A stretch of 64,000 nucleotides of DNA from Rhizaria sp. SCN 62-66 (Eukaryota). Below, in pieces: positions 1-64,000 of the stretch. The translations under genes were made by a program, and so were the position numbers. The notes below the pieces were generated by a model. That model worked only from the letters and a program-made list of their open reading frames with translations, made no database searches and was not told the origin of the DNA. The stretch is from assembly GCA_001724265.1 (NCBI GenBank), contig MEDY01000045.1:1-64000 (forward strand). Reading direction: 5' to 3'. Numbering within the stretch: position 1 is the first letter of the stretch; the number at the start of each line of letters is the position of its first letter.

Positions 1-209
1 TTTTGCTCTTTGCGTGTTGTTGTATTATGTATTGCTGTATGATGAAACTGCCGCTATAGCTTTGCGATATACTTGCTGTATTCGCAGAGTCCCTCGATAT
101 GCAGCGAACTCCCTCACCCGTTCTATCACGTTCTTTCGCTTTCTCGCTCTTTTTCTCTCGTCTCCCCCCTTTTCCCTTAATTTTCGGTATGTTCCCTTTG
201 CTTGCAAAT

Positions 210-561
210 ATGCCTCCTCGCGCTAATCGTAACATCAACCAACAACAACAGCAACCTGCTGCTGCTGTTGCTGCTGCTGTTGCTGCCCCTGTTGCTGCCC
301 CTGTTGCTGCCCCTGTAAATCGCCGCTTTACCAACTACTTGATGTCCAAGTTCATCCACGACACAACTGCCGACCTCGTCGGCCAGATGATGCGGCAGCT
401 TGCGGAGCGAGCGCGACCGCGAGCGCGACCGCGCGCAGGCCGAGCGTGACCGCGCAGTTGTCGCGCGCTTCGATCGCGTCGAGGTCATACTCGACAGGCT
501 CGTTCGGTCCACGAATGCTGTGCGTAATGCGTATGTCGCTGAGGACGACGACAATAACTGA
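210..561 (+). pseudogene. Small ORF with an apparent frameshift at ~408 (pseudogene or assembly error); hypothetical protein
   Basis: ATG 210 gives MPPRANRNINQQQQQPAAAV...MMRQLAE. After GCG GAG C, the +1 frame from 409 reads ERDRERDRAQAERDRAVVARFDRVEVILDRLVRS...EDDDNN-TGA (559-561), a more protein-like continuation than the original frame. Confidence 0.4.
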
Positions 562-1057
562 GCCTCAGCAGTGGAATGGAGTAACCTAGAGTGGAGTATC
601 CTAACCTTGTTCAGTTTTTGAGGCTGAATCGATATCGATTGGTGATGAAGACTCAGTCTGGCTGTCACGCTCAGTTGAGGAAAAACAGAAACCAGAACAG
701 TGTAGATCTAATCCCCCGGTAAAAAATAAATACATTCATAAGCTTACATGTATAACTTCATGAAACTCTGTTGTGATGTGGAGACATATCATTACATTGC
801 ATAGGAGCGATAACGTAAGCAATTACGAATCTTCATTGCTAAGGGAGTGAGGCAGATGCTTGGTGATTGTTACATTGCGTAGAGAAATGTTTCTTTATTG
901 ACATAACTTAGGAAGCTTAAGCTTCTGAAATAAAATATTGGACTAACGATTAGTCATGAGTAGCTTTGTAGAGATTGTTGACACTTTTTACTAGTCGTTG
1001 AGAAGTGTTTGTTTATCGTTGTTTTGTCTTTGTTCTGATTGATGCTTTCTTTCGCAG

Positions 1058-3394
1058 TTACTGCGTGAAGCTCGGCAACAGCGGTGCGGCAGGCACGAGT
1101 TGGTTTGAATCAATAGGTTTCGGCATCAGAATCGCCGCTGCAACTTCACCAGGACTGTTGCGCGCCGCATCATCAACAACGCCTTCAGCACCCACACGAA
1201 CAACGAGTTGTTCTTGCTGCGTAGGCGGTGGCATGGCGCCAAGCTGCGAGCGCGACTGCGGCATCAGTGCCGCCGGCCCAGTCTCGAGCTGCTGCGCATG
1301 CACAAGCGACGCCAGAGTCGGTGTCATGAACCCCACGCTACCCGTGCCGCTCAGAGAGCTGCTTCTACCGCTACCGGGCGCTGGGTTTATGTTCTTGACT
1401 CTAAGCCCCAGTCCAAGGCCGAGTCCAAGCGCGTGGCGGCCGCCAAAGTTGGGGTTGTGTTCGTGCTTCTGATCGATGGTGTAACCGTTGTTGATAAGCA
1501 ACGGCGACTGTTGCAACACATCGTCACTATCGATACCGCTGCTTGAGCTGTTGATCTTGTTGTTCTGGTTCGCGTTCGGATCATCGTCGAACATACCATG
1601 AGCGGACTCCGGGATCACGCGCATCTCCCTCACCTGTCTCCCGCTGTTGTCCATACTCACAGGCGCGTGCGCACTGGTGGTCGAGACAGAGCCACCACCA
1701 ACTGTGACGGAGGTGCTCGGGGCTTCACTGAGCGGACGCGGCGAGGTCACCAGTGGCGGCGAGAAGATGAGCGTGCCGACCGGGCCTGCGTCAGTCACTG
1801 TGCCCGCGGCAGCAGCAGCGGCAACGGTGACGGGCGAGTAATAGCGACGGGGACTGTGGCTGCGGCCCTGTCCTTGTGGAGCTGTGGTTGAGTGACTGTG
1901 CGCAGAGGGAGACTGACTGTGAGCAACTGGAGACGCGTGGCCGTGAGCTGACTTGCTCCCACTAGCGCTTCTAGACTGACTGTGACTGCGGATGTGGCCA
2001 TGGACCTCAGACTGGGCGTGAGCAGCAGGGTGAGTGTGGCTGTGAGGAGTGGCAACATCATCAGAAGCAGAGTGAGTGTGAACACCCTAGTTGAGGCGGG
2101 CGACTGACACTACGACCGGCAAAGGAGCAGGTGCAGGAGCCAAAACAGAGGCGAGCGCAGGCATTGCCACCGGGGCCGTGAGCATCGGAGAAGGAGCATG
2201 AGGGAGTGTTGTCATCGACGCATGAATTTGCGGCAACTGTCCAGTCCGTTGCTGTTGTTGCTGTTGATACGAGGCCAGATACGACGAGACTTGAGCTTGT
2301 GTCTGCGCAAAGCGAGCGAGAGTTGCAGAACTCAACAGGCCGCTTGCATTGGTTGCAGCATTCGATGTCGCAGGAGCAGAAGCAGCGGGCGAGGCAACAG
2401 GCGAGGCGTATTGAAAAGTTGGCTGCGAGACTTGCTGTGAAGCAGGTGTGAGAGATACAGCGCTAATCTGCTGCTGCTGCTGCTGAGGTAATGCACGTGA
2501 TTGCGCAGCGGCAGATTGTGGTGACGAGAAGTTGGGGTACGGGTAGTGCAGCTCACTGTCAACAGCAGCATTACCACTGATACTTCCTCCGCGTTGCACG
2601 TTAAGTGTCGCCTGCTGATGCTGCTGGAGTTGCAGCTGGTGCTGCTGCAGGAGCTGCTGCTGTTGTTGCTGTTGCTGCAACAGCAACTGCTGCTGTTGCA
2701 TCAAGAACTGTTGCTGCTGCTGTTGCTGCAGCTGCGACAGCGACTGTGACAGACTCGTTGTCGCCTCATCACGGTACGAGAACGCAAACGCATTGTCACC
2801 AACAGGGGGTGAGAAGAGCGTTGACGGAGACAGGAAACCGCCGGGATTAGTCGAAACACTGTGAGAAGTACTCCGAACACCTCCACTTGCACCTACAGCA
2901 TTAGGAGCAGAAGCAGCCGTGTTTGCATTGCGCACAGAAGTGCCTATAGAAAGCGCACCCATAGTGCCGGCAGTCCCCTGCAACACCGCCGCTGCGGCCG
3001 CTGCCATCGAGGCAGAGCCCACAGGCGCAGCGGCGGCAACAGCCTCAGCTGCAGCCTTGTCGGCCGCAGCAGCTGCAGCGCCTGCCTGATAGGCCAATGC
3101 ACGCTCTGCAAGGGAGCTTGCGCGAGGCCGCACGTTGGCTTGAATGTAGGTGGCGTCCGCGGTTGGGAGGCATCTTTTCTCTTGGCCTGTTAGAGGCTTG
3201 CGGGGTGAAGCTTCCGACATAGATGCAGCGGACACAACAGGAGCAGGTGCGGGAGCAGGAGCTGCGACAGTCGCAGCGGCACCACCAGCTCCCGAAGAAG
3301 CAGCAGGTGCAAACGCGTGCGATGCGACACCATGCGGCTGCGCAGTTGTGCTCAGCATCGCTCCAAGCGCCGGCGACTGCGAATTAGACTGTGC

Positions 3395-3427
<33 letters not shown>

Positions 3428-3428
3428 T

Positions 3429-3461
<33 letters not shown>

Positions 3462-6400
3462 GGTGACAGGTGTGCGCGTTGCGCTGAGGCAGCGCCCGCG
3501 GTAGCAAGCGGCCGCTGCGGCGTTGCAAACGTAGCGCCAGTGCTCGTTGCGCTCGCGTTCGGCTGACTCAACGGTGAGCGAATAGGGGGCTTCTGAGCGC
3601 TCGAACTAGCTCTCGCAACAGCAGCCGTGGCAACGGACGTGGCTGAAATCATGGGTGACGAGGCGTGACGCTGTGCCACGGGCGTGGGCCCAGTAACAGG
3701 CACAGGGGCAGCCTGAGAGGCAGAGGCCGCAGCAGGAGCTGGCGCAGGCGCAGGTGCAGGCGCCGAGGCAGAAGCTGAAGCGGAAGCAGATGCAGCGGGA
3801 GCAGGCGCGGGGCTCGGGTAAACGAGGTCCGACTCGAGCTCTTCTGACGAGCGCACAAACGAGCCGACAGCGCCAAAGTAGCCCTCGTGCTTCAGAAAGA
3901 TAGCTTCGATGGTGTTGGAAGACCAGTATGTCAGCGCATACGCAAGCATACGCATCGCGAGCAAGTTGTTCCGCAAGAAGTTTCCGACGAAGACGACTGA
4001 CGGTACGCGCAGCACTTGCCTGGCGTAGAGGTGTGCCAGCGAGCAGATGTTGTTAGTGATCATCACAAGCGCCGCCTTAGCAAGGTCTTCACGGGAGACT
4101 TGGTCGTATGTCTGCGGCTTGACAAGCTTGCCAAAAGATGCAGCAATCGTGTCACCAGAGAGACCAAGCGAGGAGTAGTCCCTGCCGTAGATGTCACTCA
4201 CGAGCAGGTCCACCTTGGAGCCCTTGCCGTGGTGCGCGAGCGCCAGCGCGGCCGAGAATGACGTGCAGCCAGTGAGCGCACGGCAGAGGCCGTAGAAAGT
4301 GCCACCTCCGAGCGAGGAACCACCGACACGAGAGTACTTCATGCCGGACTCGACCTTAAGGATGGACACACCGGTACCGATGTTGACGAGGAGGAACGGG
4401 AACGCGGGAGGATCGCGCGTGTACATCTCGAGCTCCTCATGAAACAAGTAACGCTTGAAGGAGAAACATTCGCCAGCGCAATGACGGATGAGGAAGTCAA
4501 CACCGCGAACGAGAGACTTCATCTCGTCAACGACAACAAAGCCGTATTCATCGTCTTCTTCGTCTTGCTCATCCTCCTCAGGCTCGTCGTGATCTTGCTC
4601 TCCATCAGGACCATAATATATACCAGCAGTACTCGCGCTTTCTTCCTCACCAGCATCGTAAAACTCTTGCTGGCTTTGGTCAACAGCAGAGCTACCCACC
4701 TCTGGCTGTGCCTGTGTCCGAGCTTGCGCTTGAGCGTTGGCATCAGCGCGGGCGTAGGCTGTTTGTGCGAGCGCCGTCAACCTGGCAACCTCACTACTCA
4801 TCGCTGCACTCGTCGCCGCAATCGCATCACCCACCTTCACACCACTAGCGCTAACAACACCAGTGCTGCCGTTGTACACGGACATCGCTGACTCGGCCGC
4901 GGTCTCCGCAGCTTCCGTCAAAGCCTCAGCTTCAGCCTTTGCGAGCGCGCGCCGTTCCGCCCGCGCCTTCGCGCGCGTCACACGCAGCAAGTCCCTCCGC
5001 TCGGAGCGCGCGAGCTCGATCTGACGATCAAACTCGCGTTGATACTTCACAGCACCACCACCGGTTGCGAACACCATCACAGGACACAACCCGTTTGAGT
5101 CGACAAGCTCAAAGAACTGAGAGATCCGCGCAGACTCAAACTTGAGGAAGTGGAACGTGCCGTCAAACCGGTGGGACTTGATCTCAAGCTCTTCACTGCG
5201 GCGCCCAGTCTGTCCGTACGTCATGTGCGAGAGGATAAACGCGTCGAGATTAATCTTCTTGCGCGCCTGACTCGCACACGGGTGATTAGGCGAGAAGTAG
5301 CAGATCTTCGACAGTGTGCCGCCCATATCGATGCCGACGCGGATGCTCGGCCATGCAGTCACGGGCAGCGACGTGAGCCGCGACTGCAGGTCTGAGACGA
5401 CGGTGTCGTGCGCGACGCGGAGAGCCGCCAGAACGGGCTCGTTAGAGCGGAACCGCTCGTCTTCTGAAGAGCGCGAGCCGGCGTGGCGGTGCTCGGTGGG
5501 GACGCCGGGGTGACGCAGGAACGCGGGCGGAGCAAAGCCGCGATAACCGCCAACATTACCGCTACTACTACTGCCGCTGGCAGCGCTTGCACTCGTGTTC
5601 GCGCTTGCACTCGCACTCGAGCTCGTGCTGTTGTTGGCAGCTTGACTGTTAACGTTGCTGTAGTTATTGGCGCTCGTATTGGTGTTCGTGGCATTGCTGT
5701 TATTGTAATTCTGAGCAAAGTCAGGTTGAGCTTGCGCTTGCGTTTGTGCTGCGTGGCCGTGAGTCTGACTGTAGCCGTGAGTATGACTGTGAGCAGCAAT
5801 CTGGCGACTCGCCACAGTAGCATTCGTGGACTGCTGTTGTTGTTGTTGCTGTGTGGCGACAGCAGGAGCCGAAGCAGGAGCCGCGGTCGTCGCGCCAGTC
5901 GGGTTGACAGCACTTGCGGACATTGTCGCATTGGCGGAGATCAAGACGTCCGCAGGCGTCGTCGGCGTGCGCGCTGCGACATCATAGGCAAGCATCAGCG
6001 GCGGCGGACGAGGGTGAATAGGATGCAACTCGATGTTCTCATCGGCGTTGGGGAGGGCACTACCTGCGGTGGCGCTGATACCGGAGCCCGCAGGAGCAGC
6101 AACAGAGGTACTCACGGCCGCACCAGCGTGTGCAGGCGCAATAGTGCTGCCTGTGACAGCAGGGTTTGCAAGGGTGCTCGAGTTCGCGTTCGAGGCGGTT
6201 TGGGGACTAGTTACACGGCCAACCAGCAGGTCACTCGCCGTCGTCACATATCCAGCGCCAGTGCTGCTGCTGCTGCTGCTGCTGCTATGAACGGCCGTGA
6301 CGCCAGCGCCAGTGACGCGCGCAGCGTACTCGTGCACAGTGCGCGTGTACACGGCCAGCTCGGCCAGGTAGTGCTGGTGAGCCTCGTGCTGCAGCCGCGC

Positions 6401-8923
6401 GTGCTGGACGAACGCCTCAGGGGGCTGGCCGGGGGCGGGCGGCGGCACGGGGTGGAACAGCGGCGGCGCGGGCGGCGCCAGCACCACAGCGCTGGCAGCA
6501 GAAGCGGTTGAGCCGAGGGAAGATGCCGGGGCATGGAAGGAGCTAGAGGCAGGAGCAGCTGAGGTTGCGTAGGCCGGCGCTGTTGGAGCGGGCAGCGGGG
6601 AGATGTTACTGTGACTACTCGCAACGCTTGTGTGGGACATAGCATACTGATGCTTGTTCGGAGAAATCGACGCAGTGTTGTTGTTCGCGGGCGCAAGCTG
6701 GGGGCTCGGCGCAAGACTACTCAGTTTGTTCCCGCTGCCGCGATTCGCGCTGCTTCTCTGCAGTCCGCCGCTCACACTCGCGCTTGCGGTCGTCGCAGTT
6801 GCGCTGGCGTTGTTCGGAAGTGCGTACTTCTCCTTCAGCTCAAGCTCGAGCGCTTCAGCCGCAGCGAGGGCCTCCGTGGCTGCCTCCCCCGCAGCCGCGT
6901 TGGCCGCCGCACGGGCCCGCGCGTCGGCCGGCGAGCGCAGAGCACGGGCCAGAATCATAGTGTGGCCGCTGCTGTCGGTCATATACCGCGACTGCGACTG
7001 CGCGGCCGGGATCCCGCCGACAGGCGCCGCGACAGACGCAGCACCAGCGTTCTGACTTGACGCGCTCACGACGCTGGTGTGAGGGCTGCTGGTGGCGGCC
7101 TCAGTCGCAGGGACGGGAAGCGAGACAGGGACGAACGAGGCCGAGTTCGAACCAGACATCGCAACAAGAGCGGCAGATGCAGGACTCTTGCTGCCTCTAC
7201 TGCTAATATTGCTGCTAGTAGTGGCACTAGCTTGAGCAGCTGAGAACGGAGTAGAAAAGCCAGAGTTGCTAGCAGGAGCTGCGTTGCTCCTGTTTGCAGC
7301 AGCAGCGGCAGCAGCAGCAGCGGCAGCTTCATGTTGCGCTTGGTGGCGACTTAACTTTGCAGCGAGAGACTCTGCGAAGATATCATCGCCAACACTCAGC
7401 GATGCGTCGCTGACGTTGCTATGTCCTTCGTAGTCTTCGTGGTCCTGGTTCTGGTTCTGAGCGTTGTTCACCGTCGTGACAACGTTGGTATTCGTGTGCA
7501 TATTGTTTGCTGTAGTCGCATTGAACGAAGCGTACGCTGAAGCCAACACAGGCGGTGCCAGAGGACGACCGTGAGTGGCGACGTTGTTGTTGAAAGAGAG
7601 AACCTCTGCAGTCATCGGAGCCTCCGTAAAGCCAGCGTGGCTGTGAGCTGCAACACTCGGGAGACCGTGCGCGCTAGCAGCGGCAGCAGTAGCAGCGTTG
7701 TCGTGGTGATTGTGGGCGCCACTAGCTGCTTGATGCTGCACATTATGCGCAGAATGATTGTTGGTGCTCTTGTTGTTGCTGTAGTTGATATAGTCATCGT
7801 CATCAGCGTTGGTGGACACATAGCCCCAGCCACCGCCGCCGCCGCCTTCACAGTCTTCATCATTGTCGCCATTGTTGTCGTTGCTGTAGCTACGCATGCG
7901 CTGCTGCTCAAGCTCATGATCAATGCTGCCGTCACGAGTGGTGACGTTGTTTTCGTCGCCGACACTGTGAACAGCGTGTCCGTTATTATGGGTATAGTTG
8001 TTGCCATAGATGCCGTGCGCGTTGTGAGTAGCAGGACCAACGCTGCTCCCACTACTCTGACCAGCAAGCCCGCTGCTGCCACCACCGCTCTTGCCGTACC
8101 CAGCGGCATTGACGTTGTCGGGATTGTTGCTGCTGTTGTTGCTCATCGAGAAGGCGTCACTTGCTGCAGTGTCCACTGGGCTCACCACACCGCCCATCTC
8201 AGCCTCAAGCTCCAAGCCACCGGCGTCGATGATTCTGCCAAAGCTGACCATGTTGGCGTTGTCGCTGTCACTCTGCGGCAGCGGCGTGCGCGCGAACGCC
8301 GAGGCCGGGACGCCGGACCACTCGCGCGAAGGCAGCATGCCGCTCGGCAAGCGCTCGTTGTTCACATCAACAGCAGCAACACCGGGAGCGGCAGCAAGGG
8401 ACAACACGGCAGCGGGGACAGGAGGAGCGACCGCTGGGACGTTGGTCGCTGCGTTCGTGCCAGCAGGGGCGGAGTGCTGTTGTTGTTGCTGGAGAAGAGC
8501 AACGCGTGCGCGCGGGAACGGTGCCGCGGGAACCGTAAAGTCGGTGCGGGCAGCAGCCGCAGCAGTGTTGAGCTGTGAGGTAGAAGCCGGCTGTGTGCTG
8601 CTCGCGTTGGCGGCCGCTGCGGTGACAGCAGCAGCGGCGGCAGCAACGGGGATAGTGGGTGGAGTCGGTGAGACGAGAGGGAAGTTGGGGAACGACGGCG
8701 TGGGAATTAGCGTCGGATCGGAGTCTAAAAAGGACGCCGCTGACGCAAAGTTAGGCCCAGAGTGCTGGGACGGGTAGCGGAGTGCACCGGAGGGAGAGCG
8801 GACTTGCGGTGGCTGAAGAGGCGGAGTTGCAGTTGTGAGGGGCGGCTGAGGCGCGCGCAGGTCGCTAGCGGCCGGGGGGAAAGCGCGCTCGTCGCCGCGC
8901 AACCCATAGTAGGGGGTACTCAT
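1058..8923 (-). CDS. PANK: Type II (eukaryotic, Fumble-domain) pantothenate kinase with very long low-complexity extensions; ~2621 aa if TAG 2087-2089 is read as sense
   Basis: Motifs GIDMGGTLSKICYF, ATGGGAVKY, VDEMKSLVRG, PFLLVNIGTGVSILKV, GGSSLGGGTFYGL, DLLVSDIYG, ASFGK, FLKHEGYFGAVG. First ATG at 8923 (MSTPYYG). The frame continues past TAG 2087-2089 for 96 stop-free codons into ORF 1058..1798 and ends TAA. Confidence 0.9.
2087..2089 (-). other. In-frame TAG codon, apparently sense (PANK: ...VARLN*GVHTHSASDD...)
   Basis: Joins ORF 2087..8941 and ORF 1058..1798 in the same frame; no AT-rich intron-like sequence around it. Confidence 0.8.
3395..3460 (-). repeat. (CAG/CAA)n coding microsatellite, poly-Gln of about 22 residues inside PANK
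   Basis: Run of ttgctg units on the + strand. Confidence 0.9.
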
Positions 8924-10193
8924 AGCGGTACGCCGGGGCAAGACGGCAAGATTCGCTTAAAAAGATAAAAACTGGGAGAACGGGGTCAGTTTTCGGCTGA
9001 GAGGTCGCAGAGAAAGCCGAGTGCAAAGTCGGAAATGAGTAGGGTGCGATAACAGGGAAAAGAAAGAGATTGAGGGGAATAAAAAAATAGAAAATTGACC
9101 ACTGAGTATGCGGCCATTAAGAATTCAGCTAAACATCAGCAGAACAATGTTTACACGACGAACATAAGAAATGCCCGATTAGCCTTGTGGTGCGACTCGG
9201 CCATCCGACGTCGACCACAATCGATTCAGTGTGCTCGTGGCCCTCGGCACGTCTCCTTTTTCCGCACGCAAAACATGTGATTTGTTGATTTACTCTTAAT
9301 ATTACTCTACAATTTTACGATATTTGCAGGATTTCATGCAAGACTGTATAATTTTAAGTTGACTTCTTTGAAAACGTTTAATATCACCTTGTATACGATC
9401 AATTGTCACGCGGACTTTCTTCTACCTTCCTTCTTTGTTTCTACGATGTGTCAGTACCTGGGTTGTTATACACGTTTTAGGTCTAAATATTGTATCATAC
9501 GCAAGTATCGTTTATTACATGTGCGGGCGCGTTAACATTCTGCGACATATCTGTAATGAAGTCATGATTATGCACTTGAGAAGGCTATTTCGTCAAACCA
9601 TGTCGTATCGCTGACCTTCTAACTTTGCTGCCTCATTAGAGCCTGCCTCCTACATTCCAGAGACTTAGATAATACAAACAGCAGTAACACGGGCATATAA
9701 TGACGGTTTCAAATATACGAAATAATTTATCGTGATGCACAGTGTTTGACTTTGATATTTTTGTCTCAATGTTACAGTATAACTTGAAGAGAAGTTTCAC
9801 AAATGTCTCGCTTGATAAGGTGTAGACAGATACATGATTTCATAAAGCAAAATAGAGAGCATTTCAAAAAGCTGTCAATATGCGGTATACAACGCTCAAG
9901 TCTGCGCTATGCGTGTTGTTGGTTGCTCACAGTCGTGAACTGACAAGCGTACGAAAAATGCGATTGTGGTGGCGGCGGGGAATGGAGCCTGCTGCGTTTT
10001 TACAAAACCAGGATATCCACTTGAACACATTTAGAAATCACTTGATACATTAAGATCTACAAACAAAATGATTGATAAATACGAGGTTTTAATTATTTTC
10101 TTTGCTAACGGTGTTTTTATTGCTGCCTGTGCTTCACTTTTCACTTCGCTCCCGCAGAAAGAGTATCTCAATTGAGATCTTGCTTTCCCCCAC

Positions 10194-13100
10194 ATGTCTT
10201 CTTCCAGGAAGCGATCTAACCATCATCCGGGCCCGGCTGCAGCTCTTCAACCACCGCGTATTGCTTCCCCCGTTGCCGGCACGAGCGAGCTTGAGCCTTC
10301 TCGGCTGGAGACCGAGTTACCCGCCTCCCCCCACCCCACTCCCGCCGTCATCGCAAGGGCTGCACCGCAAGGTGCTTACCGCAACAAGACCGCTATGCCG
10401 CCACACCCTGCCTTGAAAGGCGCCGTCTCTGATGCCCGCACATCTGCCCCCAATACATCTGGCGGCTTGAGTGCGGTCTCAGAGCGCGCCGACGGCGAGG
10501 GCAGTGACAAGGACGTCTCTGGCGCTGCTGATGACGACGAGAAGGAGCATCTGCCCGCGAGCCCCCACCCCCGCGTCCACGCCGCTCCCCACGCCATTAA
10601 CACCGTCGATAGCAGCGCAACCGCGCACGGCAGTGACAGCGGCAGCGGGGGCAAGTACGAGCCGGGCGCCGGTCTGCGGTACCCGGCGCCGCACTCGCCG
10701 CAGCAGCAGCCGCGCACGCCCCGCGAGCAGCTGCCCTCGGCGCAGGACGCGGCCCACAGCCAGCTCGGCCTCGCGGGCGGCGTCGGTGCGGGCACTAAGG
10801 CGCCTAAGCACGTGCCGCTGCCACCCTCGGCGGCGGGCGCTGCTCACGGTCACTTCGACGGAAAGAAAACCGCCTTTAACCCCAGCACGAGCGCTGGCGC
10901 TAACTACAACGCCGGCATCGCTCATATCGCTGCTAACAAGAGCGGCATTGGCAGCGTGAGCGGGTACGACAAGGCTGTTGCGCACTTGCCCCAGACTCCT
11001 GAGACGCCCGTGATCACGCCGTTTACCGAAGGCGAGCTCTCGAACAACAACAACAACAATAATACCAGTGGCAGCGAAAACAAGGCCGCTCTTATCGGCG
11101 CTCGTCATAGCCTCAGCGCTGGCTCTGATAAGGCCCAGGCTCAGACGCAGGAGCAGGGACACAATCGCGGCAGCGACACCCGCTTCGACAGCAGTCCGAT
11201 CAAGCCTGCGCCCCCGCCCTACTCGCTCAGCGACGACTCTAGCACTCGCGCAAGCAAGAGCGCCAGCACAGGCAACGCGCCGAGCACGCATACTGGCAAT
11301 GACAGTGCTGTTGATAAGGTCACAACGCAGCTCAACAGCATCAAAAACGATGTTTTGCGCCGTGTCAACGAGCTGGACAACACTCTGCGTTCGTTCAACA
11401 TCAACAGCACAAATGCTGCTAACCCCCAACAGCCGCAGCAGCAACAACAGCCGCTGCAGCAACAACAGCCGCCGCAGCAACAACAGCCGCCGCAGCAGCA
11501 GCCGCCGCAGCAGCAGTATGGCACCGGTGGTATTCTCTCGACCCTGGGCTCCATCGCTGCAGGCACACTGGCGAGTTCTTTTGCGGCCGGCGCGCAGCAG
11601 CAGCAGCAGCGCTTTGACCAGCAGGGCGACCAGTCTGGCCAGCAGCAACAGCCGCAGCAGCAGGGCCAGTACAGCGGCGCGGCGGTGTCCGCCCTGACGG
11701 CCATGGCCGAGGCCACCGCCCGGCAGCACATCTCCAACGCGCGCTCTACGGTTGAGCAGTCACTGCGGAAGTTAAGCCGCGCCGTGCTCGCACAGACCGA
11801 CAAGCTCGAGGACTACACGCGCGCCGCCGAGTCGCGCGCCGCCACCGCGGTCGGCGGCGTCATTGGCGGCCTGACTTCCGCGGCCGCGAGCCAGGGCGCG
11901 GCGGCCGCGGGCGCGGTCCGCAGCGCGGCCGGCACGCTTTCGCGCTACGCCGAGGCCGCCAACACGGCCATCAGCAGCGGCGGCGGCCAGATCGGCGGGG
12001 GCGGCGTGGGCGGTGGCATTGCGGGCGCTGCAATGCGCGCGCTGCTGCCCGAGGCGGCGTCAAACGCGGCCTCCGCGGCGGTGCAGGGCGCCGACGCCGC
12101 CGTGGGCCGCGTGACTCGCGCGATGGGCGAGGTCGCCGCCGCGGTGGGCGCTGCCAAGGAGCGCGTTGAGGCTGTCCGCGGCGCGCTGCGGCAGGGCGTA
12201 AGGGATACGCGCGACGGCAGCCCGCTCCCCGTAGCCCGCGGCAACGTTGGCATTGACGCCAGCATGAACGCGGGCGCTCACGCGCCCGCAGCGAACATGA
12301 GTGACCCGCACGATATCAGCGCGAACGATAGTAACATTGAGCAGGCGGATCGTGACGGTGGGGGCAACAACTACCGTAGCGCTGTCCAGGAGAGTCCCCC
12401 TGGTGGCTACAGCGATTTCGCTCGTCACGCGCCTCGTCATGACTCAAACCAGGACTACGGTGCAATTGCACCCAGTGGCAGCAGCGCAGTGCCGATGTCG
12501 CAGTTGCCGCAGTCTACGTACCGGTATGACAGTGACCCTGACTCGATCCGCGACGCGCAGTCACACATTCTGCGCGCGGACGATGACAACGTCCGCGCGG
12601 ACATCAACAACAGCTACAGTAGCGGGGGTGCTCATCGTCACCAACAGCAGCAATACGGCCAGCAGCAGCAATACGGCCAGCAGCAGCAATACGGCCAGCA
12701 GCAGCAACAGCAACAGCAGCCGGATCAAGGCGAGCAACGCACCGCGCGTCATTTGATGTCATCGCTGTCTCAGCAGCAGCAACAGCAGCAGAGCGGCGGC
12801 GGTGGTCTGCTCGCGTCACTTGCCTCAGGGCTCACATCGTTCCTGACCGGCACTAACGCAAACACGCAGCAGCAACATCCCCAGCAGCAGCAGCAACAGC
12901 AGCAGTACGACGCCAATTATGAGCACCGCTACGGCAGCCGCAGCAGCGACCCAAACACCGTCAGCGGCAGCGTCGAGAGCCTAGGGGCCGCCGCGTCCAG
13001 TCTGTGGGGCTCGCTGCGCAACGCTCGCGACTCGATTCTGGGCATCGGCGAGCACGCATACAGCGGTGACCTAGCCGCGGCCGCGAACATGACGCCCGAG

Positions 13101-16100
13101 GAGGAGGCCAACTGCCGGGACCCGCAGCTGCTGCATGTGCGCCGCAACGCGGTCGGCAGCGACCAGCCGCGCGCTCGCGGCGACGCGGGCAAGGACAAGC
13201 GCAAGACCGCCGCAAACGAGCAGCAGCAACAACAGCAGCAACAGCAGCTGCAACAGCAGCAGCGCGAGCGTGAGCAGCAGGAGCAGAGGCAGCGGCAGCA
13301 GCAGCAAGCGCCGGGAGCGCTCGCCCGCGGAACGCCGTCCGCCACTGAGGCTGCCGAGCGCGCCGCAGTTGCCGGCCGTGCTGCGCCTTCGACTGCATCT
13401 CCACAGGTTGCTAAGCAGCTGGCGCAGCAACAGCAGCAGCAGGCGCAGGCAAGCGCGCGCATTTCTGGCGCCAGTGCTACCGATGCTCGCGTTAGTACGC
13501 GCGCAAGCGAGAGTGCTAAGCGTGCTCGAGGTGTGCCTGGCTATGACAATAACGGCGCTCTTGCTGCCAACGGCAAGCAACAGCAACCTCTTCAGCCTCA
13601 GCAGTCCCAGCCTCAACAGCAACAACAACAGCAGCCTCAGCAGCAGCAACAGCAACAGCAAGGCCTTGATGCGTTTGATCGTATCGCCCGCGAGGAGTCC
13701 TTTACCGCTGCTGCGGGTGCCCGCCAGCACGCGCACGCCCACGCGCACATTGCAAAGGCGCAGGCTACGCCTGCAAGTGCCGACGCCGCTAGTGCTCGTG
13801 CTCAGAGCAGCGCTGCGGCGCCGCGCCTGTCGGACCCCGACCGCGACGTGCACGACACGCATCGCGACGAGGACGTGCTAAAGGCGCTCTGGGACGAAGA
13901 AGTCGCGCGCGACATGCAGGAGGCCATGGCGCGGGTGCCAACGCGCGCGCTCGGCGCCGCAGTGCCCGCCGAGCAGCCGCACATCAAGACGACAATTGTC
14001 AAGGTCAGCGAGTCGACCGCCGCCAAGCCCAGAGCGGCTGCCGGCGGTGATCAAGGCCAGATCGGCCGCGACACTGCGGCTGCAGCGGGCGCCTTAAGTC
14101 CCACGAGCATGCACGCACGCGGCCGCAGCCACGCCGAGCGCAGTCCGCCGCAGGTGCAGCTCGAGCAAGAAAAGCAGCAGCGCCAGCGCGAGCCGACTCC
14201 GCTCTCGATATCGGCCACGGCTCCCGCCACTGACGTCAGCGGCGGCGCCGCCGCGGGCGCGAGTCGCGTTTTTAGCGCGATTCCTGCCGAGAGCCCATCG
14301 ACGGACGCCGAGGTGCGCACGGCACACCACTCGCATCAACACCAGTACCGCGAGCGCGACCTTTCCCGCGAGCGCCAACGGTGGAAGATGATCCAGGATG
14401 CGATACGCACGCGCGAGCTAATGGCCCGCATTAACGGCAGCAGTGCGGACGCGCAGCCGTACGATCCGGCGGCCGTGCCTGTCACTGAGTACTCGCTTCC
14501 AGCTGATATGCCACCGAGCAGTATCAGCAGCACCAGTAGCGCCATAAAGCCCAAGGCGGCGGCCACTGCTGATGCCGCTAAAGCAAGTCACGCTCAGCCC
14601 TCAACTGCTGCTGCTGCGCCGCATGGCAGCTCTATTTGTCTCGACAAGGCTGCAGCTGTTGCTCCGAAGTCTCAAGACGTCAGCGTAGACAAGGCAAAGG
14701 CTGCTGCTGTCCCTGCCACCGGCATCACAGGAGCTGGTGTGAGCGCAAGTGACGGTGCGGCACGCGTGCTGCCGTTTTTCAAGAGTACCCTCGAAGTGAT
14801 TGAGCCTCGCACTGGCGCGCAGGCACAACCGCAGGCTCAGCCTCAGCCACAGTCTCAGGCACAGCCCCAGGCGCAGGCGCAACCTCAGCAGCAGCAACCG
14901 CAGCAAGCGCAAACGCAGACACAGCCATTTTCCTCTGCGCAGGCACCAAAGCCTGTTACAGTTGACGCCGCGCACACTAAGCCTGCTGGTGACGCTGCTA
15001 TGCCTGATATTGCTTCTGCTGCTGGCGCTGAGTCTAAGCCTGCCTTTGACATCGGCCTTCCCACTGGCGGCGTCGCGGCCGGCGCTAGCACCGGCGCGGG
15101 CGCGCGTCTCCGCGCAGCTACTAGTCACGCGTACGACACTGTGACGGACAGCGGCTACAACTACGGCTGCTACTGGAATCAGCCTGCCACGCAGCCGCAG
15201 TCAGAGCCTCGGATTGAGCCACAACAGCAGCAGCCACAGCCGTCGCAACAGACCCAGCCTCGGCCTCAGCCACAGCCGCAGTCCGCAGCAATGACGCAGA
15301 CTCAGCCCCAGGCCCCTGCACAGGCTCCATCCTTTGCGCCCTCGCAGACTCAAGCCCCTGCGCCGAAGGCTGCGGTTTACCCGAAGGTGCCTGCAACTGT
15401 GCCGGGCCAAGCGCCGACTTCTCAAACTCAGTCACAGAGCAAGGCGCCCGCACAGGTTCAGACTCCGGCTCATCCGCAGACACAAACGCAGCCCTCGACG
15501 GCACCTATGCAGCCGCCGCCGCAGCAGCAGCAGTCCCAGCCCCAGCCACAGCCCCAGTCTCAGTCCCAGCCCCAGCCCCAGTCTCAGCCCCCGTCTCAGC
15601 CCCAGTCTCAGCTCCCGTCTCAGCCCCAGTTTCAGCCCCCGTCTCAGTCTCAGTCTCAGCCCCAGTCTCAGTCTCAGCCCCCGGCTGCTGGCGTTGGGCA
15701 GATGCAGGACCAGTCCGACCAGGCTAGCGGCCGCGTTCTCGGCGACAACGGCGCTCGCGCGCACAGCAAGAGCGGCGGCGGCGGAAACGACAACTTAGGC
15801 AACACCGGCAGCATTGCGCAGTCGCCAGCCCAGCCTCAGGGCCAGCAGTCGCAGGGCTTCCCCGGCACTGGTTCTGAGCCCGAGCCCACCGGCAGCACGA
15901 AGAGCGCCGGCGCTATGAGCTCCAAGCCCGCTGCTGCCGGCACTGCAGCCAGCAGTGGTGCTGCTGGCGCTAGCAGCTCGAGCCCCAAGGCTAAGCCTGG
16001 CTCTCAGGCCGACGCTGGCGCAAGCACTAGTGCTTCAAAGAGCCCGCCTGGCGCTGGCACCGGTGCAGGCGCCGGCGCGAGCGCTCAAGATGGCGCGGGC

Positions 16101-19100
16101 GCGAGCACTGGCGGCGGCGGCGGTAGTGCTGCGAGCGGCGGGTTCGGAGAGGCAGCGAGCACCGTCACCGAGCCGTTGCCGCTGGACTCGCCCGCAGCGC
16201 ATAGCCACACTGCGGCAAGCCACCACGACGCGCCGGGCGTGCCGTACACACAACACAAGGTGTACTCGCGCACTGAGCTGCCGCAGTCAGAGCGCCGGCC
16301 GGACCAAAGCCGCAGCACAGCCGAGTTCCGGCTCGCCTCGGCCGCGGCCGCGAGTCCGGTGCGCACAGGCCCGCGGAGCAAGAGCGACAAGGACGGCGAG
16401 AAGCAGGAGGCCGCCGTGCACGCAAACGTGGTGAGCCGGGGCAAGCGCGAGCAGGCTGAGTTTGAGCGCGAGCGGCAGAAGCTGCTGCTGCAGCAACAGC
16501 AGCAGCAGGCGCAAGAGGGTGCAAGCGAGGAGGACCGTGAGCGCGAGCGGGAAGGTGACCAGGTGAAGGCAAAGGCCGGCGGCGAAAAGCCTGAGCGCGG
16601 GTACACCTACGTGTGCAGGATGCCTGACACGCAGTCGCAGCCGGAGCCCGCCCCATCGTCGAAGCACAAGCACACCGACTCGCTCTCGGAGGCGCACGCC
16701 CGCTCGCACTCGCTCTCACAGTCGCGCACGCGCGCCGTCGACACCACGCCGCTGCCCGCAATCGCGCAGCCGCACCCCGCGCTGGCCCCCAGCAGCTTCA
16801 GCAACCTGCCCGAGGCGCCGCAGACGCTGCCGCCCATGCGCCCGCCGGGCCAGGAAGCACTCGCGGCTGACCCCGCGCTGACGCGCAAGCGCTCTGCGTC
16901 CCCCGCCAGTCGCGGCCACGGGCGCAGCGGCAGCGACGACGGCGCGCTGGAGAGCGCCGGCGGCGACGGCAAGCTGCAGCGCGAGCGCCGCCAGCCCGGC
17001 GACTCGGCGCCCGTGGGCGAAGGCGTGCGCAACAGCATCAACGCGCAGGCGGCTGCGCTGGCGGCGGCGCGCGCGGAGGGCCGGCGCGCGGATGTGGCCG
17101 GGGCCATCGAGGAGCGCGAGCAGCGCAGGAAGGAGGCGTGCGCCGAGGGCACTGAAGCCGCGAAGAAGCTCGTGCCAAAGTTAAGCCGCTTCAACGCAGA
17201 GTACAACAAGAGCACCCTGGACCGTGACGACGCCACAGCTGCTGGTGCTGATGCGGCTCCGTGTGAGGGTGAGGAGGGCGCTGAGCAGCGCGAGCGCAGC
17301 GCGGCGCGCGGCGTGAGTACGTCCGACAGCAGCCAACAGTACGACGATGACCACGACGAGGACGAGGACAGCGGCACAATTAGCGACACGGACGAGAGCG
17401 ACAGCGGCACGAGTCGCAAGGACTCCGCGCTGCGCAAGCGCGCCCGCGACGCCGCGACCACGGCCTCCACCAAGATCGCGAAGCCCCGCAGCAGTCAGCG
17501 ACCGGCGCAGTCGGAGACAGAACGCCTGCAGGCCAGCGGCGCAAGCGGGCTGCCCGCGGACGCCGTGCCGTTTCCCTACCGGTCCTACTTTAGCAGCCCG
17601 CACCCGCGCAGCGAGGACTATAATAGCAGCACGATGGGCTGCCCGTCACCGACCGTAGCGCAGGGCGGCAGCATCGAGTCGCTCTCGGCGTCCTCGCTGT
17701 CGGCGCCGCGCTCGACATTCATCGGCTCTGCGTCCAACGCCGTGGCGAGCGCGGCGGGCACCGTGGGCGCGGTAAAGCCGCAGGTGGCGTTGTACGGCAC
17801 GCGGCAGCCGAGCCTCGAGCTGGAGAAGGAGCTCGCCGCGATGCGAGTCGCTCAGGCCAAAGCCGGCGCAGGCGACGGGAAAGGCGGCATGAGCGACCTA
17901 GAGCCGCAGGACAAGAAGCCCGACGCGTACGACGTCAACTGCCAGGAGTGGACTCAGCCGCTCAAGACTCCGCTCGGCGCCGCTGATGCTGCGGCGCATC
18001 ACTTGACTCCTGCGAGCAAGGCTGCTACGCAGAAGCAGCAGCCTAAGCGCGGTGAGGCCAAGGAGGAGGAGGAAGAAGGCATCGTGAGCAAGGTGTGGCA
18101 CGCGATGAGCGACTTCGCTAGCGGCTTTATCAGCGTCTCCAAGACTGCGACGGGCAACCTCGGCGCCGACGACCTCCACAACATCGCTGCACACAGGGAG
18201 AAGTCCCTCGGCGACGCCGACGCTGCTGCGCCCCGCGACGACGCAAAGGACGGCGAGCGCGAGCAGCAGCGCTCTCGCCCTTACACGATGAGCGACGAGA
18301 GCGGCAGCGCTGTTGAAGCTGCGAAGGCCTTTGTGATCAAGCCGCCCTCCGCCAGCACAAGCCACGCACTGCTGACCCAAGCCCTGCTGTCGCCAACCGA
18401 GACGCGCCAGCTCCAGCGCCAGCGCAGCGGCCCCAGCAGCGGCCTCAGCAGCAGCTCCAGCGGCTCTAACATCAACCGCTCTCCCTCGCGGCCGCAGTCG
18501 CGCTCTCAGCTCGCCAGCGCGACCGCGCAGTCGGCCCCCGTCGCCGAGGGCCGCGGCGCCAGTCTAGCACCCGCTGCGGCCACGCACGTGCCGCCGACTG
18601 TCACGCGCAACGTCGTGCCCGGCACGGCAGCGCCGCCGGCGGCGAGCCTCGAGCGCAGGCCGGCGGTGAGCCCCCGGGACAGGCGCGGTGAGGTCGCGCA
18701 GCTGGCTGCGCTTGGCCGAAGTAACGCTGACGCTGACGCCGACGCTCGTGCTGGCAGTGCGATGAAGCATAGCAGCGCTGCTGCTCACAGTCGCCCTGCC
18801 CACGGCCACTCCGCAGCCCACGGCCAGCACGAGTACGCCGAGCACGACGAGGGCTACGAGCGCCTGCTGTCGCCGCCGCCGCGCACCGCTGCGCACAGCC
18901 ACCCTGCCAGTACTGCGCCGATTTCTGTTCCGAAGGTGGACTCGATGTCCGACCTCGTGACCGCAAGCAGCGACACCAGCATTGGCGCTGCTGGCATCGG
19001 TGGCGCAGGCATCAGTGGCGCCGCTGGTTTGACGCAGCTGCAGCGCTCGCCGACCGACCCGTACAGCGCGCCGCGCCCGCTCTCGACCACGCCTGCGCTG

Positions 19101-20738
19101 AGCACGCCGGCCGACCAGTCTAAGGGCTTTAGCCCGTCGATGGCCCCGGCTAAGGGCCCAGGGGCGAAGCACCCGGGTCCGGACTCGCGCATCATGGAGA
19201 GCGAGTTCTCCGGCCAGCGCGCCGCCGACGTCACCGCTGCCCCGCGCCGCAGCGACTTCAGTGTTAGCGGTATCGCGGACCCCATGAGTCGCGGTGTGAC
19301 GAAGCCTGGTGCGAGTGCGCAGGCAAAGGGCGAGGCCGAGTATCACAACTTGATATCACAGACGCAGGCGCAGCGTGATCCGGCCGCCCAGTAGCACCAG
19401 CAGCTGCAGCAGCAGCAAGGCAGCCAGAGCAAGGCCCCGGGGCAGAAGCAAGTAGAGTCCATGGTCGAGCGCGCCGACCAGAGCGACAGCAAGAACGAGA
19501 GCGAGGGTGAGAGCGAGAAGGAGGGCGTGAAGCGGTTCAAGACCAAGGACTCACCCGACACTGGCCGCGCGCGCCCCAATCCCTCCGGCGTGAACGCGAA
19601 TATCAACGCCAGCAGCGCTAAGAGCAACACTACTAGCACTGCGCCTCCGTTGGTGTTGCCCCCGCCTGCATTCAGCAACAACAACAACATCACTGGCGCC
19701 GGCCCTATCGTTAGCAACATCAAGCCTGGCGCAAGCACCACTCAGAGCCGCCGCGCTGCGGTCAGTGCGACTGCTGCCACCAAGGGCGTCGGCAGTGACG
19801 CTAGCAGCAGCAGTGACAGCAAGGACGAGGACGCGGACGAGGGCTTGGAGGGACCCGGCCTGAATCTAAGTACCCACCCCAACCACGGCCAGCCGACCGC
19901 CTTCATGCGCGGCCACTCCTCCGCCAACACTGGCCCTGGCGCGAGCCGTAACGGCAGTGCGCCTGCAGGTGGCGCCGCTGGCACCGGTGTCGACCCCCGC
20001 GCCGGCAGTGACGTCGTGCGCTTCACCGCGCAGCAGCACCCGCGCTCAATCGACCGGCTCCAAGCACATCAACAGCAGCGACGCCAGCAACAGCAGCCGC
20101 AGCAACAAGATCACGAGCAGCCGCAGCCGCAGCCGCCTCAGCAGCAGCAGTCTACTCAACCACAATCACAGGCACAGGCGCAGGCCCACGCGCAGCCGCA
20201 GCCGCAGGCGCAGGCTCACGCGCAGACTCTGACTCCCGCCACGCTCAGCGCGGCGCCCGGCGGCGCTGCGAGTGCTCACGGCGCTGCCGCCGCCGCCGAC
20301 AGGCCGGGCCACCACGCGGTGCAGCTGGGCCGGTTTGACCTGGCCGAGGGCATGGGGCCGCAGCCGCGCGCGTCGGTCGCCGCGCAGCTGCAGCACCAGC
20401 GCGAGCAGCAGCTCGGCGAGCAGCAGCAGCAACAGGCTCCTGCTCAGGTTCAGGCACAGCAGCAGCACTTTGGCGCTGGCGCTCCAGCACGTGGCCACGA
20501 CCGCAGTCACATGGCTGACCAAGAAGAAGAGGAGGAAGAGGAGGACGGGCGCAGGGACGACCGCGCTGACGCTCACTCGACAGACACCAAGACCCACACC
20601 AATGCTAAGAAGATCATCAATGGCAAGGTTCCCAGTAGTGCTGCAACAGGCACTGGCATCACGGAGGCCTCTGGCAAGGACGTCAGCGGAGGGGGACACG
20701 TTAGGCCCGGACACTTAGCAGGTACGCGCCGACCTTAA
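10194..20738 (+). CDS. Giant single-exon low-complexity (Gln/Ala/Ser/Pro-rich) hypothetical protein, ~3514 aa, with one internal TAG
   Basis: ORF 10194..19394 ends at TAG. 22 open codons (HQQLQQQQGSQSKAPGQKQVES) lead in frame into ORF 19461..20738, which ends TAA followed by AT-rich DNA. No domain recognised. Confidence 0.75.
12642..12695 (+). repeat. 18-bp tandem repeat x3 encoding QQQQYG
   Basis: ca(a/g)cagcagcaatacggc repeated three times. Confidence 0.85.
15530..15680 (+). repeat. Degenerate 12-bp coding repeat (SQPQ/SQPP units)
   Basis: Repeated tctcagccccag / tctcagcccccg units. Confidence 0.75.
19392..19394 (+). other. In-frame TAG codon, apparently sense, in a Gln-rich context (GCC CAG TAG CAC CAG CAG CTG CAG CAG)
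   Basis: Flanked by CAG codons; the frame stays open for a further 1344 nt. Confidence 0.85.
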
Positions 20739-21592
20739 CTTAATGTTAAGCTGCAGCCTAGTATAATGTAATGTTTTGTATGTTTAGTGGTGTATGCGTT
20801 GTTTCGAATCACGTAAAAAAGTAACATTGCGTTCGTGGCACAAGTTTCACGCACGCAGCAAACCTATAGCTGTGTATTTCAAGTCTTGTTCAACTGTAAT
20901 CCAGTAGATAGCTTCAACAGTGAAAGTTGCGCAGGGAAGACGTAACTAACACGTTGTAGGCTTGTAATACGAGCTAAACAATGTGAATGTTTAACAAATT
21001 TATAGAATTTAAACGACAACTTTTTAGTTGAACGTGTTTTCTAAATCAACGACGAAAAACACTGTTGTGATCCCGCATTGTAATTTGTGCTTTATTTGTA
21101 CTGTTACTGCTATTGTGATAACAAAAGCGAAATGGAAAGCAAATCACAAAACAACTTGCATACTCACGCACACACAGGTGTTATTTCGATTGATTCAAAT
21201 TGAAGAAGCATTTTATTAATACAAATGCTTTTAAGAAAAACGAGATATCTCTTGTGTGTGTCACTGAGTGCGTGTTAGTTTGTGCTTGTTACTCTAGCTT
21301 GCACTTGTTACTCACTCGGGCATAGCAGCATCAAAACGCACTGATAGTTACAGAGACTGCTTGTTGTGTTTGCTAACGTCTTCAAAATCAAATGTGTTTT
21401 TATAATCTTTGCGTGCCTTGAGTAGAATCAGACGCAACTACGTGTCAAGCTGTGCCTGTTCGCATTGTCATCCAGACCGAAGACCAGTCGGAGCTGTCCT
21501 CTGTATCAACAGCAACACCCGCGAGCTATCAGACTGAAAACTCGGCACTTGCAAGTGCAACCCCTGGTGATACTAATCTTGCAGGTTTAAGC

Positions 21593-24040
21593 ATGCGTTT
21601 CACAACATCAGCACGACAGCGCAGTGCACTGCAGAAGCCATCCCGTCTCTCGGCGCCCAACACAAATCACACCGTCAATAGTAACACAAATACAGATACT
21701 GCTGCTGCAAGCAAAGAGAAGCTGGCCCGCGCTAGTCTCTGGCAGTCGCCGCGTTTTATCACAACCGCGACAACCGCAGCCAGAGCAACCGGCCCCGCGG
21801 CGATGCTCGCCGCAGCCACTACAAATGCGACTCCAGCAGCGGCAGCAGCCGCGTTAGCAGGGGGTCATCTGAGTGTAACAGCACCAAAGCCTACTGCAAC
21901 TGTGGTTGCTTCCCCGTTAGCCGGAGTGACGCTGCCTCCTCCTCCGTGCCCTCCTGTTGTGACCAAGGCCGGTGCTACGAAGTTGAAAAGAACGAATGAC
22001 ACAACATCAGAGAAAGCATCGACAGGAGCAGCACGCGCAGTTAGTGCAGCTTCAGTGACTGCTGCAGATGCTAAAGCAGCAGTAAACAATGAATCATTGT
22101 CGTATGTTGCGGCGACAGCAACAGCAATTCCGGCGTTAACTGAGCTGCCGAGTGTAAGTGTCGATGAGACTACGTTCTTTAGCGTCGACGACAACAACCT
22201 CACAAGCAGCGAGGCGGTGAGCAGCGGAAATGATAGTAACGAGCTTGTGTTCCTGACTTCTGAGCGCGGCGTTGCATTCAATCTGCTCAGCGTCACGACC
22301 ACCAACGGCGACAGCGGCGTCGACAGCGCCGAGAGTTGTGACAGCAGCAGTGTCAGCGCTGTCAGGGTGTTAACGCGCGAGCTAGGTCCTTACACTCTCC
22401 GGAGCCCGACTCCAGGTAGCTTTGCGCGCGCTCACTCTCGTGGCCACTCCGCTCACGGGCACGATCATGGTCTTGCCCATCGTCACTTCAACAACAGCGG
22501 ATTCTCAGCTGTAACAAAGACCGAAAGTGCAAACGTACTTGATGGTGCTAGCGGCAGTAGCGAAGCCGTTCAAAGCACGGACCGCGAGATCAGCGGCAAC
22601 AACAGCAGCAATAGCAACATCAAAATTACGATTAGCATTAGTAATGTTCGTGCCAACGGCAACGACCATGGCGACATCAATGCGCTCGGCCACAGCCGCA
22701 GCGACCCCCACTCGTACACAGGCCGCTGCACAACAACGTCGCAGCGGCAGCAGCAACAGCAATTGCACTAGCAACAGCCGGGACAGTGTGTCGGACTACG
22801 GCATGGACGCTTCCGCTCGCAGTGCCTTCAAGTGCAACATTTGCCTCCGCACGTACATCACCATCACCGTTGTCATAATCGCCAAACCATCCAATCTCCT
22901 TCTCAGCATCAGCCTAATCAGCAAGAGCTCCGTCGTAACCAAGATCGCGAGCAAGAGCAAGCAATCACAGACGAACAGCAACTCGAGCACGAGTTAGAGC
23001 GGGCGCTAGACCAAGAGCTTGACCAGGAGCTCAGCTTCAACTTAGAAAAGGGCCTTGTGCTAGAGCAGGGCCAGGGTCTGCGGCTAATGTTAGGCCAACA
23101 GCGACAACAGCGACAACAAGAAGACCAGACGCAGAGGCAGCTGCAGCAGCAGGGCCAGCGGCACCAGAGGCCGCACCCGAGCGCAACCGCGGGAGTGAGC
23201 AACATCTGTCGTGCACTCGGCTGTGAAGGCGACTGCTTTATGTTTGATTATCCCACAACAACATCGACGACAACAACTGCGACGTTGACAGGAAACAGCA
23301 GCAGCACAAGCAGCCTCGGCGGCAGTCCTGCTTACAGTCCTCCTTACGAGCACACGGTCGCTCACGGCCATCATCTTGCCCACGGCCACGCCCACGAGCA
23401 CGTTCACGGCCACGGCCACGGCCCTTATTACATTCACACTCGCAATCTCGGCCACGGTCGCGGTCATGATGTTGCTGCGGTCGCTGCTCAGAGTCGCAGC
23501 CCTTACAGTGACACGCACGACAACGATGACGATGACGACATTGAAGTCGAGAACGCACAGAGGACAAATCGTCAACAGGTGGCTGATACCAACGCCAAGA
23601 ACAGCAGTATTAATCTCGAGAATGTTGACGCCAGTGGCGATGGTACTGCGCAGCGCCGCGGATCAGCTGGACGTCAACACAGCCAAAGCCAAAGCCACTT
23701 GTACTATCACAACGACAATGACAGAAATAATTACCACACAAACGCAGACACTGAGAGCAAGCCCGATGCCCTAAGTCACAGTGCTACCAACGCAAACAAA
23801 AGCATGAACACAACCTCTGACACTGAGGGTAACAATTGTAACGGCTCCCGAGGCGATCGCGTGACTCAGACTCAGGCCAAGACCCCGCCTCAGCACAGCC
23901 AGAGCTTCAGCTTCGGTGCAAAACGGTGTCATCACAGTGCTAGTGAGCACTGCGGCTGCAGCACTAGCGGCAGTGGCAGCAACAGTAGCGGGAGCAACGA
24001 CGAGGATAACGACGGCCACGGCAATGAAGACCATTCATGA
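21593..24040 (+). CDS. Low-complexity hypothetical protein (Ala/Thr/Ser, Gln and His tracts), ~815 aa, with one internal TAG
   Basis: First in-frame ATG at 21593. ORF 21452..22771 ends QRQQQQQLH-TAG, then 20 open codons join ORF 22832..24040 in frame; ends TGA. Confidence 0.65.
22769..22771 (+). other. In-frame TAG codon, apparently sense, in a Gln-rich context (QQQQQLH*QQPGQ)
   Basis: CAA TTG CAC TAG CAA CAG; the frame stays open to 24040. Confidence 0.8.
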
Positions 24041-24596
24041 GCGAAGCAGTGCGGCCGGACAAATGTAACACACAGATCTGTGATGATAGCTCGAGAGGTG
24101 AAATCAAGCTCAAACCATAGTTTGTGGCAGCTTAGACATCGATATAAGTGAGACGTAGAGTGGTATCAGTGAACATCTATTGCGATATGAGTCAGGGTCT
24201 CCTTGCTGCGACATGCCTTTGTGGCGGGAGCCGGGGGGTGCAGTGATGCGCGACGATTACGAAATGATGGTAAAAGCAAGGTGAGAAATAATAAGCTCAA
24301 CAATCCGACAATAAAACAAGCATTAATGAAGAATATCGTATTTTTAGTTGCGAACTCAAAGATTAGCAAGTGGTAGAGGCAATTTGGCATATTGCTGAGT
24401 GACTTGTGGCTGGATCGCAAACGGCTCGTTGGGTAACGGACTGAGCTTGAACAAATAGACCCTGTCAGGCCATACAGATCACATATTCACGGCTTCTTAA
24501 AACAAGTTCTTATATAATGTATTCTAAATTGTTTGTGATTTCAATATCTTGCTTACTGACGGATTCCCCTGCTCGCCTGTTCCATTTTAGCTCGCG

Positions 24597-27006
24597 ATGG
24601 ACGGCCTCGGTGCCTTCTCGTCAGGCACCTACGGAACGGCCAAGCCCGACGGCCAGGACCCGTCCCGTACTGCCACGAACCCGGGTGTTTCCTTCAACGA
24701 CGGGTTTTCCGCTACCAGCGGTCACGAGGCCGCTGACCTTATCGATATGGAGTCTATTGAGGGCCGCGGAGACCAGCCCCAGCAGCTGGCCGACCTCGTG
24801 TTCGAAGCCATTTGCAAAGACATCGAGGAGAAGCCCACTTCTAAGGGCAATCAGGCTTTCCGCGACAAGGTCTTTGAGAACTGCTCCCCGCAAGAAATCT
24901 CTCTTCGCAACGTTCGGTACGTCTTTGACTTCGCTTCCACAGCGCCGCCACACTTTGCCATCTTCACTCTCACTGCACTCATTCATCCTCCTTTTCTCCT
25001 CTGTTGTTGTTTACCGTCATGCTCTTAGCATGGGTCCTAACGGCGCCGCTGCGCTGACCAAGGCCATGCTGCCCCTGCCCGTCCGCAAGCTGGACCTGAG
25101 CCTTAACTCTCTCGGCGACGAGAGCGCAGTCGCACTCACCCGCGCCGTGCTCTCGATCCCGACGCTCAAGCACCTGTATCTCGCCTCCAACGGCATCGGC
25201 CTCACGGGCGTCATGGAGCTCTCCAAGTGCCTCCCGAACTTGCTCACACTCGACCTCTCCAGCTCGCCGCAGCACCCCTGGGGCAACCGCGTCGACGGCG
25301 CCACGTGCGCGGCACTCTCACGCGCGCTCTGTCGGCCCACTTCACTGACTTCACTCGACCTCTCGGGCAACCCGCTGGGCGCGGGCACCAGCGGCTCCAA
25401 GGCTACCGAGCTGCTTGCCGTCATGCTTACCAAGTACAACCGTACGCTTGACTCGCTCAACCTCTCGCGCACGGAACTGGGCACGCGCGGCGGCGCCACC
25501 ATCCTGGCCGCGCTGGCGCACAACCGCTCCGTGCGCCACCTCGCCCTGGCCGGCAACGGCATCGGGCCCGACATCGGCAAGGCCATCGAGGTTGTGTTCC
25601 GCGTCAATCACGTGCTGTGCGGGCTGAATCTCGCGCACAACCCGCTCGGCGGCGCCGTCGCGCGCTTCTCCGACGCGCTGTCTGCGAACCCCTCTATCGT
25701 CGTACTCGATCTGGAGGACGTCGCCGCCGGGGACGAGGGAGCGAGCGAGATCGCGCACGTGCTGGTTGCCAACCGGTCCATCACGGTGCTCTCGCTCGCC
25801 AATAATAACATCACAGAACGGTACGGACAATAACAAACAGTCATGATATTGACCAACTGCATGTATTATGAAGTAGAATGACATTGAACAATTACGCTAT
25901 CAATATTTCGTACTTATTCGCCTTTTTTTTGTTTTATTTTTGTTTTTGTCTTGCACAGCGGTGGCCAGATCATCGCGCAAGCGCTGTATCACAACCCTGT
26001 GCTCACGTCCCTGGACCTCTCCGGCAACCCGATCAAGGACGCGGCGGCGATCGAGATCGCCAAGGTGCTGGCCACCTCGACCACGCTCATCTCGCTCGAC
26101 CTGTCCTCGTGCAAGATCAGCGACGAGAGCGCGTGCCACATCTTCTCCGCGCTAGCCTCGAACCCGCACACGGCGCTGCGCAAGCTGCGGCTGCACAACA
26201 ACTTCATCTCGGGCGCCTCGGGCGACGCCATCCTCGACGCGCTGTACCGCAACCGCTCGCTGGTGACGGTGGACCTCAGCGGCAACCAGCTCGACCACGT
26301 GCGGCTCTCGAAGCTCAAGGCGCTGGGGCAGCGCAACCTGACGGCGATCCGCGAGGCCGAGCCGCGGCGCCTGCGGGGCGCGATCCAGCGCCTGCGCGGG
26401 CAGCAGCTCAAGCTGCGCAAGGCTGAGGCGCTGCTGCAGACGTACCGCGCGACGATCGCCGACACGCAGGGCAAGATCGACGAAGTGGAGCAGGAGAAGG
26501 CGCGCTTCCTCAAGAACCAGCTCGAGTGGCGCGCAGAGATCCGGAGCCAGATCCAGAAGGAGCAGGACGCGATCGCCGAGGCGAACAAAAAGCTGAGCGA
26601 GAAGCAGCACGAGCTGGCAACGGTGGAGAAGCAGTACGGCGACCGGCTGGCCGAGATGCAGCTCGCGCTCGACGGCGAGACCGAGACGCGCAAGGGCATC
26701 GAGCGCGACCTGGCCAGCGTGCGCAAGGAGCTCGAGGAGGCGATCCGGCAGCGGCCGAACAAGGTCGAGGACCTCAAGAAGCAGATCGACGCCGTCAAGG
26801 GCGAGAAGGCCGCGTTCAACAAGCAGCTGGTGCACGTGCGCAAGGAGCTGACGAAGCTGAAGCAGGCCTACGAGGAAGGCAAGCCGGTGAGCTACTTGGT
26901 GGAGCAGGCCAAGGGGCTGCTGCTGCACAATGCGGTCATCGAGGACGCGCAGAAGCGGGCGCAGAGTGCCGTGCAGGCGCCTAAGGACGATCTTGACGAG
27001 CTGTGA
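24597..27006 (+). CDS. RNI-like leucine-rich-repeat protein with C-terminal coiled coil (~719 aa, 3 exons)
   Basis: Exons 24597-24916, 25029-25820, 25959-27006; introns GTACGT..TAG and GTACGG..CAG keep the frame. Repeats such as LDLSLNSLG, LYLASNGIG, LDLSGNPLG, LSLANNNIT, LDLSGNPIK; E/K/Q-rich tail; ends TGA. Confidence 0.85.
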
Positions 27007-27364
27007 ACTGATCAGCCTTGATGATGATTTCACTCAGGCCAACCATGTCACGGTCAACGCGCAAAGAAGGGCCAAGTACAACGTGCACTTGTAGCGTCCA
27101 AGACCGGACGTTTTAGCACGATTTGAGTGTGCATATGTCCATGCAACACATGCTTATGTAGAATTAATACAATTGTGATCACAGCAAAAGTACATCACCA
27201 AGCCACGCAGCTATGGTACAATTGAAATTGACATTTTTGAACGTTAAAATCGCAAATTTTATGAAATTCTATTCAGAGTCATATCATGGTGTGATTGTGT
27301 TAGAATGTTTACCATGAGTCGTCACGCCTTGATTATGTCGAAAGCTGTCACATGCCAAGTCAAA

Positions 27365-29884
27365 TCAAAATTCACGACAATCAATATAGTATTGACAAAA
27401 AATTGACAGCGTTCCCGTTTGGGCACCAACGCTGCAGCTTTCCGCCTGACAGCGCGTCTCAAAGTACTGCAACACGGTGGCCTCAAAGGGTGCATCCTCA
27501 TAGTCCTGCAATGCAGCAGTCGTCCCTTCCACGCACGACATGACGCGGCCCACGGGCACTGCTCCACGCAACAGTCTTACGGGACAGGGCTTAAACACAA
27601 TAAACCAAGGCGTATCGGCCTGTCCTGCCGGGGTAACGGCGCGGGCATACATCAGCACTGTGCCGGCGGGGTACATCTCGGTCTTTTCAGGGGCAGTGCT
27701 CGCAGTCAGTGCTGGGTACTCACCAAAAACAATATCACTCTCGGGAAGCGATAAAGATACAGTGGCACAGGGAACCATGTCATTACACACGTACTGCGTG
27801 ACGAACGGCAGCGGCGACGCACGAGGTTGATCGGGAGGCACGAAACATGTGTGGACCCGGCTGCCCAAAGCGTTCCCATAGATCATCGTGCGGAAATAAG
27901 CGGCATTGCAAGGAAACCTATCATCATTAAAGCGAAGGACCAAGCTGAACGTCGTCTTCAGCTCCATATCGGCGTCGAAAAGCCTTGCCGTCAGCACCAT
28001 ATCTGACATCATGAGTTGAGCCTTGAGTTTCCCCCTTGCATAAACAAGAATGCGCTCGCGTGCCCTTGCTTGCAAGAGAGTCAGCGCCGCTGGAGACGGC
28101 ACACCGTTGACCCGAACGGAGGCAGGAAGTACCTCGAATGTCTAAGTGCCAAAGTGGAACGCAACCCGCCGTGGGTAGCCACACTCTACGAGGCAACACT
28201 CAATATGCTTGTCAAACACAGTTTGCCAGTCATTTTGCGACTGAACAAACTCGCGCGTCTCCACGACAGCTTGTAATCGCAACTTCTCTGTTGAGTCTGT
28301 ATCAGGCACAATCAAACCCATGCTGACAAGGAGAGTGCTTAGCTTCTTAAGCTCATGCAGCACCGGGTTGCGGTCATCAGCCTGCACACAGTCATCATAG
28401 CGTAGTAGCTCGAACGTTTGTAGCCCGCGGCATTCGATCAACTTGGCCACAAAGGGGTTCCGCGGCGTTTCACCGTTGCGGTCGGGTCCGACAGAGTCAG
28501 GCAGGGTGTCGCTGGTTGTAATCATCGTGCAAAGAAAATGCAATAGTTTAACGAGGGTATGTGGACTCAGACGCGGATTATAAGGCGTTCGTGCCTGATC
28601 ATGGTGCGACACAAGGAAATGTTTAAGGAATGTGCAGCAAGTATCGACAGCACCACAAGCAAGGAGCTGTTCCGCCGTGCTAACGCGCGTCACGTCAGAT
28701 GCTGAGCTTAATACTCTGTTAAATATCATGAGAGTATTGGTTGGCAGCGTGTGATAGCCAGTTAAACAATCGCCGCGAAAAAAGTCGACAATCGTGCTTA
28801 AGATGCGTGAGAATCCGGGTGAGCAAGAGAGCCGTTGAGAAAACTCAGGAAAATGAGTTGCCAATAAGGCGAGGAGGCACATGAACAAGTCTAAGGTCTC
28901 CATATTCCGAATTTCGTTTGAGTCAATGTACTGGAGAATACGACCAAGGCGATCAGCAGTAAACGCACATGTGAACGTGACATCATCAAAAAGGTAGACA
29001 AACGAAAGTAGTGACTACAGAGTCGTGAAATCTGATAGTTGCAACAACGGCTCAAAATGGTCGCTGATCGTGAATTCCGCAAGATCGCGGCGACGCTGCG
29101 CATCATCCGTCTCATTACCGCCTTCGGCACTGCCATCGCTGGCACTGGCGGTATCGCACTGAAACAAACTGTGCAGTGTAGAGTAGAGTGCAACGCGGAC
29201 GTATTTCCTGACCCCGAAAGACGGAAACCATCGCCGGACAATGCGAATCAGCATGGGAACAAAGCCAGAGACCGCGGAGTAAGGAAGCTGGGGCACAGCG
29301 ACTGACTCTATGGTGGTGCCAGAACGAAGTGCGATCAAAGCGTTGCCGAGATTGCGGTAGAAGTTAACATCATCAAAGACAACCCACGATGGGTTTTCGC
29401 GTCGTCGTTGTTCTACCTTGTACATAAATGACAGCACGTGATTCAGTGCAGCGTGCCTGACAGGTGAATCGACACTCGACTTGCGAGCAACAGTTGTCAC
29501 AATCTTCAAAATTGTGATCACCATATCTGCTTGCGGAAGATGAGACAGAGCAGCAGTAAGTGTCTCAACTGCGCCACACTTAGCGAGTACGTCACTACCG
29601 CCTGTAGACGAAGACACATCTTCAAACAAGTCGATAATAGCCTTAAGACGCTCAGCATCAATGTCGCCGGAAAGCACCAGCGACTGCAGAAGCAGCGTCA
29701 CGACCTCACTTTCGCCGAGGAGACCTACGTTTGGATGCGAACAAAAAGCGTGTTTAAGATCGGATATGGAGCTGGAATTTGCCGTCAGAGATACCACGCG
29801 ACTCACAGCGGCATATGTTTGAGTCTGCGCACGAGCGTCGAAAAGTTGCTGCCGACGCTCCAGTGCAGTGAGACGCTGTGCCAT
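27365..29884 (-). CDS. ~839 aa protein: helical (ARM/HEAT-like) region plus C-terminal degenerate cyclophilin-like domain; two internal TAG codons
   Basis: ORFs 29015..29884, 28142..28903 and 27365..28102 share one frame, separated only by TAG (29015-17, 28142-44) and stop-free linkers of 37 and 13 codons; ends TGA. C-terminus aligns by eye to cyclophilin motifs (LVLRFNDDRFPCNAAYFRTMIYG, IVFGE, AGTVLMY, WFIVFK, VPVGRV, YIDCREF). Confidence 0.7.
28142..28144 (-). other. In-frame TAG codon, apparently sense (FHFGT*TFEVLPASVRVNG)
   Basis: Joins two long ORFs in frame. Confidence 0.8.
29015..29017 (-). other. In-frame TAG codon, apparently sense (SDFTTL*SLLSFVYLFDD)
   Basis: Joins two long ORFs in frame. 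Confidence 0.8.
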
Positions 29885-30892
29885 TTGTGTGTGTCAACAC
29901 AGCGCTCGCTAATTGTGGGCGTATAGGTTGCAACTCGCAAGTGAAAAGGGTTTGGGGCCTTTGGGTCTCTCTTTTGTGGGTTGTGAGCAAAGTGGGTTGT
30001 GAGCAAAGATCTGCAAGCGGTGTGGGATTTGGTCTGCGAAGGCGAACCTCGTCCGCATCAAACACTTCAATCTGTGACGAACACAGTTCGTATCATCAAG
30101 AATAACAAGCGCTTAATTCAAAAATCGTCGATAAACTCCCATTGACGATCTAATTATGACATATTGTACACATATCACTGCGTTCTTCTGTGGGTGTACA
30201 AGTTGCCGGTCCCTTTCACCACAAAACGGTTCACCTTAGCCGATACAACGAATAACTCGATAATACCAATATCATCTCGACCGGGATTAACATATAATCT
30301 ATGCAATCATTGATTGTATCCATAAAGGCAAAACTCTTGGAGATAGATGTACAATGGACGCATATGCCACCGAGATATCTTCTAATCATCCTAGTCGATA
30401 GTGTGTGTGGTCAAAACAAAAGTGGTCACTGTCCAGGTGACTCTCGCGAACCGACCCGCTCGTTGGCGCAACATTCAAAGTGAAGTGCCTGGAACAAAGA
30501 GTCCGTTGTTAGGAGTACCTGTTTAACATGTTATTCTGTATACATGGTTGCATATGATACATAAATTATTTCGCCACCAGTCTTGTTGGTAACTCCTTTA
30601 GGGCAATGTACCGCGCCGACTGCGGAGTGCTTTTCTACCGCAGTTGACCTCGCGGATGCACCATCATTGACTGTCATTTATGGAGCTTAAGACGACTAAA
30701 TCCCCTTCAATAGCAACATAAACATCACAATGATCTTTAGATGGTGTATATACCTCCTAAATCACCACTAAGTTTACTGTATTCATCCTCCCGTCTCCCT
30801 TACCCTCCACCTGCAGCAGCTTCACCACTTTCTCTCGCGCCTCTTCAACCGCTGACAGCAAAGACCGTCACCAGCTCAACGACGCGTCCCCT

Positions 30893-33800
30893 ATGTCGTC
30901 GTCCGTGTCATTTGGCACCCCGTCCGGCGCCGCCCCACGCCCCGCGCGCGGCCCGACGTCCCAGGTGAAGCGCCCAGCGGGCCAGTCCAGCAAGGAGGTC
31001 GACTTCACCGAGGCCGCGGTGCAGGCCCGCGAGCGCGCCAAGCGCGTCAAGCCCGCCGTGGCGCGCGTGTCGCTGCAGCAGGTGCGGCGCTCGCTGCCCG
31101 TGTTTGACTACCGCGAGACGCTGCTCAACGCGGCGCGCGGCAACAAGAACCTGATCGTGGTCGGCGAGACCGGCTCCGGTAAGACGACCCAAATCCCTCA
31201 GTATCTCTACGAGAGCGGCTTTGCGAAGACTGGCATGATCGGTACGTTCTCTTTTTGGCTACAGGCAAAAGCTATGTATTTGACGTTCATTATTATTTCT
31301 TAGCTCAGTTCCGCTTTTTATATTGCTATTGAGTGACAACTTGACTCACGTCCCACTCTTTATCTTTGCTTCTCTTCCACTTGCGACTTTCCTACGCGCA
31401 GCCGTGACGCAGCCGCGCCGCGTCGCCGCGATCACGGTCGCGCAGCGCGTGGCGGAGGAGATGGGCGTCGAGCTGGGCGGACTGGTGGGCTACACGATCC
31501 GCTTCGACGACGTGTCGTCGGCCGAGACCAAGATCAAGTACCTGACGGACGGCATGCTGCTGCGCGAGATCCAGGTCGACCCGCGGCTGTCGCGCTACAG
31601 CGTCGTCATGCTTGATGAGGCGCACGAGCGCACGCTTAACACGGACATCCTATTTGCGCTGCTCAAGCGGCTGCAGGCGACGCAGCGGCCGGACCTCCGC
31701 GTCATCGCCATGTCGGCCACGCTCGATGCCGCCAAGTTCTCGACCTACTTCTACGACGCACCCGTTGCGCTGGTGCCGGGCCGCACGCACAAGGTTGACG
31801 TCAACTACACCGAGGAGCCCGTCAGCGACGTGGTCGAGGCGTGCGTGACAACGGCGATGGGGATCCACCTGGACAAGCCGCTGGGCGGGGACGTGCTATG
31901 TTTCATGGCCGGCTCCGACGACATCGACACCGCGAAACAGGTGCTCGAGGACCGCGCGAAGCTGCTGCCGGCCGGCGCACCGGGACTGGTCGTGGTGCCG
32001 ATGTACTCGACGCTGTCCCCCGAGCAGCAGCTCAAGGCCTTCGAACCGACGCCGCCCGGCGCGCGTAAGGTGGTGTTCGCGACCAATATCGCTGAGACAA
32101 GCATCACGCTTTCGGGCATCAAGTACGTCATCGACACGGGTGTCGCCAAGGTGAAGCAGTTCGTGCCGTCGACCTCGGTCGAGTGGCTCTCGGCGCATCC
32201 CATCTCCAAGGCCGAGGCCTTCCAGCGCTCCGGTCGCTCAGGCCGTGAGAGCGAGGGCGAGTGCTTCCGCCTCATGACCGAGGAGGCCTTCTTGGAGCTG
32301 CCGACGAGCGTGGTGCCTGAGATCCTGCGCTGCTCCATGGCCTCGGCTGTACTTGCACTCAAGTTCATCGGCGTCGACGACGTGCTGCACTTCGACTTCA
32401 TCGACAAGCCCGACAAGAAGGCACTCAAGCAGGCCATTGTGGACCTTATCTCGCTCGGCGCGCTCAGCGCCGCGGATATGTGCATCACGAAGTTAGGCCG
32501 CCTGATGGCCGAGTTCCCGCTGGAGCCGCACTACTCCAAGGTGCTAATTGCGTCCGCGGACCCCACGATCGCGGTGGACGAGTCTGGCGACGCATACATC
32601 GAGCACCAGCAGCGCGTTGAGCAACTTAAGGCCGCGCACGAGAAGAAGCGCAACAAGAAGGCCGCTGCTGCCGCCGCCGCCGCGAGTGGCGCTGCGGGAG
32701 CAAAGGGCAAGGACCTGAGTGCGGTGACGACCGCGGTGGGCGCCGACGACCTGGACCTGCCGCCTGTGCCGACGCCCTTCGACGCGTGCTCATTCGAGAT
32801 GGCCACGCTCGTCGCGGCAATCTCCGCCGACCAGATCCTTGTCACCGTCCCGTACGTTCACACACGCATCTGAGTATATCTCGATTATATTGCTATATTT
32901 AAACTTCTCAGCGAGGTTTTTGATATTTATATTCACATTTACATTATTTATTGTTATTTTTGTTTCTGTTGCACGCAATGTAGGAAGACCAAGGTGGCGC
33001 TGGTGGCCAAGGCCGAGGCCGCGCGCCGCCGCTTTGCCACGCCCGACGGTGACCTGATGATGCTGCTTGATATTCTCACCCAGTTTGGCGGGCTGCCGGA
33101 ACACCGCCGTGAGCAGTGGTGCAAGGAGAACTTTGTCAACGTACGTCTAGCAATAGCTCGAAACCGTCGCAATGAAGATGAATCATGCAGACTATATCAT
33201 TCGGATAGGCGTACACATTCTTATTATCATATTTTCACACTATTTCTTCACTCTACTTTTGTTCCTTCGTATTTGTTGCATATATTCTCCAGTTCCGCAA
33301 CGCCAAGATGGCGCTTAAGGTGCGCACGCAGTTGGTCGAGGCCCTCCAGCGCCACGGGCTCCCCATCGTCTCGTGCATCGCCACGGCCAATAACCGCGCC
33401 GCGCGCGACTCGGCGCTGCCTGCCACCGTTTCCGCTGCGGGCGGCGCCTCCGGGCTGGGCCATAATGAGACGGCGGGGCTTTTTGGCGCCGCGTTCGACC
33501 GTCTGGCGCAGACCGCGGACGTCGGCGTCCCGCTCGGCAGCGGTGTCGAGTCCAGCGGCAACGCCAAGTCGACTAAGGCCATGGGCTTCACGTCCCCGGG
33601 GTCGATTTCGTCCGCGCTGGCGTCGCCTGCGAAGCCGCTGGACAACCTCAAGAAGTGCTTGATCACGGGGCTGTACGACAAGGTCGCGATCCGGCTCAGC
33701 GATGGCAGCTACCAGACGTACGCGGACCAGCAGCAGGTGTCGATTCACCCGTCTTCGATCGTCATTCAATATCTGCAGCAGCACCGCAGCGCGCAGCAGG

Positions 33801-34615
33801 CCAAGCAGGCCAGCGCGCACTCGCGCGAACACGCGCCCATCGCCGCGGGCGACGGGGCGCGTGCGCCGCAGCCCAACAACGCGCAGCGCGGGCCCGGACA
33901 GTTCGGCACCACCGCGGGCCACGCCACCCGCGGCGGCAACAACAGCAACAACAGCAATACAGCGAACGGCACGAGCGCCGCGAGTAGCAGCGGCGGCGGC
34001 AGCAAGGGTAGCGAGTCTAAGGGCGCTGACGAGCACCCACACGCATGCGTGATCTTCCACGAGATCGTCATGACGAGCAAGAAGTTCATCCGCGACCTCA
34101 TGACGATCGACCCCGCGTGGCTGACTGATGTGAACCCATCGCAGTTTGCGTCGCTGCGCGCGCACCGCACGGCCGGCGGCGCCGCGCCCGCACCCGGCGA
34201 GGCCGGGTACGACCGCGACTACGACTCGTCCGTCTCGCACACCAACACGCTGCTGCCGGGGCAGCGGACGGCGTTCGCGTCGCTAACGAGCAAGGTGCTG
34301 CCGACGACCACGTCGCTGTCCACGGGCAAGGCCACGCACCTGGCCGCGCAACGCAACGCCGCCGCCGCCGCCGCTGCTGCGGGTGCTTCTGGTGCCGGTG
34401 CTGGTGCTGGCGCGAGCACGCTTGCTAAGGGCGGGAATCCTCAGCAGTACGGCACTCCTGCCAAGAACAACAACAACAACAAGTTCGGCCAGCAGCAGTC
34501 TGGCAAGAAGGGCAACAACGCGAAGCAGCAGCAGACGCCAGTGACTGTGCGCAGCGGCGTTGTCGTGAACCCGATGCTATTGTCGTCGGGCAAGCACGAG
34601 TCCTCCGGCTGGTGA
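30893..34615 (+). CDS. DHX33: DEAH-box RNA helicase, DHX33/Dhr2-like (~1092 aa, 4 exons)
   Basis: Exons 30893-31241, 31402-32851, 32984-33140, 33293-34615; all donors GTACGT. Motifs [58 protein letters not shown]2 and OB-fold segments ([27 protein letters not shown]). Short N-terminus favours DHX33 over DHX8/16; exact orthology not proven. Ends TGA. Confidence 0.85.
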
Positions 34616-35453
34616 ATATCGTTAGTCGAGCGCGCACATATAGATTAAAGTGATGAGTCATAATGCCAAAAACTCCGTTCGGGGCCATTGTTTCAGTTAA
34701 TAAGATCAATACAATGACACTTAGAAAACACAAGTAAATTGCGTGAAATAGAGATGTATTATACAGAGAGAGACATGCGCGTATAATTGCTGATCCTGAT
34801 CAAAGCAAGGTCTGCACGTTCAGTCCTTGTTGTCACACACTGATATCATAACACACACGTTTTGCATCAAGCAGGCGACGTCTTTTACGAAGACGTACAA
34901 GACTAATGAGGCTTGTAGTCGCGCAAATGCACAAATATGACAAGAGCAAGAAAACAGAGTCGTCGCACCAGTAGTAGCAAAAGGAGTGCTGTTGCGGAAT
35001 CGAACTAGATCCTCGACAAAAAGTGAGGGCATGAGAAGGGAAACGCTAACATACTAAGATCAATTTTAATACAAAAGGTAACATTCATTAAACAACTTTA
35101 CAAAGCATGAACGATCTGGCAATTGATACAACAACATGTTGCAGGGACAAATGCCAACGTAATGACACGGCATACACAGCTAATTCGAGAACAAAGCGAT
35201 ACTGAGATGATGATGTGCATGTAAAACGTGTCTTGAAAGAGTAGTCTAAGATAGTTATGAAAAAAAGAAAAGATAAGTAAAACAAAGCGTCAAGACGTCG
35301 AGAACTTCCGCGCAATTGGAATTGCACAACGTTACGACCGTCTTTATAAAATCAGTGTCGGTTCCTGGTCGGTGACTTATGAGCAGTGTCCAGCGGCATG
35401 TGAGAGACTTGCATAGTGTTAGCGGAAACCTCGAAGTGAGAGGGGCGCCGCGC

Positions 35454-37421
35454 TTAGTGCTCGTGGAAGCCTCCGCCGAAGAGGATATGCGCGTCTGTGA
35501 TCTCAGGCGTCTTGCCGCTGAAGTCAACCTCGACGTACATCATAACGGCGTTGCCGAGCTTGTGCTTGGCCATCTTGGCCGCCAGCTCGGGCTTGGCGCG
35601 CTTGAACGCGGCGCTCATGCGGCGCGAGTAGAAGGCCTTGAAGAAGAGCGAGTGCCCGACGAAGACGGGCGTCTGTGCCTCGTGGAAGCGCACGAAGTCA
35701 AGCCAGTCCTCAATGCGGCTCTGGATGTTCTTCTCGCTGTCGTACGTGTTGCCGGGTGTCCACCAGGGCGCAGTGGCGTCGCCCAGATTCACCTCGACCG
35801 CGTCCATCCAGCGGGTCACCTCGGCGGCCTCGACGCGCTCGGCCTCGGTCAGCTCCACCACGGGCTCGGCAGCACTCGAGTCACCTGCACCAGCCGCGGC
35901 AGCAACGGCAGAGTCGGCGGTAGCCTCGGGGCTCTGAGAGCCGTTGGAGCTGGCAGCAGTGGGGGACTCTGCGTCGATGACAGCGACGGCGGCGGCCGCG
36001 CTCTCCCCCTCGGCGCCCTCTGGAGCAGTCGCCGTCGCGGCGACACCGCTGTCACCGCCCTTCTTGGGGGACGCGGACCCGCTGCTGTTGGCCTTTGCGG
36101 TGTCGTTCGCACTGAGCGGGTAGACCGAGGCCAGCTCGGCGCGGACGCGGGGCATCACGGCCTCGCCGGTGACCTTGCCGACAGTATCGAGCCCGCCGAT
36201 GTTCTTGACCTCGCGAATGCGGCTCGCCAGCGTCAGCCGCTTGGCCTTCTCCAGCGAGTAGTCCACGGCTGCGTCCGTCTCCGCAGCGACGGCCGGTAAG
36301 CCCGTGGCGGCGCCGGCAGCGGGGCGGCCGTTGGTCACGCCGCTTGCGGTCACGGCATCGCCTCTACTGCCTCCGTCGGTGTCGGCGGTGCCAACGGGGG
36401 GCTCGTCCGCGGCCGCAGCCGTGTCGGCGTCGTCGTCGTCGTCGTCGTTGAGCGCCCCGGCGGCGCCGACCGCGGTGCCGAGGTCGCTGCCCTCGGCCTT
36501 GGGGGAGGCAGGCAACTCGTCGATGATCTCTACGGCGGCCACGTCGTCCGCAGTCTCGACCGCGCCGACGCCCACGGCCAGCGTCTCGTGCTTGAGGTCG
36601 CCGGCCTCGTCCGTTGCGTCGGGCGCGCCTTCGACCGTGGCGTGGCCGCGCAGCACAAGCAGCGCCGTCTCGATCGCGCGCGTCAGCGGCGAGGAGAAGG
36701 CCTTGTCGGCGCCGGCGAAGTGGCGCACGTAGGGCGCGTCGGCGGGGGCCACGGCCGCGGGGTCGGGCGCCGCGTCGTTGGCCTGCAGCGCGGCGACGGC
36801 GGCCTTCCACTGCTTGTTGAGCGTGAGGGCCTGCTGGACGCCGGCGGCGGTGAGGCCGTGGTCGAAGGCCATCATGGTGCCCACGTCGCGGTCGCGCTGC
36901 GCTTCGTTCCACTTGGACTCGCCGTGCCGCACCAGGAAGAAGCCCTTGCGCTGCGCGGGGGCGCGCTCGGCCGAGGGCACGCGGCGCAGCTTAACCTGGA
37001 AGCCTGTCTGCGCGTGCGGCTTGGTGCTGGGCTTAGCGCGGGCGACGTTGTACCACCGCGGCTGGTCCGAGATGTCGGCGATTTTGATCACGGCGCGGCC
37101 GATGAGCTCGTTGCGCAGCGGGTCAACGTCCCAGACCTCGATCCACAGCCGGTCCACGACCGGGTCAACCTTGGTGGTGAAGGAGCGGAACGCCGTGAAG
37201 ACGGGGTGGTCGGCGTCGTCGCGGTGCAGTGTGCGGCGGCACTTGCCGATCTTGCGGAAGCGGCCTTTGCTGTCGGGCGTCATGATGTAGGCCTTGATAA
37301 ACGGATCAGAAGGAGAGAAAAGGTCAACGTGCGGCACGTTGCGGCACGTGGAGAACTCGACCACGAGCGGCTCTAGGTTGGCTTCGTTGCGGCCGGCGGA
37401 GTTGGACGACTTGTTACCCAT
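35454..37421 (-). CDS. C2-domain + histidine phosphatase (phosphoglycerate mutase-like) protein with putative N-myristoylation (~655 aa)
   Basis: Start MGNKSS at 37421. C2 motifs (DLFSPSDPFIK, WIEVWDVDPLRNELIG); phosphatase motifs LVRHGESKWN, FSSPLTRAIETA, VFVGHS; ends TAA. Confidence 0.85.
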   Translation of the reverse strand: MGNKSSNSAGRNEANLEPLVVEFSTCRNVPHVDLFSPSDPFIKAYIMTPDSKGRFRKIGKCRRTLHRDDADHPVFTAFRSFTTKVDPVVDRLWIEVWDVDPLRNELIGRAVIKIADISDQPRWYNVARAKPSTKPHAQTGFQVKLRRVPSAERAPAQRKGFFLVRHGESKWNEAQRDRDVGTMMAFDHGLTAAGVQQALTLNKQWKAAVAALQANDAAPDPAAVAPADAPYVRHFAGADKAFSSPLTRAIETALLVLRGHATVEGAPDATDEAGDLKHETLAVGVGAVETADDVAAVEIIDELPASPKAEGSDLGTAVGAAGALNDDDDDDADTAAAADEPPVGTADTDGGSRGDAVTASGVTNGRPAAGAATGLPAVAAETDAAVDYSLEKAKRLTLASRIREVKNIGGLDTVGKVTGEAVMPRVRAELASVYPLSANDTAKANSSGSASPKKGGDSGVAATATAPEGAEGESAAAAVAVIDAESPTAASSNGSQSPEATADSAVAAAAGAGDSSAAEPVVELTEAERVEAAEVTRWMDAVEVNLGDATAPWWTPGNTYDSEKNIQSRIEDWLDFVRFHEAQTPVFVGHSLFFKAFYSRRMSAAFKRAKPELAAKMAKHKLGNAVMMYVEVDFSGKTPEITDAHILFGGGFHEH

Positions 37422-38284
37422 GCTGCTGTTGCTGAGTGCGCGCGTGAGACACTGGCACGAGAGGGTGTGGATAAGAGGAGGTGCGGGCAAGCTGGGGTTA
37501 GCGCTGTCAGTAGTGCTGTCGGTGTTGTTGTTGCTGTCAGCGACGGCGACGGAGGCGCGGGACGGGCGGCAGAGCAGGGAGCCAAAGAAAGATGACGTCG
37601 AGGACGAAGGGGAGTGTTTGGGGCAAACTGGCAGCGAGGCGTGGTAAACAAACATACAAGCGGGATAACGCCCGTGTGTCTACCTTTGTGAACGGTCTAT
37701 GCAGGTGTCGAATGGGACAGCGCGGAATGGGAAGAAACACATGTCGGAGAAATTAGCAATGATGGGAAGCGGCGACGAAGAGTGTGAGGTGCATGTAACG
37801 TTTCCACTTATGACAGCCACATGAGGTCCATAACTGACGTCATGGGATCACGGTTAAAATGTTCAAAGACACAATCAAATTTACTATCACGATACACCAC
37901 GAACACGCCACTTTACGGTCAAGGGAGCGAGACAGTCCGACTTAAATAAAAATTTCATCGCTCTCACCACGAGCGAGCGAATGCAAACATGGTAACGGTG
38001 ATTTTTCGCGAACCGCCCCGACACAGCGACGCTTGCTTCTTGCTTGGGAGCCGTTATGAATGGCAGCCTTTTGAAGCGTGCATGATATGCCGTCAATTGT
38101 CCGACAAAGGAATATTCAGTTACATTTCCGGATACCACGCGTTAATTAGCTTGTGATATTTGTTTTCTATACCGTTAAAATACGCCTGTGGCTCTACAGC
38201 TTTAGTCTCACGAGACCCTCTTTGAATGTTCCCTCTGCAGCCTACCTACCCTTTCCAGCAGACTACACACATACCAACGACACC

Positions 38285-39721
38285 ATGTCCTTCAGGGAGC
38301 TGCGCAGTACGTCAAAGTGATACCCCTTTTACATTGCCTCTGTGCTATGTCTTTACCAGCCACTTTTTCCCTTTGATATCCTCTGTCTAGTCAATCGTCT
38401 ACTCACGCCCACTTCCATTTGATCACTCACCGTTTGCCTTCTCAAACCTTGTCACGTTGTCTGGTGCTTTGTTGTTACGCCACCACACTTTAGGCTTCGC
38501 CGAGTCCATGCGGGCTTTGGGCTACCCGCGCCTGATTTCCCTCGAGAGCTTCCGCAACCCGAACTTCCGCCTGGTGGCCGACACGCTCTTCTGGCTCACG
38601 ACGCGCTACGACAGCAGCGCCGAGCTGCCCGACGACATCAACTCGGACGACGCGCGCATCGAGTTCCTCAAGGCCGTTGCGCAGACGATGTACGCCAAGG
38701 CGCGCGTGAAGCTCAACATCAAGCAGCTGTACCGCGCCGACGGCCACGCCGTGCGCGAGCTGCTCAAGCTCTCGACGCTGCTCTACGACGCCATGGTCGA
38801 GTCGCGCAACAAGACCCACGACGGACGCGTGCCCACCGTGGACTCGGCGCTGATGACGCAGATCGGGCAGCTGCAGCACACCAAGGACCTCGCCAAGGAG
38901 ATCGTCGACTCTGGCGAGCGTCTCAGCGCGCTGCTGGAGCGTGAGGAGGCCATCCGCCCCGCCCGCGACCACGCGCTCGCCTTCATCGCCGGAGGCGCCG
39001 CGGGGGCCGCGGGCGGCGCGGTGCCCGGTGCGGGGGCGGATCCCACGCGGCTGGTGCGGCGCGAGGTTCAGGAGCAGCTGCAGCTGCTGTCCGAGGCCGT
39101 ATCTAGCGAGCAGCAGGTCGTGTCGGCGCTGCGCAAGGAGGAGCAGGCGCTGCAGGCCAAGGTCGAGGCCAAGACGGCCGAGCTGGAGCGCCAGTCGAAG
39201 CGCCTCCAGTCGCTGCGCAAGGTGCGCCCGGCTTTCATGGACGAGTACGACCACGTCGAGCGCGAGCTCAAGACAGTCTATGACACGTACATCGAGCGCT
39301 TCCGCAACCTGCAGTACGTCGAGAGCGAGCTGGCGGCGCACACGGCCGAGGTCGACGAGGGCGAGCGAGAGACGCAGCGCACGCTGAAGCGCATGCAGAA
39401 GCGGATCCGCGCGGAGGAGGCGCGCGTGCTGGGCGGCGGTGACGACGACGACGGGCGCGTCGACTACAACGCCTACGCGTCGGACGATGACGACGCGCTC
39501 GACGACGGCGACGACGACGACGACGAGGAGAGCCTCGGCGTCCGCCCCTCGCGGTCTTCCGCCGGCTCTGGCGCCGCGCGGCCCGCGTCCCGGCCATCGC
39601 GGCCCCAGGGCGCGACCAAGCGGCCCTCGGAGTCCCGCGGCGGCCGCGGCGGCGCGGGCGGCGGCTACGGCGGCGGGCTGGGCCAGACCATGGAGCGCGG
39701 CATGCTGAGCCCCGAGGGCGA

Positions 39722-39755
<34 letters not shown>

Positions 39756-40067
39756 ATCGCGTTCGCGAAGGCGCTCGGAGGGTTCAGCGCCGGCAATGGG
39801 GGCGCGTTCCCCGACGGCGACGACGACGGCGACAACGGCGGACTCGGCGGCCCCGGCGCCGCCGGCGACGACGACGATGACGACGACAACGGGCTTGCGA
39901 TGACCGGCTTCGGCTCCGGCGCCCGTGCCGGCGCCGGCGCTGGCGCTGGCGCTGGTGCTGGTGGGTTCGCTGCAGGCGGCTACGGCGGCGGCTTCAATGC
40001 GGGCGGGATGGGCCGGATGGCAGCTGGGGACGGCGACGGCGGTGCGGACCCCGACGACGACTTCTAA
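38285..40067 (+). CDS. CLUAP1: Clusterin-associated protein 1 / IFT38 (intraflagellar transport complex B), ~531 aa, 2 exons
   Basis: Exon 38285-38306 plus exon 38494-40067 gives [73 protein letters not shown] and an acidic tail ending DDDF-TAA. Confidence 0.95.
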
Positions 40068-40499
40068 GCAGCCTCGTACTTGGACTTGCTGACGTGTAGT
40101 CGATGTCCTTGTCTAAGTGCCGTCTGCGTGTCCGAGTAGGCATGCGTGTATGGAACGCTCATGCTTGTTGCTCCTCGCATGTAGATCGCAGTTCGTTGTC
40201 TTAAAGTGATATATCGTTATATTTTAGTGTTTTGTTATGATTGTCATAGCTTTGTGTTGTTTCTGAGTAATACATATTAGTTTTATAGTTCATAACAGAG
40301 CTGACAGGACAGACTCAAGGACACTTGAGAAGCGAAACTTCGGGTTGGATGATATTTTTGAACTTATTTATTATTTTCGCAGATCTAATTCAATCAGTGG
40401 CCATATGTTACACATACACACTGACTATGTTGTTTCAGGTCCATCCATCGCGGTCACAGGTCATTCTGTGACGATATGATAGGTTCGTCACTCCGTCTC

Positions 40500-41384
40500 T
40501 CACTCGGGGCCAGTGGTCGTGGCGCCGGCGGCCGCAGCGGCGGCGGCGGCGGCCTCGCCCTCAGCCTGGAGCGCGGCGAGGTCGGGCTCGGGCGGGGGCG
40601 GGTACGCGCGCAGCGCGGCTTGCGCGATGGCCTGCTGCTGCGGTGTGAAGCCTTCCTTGTGGCCCAATGCGAGCAGTTGCAAAGTCTCGAAGTAGGGCTC
40701 CAGGAGGAACTTCTCGCGCATGACGGCCGAGACGGAGAGCGTGCGGTAGACCTGAAGCAGCAGGTGCAGCGTCTCGGCCGTGGGCATCCACTCAGGCACC
40801 CAGCGCATCAGCGGCGCCACCAGCCCGGCCTCCAGGAGCAGCGGGTGCAGGTGCGGGCGCTCCAGCGTCGGCATCAGCAGGTGCAGCACGTTGGGAAACA
40901 GGCTCTTGTCGGAGCCCTTATGCGCAACGTGCTCGAGCAGGCGGATAAAGCGCTGGATCGTGCGCGGGTCCGTGAGGTAGAAGCCGGGCTGGACGCGGGC
41001 GAAGCGGGCGAGCCCGACGAAGGACTCGTAGACCTCGGAGAGCACGGTGCGCACGCGCTGGAAGTCGTCCGTGTGGTCGCGGAAGCCGGCGAGCACCTCC
41101 GTCAGGCTGTCCAGGTAGTGGTGCGTAAAGGACACGTCCTGCATCAGCAACCAGGGGTTGCTGCGAAGGCGCGGTGCGGCGGCCTGGAGGTTCTCCAGGT
41201 AGCTCGACCACCGCGTCTGCTCGGCCGCGCGGCGGTCCTTCTCTTCGTCCTCACGCAGCTCAGCGTCGCGGCGCTGGGCATCCGCGAGGGCCTTGGCGCG
41301 GCGGCGTGCGCGAGCCTTCTTCGCGAGCTCCTCTTGCTCCGCCTTGGTGAGGAAACGAGACGTGGCCGGGGCCTTCTTGGACAT
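40500..41384 (-). CDS. Hypothetical protein (~294 aa), charged N-terminal coiled coil plus helical region
   Basis: ATG 41384 (MSKKAPATSRF), GC-rich coding-like sequence bounded by AT-rich flanks; ends TGA. Confidence 0.7.
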   Translation of the reverse strand: MSKKAPATSRFLTKAEQEELAKKARARRRAKALADAQRRDAELREDEEKDRRAAEQTRWSSYLENLQAAAPRLRSNPWLLMQDVSFTHHYLDSLTEVLAGFRDHTDDFQRVRTVLSEVYESFVGLARFARVQPGFYLTDPRTIQRFIRLLEHVAHKGSDKSLFPNVLHLLMPTLERPHLHPLLLEAGLVAPLMRWVPEWMPTAETLHLLLQVYRTLSVSAVMREKFLLEPYFETLQLLALGHKEGFTPQQQAIAQAALRAYPPPPEPDLAALQAEGEAAAAAAAAAGATTTGPE

Positions 41385-41846
41385 GGAAACTGTGTCTCTT
41401 GCCAAGAGCAAAGCCTCGAAACGGGGGGGGGTGTCTATAGAGAGAAGATAGGCGACATAGGAGATATTATTAACAAAATAGTTATTTTGCGTTATTTAAT
41501 ATTTCGCAAATCTAGTAGCATTGTATTTAAACGTGTAATGAAGGCGCTGCCGTTCCTCAAAGTTAGTTCACCGGCGTAACGGCTTCCATCTGTCTCTCGA
41601 GTCGAGTTGCCAGTGCACTTTCCAACGGGTCGCAAAATGCACTGAAAGTGTTGTGTACAGCGCCAGAGCATCACTTTATCGATAAATAAACTTGCCACAA
41701 AGATATTTTAAAGAATAACCATTTACTTTTATTGCATGGATATCCACACGGGACAAGAGCATCCTAAGATATATTAGATAACACAGATATTATTAAACAG
41801 CGCACTCGCAACTAGTCAAGTTTCGCCTCGCATGACGGCGTTTCTG

Positions 41847-42720
41847 TCACTTGGGCATAAGGTTCTTCTGCAGGATCTGCTGTCGCAGCCGCAGCCAGCG
41901 GTAGCCCGTGAGACGCACCCACTGGTCCTCGACCAGCTCCAGCACCAGCGGCCGCGCCACGCCTCCAGTGCCCTCATCACTCTCCCCAGTCGCGCTCTCA
42001 CCAGCCACTACCGCAGCCGCAGTCTCCCCGCTCTCTGGGTCGGCGGCGTTGCCCCGGGTGCAGCTCTCGGGGCACGCCGCGCCGTCCGCGTCCTCGTGCT
42101 CGTGGTGGTGACTGTGCGCCCCATGCGTAGCGGTGCCGACGGTGCGGTAGAGAGTGCACGCGGTACAGGGCATCTGCACGAGGACCTGCTCCTCCAGGCT
42201 CCAGCGCGCCACCGCCGTGCGCGGGTCCGCGCGCGAGCCGGGCGCGTAGGGCAGCCCCGTTGGCAGCCACCGCGACGCGCTCTTGCCATTCCCACCACCA
42301 GCAGCGGCGGCGGCGGCGGCTGCGTTGGGCGAGGGCTCAGGGCCGCTAGCGGCAGGGACTGCACTCGGGGGGTTGTGGGCGCTTCCGCTGACCGCAAGCG
42401 TCAGCTTCGTCGCAGCCGCCGCGGTCGCCGCTGCAGGGGCGGCAGTCGCGGCCGCAGTGCCGTTGCCGTTGCCGTTGCCGTTGCCGTGGGGGGCGACGGG
42501 GCTAGTGCCGGGCATGACTGTGGCGAATGCGGCGTGCGCGACGTCCGTGTCGCCGGCCAGCAGCGAGGCCGCCAGCGCGGCCGCGTCGAAGTCGCTGTCA
42601 TCATCGTCGTCCTCGGCCGCGGCCGCGGGGGCAGTGGCAATGGGCGTCGAGGCGAGGCTGCCTCCTTTGCCACTCTTGCCACCCTTTGTGCTCTTGACAG
42701 TAGCAGCAGCAGCAGCAGCC

Positions 42721-42753
<33 letters not shown>

Positions 42754-44018
42754 TTGTTGGCGGCGACGATCTCCTTGGCGGCGCTGGAGCCGGCGCGCGA
42801 GAGCGCCGTAGGCGTGGGGTTCCGCTCAGGCTTGCGCGAGCACGCGGGCTCGTCGCCCGTCTGCCCGGTCACCAGCGCGGGCGCCCGGCCGGAGGTGGCC
42901 TCCTTGCGCGCGCGGTCCTTGAAGGCCGACTTGGGCGTCGCGGGCTCGAACAGCGCCTGAGACTTGGCCGTGAGCTTCATGCCCACGACCTCGGCGTACA
43001 CTGGCGGGTGCAGCGGCTCGATCTTGAGCTTCTCCATCGCCGTCCGCTCCCACGCGATCTCGCTCTCGGCCTGCACCTTGTCCTCCCACTGCTTCAGCAG
43101 CAGCTTCGCGCCGTGCAGCGTGCGCGGGAAGAGCTTGCCCGCGGCGCGCGCCTGGAAGCAGTCGAGCGAGACGGGGAAGAAGAGGTTGAGGTAGAGCGGG
43201 AACTCGACGGCGTCGAGGCGCGGCGTGTCGGCCGCGCAGGGCAACGCGCACGACTTGCATTTATAGTCGCGCGGGAGCTGCAGCAGCGCCGGTGTAATGC
43301 GCGGGAGCGGGTAGAGCTTCGGCAGGTCGAGGTGCGCCCACGCGCGGTCGTCCTTGACGACGTTGGCCCAGTAGGTCGAGACCTGGCGCAGCGCCATCAG
43401 CGACTTGGGGTCCAGGTAGGACACGATGGCGAGCACGAGCCGCGGCGTGTGCACAACGATGTACTGCGCGCCGGACTTCTGGCGCGTCTCCTCGTCGGCG
43501 AACCACTCCTGCATCTTGCGCTGCAGCAGGATGGCGTGGCACTTGTGGCAGTTGGACGGCCCGCAGCCGCCCTGTGAGTAGAGGCAGTGGTAGCCGCGCG
43601 AGACGACGCGCGAGATCCACCGATACGACGCCTTGCGGTCCACGGGGATGTCCATGAGGTCGGAGCCCTTCCAGAGCGCGAGCGCGTAGTCGACCGAGGC
43701 CGCCGTGTCGCCGTTCTTGGCGTCGGCCTTCATCATGTTGGTCCACTGCACCCAGCAGTCGGGCACCGCCTGCGACAGCGGCTTGCCCTGGCCCGCAAAG
43801 CGCCGCCGCGCGCGCTGCTGCTCGGCCGTCAGCGGGGCGATGGGCGCGCCGTCGGGCCCCACGGCGCCCGCGCCGGCGGCGGTGTCGGCCAGGAAGTCGT
43901 CCTCGGAGTCGGACGAGTCGTAGCGTGTGCGCGGGATCACCTCCACGCGCACAGTCGGGATCTGCGCCACCGCACCCGCGGCGGGCGCGCCCGCGGAAGG
44001 AGCGGCGACGGAAGCCAT
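41847..44018 (-). CDS. Sel1-like repeat + F-box protein with Cys motifs (~723 aa)
   Basis: ATG 44018 (MASVAAPS). Sel1-like AKNGDTAASVDYALALWKGSDLMDIPVDRKASYRW; F-box-like PRLVLAIVSYLDPKSLMALRQVSTYWANVVKDDRAW; CHKC, CKSC, CTAC motifs; ends TGA. Confidence 0.7.
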
Positions 44019-45043
44019 GCGCTGGAGGCCGGGACCGGCTGGGAACGGAGCAAGGACGCGCGGACGCTGCGAGGGCTGCGTTAAAAGAAGGTGTCGGGCG
44101 AGGGCTGGGTCGGCGCGAGAAAAGGGATTGGAGAGTTGCAGCAGATCATACAACAAGATTTAGTAAGTTCGATGAGGGTATAGCCATAACGCGTTTTACT
44201 GTATATCGCATCAGTTCGCTTGTATATGGACATTATGCGCACCAAAACACACTCTGTTGCGAGCCGACTTTTAGCCTCACTTGCAGTGTGCTGTCGAGAG
44301 CAGTGTTGCGAGTGACCGTGAGCAGGCCGCTCAGTTGGTTAGAAAACACGTAATACGGGAAGGGGCCGTGACATTAGTTAGAGCTTGGCGTGGCGTCTAT
44401 TATGGGGTCTGATCGTGGTGGGAGGGCACGTAGACATCACGTAAGTGGTGGATGTGTACCGTGTCGAGTTCCGAGGGATCGTACAGGATCTGTGGTCCGG
44501 GCGGAACCAAGTGGTAATCACAAGGAGGGAGCTGCTCCAAGATGTCCCTACCTGGGATGACTGTTGAGTCTTGTTCAGGAGTGAAACCGCGCGCGAACGG
44601 ACGGGTAAACTTTATTGAAGGATCCTCTAGTATTCTTTTTCTTGGTGTATTCAGTTTCGGCGTGATTCACCCGCGGATTCGCGCATACCAACGCCTTTCG
44701 TTCGACAGTCTCGTTTTAGGTCGCGACGCTTCACCAGGTTTCTTTTGAATACTAATTTTCCCGCTTTTTCTACCACGTTACTTGGCTTTTATTTGAACTA
44801 CCAGGCATACTAATACTCTGTGCTCACTGTACACTTGCTTTCTTTCAAATGCCACTTATTTTCGCTGTTCTTTTAAATCTCAAACATCTCTTGGCGCTTC
44901 GTTGGTTTTGTGACGTCGGCCCCGTCACCACGCCTTCCTGACCTCTTTCTGCCGTCCCCAGCAGCTTTTCCGCTTCTTATTTTCATCATCACGACATCCC
45001 CAATCCCTTATAACGCTGTTGCGGTGGACACTATTGAGCATCA

Positions 45044-48000
45044 ATGTCCTCTTTCACGCCGCTCTCCGCTCTCGCACTCGCTGCCGCGTCAGCCCGTGGT
45101 GCCACGCCTGGGAACAAGCCCCCCGGCACGTTTGGTAACTCAGCCCCTGTTGGCCCCGGCACTACCGCTACTACCGTCGGCTCTACCGCCGTTACAGGCA
45201 CCGCCCCCGTTTCATCTCCCGCACTGGCGATGCCGCAAAGATACGCCCCCGCCTCCGCCGGCCTCGCCGCTGCGGGGCTCACCGCCTCCAGCAGCGGAGG
45301 TGTGGTTTCGACGGGCGAGCGCTCGCTGTCCACGGGCCTGGGGTCGCGCCCACCCGCGCTGCTCACGGCCGTAGGCTCCCGCCTCCCGGGCTCCGTCGCC
45401 GCCGCTCTCATGAGTCCCCCCGCCTCGGCCGCCGCTGGCAGCTCCACTACGACCACTCTGGCGCTGTCGTCCTCGGCATCCTCGTCCTCCGTCGGCTCCG
45501 CCCCCGGCTCCGCTCCCGGCTCCGCCCCCGGCTCTGCTCCAGGCTCCAACGCGCCCTCGACGCAGGTTTCGCTGTCGGATCACCACCCGCAGAGGCAGCA
45601 GATCTCGCCCCCCACGCACGCCCGCATGTCCCCCGCCTCATCCGCGCGCTCCTCGCTGCTCTCCGTCGCCGGCGCGCCCGCCGTCGGCGCGGGCGGCGCG
45701 CCCGCACTGGGCAGCACCCCGGCCGTGCCTCTGCTCTCCGGCCCCGGCTCATACCCCGGCGCCATTGGCGGCGCGGGCGCTGGCGCCGCCAATCCTGCGG
45801 CGTCCTCCTCGGCCACGTCGTCCGTCCTCGCCGCCGCCGCCGCCGCCGCTTCCGCCGCCGCCGCCGCCTCGCAAGCGCTCCAGCACCAGCAGCTGCAACA
45901 GCTGCAGTCGCCGTCGCCGGTGGTGCCGCAGCGCCGCGCGACCGACCCCGGCGCATTCGCGCATTCCCTCTTAGCGGGCGCGCTCGCGGCCACCGCGGCC
46001 AACGCGGCGCACACCAACGGCAACGGCAGCAACCTCGCGGCCGCCGGCCTGTCGGGCTCGAGCGCCGCCGTGACCGCACTCGCCCCCTCGCTGCAGCAGG
46101 GCGCGCTTTCCGCCAGCGGCTCCGGCTCCGGCTCAAGCTTCGGCGCAGGCGCGGGCGCGGGCGCGGGCGCTCTCGCCGCCGGCGGCGCTAACGCCGCGGC
46201 GGCCACCGCCCGCGGCGCGCGCGGCGGCCCCAGCGACGCGGGCAACCGGATCCAGATGACCGAGTTTGTGCCGCCGCCGCCCGACGCGCGCGTATGCTAC
46301 ATCTGCAAGCAGCCGCCGAAGCGCCCGACGGATACGTACCGCATTCAGCACCCGCTCGACATCCAGCGCTGCTTCGGGCTGCCCATCGTGCCGCCCGTGC
46401 TGGGCCGCATCTGCGCGCGCCACTACCACCTGCTGCGTCTGCACCAGTACGACCGGTCCAAGGTTTTCCCCTTCGAGCACTGCCGCTCGCCCACCGACCG
46501 CAAGCGCGTCGCGTGCCAGGTGCGTCTCGTCGTGATCATACGACAACAGCCTATGAGCTGTTTTTAGTCTTGTTTTGAGATATAGTTTAACGATGCTTTA
46601 TGAATGAAAAAGATTATTCATATCGTTTTCAAATTGATCGAATATTGTATCTTATATCATTTCATTTGTTCCTTCCCCTTTCGCTCTCTGTTCACCACCC
46701 ATCTAGGCCGTGGCTGCGCCGGCCGCGACCGGCGACGGCCACAGCGTCGCCGTGGGCGCCGTGAGCGCCGCCCCCGGCTCCGGTCAGCACTTTTCCCCCG
46801 TGCCGGGCCCGCGCGGCGCGCCCGTGGTGACTGACAGCACGGGCGCGCCCATCACGAGCATCGTGCTGCCCTCGGACGCGGCCCCCGCGACGCCGCTCAC
46901 GGGGCTGAACCCCGATGGAACGCCCATGACGGACGAGGACTTCGGCGTCAACGCGCGCGGCACGGCGCGGCGCAGCCAGCCTGCGCTGGCGCAGAACGCG
47001 CTGCTGGGCCAGGGCTACGTGGGCCGCGGCGGGACCTATAGAGCCGCGCTGGCGCTGGCGCAGGAGCGTAAGCGGCGCCAGGAGGAGACGGCCGTCGGCA
47101 TGGAGCGCACGCGCGGCATGTCCGACGCGGCGCGGGCTAAGCGCGCCGCGCAAACGGCCGCTGCGCACGCGGCGGCCCACGCCGCGGCGCGCGCCAGGGC
47201 CACTTCCGCCGGCTCGGCCGCCAGCGCCGCCAATGCCAGCGCGGCAGCCGCGGCGGCTGCGGCTGCGGCCGAGGCACAGGCCCAGGCGCAGGTGCAGGCG
47301 CAGGCTTTCAAGGCGTTCGGCGCGGACGCGCTGTCGGCGTACGCCGCGGCCGCGGGGCTGGGCCTGCCGTACGGCCCCGCGGCCGGGCTGCTCTCGGCCG
47401 CCGCGGCCGCCAACGGCAACCCGCTTGGGCTACTGCTGTCGGCTATGGCGTCGTCTACGGCCGCGGGCGCCGCGGGCGCGGGCGGCGATCTGGCCGTCAG
47501 AGCCGCGCAGGCGCAGGCGCAGCTGATGCAGATGCAGCAGCTGGCGACTCTGCAGCAGCTGCAGGCACAGATGGCACAGGCCGCCGCGGTACAGGCGCAG
47601 GTCGCCAAGGTGCAGCAGGCGCAGCAGCTCCAACAGCAGCAACAGCAGCAGCAGCAGCAGATCCCCAACACCGCCGCGCTGCTGCAGGCGCCGTCGCCGC
47701 TGCAGAACGCCCGAGTCTCCGCCCTGGGTCCCCACACGCTCACTGCCCTCGGCGGCACTGCGCTGGGCGGCTCTGGCACCGGCTCACTGCCCTCGGCCCT
47801 CGGCGCTGGCTCCGCCTCTGGGTTCCGCAACTGCAGCACTGGCGCTGCCCCTGGCGCTCCCGCCGGCACTGGCTCTGCCGGCGGGAGCGCTGGCGGCGGC
47901 GGCGCGGGCGGCGGCAGCGCGGGCGGCGCGACCGAGTCGGTGGCGAGCATGGCGCAGGCGCTGTCGGGGCTGTTGCCGGTGCAACAGCAGGCGTGGCTGA

Positions 48001-50699
48001 CAGCCTGGACCGAGGCCACGCGCTCCAACGACGCCGCCGCCATGGCGCAGCTTCAGGAGATGCTCTTCGGCGCCCGCAAGCTCAATAACAACGCTGCTCC
48101 CGCTGCTGCGCCTGCCGCGGCGGCGGTGGACAGTCCGACGGTCAAGGCGGAGCGCAACGTCCAGCAGCAGGTGCAGGCTATCCTCCAACTGCAGCAACAG
48201 CAGCAACAGCAGCAGATGACCCAGCAGCAGCAGCAACAGGTCAAGTCCGAGCCCGGTGCCGCCGATCAGTCCGGCGGGTTCGCGGCCAAAGACCCCGCGG
48301 GCGCGACGCCGTCGTGCGTCGTCTCTCCCGCCACCGTCACGCGGCCCCTCGTCTCCGCCGCGGCCACCGCCAGCCCGGGCCACACGGCCGCGCCTGCCGG
48401 CGGCGCCGTGGCCCCCTCGGCCGAGAGCGCTCAGACCGCGGAGGAGCTGGCAGCCGTGGCGGCGTCGCCCGCGGCGGAGCAGGCGCGCGAGATGCTCCGC
48501 GCGATGCTCAGCGCACAGGTCCCGCTGCACGCGGCGCTGACGGCGCTGCAGTCGTCGGGCCTGCCCTGCTCGGACCTTGCGCTGGGGCTGCCTGAGGGCA
48601 CGCTCGCCGCCGTGAGCAACATTAGAGCGTCCACCGGCAACGCCAACACCGCCGGCGGCTCCGCTGCATCCAACCAGTCGTCGTCTTCGCTGGGCGGGGA
48701 CACGGACTCAGCCCTGTCGCCCTCCGCGGGGCCAGAGATGACCCGCTCCGGCTCCGGCGCGGGCTCCCCTGGCGTCTCGCTGCCGGCCTCGACCGTGCCC
48801 AGCGCCTCGCTCCACTCACGCAGCACGATAAGCGCCACAAGCTACTACAACAACGGCACCGGCAACGGGTCCAACGGCGGCGCGAGCGGGTTCGCGCTGT
48901 CGCCGTCGTCTGCGGCGCCCTCGGCCGTGACGGACTTGACGCCGCTGACGGCGCTGCGCTCGCTGCCGCCCGTGGCTGCGGCCGCCGCGGGCGCGCTGCC
49001 GCAGCCGCTGCCCGCGGCAGAGGCCGACGCGCTCGCTGCCGCCGTGCCCGAGCCGCTCTGCGCGCGCCTCGCGGGGCAGTCTGCCCTCCTCAGTCTGCTG
49101 GCCAACGGCACTTTCGCGGCGGCGGCCCACGCGGCCGCGCTGCCGGAGGCGCTGCGGGCGCAGATCTTCGCGCGGCCCTTCCCGGCGCGCGCGGCGCTGT
49201 GCCACTGCCCGGCCCCGGCCGACGGGGGCGCAGCGGCTGCGCACGACCAGTGCTGCCGCATCGCTCTCTGTGACGGCGACAACAGCTCCGTGAATGGCAA
49301 GGATCTGATCCCGGCGCTGCCGCAGCCATCTGCCGCGCTGGCCGCCGCCATGGCTACGCGGCCCGTGCTGCGCCGCCTCTGGGACGCGCGCTTCGGGGCC
49401 CACTGTGACGAGAGTAGGATGACTGCGGAGTCGATTGCGCACGCCTTGACACTCGTCGACGGCTGCAACTGGGCCCCCGAGTTCACTGCTTTCCTCGGTA
49501 CCGTTGTCAACGCCAGCGACGCGACCAGCGACGCTGATGCCGCTGGCTCTGGCGCGGTGGATCTGCGCAAGTTCTCTGCACAGGAGTGGATACACGTTCT
49601 CACCGCTACACACGGCCTTAACAAGTCCAGTCTCACCAACAACCGCAATGACACCGCGATTGCTGAGCCGACTGCAGCTGAGCTGACCGCCGAGTCGCCC
49701 GAGTCCGTGACCTGGGCGCTCGCGCTCATGGGCCTCGCCGCCCCCGACGCCATCGCCGCCGTCGCCGCCGCCGTTGCCGACAGTGATGGCAGCGACGCCG
49801 ACGCAGCGGCCGCGCTGGCCGCGCTAGCCGACGCCGCCGCGGTCACGGGCGTAGAGCTGGCCACCGCGCGCTGCCTGCCGGGCCGCGCGCCCGACACTGT
49901 GTCGACCTTCACTGCGCCCGTGTACCTCGACGGCGAGCTCTACAGCGGCGTCGCACACGCGCTCGCCTTCACCGCGCCCGGCAGCAACAATGCTAACGGC
50001 GATGGCAACCTCGCTGGCGCCGTGGTTGCGACATTGCCGGGCGCTGTGGTTGCGGACTGCGCGGCCAACGCTGACCTCGCGGCTGAGGTCGGCGCGGTCG
50101 CGGCGCTGTGCACGGAAGTCAAGCCGCTGCACGCGGTCATGCGTTCTTTACGCGTGACTGCCTACCCGGTGTACCACGACAGCCCCTCGGCGTCTGCGCG
50201 CCGCGGCCTGACATCATCGCAGCCGTCCCAGCCCCAGGGCCACAGCCAAAATCACAGTCGTAGCGGTTTCCTCGCCCTTGGTGTCAGCGACGGCGACGGC
50301 GAGCAGCTCGAGCAGGAGCTGACGGGCTCGGCCAGCAAGCGCGCGCGCTCCCTGGCGGATCCCAGCGTTGGCGACAACGGCTACGAGGACGGCGACGCGG
50401 CTGAGACCGAGGCCGACGGCGACGACGGCGAGGCCGACGTGCAGCTCGACGCCCCGCGCCGCGTGGCCTTCTACGCGCTCTCCGTGTCCTACCTTGACTG
50501 GGCGCCCGCCAAGGCCGCGCTCGCGCGCACTCTGGCCCGCGCCGCCGGGCTCTGCGACAAGGCGGCCGCCGCACACGCTCTCGCTGGTGACTATGGGGCC
50601 GGGTCGGAGTGGGTGCCCACGCACGTCTCTGCGGTGCTTAAGTTCGAGCCGGGCCAGCCGCTGGTGGACCTAGCGCGCGCGTTCGTCCCGCTACTGTAA
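45044..50699 (+). CDS. Ala/Gln/Ser-rich protein (~1822 aa, 2 exons) with a Cys/His putative zinc-binding module; possible transcriptional regulator
   Basis: Exons 45044-46519 and 46707-50699 (intron GTGCGT..CTAG, phase 0). VCYICKQ...ICARHYHL motif and basic ERKRR segment; ends TAA. Confidence 0.7.
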
Positions 50700-53680
50700 G
50701 TAGCAAAAGCGGAGGCAAATGCAACCGCTATCTTGTGGTCACAGTCGGTCATCATTCACACACGAATCGACGTTTTTTTTTATCACTGCTTCTATCGGCA
50801 TTGATGTCATAGATTACTAAGCTCTTTACGATCCTCGCGCCCTCTCGATCACGCTTCCTAATTCTTAGACTCTCTTTCACAGTCGCAACATAGCTGCACG
50901 TTCATTAGATCCCTACGTGCTTTGTTTTGGACTTCTTCCCCGTCGCATGTTTGCCATAATCGTTCCTCAGGTTTGTCGCTTCAATTTGCGACAGAGGCTG
51001 TTATATTTGTCTGCTGTTGCCTCCGCAACTACGACATGACAGACACCATCGGCGATGACTTACTGCTCTCGGCGTCGTCCACGACCAGATCCTTCTCTTT
51101 TTTCAATGATTTGTTTCTGTCTTCTGCTCTGAAGTTCAGCACAATCGACCATCCCCCGTTCTTTTCTTTTTAATCATCCACCTCATTCATTCTCTCTTTC
51201 GTTTTCATTTATTTTTTCATGTCAAGCCTCGAATTATGCATCTTGTGCCTCCCCTTGTGAGTTTTGTCGCATGTCTGTTTTTATTTTTCTTCTTCGTTAT
51301 TCATGAGACCAATAACCATCAAGGAACACATGCTTTCTGTTCATTATTTCTCTCTTTGAGCTTTGCTCTGTTTCATAACAACTCCTCTGTCATCGTCTCT
51401 GTTTCTAAGTCTTGTTGTTTTTTGCTTCTCCGTCTCTTTGTTTGTCTGTTTTTGTGGATAATTACTCCGAGTACAGTTTGGTGTTTCAAACGCGAAGCAA
51501 CGCTGATGTGAATATTGCTAATGTCGTCCGCATTCCTTTCTATGATCATTGACGACTCTGTGTGTTGGTTCTGCTGTGTCTGCGTGCGCTATTCACTGAC
51601 GTTGGATTCAGCCACTTTTGTCTCTCGTGACATTATGCCATTTTCGATTGCTACTGCCGCTACTTTTGTCACCCTCATTCCTATCGTCTCCACCAACATC
51701 AACTTTGTCAACGTTTTCAGTCTTGCAGTCTTTTGTTCCACTGTTACGTACTTGCCTGAGCCGTTTTAGTCATTCTGATTCTCACACCTTTTCACTGATA
51801 TCTTTCCTTTTTGTCGATGTTTCTGTCTCTTTGCTTGTCATTCATTTTATCGCTTGTTGCTCTGTTAGATTTTGCCTTGTCTTGTCTTGTTTTTTTGCTC
51901 GTTTGTCCCTCCTCTTGCATCCTCACCTCGACGGTGCGAAGGTTAAATAATATGCCCTTGTCATTTCATCTCCGATTTAGCTTGCTTTCTGTGCGCGTAT
52001 GTGCTGTCCAACGCTCTCTGTTCGTGACAACTACACAAACACTGTTTCATCGAAGGGTCGCTTGTTTTGTGCCTCGTAACTTACTCCTCTTGTATTTTTG
52101 GGTATCAAACTCAACTAATGTGTGTTTCTTTTCCTCAAAGCGAGACCAACAACGACGAAAGCTAGTCAGCAACACCATCAACCGCAGCGTTTTAGTCTCT
52201 CCTCTGTGGCTGCATTTCTGTTGTTTCTTTGTTGTGTTCGTTTTCCTTAGGGATTGAGCCGCGTCCCCTCTGGCGTTGTTTTGTCATATCCATCCGCCTG
52301 TCTGTCTTTTCACATACGTTCTTAACTCATTAAGCTCGCGTTTTCATTCACCCGCTCTCTTTCGCGCGAGCGCCCGTTGTCATATTATCTGCTCCTATTG
52401 CATCAACGTATTTTTACAGCAGCGTGCAGCCCCTCGTTGTATTACGCGTCCTCACAGCATTATTCCCCGCTGTTCCGGCACGACGCGTTTCCATCACTTC
52501 ATTCCGCTGCTTCTGTTGTTGCTTTTGCTGTCACTGGCGCTGCCATGTTCTCTATTCTTCCTTCATCCCGTTTAGCTCCTTCCCTTAGTGAACTGTTACT
52601 CCATTTTTCGTGACGGATTACACTCCACAGATTGTGTATCAGTGGGTCGTGTATTCATTATTGACAGTAGACTTGTATGGACCATCATTTGCGGCGCTTC
52701 CTTCTTTCACTCTCGCCCGCACACAAACGTCTTTTTTTTTCTTTACGACGAATCTTTTTTTCGCTCTAACATGGTGTTTCGTTTTCGCATGCGCTTGCAT
52801 CTGTAAGTGTTTACCGCGGAGCTGTGTCACGCTCATGTTATTTTCTGGCTTTGTTATTGTCTCGTTTTGTTTTGTTTTATTCATTCATTTACTCAGTTGG
52901 ATTTTCAGTCACCAGGTTGTTGTTGATGCTAAGCTTGCTTGCATTCCATGCGTTTTCTCAGGACCCCACACAGCGCAGCGCACTCACTTGCGCGCTCACT
53001 TGCTGGCCCCTGAAGACGCGCATAACCAATGCGTTGATTGCCCGCGGTCGTTAATGCTTCGTCACAACACGACAACACTCACCACATTATCACAGAAGAA
53101 ATCATTCTCTTTTACAATCAACCCTCCATTCACTATCTTTCATGTCGCAGACTCTCTGGGCTGCGACTGTTACTATGACTACGAATACTACATCTACCAC
53201 GCTTACGAACCGACTCGTTGTTTGTGTAGTTACTCACTCTCATCCGTGCAGTGCTTTGCCTTGCCAGCCTGCTGCTGCTCGTGACCAGATCTCAGTAACG
53301 CAGTACACAAACAACACAACACACGCTTTTGTCTTATTGCTCGTAGCAATGATGCACTGTCCGGTTTTAGGTTCATTAATGTTCTAGTCGACCAACGTTG
53401 GTTGTTTTATCATTGCTACTTGTTTCATTGTTTCGCTACTTGCATTAAAAAAATCTTCCTCCGTTCAAATGAAGCTTTGTCTCTCCGCCGTTTCTCCCAG
53501 TGTTTCTCTGTGTCTCTGAGACCCATTTTCATGTGCGTGTCTGTATGAGTTGTTCTATCGCGCATCTATCGCACATCCTGTGAATTGACCACATGCACTT
53601 TTGATTTTTTTTACTAACTTTCTTTATCTTGGTCATACATTGTCTGTAACATCCTATTTCATTAGCTTTTTGCTATTATT
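50700..53680 (+). other. Long T/pyrimidine-rich non-coding tract, probable extended 3'UTR of the upstream gene
   Basis: Strong T>A strand skew starting after the TAA; only spurious Phe/Leu/Val/Cys-rich ORFs. Confidence 0.5.
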
Positions 53681-54402
53681 CCTCGCTAACATGGATTAAA
53701 TTGGCATTTTTGCGATGTAATATGAAACGATATGTATTATATTCCAATTTTACTTGGATATCATATTTCTCGTTGGCGTAGAGCTTGGTTTTAACCTTCT
53801 TACTACAAGCTGACCGATTAGTGACCGTGAGCAGAACGGGTTTTTCGGTCCCGCGGCTTGAAACCACCACAACAGCAGCCACCAGTGAGTGAGGAGGTCT
53901 CCTCTCTGGCGACGTAGGGTGATCTATGATTGGCTGGCAGATGCTTTGTGTGTCATGTGTTGCGCATTTACGTAGATATTATGATGGAAATGATGTGTTT
54001 TAGCTGTTGGTTTATTTGCGGCGCGTCGCTGGGGCGTGTATATGCTCGGCGAGCACGTCGCTTTGAGCTCATGAAGCTTGGTGTAGCCTTTCGTCTTTTG
54101 TGGTGAATCTACATTTCACGCCCCTGCGCGCCGTTTCCCGAGCCGATAATATATGCAGCTGTGACAACACGATGTTTTTACAGGCTAATTTAAAGCGCTG
54201 TTCTTCTAGCGGAGTTCTATCTGCGCTACGATCCTGCTTTGTGAACAGCGTTTCTGAGGGCAACTGGTTCGACGAGCTGTGTCTTATTTTCTTTCTGTAG
54301 TCACCCACCATGATCAATCCTTGCGGCCATATCTGGATTTTTGTGTCTCACCTAGTCTATATCTATTTTCTCCTCTGTTTCCTTCCACAGTGACCTTTCG
54401 CA

Positions 54403-55023
54403 ATGGCCCAGGCCCGGAAGAAGATTGTGCTCAAGATCATCATTCTCGGTGATGCCGGCGTTGGCAAGACTTCCCTCATGAAGCAGTACGACAAGAAGCT
54501 TTTCTCCAACCAGTACAAGGCCACCATTGGTGCCGACACTGTCCGCAAGGAGATCACCATCGATGACAAGGCTGTTACTCTCCAGATCTGGGACACTGCT
54601 GGTCAGGAGCGTTTCCAGTCGCTCGGTATGGCCTTTTACCGTGGTGCCGACGCCTGCATGCTCGTCTACGACGTCACTGATTCGCGCTCCTTCGACTCGC
54701 TCGAGTCGTGGATGGATGAATTTATTGTCCACGCTAATCCCCGCAACCACGACTCGTTCCCCTACGTCGTCATCGGCAACAAGAGCGATCTCTCAGCGCG
54801 CCGCCAGGTCCAGAAGGCCAAGGCCGTGACCTGGTGCAAGAATAAGGGCGCTCACATCCAGCACTTCGAGGCCTCCGCCAAGGATGCCGTCAACGTCGAG
54901 GCCGCCTTCCTGGCCGTCGTGCGCCAGGCCATCGCGCAGGACGCTGCCAAGCCCGACATCGTGATTCCCGTGCTTAACGTCAAGGAGCAGCCCCAGGCCG
55001 AGGACACCGGTTGCTCGTGCTAA
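54403..55023 (+). CDS. RAB7: Rab7 small GTPase (206 aa, intronless CDS)
   Basis: RKKIVLKIIILGDAGVGKTSLM, FSNQYKATIGAD, WDTAGQERFQSLGMAFYRGAD, FPYVVIGNKSD, FEASAK, C-terminal CSC prenylation motif then TAA. Confidence 0.97.
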   Translation: MAQARKKIVLKIIILGDAGVGKTSLMKQYDKKLFSNQYKATIGADTVRKEITIDDKAVTLQIWDTAGQERFQSLGMAFYRGADACMLVYDVTDSRSFDSLESWMDEFIVHANPRNHDSFPYVVIGNKSDLSARRQVQKAKAVTWCKNKGAHIQHFEASAKDAVNVEAAFLAVVRQAIAQDAAKPDIVIPVLNVKEQPQAEDTGCSC

Positions 55024-55988
55024 GCGAGCAGTCCGTTCTCAGTGCGCTAGGTAGCGCCGCGCCCGCTGTGTACCAACACTCTACTAGCATCACGCGGGTG
55101 ATAGCTATATGGGCGACCTTGCCCGCCAACGAACGCAGCAGTGAGCGCTTGAGACGCCGTCATACTCACTGGTGACGGCTCTCGGCGACGTTCACGTTTG
55201 CGCCGCCGCTTTTCTTGCAGTTGCGGTTGTTTTTGCCGTTGATGATACGCATTTCCTGTCAGTCTTGGCATCTTTTGTCAACGAAGAACGATGCTGCATT
55301 GCACACAACAACCGCACACTCGCACACTCGCACACTCGACACCGTTGTTGGTTCCTGTACTACAGCGCAGTCGTGTAGCTCTCATATGTAAGCACTTAAT
55401 GATAAAGATTGTGAGAGAAAGAGGCATTGAATTGTCGGCAACGATGGTGGTGAGGTTAGTGACGGCGAAACGAAGGATGATTGAAGTCATAAGTTGGTTT
55501 GAAAGAAAAAAACTTCTTTATAGATCATGTCCGTAACAACAGCTGAGACTGAGCACGAGGTTGTTTGTGTTGTTCTGCAGCACGAATAATAACTCAGAAC
55601 GCGATTATTTTCAATACATATACATACCAATAGTCACCCTACACCAATTACTCCCCATATATTTCAGAATATCCAAGCTCATGCCTTCAACTCGATTTGT
55701 TCATGATTGTGACTGCTTGCATTAACAGGAAGGATATGGGGAGGACGATGCAATAAATGACAGATTAAACACAAGACACGCGACCAACCAGAACGAATGA
55801 CGAAACGAACAAAAAGGTGGGCCTCCAGTAAGGCTACACATCAAAATCTAAGTAAGCGAGGAGGGTTCGTTCAGACTTCAACACACTCTCAACACTGGTT
55901 CTGCACGCATTGGAACCACAGGCATTAATCCACGCATGATTTGAGTATTAATTAGTGAGAAACAAACAATATCTGATCAACGGATAAC

Positions 55989-58223
55989 TTAGCTCCGGTT
56001 GTTTGACGAGAGCAGCTTCGAAGCCAGCTTGAGGTCACGCTGCTTGCGCGCGCTCTTGCCGTTGGCCCGTGTGCTGATGTCGTCTTCGTCCTCGTCATCG
56101 TCGTCATCGTTGTCGGAGCCATACTGAGCGACAGAGCTGCGGCGGCCCAGCGTCGCGTCAGTCGCCATGGCCGTGCTGTCGTTGCTGGCAGCGTTTGTGG
56201 CAGTGTTCGTGCTGGTGTTGACGCGACTGGGGGCTTGCGAGCCCGCGCCTGCCACAACCGCCGCAGTGGAGTTGGTGTCGTCGCCGCTAGGGCTGCCGCT
56301 GCCTCTGCCATTGCCACTGCCGCTCGCATTCGCGCTGGCACTGGCACTAGCACTAGCTTTGGCACTGCCTGGCGCTGTGGCCTTGCCTGTCTTCGCACGG
56401 CTCCCCTCAGTCGTCTTGTTGGTAATGCTGTTGCTGTTGCTGGGGGTGTCGTTGCCGGCGGTGCTGCGGACAGTACCGCGCGCGCCACTGCGGAACGCGG
56501 TCGCAGCGACGGCGTTCTCGACGTCTTGGCCCCCGTCCGCGTCGTTGTCGACGGCGCTGGCCACGCCGCGGTTGCTGGCTCTGATGCTCGTGTTGCGGCC
56601 GGTGATGTCGTCGTCCTCGTCGATGCCGTTGAGAATCGCGCCCCCAACGCCGTTGCCGCTGCCACTGCCGGAGTCGTTGCCGTCCTCCGGCGTCGAGGCC
56701 GTGATGACGGAGCCGAAACCGCGCGACGCAGTCTTCTCCGTGAAGGTCATAAGCCAGAGCAGACAGCCCAGCGCGGCGGCCTCAACCCCAATCAGCGAGG
56801 CGAAGCCGGGCGCCGAGGAGAGGTCCGTCCCGGCCGCGAGCGGGATCAGGCGCACCACGGTGAAGTAGACGATGAAGATGACGAAGAGCGGCGTGTAGAA
56901 CTCGACCGCGCCCACGGGCGCCTGCGCGGAGGATCCCCCCGCGCCGCCCAGCCCCACGGCCGCGGCGGAGCTGGAGATCGACTCGGAGAACCGGCGCAGG
57001 GGCCCGCCGGCAGCACGCTGCTGCTGCTGCTGCTGCTGCAGATGAGCGTGTGCCTGCGCGCCGTTGCCGAGAGCGTTGATGCTAGCGCCGGCGGGAACCG
57101 GGGAGCCGCCGACGCCGGCCGCGGCGCTGCCGTTGGCGTCGCCGGGCGCGTCGGCGAGGTCGTCGGGGAAGTCCGCCTGGAGCGCGTTGCCGCTCTGTGC
57201 GGCGTCATCGCTGGACGGCAAGAGCACGGCCTCGCGACGAGAGGTCTTGAGCTGCCACAGCGGCAGCACGGCGACGACGCAGACTGTAAGCGTAGCCGCC
57301 GTGCAGAGCGAGGACCAGGTCGCGGCGAAGGCGTCCTCGCGCGGGTAGATGGCGTGCGCTGTGGACAGAGACACGACAGAGACGAAGAGCGCGAGCAGCA
57401 GCAGCCACATGTCTTTCGGCAAGTAGGCGCGCGCGCAGGCGAGCCCGTAGGCCGAGAGCGCAACAACCGAGACGTACATGGCGATGTCAAGCACCTTGAC
57501 GGTGATGCGCAGCCCATCGTGCGGCAGGTTGCGGTCCCGGTACATGAGCGCGATGGCGTCGACGATAAGCGACACGGCCTTGCAGCCGGCGATGAGCGTA
57601 ATAGCGGCGTGCACGCGCCCCCAGGAGGGCACGAAACGGAGCAGGTAACCAATCCAGCTCCCAAAGAGCACGGCGTAGAGCACGCCAAGGGTGAGAGAGA
57701 CTGGCGGCATGTGCGACAGGTTCGCGGGCAGGTGGCTGGGCGCCCAGTTGATGATGTTAAAGGCGGTCTTTTCGCGGATCACGAACGAGATCTGCGTGTT
57801 GGGCGTGCAGTTCGACACGTAGACGTAGTAGCGACCGGCGACGGTAAAGGGCACGTGCACGCGTACACTGTCCCACTGGTAGAGCTGGCTGAACTCCTGC
57901 ACGACCATCTTGGTGTGCAGCAGAGTGCGCGCGCGGTGCAGGCAGGACTTGGCGTAGAAGGGCTCGTCTGCGGGCACGACGACGAGCGCGAGGTCGATGC
58001 GGCCCGTGGGCGCGCCCGGGTACGCGAGTTCAATGTCGGTGATCTCCACGGTGAGCGTGCCGCCCGGTGAGAAGAGGAAGTCGAGCAGAGGCGTGTTGGC
58101 GAGCTGCGAGAACACGCGCTTCTCCGTCGCGCCGGCCGCGGCGGCAGCGGTCGCGACGCCGGGGAGCAGCGCGAAAACCGCACACAGCACAAACGCAAGC
58201 AGAACAAATGGTGTGCGACACAT
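55989..58223 (-). CDS. Signal-peptide 7TM protein, GPR107/GPR108 (lung seven-TM / GOST) family-like, long acidic/Ser tail
   Basis: N-terminal signal peptide, luminal domain with GRYYVYVSNCTPNTQISF, then HLPA and about seven hydrophobic helices; ends TAA. Confidence 0.65.
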   Translation of the reverse strand: MCRTPFVLLAFVLCAVFALLPGVATAAAAAGATEKRVFSQLANTPLLDFLFSPGGTLTVEITDIELAYPGAPTGRIDLALVVVPADEPFYAKSCLHRARTLLHTKMVVQEFSQLYQWDSVRVHVPFTVAGRYYVYVSNCTPNTQISFVIREKTAFNIINWAPSHLPANLSHMPPVSLTLGVLYAVLFGSWIGYLLRFVPSWGRVHAAITLIAGCKAVSLIVDAIALMYRDRNLPHDGLRITVKVLDIAMYVSVVALSAYGLACARAYLPKDMWLLLLALFVSVVSLSTAHAIYPREDAFAATWSSLCTAATLTVCVVAVLPLWQLKTSRREAVLLPSSDDAAQSGNALQADFPDDLADAPGDANGSAAAGVGGSPVPAGASINALGNGAQAHAHLQQQQQQQRAAGGPLRRFSESISSSAAAVGLGGAGGSSAQAPVGAVEFYTPLFVIFIVYFTVVRLIPLAAGTDLSSAPGFASLIGVEAAALGCLLWLMTFTEKTASRGFGSVITASTPEDGNDSGSGSGNGVGGAILNGIDEDDDITGRNTSIRASNRGVASAVDNDADGGQDVENAVAATAFRSGARGTVRSTAGNDTPSNSNSITNKTTEGSRAKTGKATAPGSAKASASASASANASGSGNGRGSGSPSGDDTNSTAAVVAGAGSQAPSRVNTSTNTATNAASNDSTAMATDATLGRRSSVAQYGSDNDDDDDEDEDDISTRANGKSARKQRDLKLASKLLSSNNRS

Positions 58224-58832
58224 TATTGAGAGATAACGGGACTGGTTGTTAAGACCAGGGCCGAGGAAGCAGAGCTGGTAGGACGAGTTGGGTTCCAGGT
58301 CTTAAAGATACAAGGAGAGATAGAGTCAGGTGCAGCGCGTGTGAGGCAAAGTGGGACTGTGAGAGTTCTTTTTGGAAATTTCAAAGTATGGCTCGATTGG
58401 ACTCGGGATTATGTGTGTGGGGTTGTTGACGTGAAGAGCTCCAAGAGAGCGATGTAGGAGAGACAACTGTGCCCATATCACTGCACTCCGAATGAATGGA
58501 TAAACACCACAAAATCTAACCTATATAATGTCCAATAAGAAACAACAACACCTGTTTGCGATTCTTTCATTACGTGTATATCTGGCATATTCGCCAGCCA
58601 AAGATGGGCCTGTTTGCGTCGGAGTCCGTTTGATGGGCACGCAGTGAGAAACGCAGTTTTAGGGTCAATCACGGATGTATTCTTGTCTGATTCAAATAAA
58701 AACAACGTATGCTATATAAACAGTTAATAAAATCACATTAATCACGTTTTACACGAAAAATATATTTGCTGCATCGATATATCTTTGCTGGAGCACGATA
58801 CATCAGTTGCGTAACAATCTGTTAAGTGCGCT

Positions 58833-61557
58833 TCACAGCACCCCAGACAGCGCCCACTGCAGCGCGCTCGCCTCCCCCGCGCTCTCGCACTCAATCTTGC
58901 ACGAGACCACCCACGCCTCGTCAGAGCCCGCCTCCGCCGCAGCCCCCGGCGCCTCAGCGCGGCGCTGCAGCCGCTTCCACGTTCTGACCACGCCCTCCGC
59001 CGCCGACGACCTCCGCGCCGCCACAGCCCCCTGAGTCGCCCCACTGCCGCTGAGCGTGTGATACACGGCAGAACCGCCTACGGTGACCACGCGCACGGTC
59101 GCGGCCTTGGAGGCGTCGCCACCGCCGAGCGGCGTTCCGTCGGGGTTGAGCTCGATGTCGCCCGTGCCGCGCACCGGGGACCGCGCCCGTCCCGCGGCCG
59201 CGAGCTCGGCCAGCGCGTGCGAGGGCTGCCAGTCGCCGCGGACCGCCACGGCAACGCAGCCGCCGCCGCGCGCAGCAGGAGCATCGGGGCCACTCGCACT
59301 GAGGCTGCTGTCGCCGCCGCTTACATTCGCGTTGTCCGGAGCGGACACAACTAAAGCTGCGGGGAGAAAAATAGTCAAGTGGTGCGACAACGCGGTCGAC
59401 AGCTCCGCCGCTAGCGCTGCCAGTGGTACGGGAGGAAACGACTCGCCGCTCAGTGTTATGCCAAGGCCTAGTGGGGCATTATTATCGTCTTCCTCCGCAG
59501 CAGCCGCGCGCGCGGCGCACGGGGCGAGCCGCGCCTGCGCGCTGAGGGTGTGCGCGCGCGCCAGGAGCGCGGTGAGGGCCGGCAGCAGGTGCGCGGGCGC
59601 AAACGCCGCGCCGGCGGTGCCGACCACAAGCGCGAGGCGCGCCTTGTCAACCGTGACGGGACCGGCCCAGAGCACGTGGCCCACGCGCGCCGCCGCTCTC
59701 GCAGCAGCGTTGTTGTGATTATTGGTGACAGCGACTGTGGTGGGGGCGATGAGGGTGACGAGGTCGTGAAGCTGGACGAACTGCGACACTGCAAAGCGCG
59801 CACAGTCGCCGATCACCAGCGACGGCACCTCCTCAGCCGCCACAGGCGCTGCAGATGTTACATGCGCTGCTGGCGCTGTCACTGGAGACGGAACAGCGGA
59901 ATCCTCGTTGGAGTTTGGATCAGTCGCAGCATTGTTCGAGCTGCTCGCAGCATTGGCATTGTTGCTATTGTTGTTGTTCGCGGCGGCGGCAGCGTGATGC
60001 GTGTGCCCATCGGCGTTATACGTCCGAGAATGACCGTGTGTGTCGAGACGAGATGCAACCTCGTCGTAGAACCAACGCTTCTCGCTCACACGGCGCTCGT
60101 ACACAGAACCAACGAAGTGAGCAAGCTAAAGATACGAATCAAGCAGAACAGGATTAGAACACGAAACATGTACGTGAGATTGATTCAGCACACAACTGGT
60201 CTTACAAGTGAAACACGTTGAGCTAAAAAAACATTCGATCTATCGCGGTTTTAGCTGATCCAGCTTTTCGGCACTGACCTTGGTGCGGCACATCTCGAAG
60301 CCCATGCAGGCAAGAGAGCGCGTGACGTAGTTAACGAGCGCAACGGGCACAAACGAGAGCTGCGGGTCGACGTTGATAACGACGGAGACGACGACGCGGT
60401 GCGGGCCGGCGACGCGAACGAGCCCGCCGCAGAGCGCGGGGGCCAGACGGGTGACGCGGTACGGCGCAGGCGGGCACGGGTCGGCCGGGAACAGGGACGC
60501 AAAGGCCGGGACGGGCGCTGTGGCCGTGGCGGCGGTGTGGCCGATGATGGCGAGGCAGCCGCGGTGGAGGAGGTCGACGCCACGCGCGTGCAGCACCATG
60601 TCGCGGTCCTGCGAGTGGGAACAACAAAAAACAAGTAGACAGACACAGATTCCAAGAGTAAGCAAAAAGTATATGCAAATTTTGTGATAAAATCATAGAA
60701 ACATACAGCAAGTATATCAGTGAAAAAAAATCACATCTATCCGTTTCCTTTTTCAGCGAGATACACGTACTTCAAAGGGGAAATATAAGCCGAGCCTGAA
60801 GTATGCTAGTTGCGCAAAGACCGACAGCTGCGCAATCCTGCGTGCGTCGAGCTTGACGAACTTAATGAGCGACGGCATGAGGTCGACCTCGTTGATGAGC
60901 GCGACCATGCGCAGCACGGGGGCCGGAACGATGGCGTGCACCTTGATCGAGTGCATCCGACTCCCGGGCTCTTGGCGGTAGAGGCCGCGGATGCCGTCCT
61001 TGTTCGCAATCTAAACAAAGTTACATTACACAAGAGAAAGAGCACAATGTCATCAACTTGAGTAACTTAAAAGCGTACCCCGGAGCCAACTTATTCGTAT
61101 CTGACGTGTATCGAGTTGCGGAGAGTAAATTACGTACCTGTGTCCAGCCGTCGTCGTCAGCGATGGTGTCGAGTAAGCGGTTCAAGTCGTCCCAGTCTGT
61201 CACGATGTCGTCCAGCCACGGGTTGCGCCCAACAACAGCTGACCACTGCTCCGCAGTAACTTGTTGCTGCAGCCGCCAGCGGGCTTGATACGCGTGCTCA
61301 ATCTGTAGGGCATCGATTGAAAGCAAAGTGGGAACAACAGTTTGTGAGTGAACACGGCGCTTTCACTAAGAGATAGAGCGATTCAGATGAGGTGGGGTGA
61401 GAGTTATGATACAACTTTCGTGCTTTATAGTGCGTACCTTATCCTTACAATAGTGCGCTGCACATTCTTCAAGTAGCGCTTCGTTGGTAGCGGTCCAGGA
61501 GTCGCTCAGCTCGATGCGAGTGACTTCGATTGAAGGCACCGGCGGAGCGTCACTCAT
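58833..61557 (-). CDS. START-like lipid-binding domain protein with additional C-terminal region (~715 aa, 5 exons)
   Basis: Exons 61557-61438, 61302-61138, 61010-60771, 60608-60279, 60125-58833 (all phase-0 GT-AG introns). Reads DDGWTQ|IANKDGIRGLYRQEPGSRMHSIKV...INEVDL...FPFE|DRDMVL...NVDPQLSFVPVALVNYV; ends TGA. Confidence 0.8.
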
Positions 61558-62643
61558 ATCTTAGTACTCGTAAAGCCGCTTGAAGTTCGAGAGCAGTATA
61601 ATGTAGAAATGCAATGTTTAATTAGTCTTGTTAGTGGTTAATGCCTGTTGACGGCTGGTGCACACGCTTGTAAGGTCCTGAAATCTAGCGACGTGCCACT
61701 TTCCCGTTGCAATTTCTCCAAACCGCGTTCGTGGTCAAATCACATTCAACTCGAACACGTTTGCATAACGATTCAGTGACGAGCCAGTTATCGTGCAGAT
61801 GTATACATGTACGTCGTTCTGTGCAATATGCGAGCATGCTGTCTGTTTAGATTTGGAGGGAAGGAGAACAATCGTGTATGGAATTACAGTGTCCTCTTCA
61901 CTGACAGAGGTTATGACAGCGTCGATTTACACACACACGCACACACGTAAAGCACGGGTACATGTTTCACCGGATTAGTGGCGACGAGAACACCTTGCAG
62001 ATAGTGTTGTGAAAGATAGTAGTGGCGGTAGTGACAGTAAACGGCTAGGAATGGTAACGTGCAACTCTGCCCTGGGAAAAAACCAGTGACAGTGACACGA
62101 AAATGATACGAAAGGATAGGCTAACAAAAAGAACTAGTAGGTTTGGTTGTGCTTACAATCGCACATACAGCGTTTTGAGAGAAAACAAAATACAAAATGA
62201 GAGTAGAAGAAAACAAACGAGTGTCGTATACACAGGGATAACAGGAGACATGCCAAAACACAATTGAGTGCGGCCGAGTCATCGAGTAGTTATGCCTCTT
62301 GGTACTATGTCGCGTAGCAATTACACATAATCTGTGCTTACAGAGCCTAATAAGACGTACAACACAAATACCAACGTACATAACCTGCAAAAAGTGTGCG
62401 ACATACCAAATACCAAGAAACAACGTGAAAACCAAACTAAAAACACATCAACCAACAAAACACGAAGACAACATGGCGGCGAAGCCTCATCGGTAAGACA
62501 TCAATACATAACACATATGTAGAACGAACACGTGGCATGACACCAAATCGCGTTTCTTAAAAAAGCTAAACGAACCCAAATAAAAAGGTCAAAGTCCAAA
62601 ATACAGGTCAATAAGATCGTAAACGTGTTCACAATGACAAACT

Positions 62644-64000
62644 TTACAGGGTGTTGATGGGAGCAAGATCCGCACCGTTCGCAGTGCTTCCGGCGACGGC
62701 GGGAGACCATAACTGGGTTTTGACGCTGCTGATGGGAACGTTGCCGCTCGGAAGGGACGACAAGCTGATCTCGTTGCCACTGTGAACAGCAGCAGCGGCA
62801 GCGGCAGCGCCGCCGTGAGCATGGCTCATCGCAACGTCGCTCATGGAGTCCGCATTACTGAGGCCGTCGCCTTCGCTGTTCCTGCCGCCGCCGCCGTTGA
62901 CCGCGAAGTCGTCGTCGTCGCCGTCGAGGGCGCTGGGCGCTGCTGGCAGCTCCCCCGCGGGCAGCCGCACGTACTTGTGCTGGCGCTGCGGACGGCCCAC
63001 AAAGCACGCCGCAGCCAGCAGCGCGACCTTGCTAGCCTCCCAGAACGCGTCCATGTAGTGCTGCGGCGTGACGGCGGCGCTGGCCTGGAGCGCGGAGTCG
63101 ACCATCATGACCGCGGCGGCGAGCGCGAGCGCGAGCACGAGCTGCAGCGCGAACTCGCGGAAGAGCGTGCGCGCGTCGACCGCGGTGCCGGCAACGGCCG
63201 CAGCCTTGGGTTGCGCGCGAGCCGCGTAGAGTGCGAGCGCGAGCATGGTCAGCGTGGAGAGCACGAGCAGTGCGCGCAGCCACGAATACCAGGCCAGCGT
63301 CGCGAGGGGCTGGTGCGCCGAGTTGAGCCAGAGGAGGCCGACGGCGGCGCCGGCGGAGGCCAGCGCGGTCTCGGCGACAACGGTCGCACGCGGCAACATG
63401 AAGTAGCGCGTGCGCTTCCAGCCCGTGTAGAGCGCGAAGACGAGCAAGAGCGCGCAGTAGGCGCGGGTGCCGGTGGCCGTGGCGACGAGGTGGGGGTTGT
63501 AGCCGACGCGGGCGGTGACGATGAGGCGCAGCGCAAATATCAAGTCGCCGAAAAGAGAGAGCGTAGTGAGCGCGACAATGGCCCAGTGCTCAGGGCCAAC
63601 GGCGGCGTAGTTACGGACGAGGAGAAACAGCCACACGAGTAAGAGTGCAAGCGTGGCGCCCATAGCGACGAAGGTGATCACGACGGATTTAATCGCGAAT
63701 GCAGACGCCATTGGAGGATTTTCCGGAGTAATCGTGTACTTGAGCGACACCGCCGTGCTTGGCTCGCAGTTGGAAAAATAGACGTAATATGTTGCAGGGT
63801 CACGCAGCGTCGTGATGTACGAGCGGTGTCCCCAAACGGTCTGCGAGGCGAGCGCGATGACGTCGTAGAGAGCGCCCTCGCGGTAGACTTCGTGCGCGCA
63901 GTGATCCGGCATAAGTTCGCCATATGCAATAACGACGCCCATGTTGAAGCGGTACTGGTCCTCGTCGTCGGGAAGCGGGGCGAAGGTGGTGAGAGAGACG
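62644..64000 (-). CDS. Second GPR107/108-like 7TM protein, 5'-truncated by the window edge
   Basis: Frame is open to the window end. ATYYVYFSNCEPSTAVSL matches the 55989 gene; multiple hydrophobic helices; ends TAA. Confidence 0.65.
   Translation of the reverse strand, partial: VSLTTFAPLPDDEDQYRFNMGVVIAYGELMPDHCAHEVYREGALYDVIALASQTVWGHRSYITTLRDPATYYVYFSNCEPSTAVSLKYTITPENPPMASAFAIKSVVITFVAMGATLALLLVWLFLLVRNYAAVGPEHWAIVALTTLSLFGDLIFALRLIVTARVGYNPHLVATATGTRAYCALLLVFALYTGWKRTRYFMLPRATVVAETALASAGAAVGLLWLNSAHQPLATLAWYSWLRALLVLSTLTMLALALYAARAQPKAAAVAGTAVDARTLFREFALQLVLALALAAAVMMVDSALQASAAVTPQHYMDAFWEASKVALLAAACFVGRPQRQHKYVRLPAGELPAAPSALDGDDDDFAVNGGGGRNSEGDGLSNADSMSDVAMSHAHGGAAAAAAAVHSGNEISLSSLPSGNVPISSVKTQLWSPAVAGSTANGADLAPINTL

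Follow-up and report, generated by a model that had tools for sequence, protein, structure and literature searches.

In a 64-kb window of eukaryotic nuclear DNA (the whole stretch that was analysed), TAG stands in frame inside four genes, which raises the question of whether UAG is read as an amino acid in this organism with UAA and UGA retained as stops, as a first-pass annotation had proposed. The five TAGs (5/5) lie at the coordinates and on the strands given there, and stop-to-stop open reading frames (ORFs) bear out its description of two long ORFs in one frame around every TAG. Gene 1 (1058-8923, minus strand) encodes a 2,632-aa low-complexity protein with a pantothenate kinase (Fumble) domain (Pfam PF03630, E 3.3e-98); its TAG (2087-2089, codon 2290 of the stop-to-stop ORF) separates ORFs 1058-2086 and 2087-8956, and 342 more codons follow before the TAA at 1058. 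Gene 2 (10194-20738, plus strand) encodes a low-complexity protein of ~3,515 aa that matched no Pfam family, and its TAG (19392-19394), inside a Gln-rich run (..AAQ-TAG-HQQLQQQQ..) and between ORFs 10176-19394 and 19395-20738, is followed by 447 more codons up to the TAA at 20738. The product of gene 3 (21593-24040, plus strand) is likewise of low complexity and without a matching Pfam family; its TAG (22769-22771) also lies in a Gln-rich run (..QQQQQLH-TAG-QQPGQ..), at the junction of ORFs 21422-22771 and 22772-24040, with 422 further codons to the TGA at 24040. Gene 4 (27365-29884, minus strand; 839 aa, stop TGA) belongs to an uncharacterised family and contains two TAGs, at 29015-29017 (residue 290) and 28142-28144 (residue 581), which divide it into ORFs 29015-29893, 28142-29014 and 27365-28141.

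Downstream of each TAG a single reading frame is open, and it is the same frame, whereas the other five hold 3-30 stops; none of 2000 shuffled versions of each downstream segment lacked an in-frame stop. The triplets that follow the TAGs are GGT, CAC, CAA, ACA and TCA, as had been noted, and the distances from TAG to the next ATG are 144, 22, 105, 43 and 37 codons; linkers of 96, 22, 20, 13 and 37 codons had been claimed, of which only those of 22 and 37 codons stand. The proposed lack of an intron signature also held, with no usable donor at the five sites and local GC of 0.37-0.68, compared with 0.31-0.41 in four introns of the window. Around the TAG at 2087 local GC is 0.53-0.67, and the sole donor-like motif there would give a 22-nt, frame-breaking intron. 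The window as a whole has a GC content of ~0.6, a GC3 of 0.76 in its codon usage and five TAGs among 15,285 codons (~0.03%). Random single-base nonsense changes under this codon usage yield TAG in 68-73% of cases (probability of five out of five 0.14-0.21); that all five are TAG is therefore weak evidence on its own, and because TAG is so rare the window by itself is compatible with five nonsense alleles.

Gene ends and introns

All 15 window gene ends listed by the first-pass annotation carry the codon that it assigned to them (8 TAA, 7 TGA), and none of the 15 is a credible TAG terminator. Its two anchors for TAA as a true stop were confirmed. The Rab7 gene (54403-55023, plus strand; Pfam Ras match E 1.1e-54, PDB Rab7 match E 4.5e-73) ends in ..CSC-TAA, and its product aligns end to end with a solved Rab7 (residues 4-206 with 3-207 of 1vg0_B). 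The Cluap1 (IFT38) gene (38508-40067, plus strand; Pfam PF10234, E 1.4e-85) ends in DDDF-TAA; its domain begins at the first residues past the ATG (codon 94), and the TAG at 38388 is upstream of this start.

The further claim that no TAA or TGA occurs inside genes is correct once introns are modelled (0 in 15,285 codons) and fails without such modelling, because the introns contain in-frame stops (TAA 25831, TGA 32871 and TGA 46601, together with TAGs at 33206, 46565, 46583, 46704, 60126 and 60240). These introns are 132-187 nt long, with GC of 0.31-0.41 in the four for which it was determined, and they begin with GTACGT, GTACGG, GTGCGT or GTCAGT and end in YAG. A genome with GC of ~0.6 and introns of this length is unlike those of ciliates. 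In the LRR gene (24517-27006) a 138-nt intron (25821-25958, plus strand; GTACGG, pyrimidine tract, CAG) contains the TAA at 25831 and another in-frame stop at 25885; LRR domains flank it on both sides, no ATG precedes the LRR domain of the downstream ORF, and a 2-nt indel between strains falls within it, at 25867. The DEAH helicase gene has two plus-strand introns, at 32852-32983 (GTACGT...TAG, GC 0.31, containing TGA 32871), after which the HA2 exon resumes in the correct phase, and at 33141-33292 (GTACGT...CAG, GC 0.37, containing TAG 33206), after which the OB_NTP_bind exon is in frame. ORFs 45038 and 46638 form one gene with its stop at TAA 50699, joined through phase 0 exons across a 187-nt intron (46520-46706, plus strand; GC 0.36; GTGCGT, pyrimidine tract, TAG) that holds TAGs at 46565, 46583 and 46704 and the TGA at 46601. 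On the minus strand, the gene at 58833-60692 has a 153-nt intron (60126-60278; GC 0.41; GTCAGT...TCTTTAG) with TAGs at 60240 and 60126, the translation of which is not coding-like.

Conserved coding sequence beyond TAG

Gene 4 represents a conserved family of ~800 aa whose members were seen in metagenome proteins only (107 homologues with E <= 0.001, 57 of these with E <= 1e-30). Four near-full-length homologues (739-854 aa), 41-44% identical to gene 4 by phmmer and 38-43% in alignment A1, span both TAGs, and in the alignment of 19 homologues each TAG takes up a single column, with no gaps on either side. Since the adjoining residues align without gaps, the two TAGs are not spliced out. Downstream of the TAG at 28142 the family's best-conserved domain (..DTPWFIVFKPCP..LLRGAVPVGRV..) is intact, and after two TAGs gene 4 keeps all near-invariant family residues without a frameshift. 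In the databases, a gene caller had broken the gene at both TAGs, giving three proteins (P0001, P0002 and P0007) that are each 100% identical to it. The gap-free alignment of these homologues across both TAGs is the decisive evidence for UAG as a predicted sense codon.

The analysis was extended to 31 related loci of an independent metagenome, which were translated in the three forward frames of the match strand and searched, together with the window, by HMM. Within the HMM-aligned coding regions, the in-frame stops comprised 24 TAG, 1 TAA and 0 TGA, a ratio that comes from at least 18 separate genes and that random nonsense changes under the window codon usage would match or exceed (at least 24 of 25 TAG) with a probability of ~1e-3. 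The single TAA, in locus L004, is the exception. Past the end of the match, the first stop in the 31 loci was TGA in 18, TAA in eight and TAG in three, and two reached the contig end; in all three TAG-first loci conserved coding sequence continues beyond the TAG. The FRPV tail of the family comes after the TAG in L007 and a ubiquitin domain in L019, and in L031 the TAG falls within a ubiquitin domain, where ubiquitin itself has Ala28. Locus L028, a possible pseudogene, carries TAGs in place of three conserved residues (Lys, Leu and Lys); both it and L026 look degraded. As had been claimed for the window, no programmed read-through motif was found: the base at +4 was C in eight cases, G in eight, T in seven and A in four, and 20 different kinds of codon came next over 27 sites. 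UAG thus occurs within conserved coding sequence with the protein continuing beyond it, likewise across a clade of relatives, and it is unused at the sampled gene ends and needs no sequence context.

Other runs and strains were compared with the window. In run X3, from another study, a 3,155-nt record (22463-25617) has 0 differences and includes the TAG at 22769. Strain X4, ~0.6-1% diverged, keeps the TAG at 29015 (13 differences in the covering record, none there). Gene 4 shows four synonymous and nine non-synonymous differences between the strains, with no clear purifying signal at the level of substitutions. All ten indels of X4 fall in the non-coding part, which makes up 31% of the covered sequence, and none in the 3,648 nt after TAGs (P 0.0012 were those segments non-coding); the second strain shows a frame-preserving constraint after TAGs. 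At 19392, X4 has C (CAG) in every covering contig, one of them long; this could be CAG-repeat noise from other organisms or, just as well, a nonsense polymorphism of which X4 carries the intact allele.

The proposal that UAG is sense and that UAA and UGA are stops is therefore supported by the gene 4 homologues, the 24:1:0 ratio and the gene ends, and it is very probable that UAG is an ordinary, seldom-used amino-acid codon in the nuclear genes of this organism, all of which end in UAA or UGA. UAG might instead be an inefficient or unassigned terminator, read through by near-cognate tRNAs with a varying residue and possibly ending some genes elsewhere. Such a terminator would fit the extreme rarity of in-frame TAG, the mixture of aligned residues with no clear amino-acid winner and the lack of tRNA genes of any kind in the window and the 31 loci, and the sample of gene ends from these is small (15 window genes and 31 loci). 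This alternative is nevertheless improbable: no credible TAG terminator occurs in that sample, no context favours read-through, and the TAG sites are shifted from random positions, which indicates a preferred residue. In addition, gene 4 has a TAG ahead of its best-conserved domain, which would call for efficient decoding.

The shared TAGs at 29015 (two diverged strains) and 22769 (two studies) argue against nonsense alleles, either in pseudogenes and dispensable genes or as polymorphisms between strains, biased towards TAG through the dominance of G-ending codons, as do the near-invariant residues retained past two TAGs in gene 4, the recurrence of TAG in at least 18 genes and the confinement of indels to non-coding DNA; nor would they explain why TAG is missing from gene ends. 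With these results, such alleles are very unlikely as the source of the TAGs, even with the share of random nonsense changes that give TAG, the CAG at 19392 in the sister strain, the low complexity of three of the four affected proteins, a non-synonymous to synonymous ratio in gene 4 that is not low, and the degraded look of L026 and L028. Least credible is a standard code with the TAGs lost from the mRNA through in-frame mini-introns or U-to-C editing. Short introns are spliced in this genome, several with TAG at the 3' end, and no RNA contig covered any TAG site unambiguously, but the flanks of both gene 4 TAGs align gap-free, TAG flanks are GC-rich and without donor sites, the lack of TAG terminators would be left unexplained, and editing would have to be specific to TAG at 27 unrelated contexts. 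We know of no precedent for TAG-specific editing of nuclear mRNA in such unrelated contexts.

The amino acid encoded and comparison with known codes

With UAG as a sense codon, glutamate is the amino acid that we tentatively favour, glutamine is a less likely candidate, and alanine is unlikely, as are the other amino acids taken together. In a fixed-tree likelihood analysis Glu was best, with Ala 2.6-4.3, Ser 7-10 and Gln 8.7-10.5 log-likelihood units lower, and Leu 26 units under the best residue. Bootstrap values were 57-61% for Glu, 23-33% for Ala and 1-2% for Gln, with Lys at 15% once L027 and L028 were included. In method controls the true residue was recovered in 11/12 (Gln), 12/12 (Glu) and 9/12 (Lys) trials; at entropy-matched random sites Ala was best in 19/25 trials and Glu in 0/25, whereas the real TAG sites gave Glu. 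Individual sites were heterogeneous: among the 18 family sites, the best residue was Glu at five, Ala at four, Gln at three, and Ser, Thr, Asp and Arg at one site each, and where two TAGs share a family column Tyr/His is favoured. The window itself holds a hint of Gln, in that two of its five TAGs lie in poly-Gln runs and X4 has CAG at 19392.

The host appears to be an uncultured, GC-rich, flagellum-bearing eukaryote of wastewater-type metagenomes with a reassigned UAG. The closest named relatives of its Cluap1 and DEAH helicase are 42-54% identical, with 52-54% for the helicase against named proteins from fungi, heteroloboseans and other eukaryotes, and green algae are absent from the best named matches listed for either. 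A plausible if tentative reading is that UAG encodes Glu (or Ala) and UAA and UGA are the sole terminators in a deep, uncultured eukaryotic lineage at an early stage of reassignment. If so, UAG has gone from gene ends yet makes up only ~0.03% of codons, and a lineage without sequenced named relatives recurs in wastewater-type communities. By analogy with other UAG-only codes, UAG would be decoded by a CUA-anticodon tRNA, able to pair with UAG and unable to pair with UAA, and eRF1, whose gene was not found within the 64-kb window, would no longer recognise it. We found no literature report of UAG as Glu or Ala with UAA and UGA as stops in any nuclear genome.

A nuclear code change confined to UAG is of a rare kind that is already known, and this organism would add one case. 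The precedents named by the first-pass annotation were incomplete, as such codes are also described in phyllopharyngean ciliates, Protocruzia and Scotinosphaera (PMC11687900). In the fornicate Iotanema spirale, UAG encodes Gln and the stops are UAA and UGA; ~8% of its Gln codons are UAG, with 204 UAGs counted over 126 genes, and UAG ends none of 119 complete transcripts, of which 104 end in UAA and 15 in UGA (PMC5304391). As there, UAG alone is reassigned in a flagellate, is a minority codon and, in the gene ends reported, never terminates (0/119 there, 0/15 here). By contrast, UAG would be only 0.5% of Gln codons here were it Gln (5 versus 945), stops are balanced (8 UAA to 7 UGA), Gln is disfavoured by the family data of relatives, and the window proteins are not long-branch, judging from the Rab7 match and helicase identity given above.

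UAG encodes Leu with UAA as a stop in the rhizarian exLh (Sainouroidea), with 384 UAG in 71 genes (PMC5304391), and in a phyllopharyngean ciliate lineage (PMC11687900). Both resemble the present case in that only UAG has changed, UAA and UGA still terminate, and the code was recognised in uncultured organisms from sequence data alone; they differ from it in that Leu is strongly disfavoured here, and UAG, frequent in exLh, is rare. Should UAG be Glu, the only precedents in these sources are the oligohymenophorean ciliate PL0344 (UAG = Glu, UAA = Lys; PMC11687900) and the peritrichs and Blastocrithidia (UAR = Glu; PMC11687900, PMC12153298), in all of which UAA is reassigned too, whereas here it ends 8/15 genes, including Rab7. 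The green alga Scotinosphaera (UAG = Ser) and Hartmannula, Trochilia and Protocruzia (UAG = Gln) are further independent UAG-only reassignments in which UAA is still a stop (PMC11687900), with Ser well below Glu in the likelihoods here. Programmed read-through (e.g. at UAG-CARYYA) is similar in that translation runs past UAG, but the 27 sites share no downstream motif, and the normal UAG terminators that coexist with such read-through are absent from the sampled gene ends here.

Five in-frame TAG codons in the window

The first-pass annotation had proposed that UAG is a sense codon on the basis of five TAGs, and all five lie where it placed them: at 2087 (minus strand) in gene 1 (1058–8923, minus), at 19392 (plus) in gene 2 (10194–20738, plus), at 22769 (plus) in gene 3 (21593–24040, plus), and at 28142 and 29015 (both minus) in gene 4 (27365–29884, minus). 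At each, the stop-to-stop ORFs on either side share one frame. Downstream of each TAG a single frame is open, with 3–30 stops in the other five, and none of 2000 shuffled versions of each such segment stayed open. The first ATG lies 22–144 codons past each TAG, so that the ORFs beyond the TAGs do not represent genes of their own. The 15 gene ends originally listed were likewise recovered as eight TAA and seven TGA codons, and TAGs at 37680 and 38388 sit 5′ of start codons. That all five interruptions are TAG is true as a count but weak as a statistical argument: at a GC3 of 0.76, random single-base nonsense changes give TAG in 68–73% of cases, so that the probability of five out of five is 0.14–0.21. 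Programmed read-through had been argued against from the differing triplets that follow the TAGs, and this reasoning extends to 27 TAG sites, across which no shared context was present.

Splicing could also remove in-frame stops. The original description of the focal TAGs as free of any intron signature holds, and that of no comparable internal TAA or TGA holds once introns are modelled, as introns containing in-frame stops do exist elsewhere. These introns (25821–25958, 32852–32983, 33141–33292, 46520–46706 and 60126–60278) are 132–187 nt long and AT-rich (GC 0.31–0.41 in the four measured), begin with GTACGT, GTACGG, GTGCGT or GTCAGT, and end in a pyrimidine tract followed by YAG. They contain the in-frame stops TAA 25831, TGA 32871 and TGA 46601, together with six additional TAGs (33206, 46565, 46583, 46704, 60126 and 60240); the ORFs at 45038 and 46638 form a single gene, as do two leucine-rich repeat (LRR) ORFs. 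None of the five focal TAGs carries this signature. Their flanks are GC-rich, and the sole donor-like motif nearby would yield a 22-nt intron that breaks the frame. Two of the five introns combine a length that is a multiple of three with in-frame stops, and so mimic read-through in a naive ORF scan.

Near-identical sequence from other studies was available for several of the sites. One sequencing run (X3) carries TAG 22769 on a 3,155-nt piece identical to the window. A second run (X4) represents a second strain, ~0.6–1% diverged, which retains TAG 29015 in a piece with 13 differences, none of them at that codon; at 19392 it has CAG, where CAG-repeat noise is possible, and TAG 28142 falls outside the X4 pieces listed. 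All ten indels between this strain and the window lie in the non-coding 31% of the covered sequence, and none occurs in the 3,648 nt that follow the TAGs (P = 0.0012 if these segments were non-coding). In this comparison over 19000–38999, the indels fall in intergenic, UTR or intron sequence. In gene 4 the strains differ by four synonymous and nine non-synonymous changes, too few to show selection. Among the pieces from two RNA runs (X7 and X12), none spanned a TAG site without ambiguity, and spliced joints were absent from the listing.

Conservation of the gene 4 family across TAG codons

A word-based search with gene 4 found no homologues. An exhaustive HMMER search in which TAG was coded as X returned 107 relatives, and the nine aligned homologues checked individually all proved to be metagenome proteins. 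Four near-full-length relatives (739–854 aa) cover both gene 4 TAGs, at 41–44% identity by phmmer and 38–43% in the larger family alignment (A1). In an alignment of 20 sequences each gene 4 TAG occupies one column between ungapped flanks, and the region most strongly conserved among family members, which lies 3′ of the second TAG, is intact. The family proteins are ~800 aa long, with a helical N-terminal part and a conserved C-terminal domain bearing the motifs RFPCNAAHFR and LLRGAVPVGRV; the family profile matched no solved structure below an E-value of 0.1.

Scanning with the single gene 4 protein yielded no relative in metagenomes, and scanning with the smaller family alignment (A2) yielded 31 loci, all from one metagenome different from the window's source. 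These are 31 distinct members, with GC of 0.44–0.62. The three forward-frame translations of the match strand, with all stops masked, were searched with an HMM derived from database proteins; the aligned regions contained 24 in-frame TAGs (two of them in the window), one TAA and no TGA. The first stop past the match was TGA at 18 loci, TAA at eight and TAG at three, and two loci ran off the contig. At all three TAG-first loci conserved sequence continues past the TAG: the family's FRPV tail follows it in L007, a ubiquitin domain follows it in L019, and in L031 it lies within the ubiquitin domain, aligned to ubiquitin Ala28.

Taken together, these comparisons show that UAG is translated and that no gene in the sample terminates at it; the non-standard nuclear code with UAG as a sense codon is very probably real.

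Several members of the family have further features. In some, a ubiquitin domain is fused behind the C-terminal domain (L019:2–958 and L031:1–810), and in L031 it is followed, in an odd combination, by a Peptidase_S74 (endosialidase chaperone) domain (E = 9.3e-09). The only non-TAG stop among the 25 aligned ones is a TAA at codon 153, frame 0, of L004 (HVHGKM-TAA-ARGVFDD), for which a pseudogene, an error and occasional read-through of UAA are possible explanations. One locus (L028:25–363, on a contig of GC 0.44) has three TAGs within 22 codons, at conserved Lys, Leu and Lys/Arg positions that no one residue suits; this could be a pseudogene, or a relative that uses TAG more heavily or differently.

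The residue at UAG and comparison with known codes

HMM emission scores over 23 sites ranked Glu above Lys and Lys above Gln. A likelihood test on a fixed tree, modelled on that of Pánek et al. 2017, placed Glu first both at 18 sites (Ala −2.6, Ser −7.2, Gln −10.5, Leu −26) and at 22 sites (Ala −4.3, Lys −5.5, Gln −8.7), and bootstraps gave Glu in 57–61% and Ala in 23–33%. Masked-residue controls recovered the true residue for Gln (11/12), Glu (12/12) and Lys (9/12). With random matched sites, 19 of 25 trials favoured Ala and none Glu, which indicates that the TAG sites are non-random positions leaning to Glu. Against this lean, the best residue is mixed from site to site. Two of the five window TAGs lie within poly-Gln runs, one of them being CAG in the sister strain, and the TAG in the L031 ubiquitin domain corresponds to Ala in ubiquitin and to Gln in the nearest paralogue. 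Glu is the leading candidate, at somewhat short of an even chance; Gln is a little less probable, and Ala improbable.

As in other UAG-only codes, for which these components are established (PMC5304391), UAG would be decoded by a tRNA whose CUA anticodon is unable to pair with UAA, and eRF1 would no longer recognise UAG. In Iotanema, the eRF1 GTS motif carries Gly in place of Thr (PMC9161772). No tRNA was detected on scanning the window or the 31 loci, and the eRF1 gene is absent from the window DNA.

Since reassignment nearly always affects UAA and UAG jointly, UAG-only cases are natural experiments on their uncoupling. Two papers together list fewer than ten lineages of this kind (PMC5304391, PMC11687900): UAG is Gln in Iotanema and Leu in a sainouroid rhizarian (PMC5304391), and, in phyllopharyngean ciliates, Leu once and Gln twice, with Gln in Protocruzia and Ser in Scotinosphaera (PMC11687900). 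In PL0344, UAG = Glu is combined with UAA = Lys (PMC11687900). Listings and abstracts of the openly searchable literature held no GC-rich wastewater non-ciliate with such a code, and no UAG = Glu or Ala with UAA as a stop. The change in this lineage is likely of independent origin, and adds to the UAG-only cases a non-ciliate, GC-rich lineage found only in metagenomes. If UAG is Glu or Ala, the code table would be one so far unrecorded; once the residue is determined, the code may possibly prove distinct from the recorded UAG-only codes. That UAG is gone from gene ends yet very rare in frame fits an early phase in codon-capture models.

Standard gene callers cut the organism's genes at UAG, and the database entry for gene 4 consists of three separate proteins, split at both TAGs; the proteins of the whole clade are thus fragmented in public catalogues.

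The source organism and its genes

The window is GC-rich, gene-dense eukaryotic nuclear DNA (GC 0.48–0.70 in 4-kb windows). Pfam searches identified a pantothenate kinase (Fumble) domain within a 2,632-aa protein, the flagellar transport protein Cluap1/IFT38, a Ras-family GTPase whose identity as Rab7 was confirmed against solved structures, a DEAH helicase, and LRR, F-box, and C2 plus histidine-phosphatase proteins; genes 2, 3 and 4 gave no Pfam match. Between 0.76 and 1.00 of sampled window words were found in four runs from three studies (one possibly the source), all labelled bioreactor or wastewater metagenomes; runs X5–X12, which matched a small share of the words, were excluded from habitat naming. 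Together with the long near-identical pieces in X3 and X4, these matches mark the organism as an uncultured eukaryote recovered by metagenome assembly. The best named matches were animals, a sponge, a cnidarian and a choanoflagellate for Cluap1 (40–44% identity), and fungi, Naegleria and animals for the helicase (52–54%); an atlas search with Cluap1 returned generic Cluap1 clusters only.

In the gene 1 protein, the Fumble domain spans residues ~1474–1701, and the rest is low-complexity sequence rich in Ala, Gln, Ser and Asn. GC3 is 0.52–0.62 in genes 1, 3 and 4, compared with a pooled window-wide average of 0.76, a value that gene 2 matches (0.76). With three of the four TAG-containing genes below the average, TAG may for the most part occupy genes whose expression or bias is weak.

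Follow-up and report, generated by a model that had tools for sequence, protein, structure and literature searches.

The window analysed here, a 64 kb stretch of DNA, holds on its forward strand a run of glutamine codons that is interrupted by a TAG, and the question it raises is whether this TAG is translated and, if so, as which amino acid. An earlier note on the same DNA had quoted the string GCC CAG TAG CAC CAG CAG CTG CAG CAG CAG CAA and had suggested from its poly-Gln surroundings that UAG stands for Gln in this organism. The string was quoted exactly: it occupies positions 19386–19418 (+) and reads A Q stop H Q Q L Q Q Q Q, and its TAG shares the frame of a long open reading frame (ORF) that opens at 10176, referred to here as gene A (Table 1). 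We evaluated the coding signal on both sides of this TAG, the other TAGs in the window, the codons at which its genes end, and the residues that homologous proteins carry at the two TAG positions that can be aligned. The reading that we prefer, to which we assign a probability of about 0.6, is that UAG is a sense codon for Gln and that UAA and UGA are still terminators.

The window consists of nuclear eukaryotic DNA with GC-rich exons (GC3 0.54–0.91) and genes on both strands. The introns that were mapped are short (138–187 nt) and AT-rich. Their donor site reads GTACG(T) or GTGCGT and their acceptor YAG, and they contain a pyrimidine tract; at the intron that begins at 46520, exon 1 stops at a codon boundary and exon 2 starts in phase. 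Pfam scans identified several of the genes, and the presence of IFT38/Cluap1 among them indicates that the organism bears cilia. One exon of the helicase has a single metagenome relative at 79% identity; the other matches listed reach 58% at most and are spread across many supergroups, and the ESM Atlas assigned nothing narrower than Eukaryota. Long GC-rich genes with introns of 130–190 nt are, we presume, not ciliate-like, and we likewise take the combination of several introns with genes on both strands to be unlike trypanosomatids. ARAGORN and Rfam detected no tRNA genes in the 64 kb window, Rfam families gave no matches there, and Pfam scans recovered no eRF1 gene among the window's genes. 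In the protein collection, the window's own proteins are present as fragments that end at TAGs, and these are listed as seen on 1 to 6 contigs.

Table 1. Coordinates of the TAG codons, genes and introns discussed in the text
Feature	Position	Strand	Details
In-frame TAG	19392-19394	+	Codon 3067 counted from ATG 10194
Gene A	10194-20738	+	About 3514 codons with TAG as sense; first ATG 10194; TAA at 20736-20738
Gene A stretch 3' of TAG	19395-20735	+	447 codons
TAG, gene B	22769-22771	+	Adjoins Gln run; doubtful as in-frame codon
TAG, pantothenate kinase gene	2084-2086	-	Low-complexity C-terminal tail
Pantothenate kinase (Fumble) gene	1058-8923	-	Pfam scan
Gene C	27365-29884	-	839 residues, two in-frame TAGs, terminator TGA
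TAG, gene C residue 290	29012-29014	-	Alignment column 365
TAG, gene C residue 581	28139-28141	-	Alignment column 774
Intron, leucine-rich-repeat gene	25821-25958
Introns, DEAH helicase	31242-31401, 32852-32983, 33141-33292
Intron, GTGCGT...TCTAG	46520-46706	+	Joins ORF 45038-46519 to ORF 46707-50699
IFT38/Cluap1 gene	Within window		Pfam scan
Rab-type GTPase	54397-55023		Pfam scan
F-box protein gene	Within window		Pfam scan
C2 plus histidine-phosphatase protein gene	Within window		Pfam scan

The product of gene A is of low complexity, rich in Gln and without a Pfam family, and its last 1200 residues, searched among 1.84 billion representatives, matched only the window's own ORF fragment; with a C-terminus that lacks relatives, the TAG at 19392 can be aligned to nothing. 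The codons that follow it nevertheless form a single uninterrupted frame, which contains no stop in 19395–20735, where the other five frames contain 7–22 stops each and none of 20000 shuffled versions was stop-free. GC contents at codon positions 1/2/3 were 0.68/0.61/0.81 upstream of the TAG and 0.72/0.54/0.76 downstream of it, and they fell sharply to 0.37/0.35/0.38 beyond the TAA at 20736. Codon log-odds, trained on 11492 codons from segments lacking an in-frame TAG (gene A upstream of the TAG included), ranked the gene frame best in 8 of the 9 fifty-codon intervals past the TAG, and frame 0 had the best codon usage in all 20-codon intervals of 19200–19680. The next in-frame ATG lies 23 codons 3' of the TAG and falls inside this unbroken coding signal, which makes a separate downstream gene implausible.

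The earlier note had counted five in-frame TAGs. All five exist at the level of ORFs, at 19392 and 22769 on the forward strand and at 2084, 28139 and 29012 on the reverse strand, but the one at 22769 is doubtful and only four are secure. Across approximately 22700–22970 in gene B, the codon score of the +1 frame reaches +0.45 versus values as low as −1.04 for the frame that holds the TAG, GC3 is 0.70–0.85 versus 0.35–0.65, and the bases of the TAG are read in the +1 frame as ACT AGC; this TAG probably lies outside the true reading frame. At 2084, by comparison of fine intervals, frame 0 is best on either side of the TAG, and GC drops only past the TAA at 1058. The 3' contexts of the five TAGs all differ (CAC CAG, CAA CAG, GGT GTT, ACA TTC and TCA CTA), and none fits a readthrough motif of the CAR-YYA type. 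TAGs in eight further ORFs (24528-25040, 30761-31336, 33182-34615, 35454-37847, 38226-40067, 45038-46603, 46638-50699 and 58833-60692) were considered and rejected, as they lie in introns or untranslated flanks and not in exons.

Gene C carries two of the secure TAGs and belongs to a small family, of which 13 homologues (461–1469 aa, 28–45% BLASTP identity) span both TAGs. It has no Pfam match, and the best hit of the family profile against PDB sequences had E = 0.15; length-restricted searches for closer relatives yielded none above 47% identity except the window's own three fragments, and the shorter matches comprised six partial homologues at 41–47% identity. In the alignment, conserved blocks flank both TAGs, invariant columns occur from 416 to 800, and the most conserved domain lies 3' of both TAGs. 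Column 365, which holds the TAG at 29012, is ungapped in 12 of the 13 homologues and contains G G Q T Q F E L D D G E. Column 774, which holds the TAG at 28139, contains D D Q R E H H Q G S D (a residue in 11 of 13 and two gaps); it adjoins an indel-prone loop and shifts slightly when the six shorter fragments are added. The 23 residues pooled from the two columns comprise five D, four Q, four G, three E, two H and one each of L, F, T, R and S. Both of these columns are hydrophilic and variable, with hydrophobic fractions of 0.17 and 0.00, and with gene A having no detectable homologue, the earlier note was right that none of the TAGs falls in a conserved column.

Gene ends point in the same direction as these alignments. 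After exons were merged, 15 genes could be scored, of which 8 end in TAA, 7 in TGA and none in TAG (p ~0.013 at an assumed TAG share of 25%, in a small sample), and the sole apparent TAG terminator in the window falls inside the intron 46520-46706. Among 14857 annotated codons, neither TAA nor TGA occurs in frame. That TAG is translated as an amino acid inside genes of this window is well supported, because the coding signal of gene A runs on for 447 codons in the same frame to a TAA, because 13 homologues cross the two TAGs of gene C with one residue at each, because no gene ends in TAG while TAA and TGA stay out of frame, and because the five TAGs have no common 3' context. The features of a stop-to-sense change that are present here are thus a UAG spanned by homologues, a UAG that does not terminate genes, and UAA and UGA outside the reading frames. 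Taken alone, the finding of TAG at all five in-frame stops lacks significance (p ~0.14–0.18), given that 68–71% of one-step nonsense mutations under this codon usage yield TAG.

TAG is used 5 times per 14857 codons (~0.3 per 1000), versus 739 CAG and 194 CAA, a frequency far under that of a freely used synonym. It is confined to four genes with GC3 of 0.54–0.76, the other segments having values of 0.72–0.91, and the chance of such a split, estimated from the codon totals of the genes concerned, is ~0.04. This scarcity and the restriction to genes of weak codon bias are compatible with a sense codon that is poorly decoded or recently gained. Neither the rarity of TAG nor its distribution among genes bears on the identity of the inserted amino acid.

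The identity of that amino acid was assessed at the two columns of gene C. For a decoder with the anticodon CUA, the tRNAs that lie one anticodon change away are those for Gln, Glu, Lys, Leu, Ser, Trp and Tyr. A maximum likelihood (ML) tree of the gene C homologues (LG+F+G4) was star-like, with terminal branches of 0.64–1.63 substitutions per site, and on it we calculated, under LG+G4, how probable the homologues' residues are for each of the 20 possible residues in the query, using two columns only, both of them variable and one bordering an indel. Gln ranked top, followed, relative to Gln, by Asp (0.84), Glu (0.72), Asn (0.44), His (0.40), Lys (0.20), Ser (0.19), Tyr (0.024), Leu (0.010) and Trp (0.008). 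These two columns do not tell Gln, Glu and Asp apart, and they disfavour Leu, Tyr and Trp, these being 40- to 125-fold less likely than Gln (Leu ~100-fold). The earlier note had proposed that TAG aligning mainly to Leu, Glu, Tyr or Trp would count against Gln; at the two columns Leu, Tyr and Trp fit poorly, while Glu remains close to Gln.

Two other scores of the same columns ordered the candidates differently. The unconditioned tree posterior over the seven one-step candidates placed Glu first (0.52) and gave Gln 0.24, and BLOSUM62 column sums were, in bits, 10 for Asp, 9 for Glu, 6.5 for Gln, −1 for Ser, −6 for Lys, −18.5 for Tyr, −29 for Trp and −30 for Leu. The rejection of Leu by ~36 bits that the BLOSUM sums imply was replaced by the ~100-fold value of the tree likelihood, as the homologues are non-independent and the branches are long. 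Within gene C, columns with ≤17% hydrophobic residues hold 5% of the 73 Leu, 87% of the 23 Gln and 81% of the 27 Glu. Of the seven one-step candidates, Gln and Glu are those that the window favours.

The poly-Gln context, on which the earlier note had based its assignment, carries little weight but points in the right direction. Four of the 10 residues flanking the TAG at 19392 are Gln, and an equally or more Gln-rich context is found in gene A for 204 of 386 Gln, 13 of 146 Leu, 12 of 162 Glu, 5 of 48 Tyr and 2 of 116 Lys, which makes Gln 6- to 7-fold preferred at this TAG. The remaining three secure TAGs have surroundings that are not rich in Gln, and for the one in the pantothenate kinase gene this is less typical of a Gln (77/175). 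Over the four secure TAGs, context favours Gln by 2.9-fold versus Leu, 3.8-fold versus Glu and 2.5-fold versus Tyr. In these genes, 46% of the one-step mutational input to TAG comes from CAG, and since CAG is the commonest source, a TAG amid CAGs would be expected in a substitution-tolerant tract whatever TAG encodes. A context likelihood that used all five TAGs and gave Gln a 20-fold advantage over Leu or Glu was set aside, owing to the probable out-of-frame position of 22769 and to this confounding by CAG. Gln stays the likeliest meaning of the codon.

Explanations in which the code is not changed have to account for the continuity of the genes past their TAGs. Were the TAGs premature stops or errors, that is, marks of pseudogenes, base-call errors or sites at which U-to-C RNA editing restores CAG, then the predominance of TAG would follow from random nonsense mutation, which gives 68–71% TAG with 46% of those from CAG, and the frame anomaly of gene B might be an assembly indel. 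Such an explanation needs 4 of the 15 genes to carry four or five nonsense codons between them, yet the coding signal is undiminished past each secure TAG, the homologues of gene C are conserved beyond its TAGs, no gene uses TAG as terminator, and ORF fragments of the window ending at TAG are listed on 1 to 6 contigs; we regard it as quite improbable. Leaky TAG stops, which near-cognate tRNAs would read through inefficiently to give a mixture of truncated and extended products, or a UAG that is effectively unassigned, would agree with a TAG that is rare and restricted to four weakly biased genes. On the other side, TAG ends none of the 15 genes, a stimulatory 3' context common to the TAGs is missing, and two TAGs stand in mid-gene C with the most conserved domain beyond both, such that inefficient readthrough would leave little functional product, and we consider leaky stops improbable.

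If the code is changed, the choice lies mainly between Gln and Glu. A tRNA-Glu(CUA) derived from tRNA-Glu(CUC) could decode UAG as Glu, in which case a Gln of the run would have been replaced by Glu, with the change tolerated and the TAG derived from CAG. Three Glu and five Asp among the 23 aligned residues speak for this, as do the BLOSUM62 sum and the unconditioned posterior, both higher for Glu than for Gln, and a stop-to-Glu precedent is available in Blastocrithidia nonstop (PMC12153298, to the extent that its accessible text covers it). We nonetheless judge Glu unlikely: it falls below Gln in the likelihood given the query residue, stretches rich in Glu or Asp exist in gene A but no TAG of the five is found in one, the context of the four secure sites prefers Gln, and the precedent also reassigns UAA, a codon that here terminates 8 of the 15 genes and does not occur in frame. 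Leu, which the earlier note had considered impossible to exclude, has a UAG-only precedent in the rhizarian exLh and in one phyllopharyngean ciliate clade (PMC5304391, PMC11687900, in the portions available), and it does interrupt Gln runs, as its gene A contexts attest. Its low likelihood at the two aligned columns, the presence of just one Leu and one Phe among the 23 residues, and the small share of gene C's Leu found in columns so poor in hydrophobic residues make it hardly credible here. Part of the remaining probability goes to meanings of UAG that have no precedent. The evidence against Leu, and the demonstration that Glu stays a candidate beside Gln, are what is new in the present analysis.

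Under the preferred reading of UAG as Gln, a GC-rich, ciliated eukaryote with short spliceosomal introns would have dropped UAG from its set of stops, and the TAG at 19392 would be an ordinary residue in a 3514-residue Gln-rich protein, having arisen by a silent CAG-to-TAG transition. The decoder would be a tRNA-Gln with the anticodon CUA, which a single anticodon mutation separates from tRNA-Gln(CUG), and the release factor eRF1 would presumably have a weakened recognition of UAG; the genes for this tRNA and for eRF1 would both reside outside the window. A further precedent for tRNA-Gln is its near-cognate readthrough in standard-code organisms, described in the available part of one report (PMC13192750). 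We infer the amino acid itself, along with the tRNA and release-factor parts of this mechanism.

Standard-code annotation of this genome truncates or splits genes, and the inserted amino acid fixes the predicted sequence of every TAG-bearing protein. UAG-only stop-to-sense reassignment is a kind of change already known, and our best rating, which is not certain, is that this organism is a further case. More tentatively, and at somewhat less than even odds, the lineage may have a code deviation that is not yet reported, in which UAG has left termination and is in an early phase of sparse use in weakly biased genes only. As the lineage is GC-rich, the loss of UAG terminators could not, under this early-stage reading, be put down to AT mutation pressure. 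If true, the window would add to the very few examples of UAG-only reassignment outside the ciliates, and a GC-rich case with scarce UAG would show reassignment at an early point and allow a test of the need for codon loss under mutation pressure. Should the residue be Glu, the combination of UAG as Glu with UAA and UGA as stops would be without precedent in the literature examined.

Nuclear codes that separate UAG from UAA are rare, being described in the consulted portions of the literature for Iotanema, one rhizarian and a few ciliate lineages (PMC5304391, PMC11687900), and such codes bear on the co-evolution of release factors and tRNAs in telling UAG from UAA. Our literature search found no reported GC-rich, ciliated, intron-bearing organism with UAG-only reassignment. 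The code of Amoebophrya sp. ex Karlodinium was considered and discarded as a match, as it is described in the available text as AT-rich with all three stops in frame (PMC12005148), unlike the window. Blastocrithidia nonstop resembles the present case as a non-ciliate flagellate with in-frame stops, according to the part of the source at hand (PMC12153298). The UAR = Glu codes of Blastocrithidia and of peritrichs differ from the window, where all 15 genes terminate in TAA or TGA and neither codon occurs in frame.

Other codes reassign UAG alone. It stands for Leu in the rhizarian exLh and in an uncultivated clade of phyllopharyngeans (PMC5304391, PMC11687900, as excerpted), and these share with the window a UAG-only change and the retention of UAA as a stop. 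The TAG columns of gene C are hydrophilic and place Leu ~100-fold below Gln, which sets the window apart from a Leu code of the exLh type. The phyllopharyngean ciliates Hartmannula sinica and Trochilia petrani, in which UAG putatively encodes Gln and UAA is the preferred stop in the accessible account (PMC11687900), are like the present organism in that UAG alone is reassigned, putatively to Gln, and UAA is kept as a stop; they use sense UAG widely, in contrast to the ~0.3 per 1000 codons observed here.

A close parallel is the fornicate Iotanema spirale, in which UAG encodes Gln and UAA and UGA are the stops (PMC5304391, PMC9161772, in the sections available), and for which the GTS motif of eRF1 has been discussed (PMC9161772). 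The window resembles Iotanema, so far as those sections describe it, in that only UAG is in frame, UAA and UGA terminate, UAG is scarce, and the expected decoder is a tRNA(CUA) one mutation from tRNA-Gln(CUG). In Iotanema, Gln was derived from many conserved alignment positions in a transcriptome, whereas here it would derive from two variable columns. Unlike Iotanema, the window combines GC-rich exons with introns of the conventional kind, which have polypyrimidine tracts, and nothing in it links it to fornicates.

In-frame TAG codons were limited to four genes of the window, all with weak codon bias (GC3 0.54–0.76), and it was in these genes that CAA made up the highest share of Gln codons, at 18–48% versus 0–17% in the other segments. 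The product of gene A, which carries one such TAG, is rich in Gln, Ala, Ser, and Pro; no Pfam family was matched, and a search of 1.84 billion representative proteins with its last 1200 residues as the query returned no homologue. Despite the absence of a family or homologue, its codon bias is strong (GC3 0.76). In the pantothenate kinase protein, low-complexity sequence extends very far to both the N- and the C-terminal side of the Fumble domain, and these extensions contain a Gln run exceeding 20 residues. The relatives of gene C, which bears two in-frame TAGs, comprised 13 full-length and 6 partial sequences, all from records of ENA, Logan, JGI or MGnify, with no member contributed by annotated proteomes; the family had no match in Pfam or PDB, and its C-terminal block (...FKPCP..LLRGAVPVGRV) is strongly conserved.

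Mapped features of the window
Feature	Positions	Strand	Description
Pantothenate kinase (Fumble) gene	1058–8923	-	~2620-residue protein
Gene A	10194–20738	+	low-complexity protein, ~3514 residues
Gene B	21422–24040	+	frame anomaly within 22700–23000
Intron	25821–25958		
Gene C	27365–29884	-	member of small protein family
Intron	31242–31401		
Intron	32852–32983		
Intron	33141–33292		
Intron	46520–46706		
Multi-pass membrane protein	55992–58226	-	
Multi-pass membrane protein	62647–63999	-	

Within gene B, the best coding frame passed from the ORF frame to the +1 frame at about a CAG run and the TAG at 22769, and returned to the ORF frame near 22990, close to where the +1 frame meets a TAG (22995–22997); both frames are open between the two switches. 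A pair of indels in the assembly could account for this pattern, as could decay of an orphan gene or a frameshift taking place at the TAG.

The five mapped introns are conventional, short (about 138–187 nt), and AT-rich, with GTACG(T) or GTGCGT donors and YAG acceptors preceded by a pyrimidine tract. A number of the "stops" that appear in frame in naive ORFs lie within introns, among them one apparent TAG terminator, and the ORFs at 45038–46519 and 46707–50699 constitute a single gene.

Upstream of a Rab-type GTPase gene (54397–55023) lies a T-rich, lower-GC stretch of ~3.6 kb (50700–54390, + strand; GC 0.45–0.53, AT skew ~ -0.3), in which no convincing ORF was found. The two multi-pass membrane proteins have in common a short motif, YYVY.SNC.P.T (10/16 identical; E = 4e-4 from a single comparison), and may be distant paralogues.
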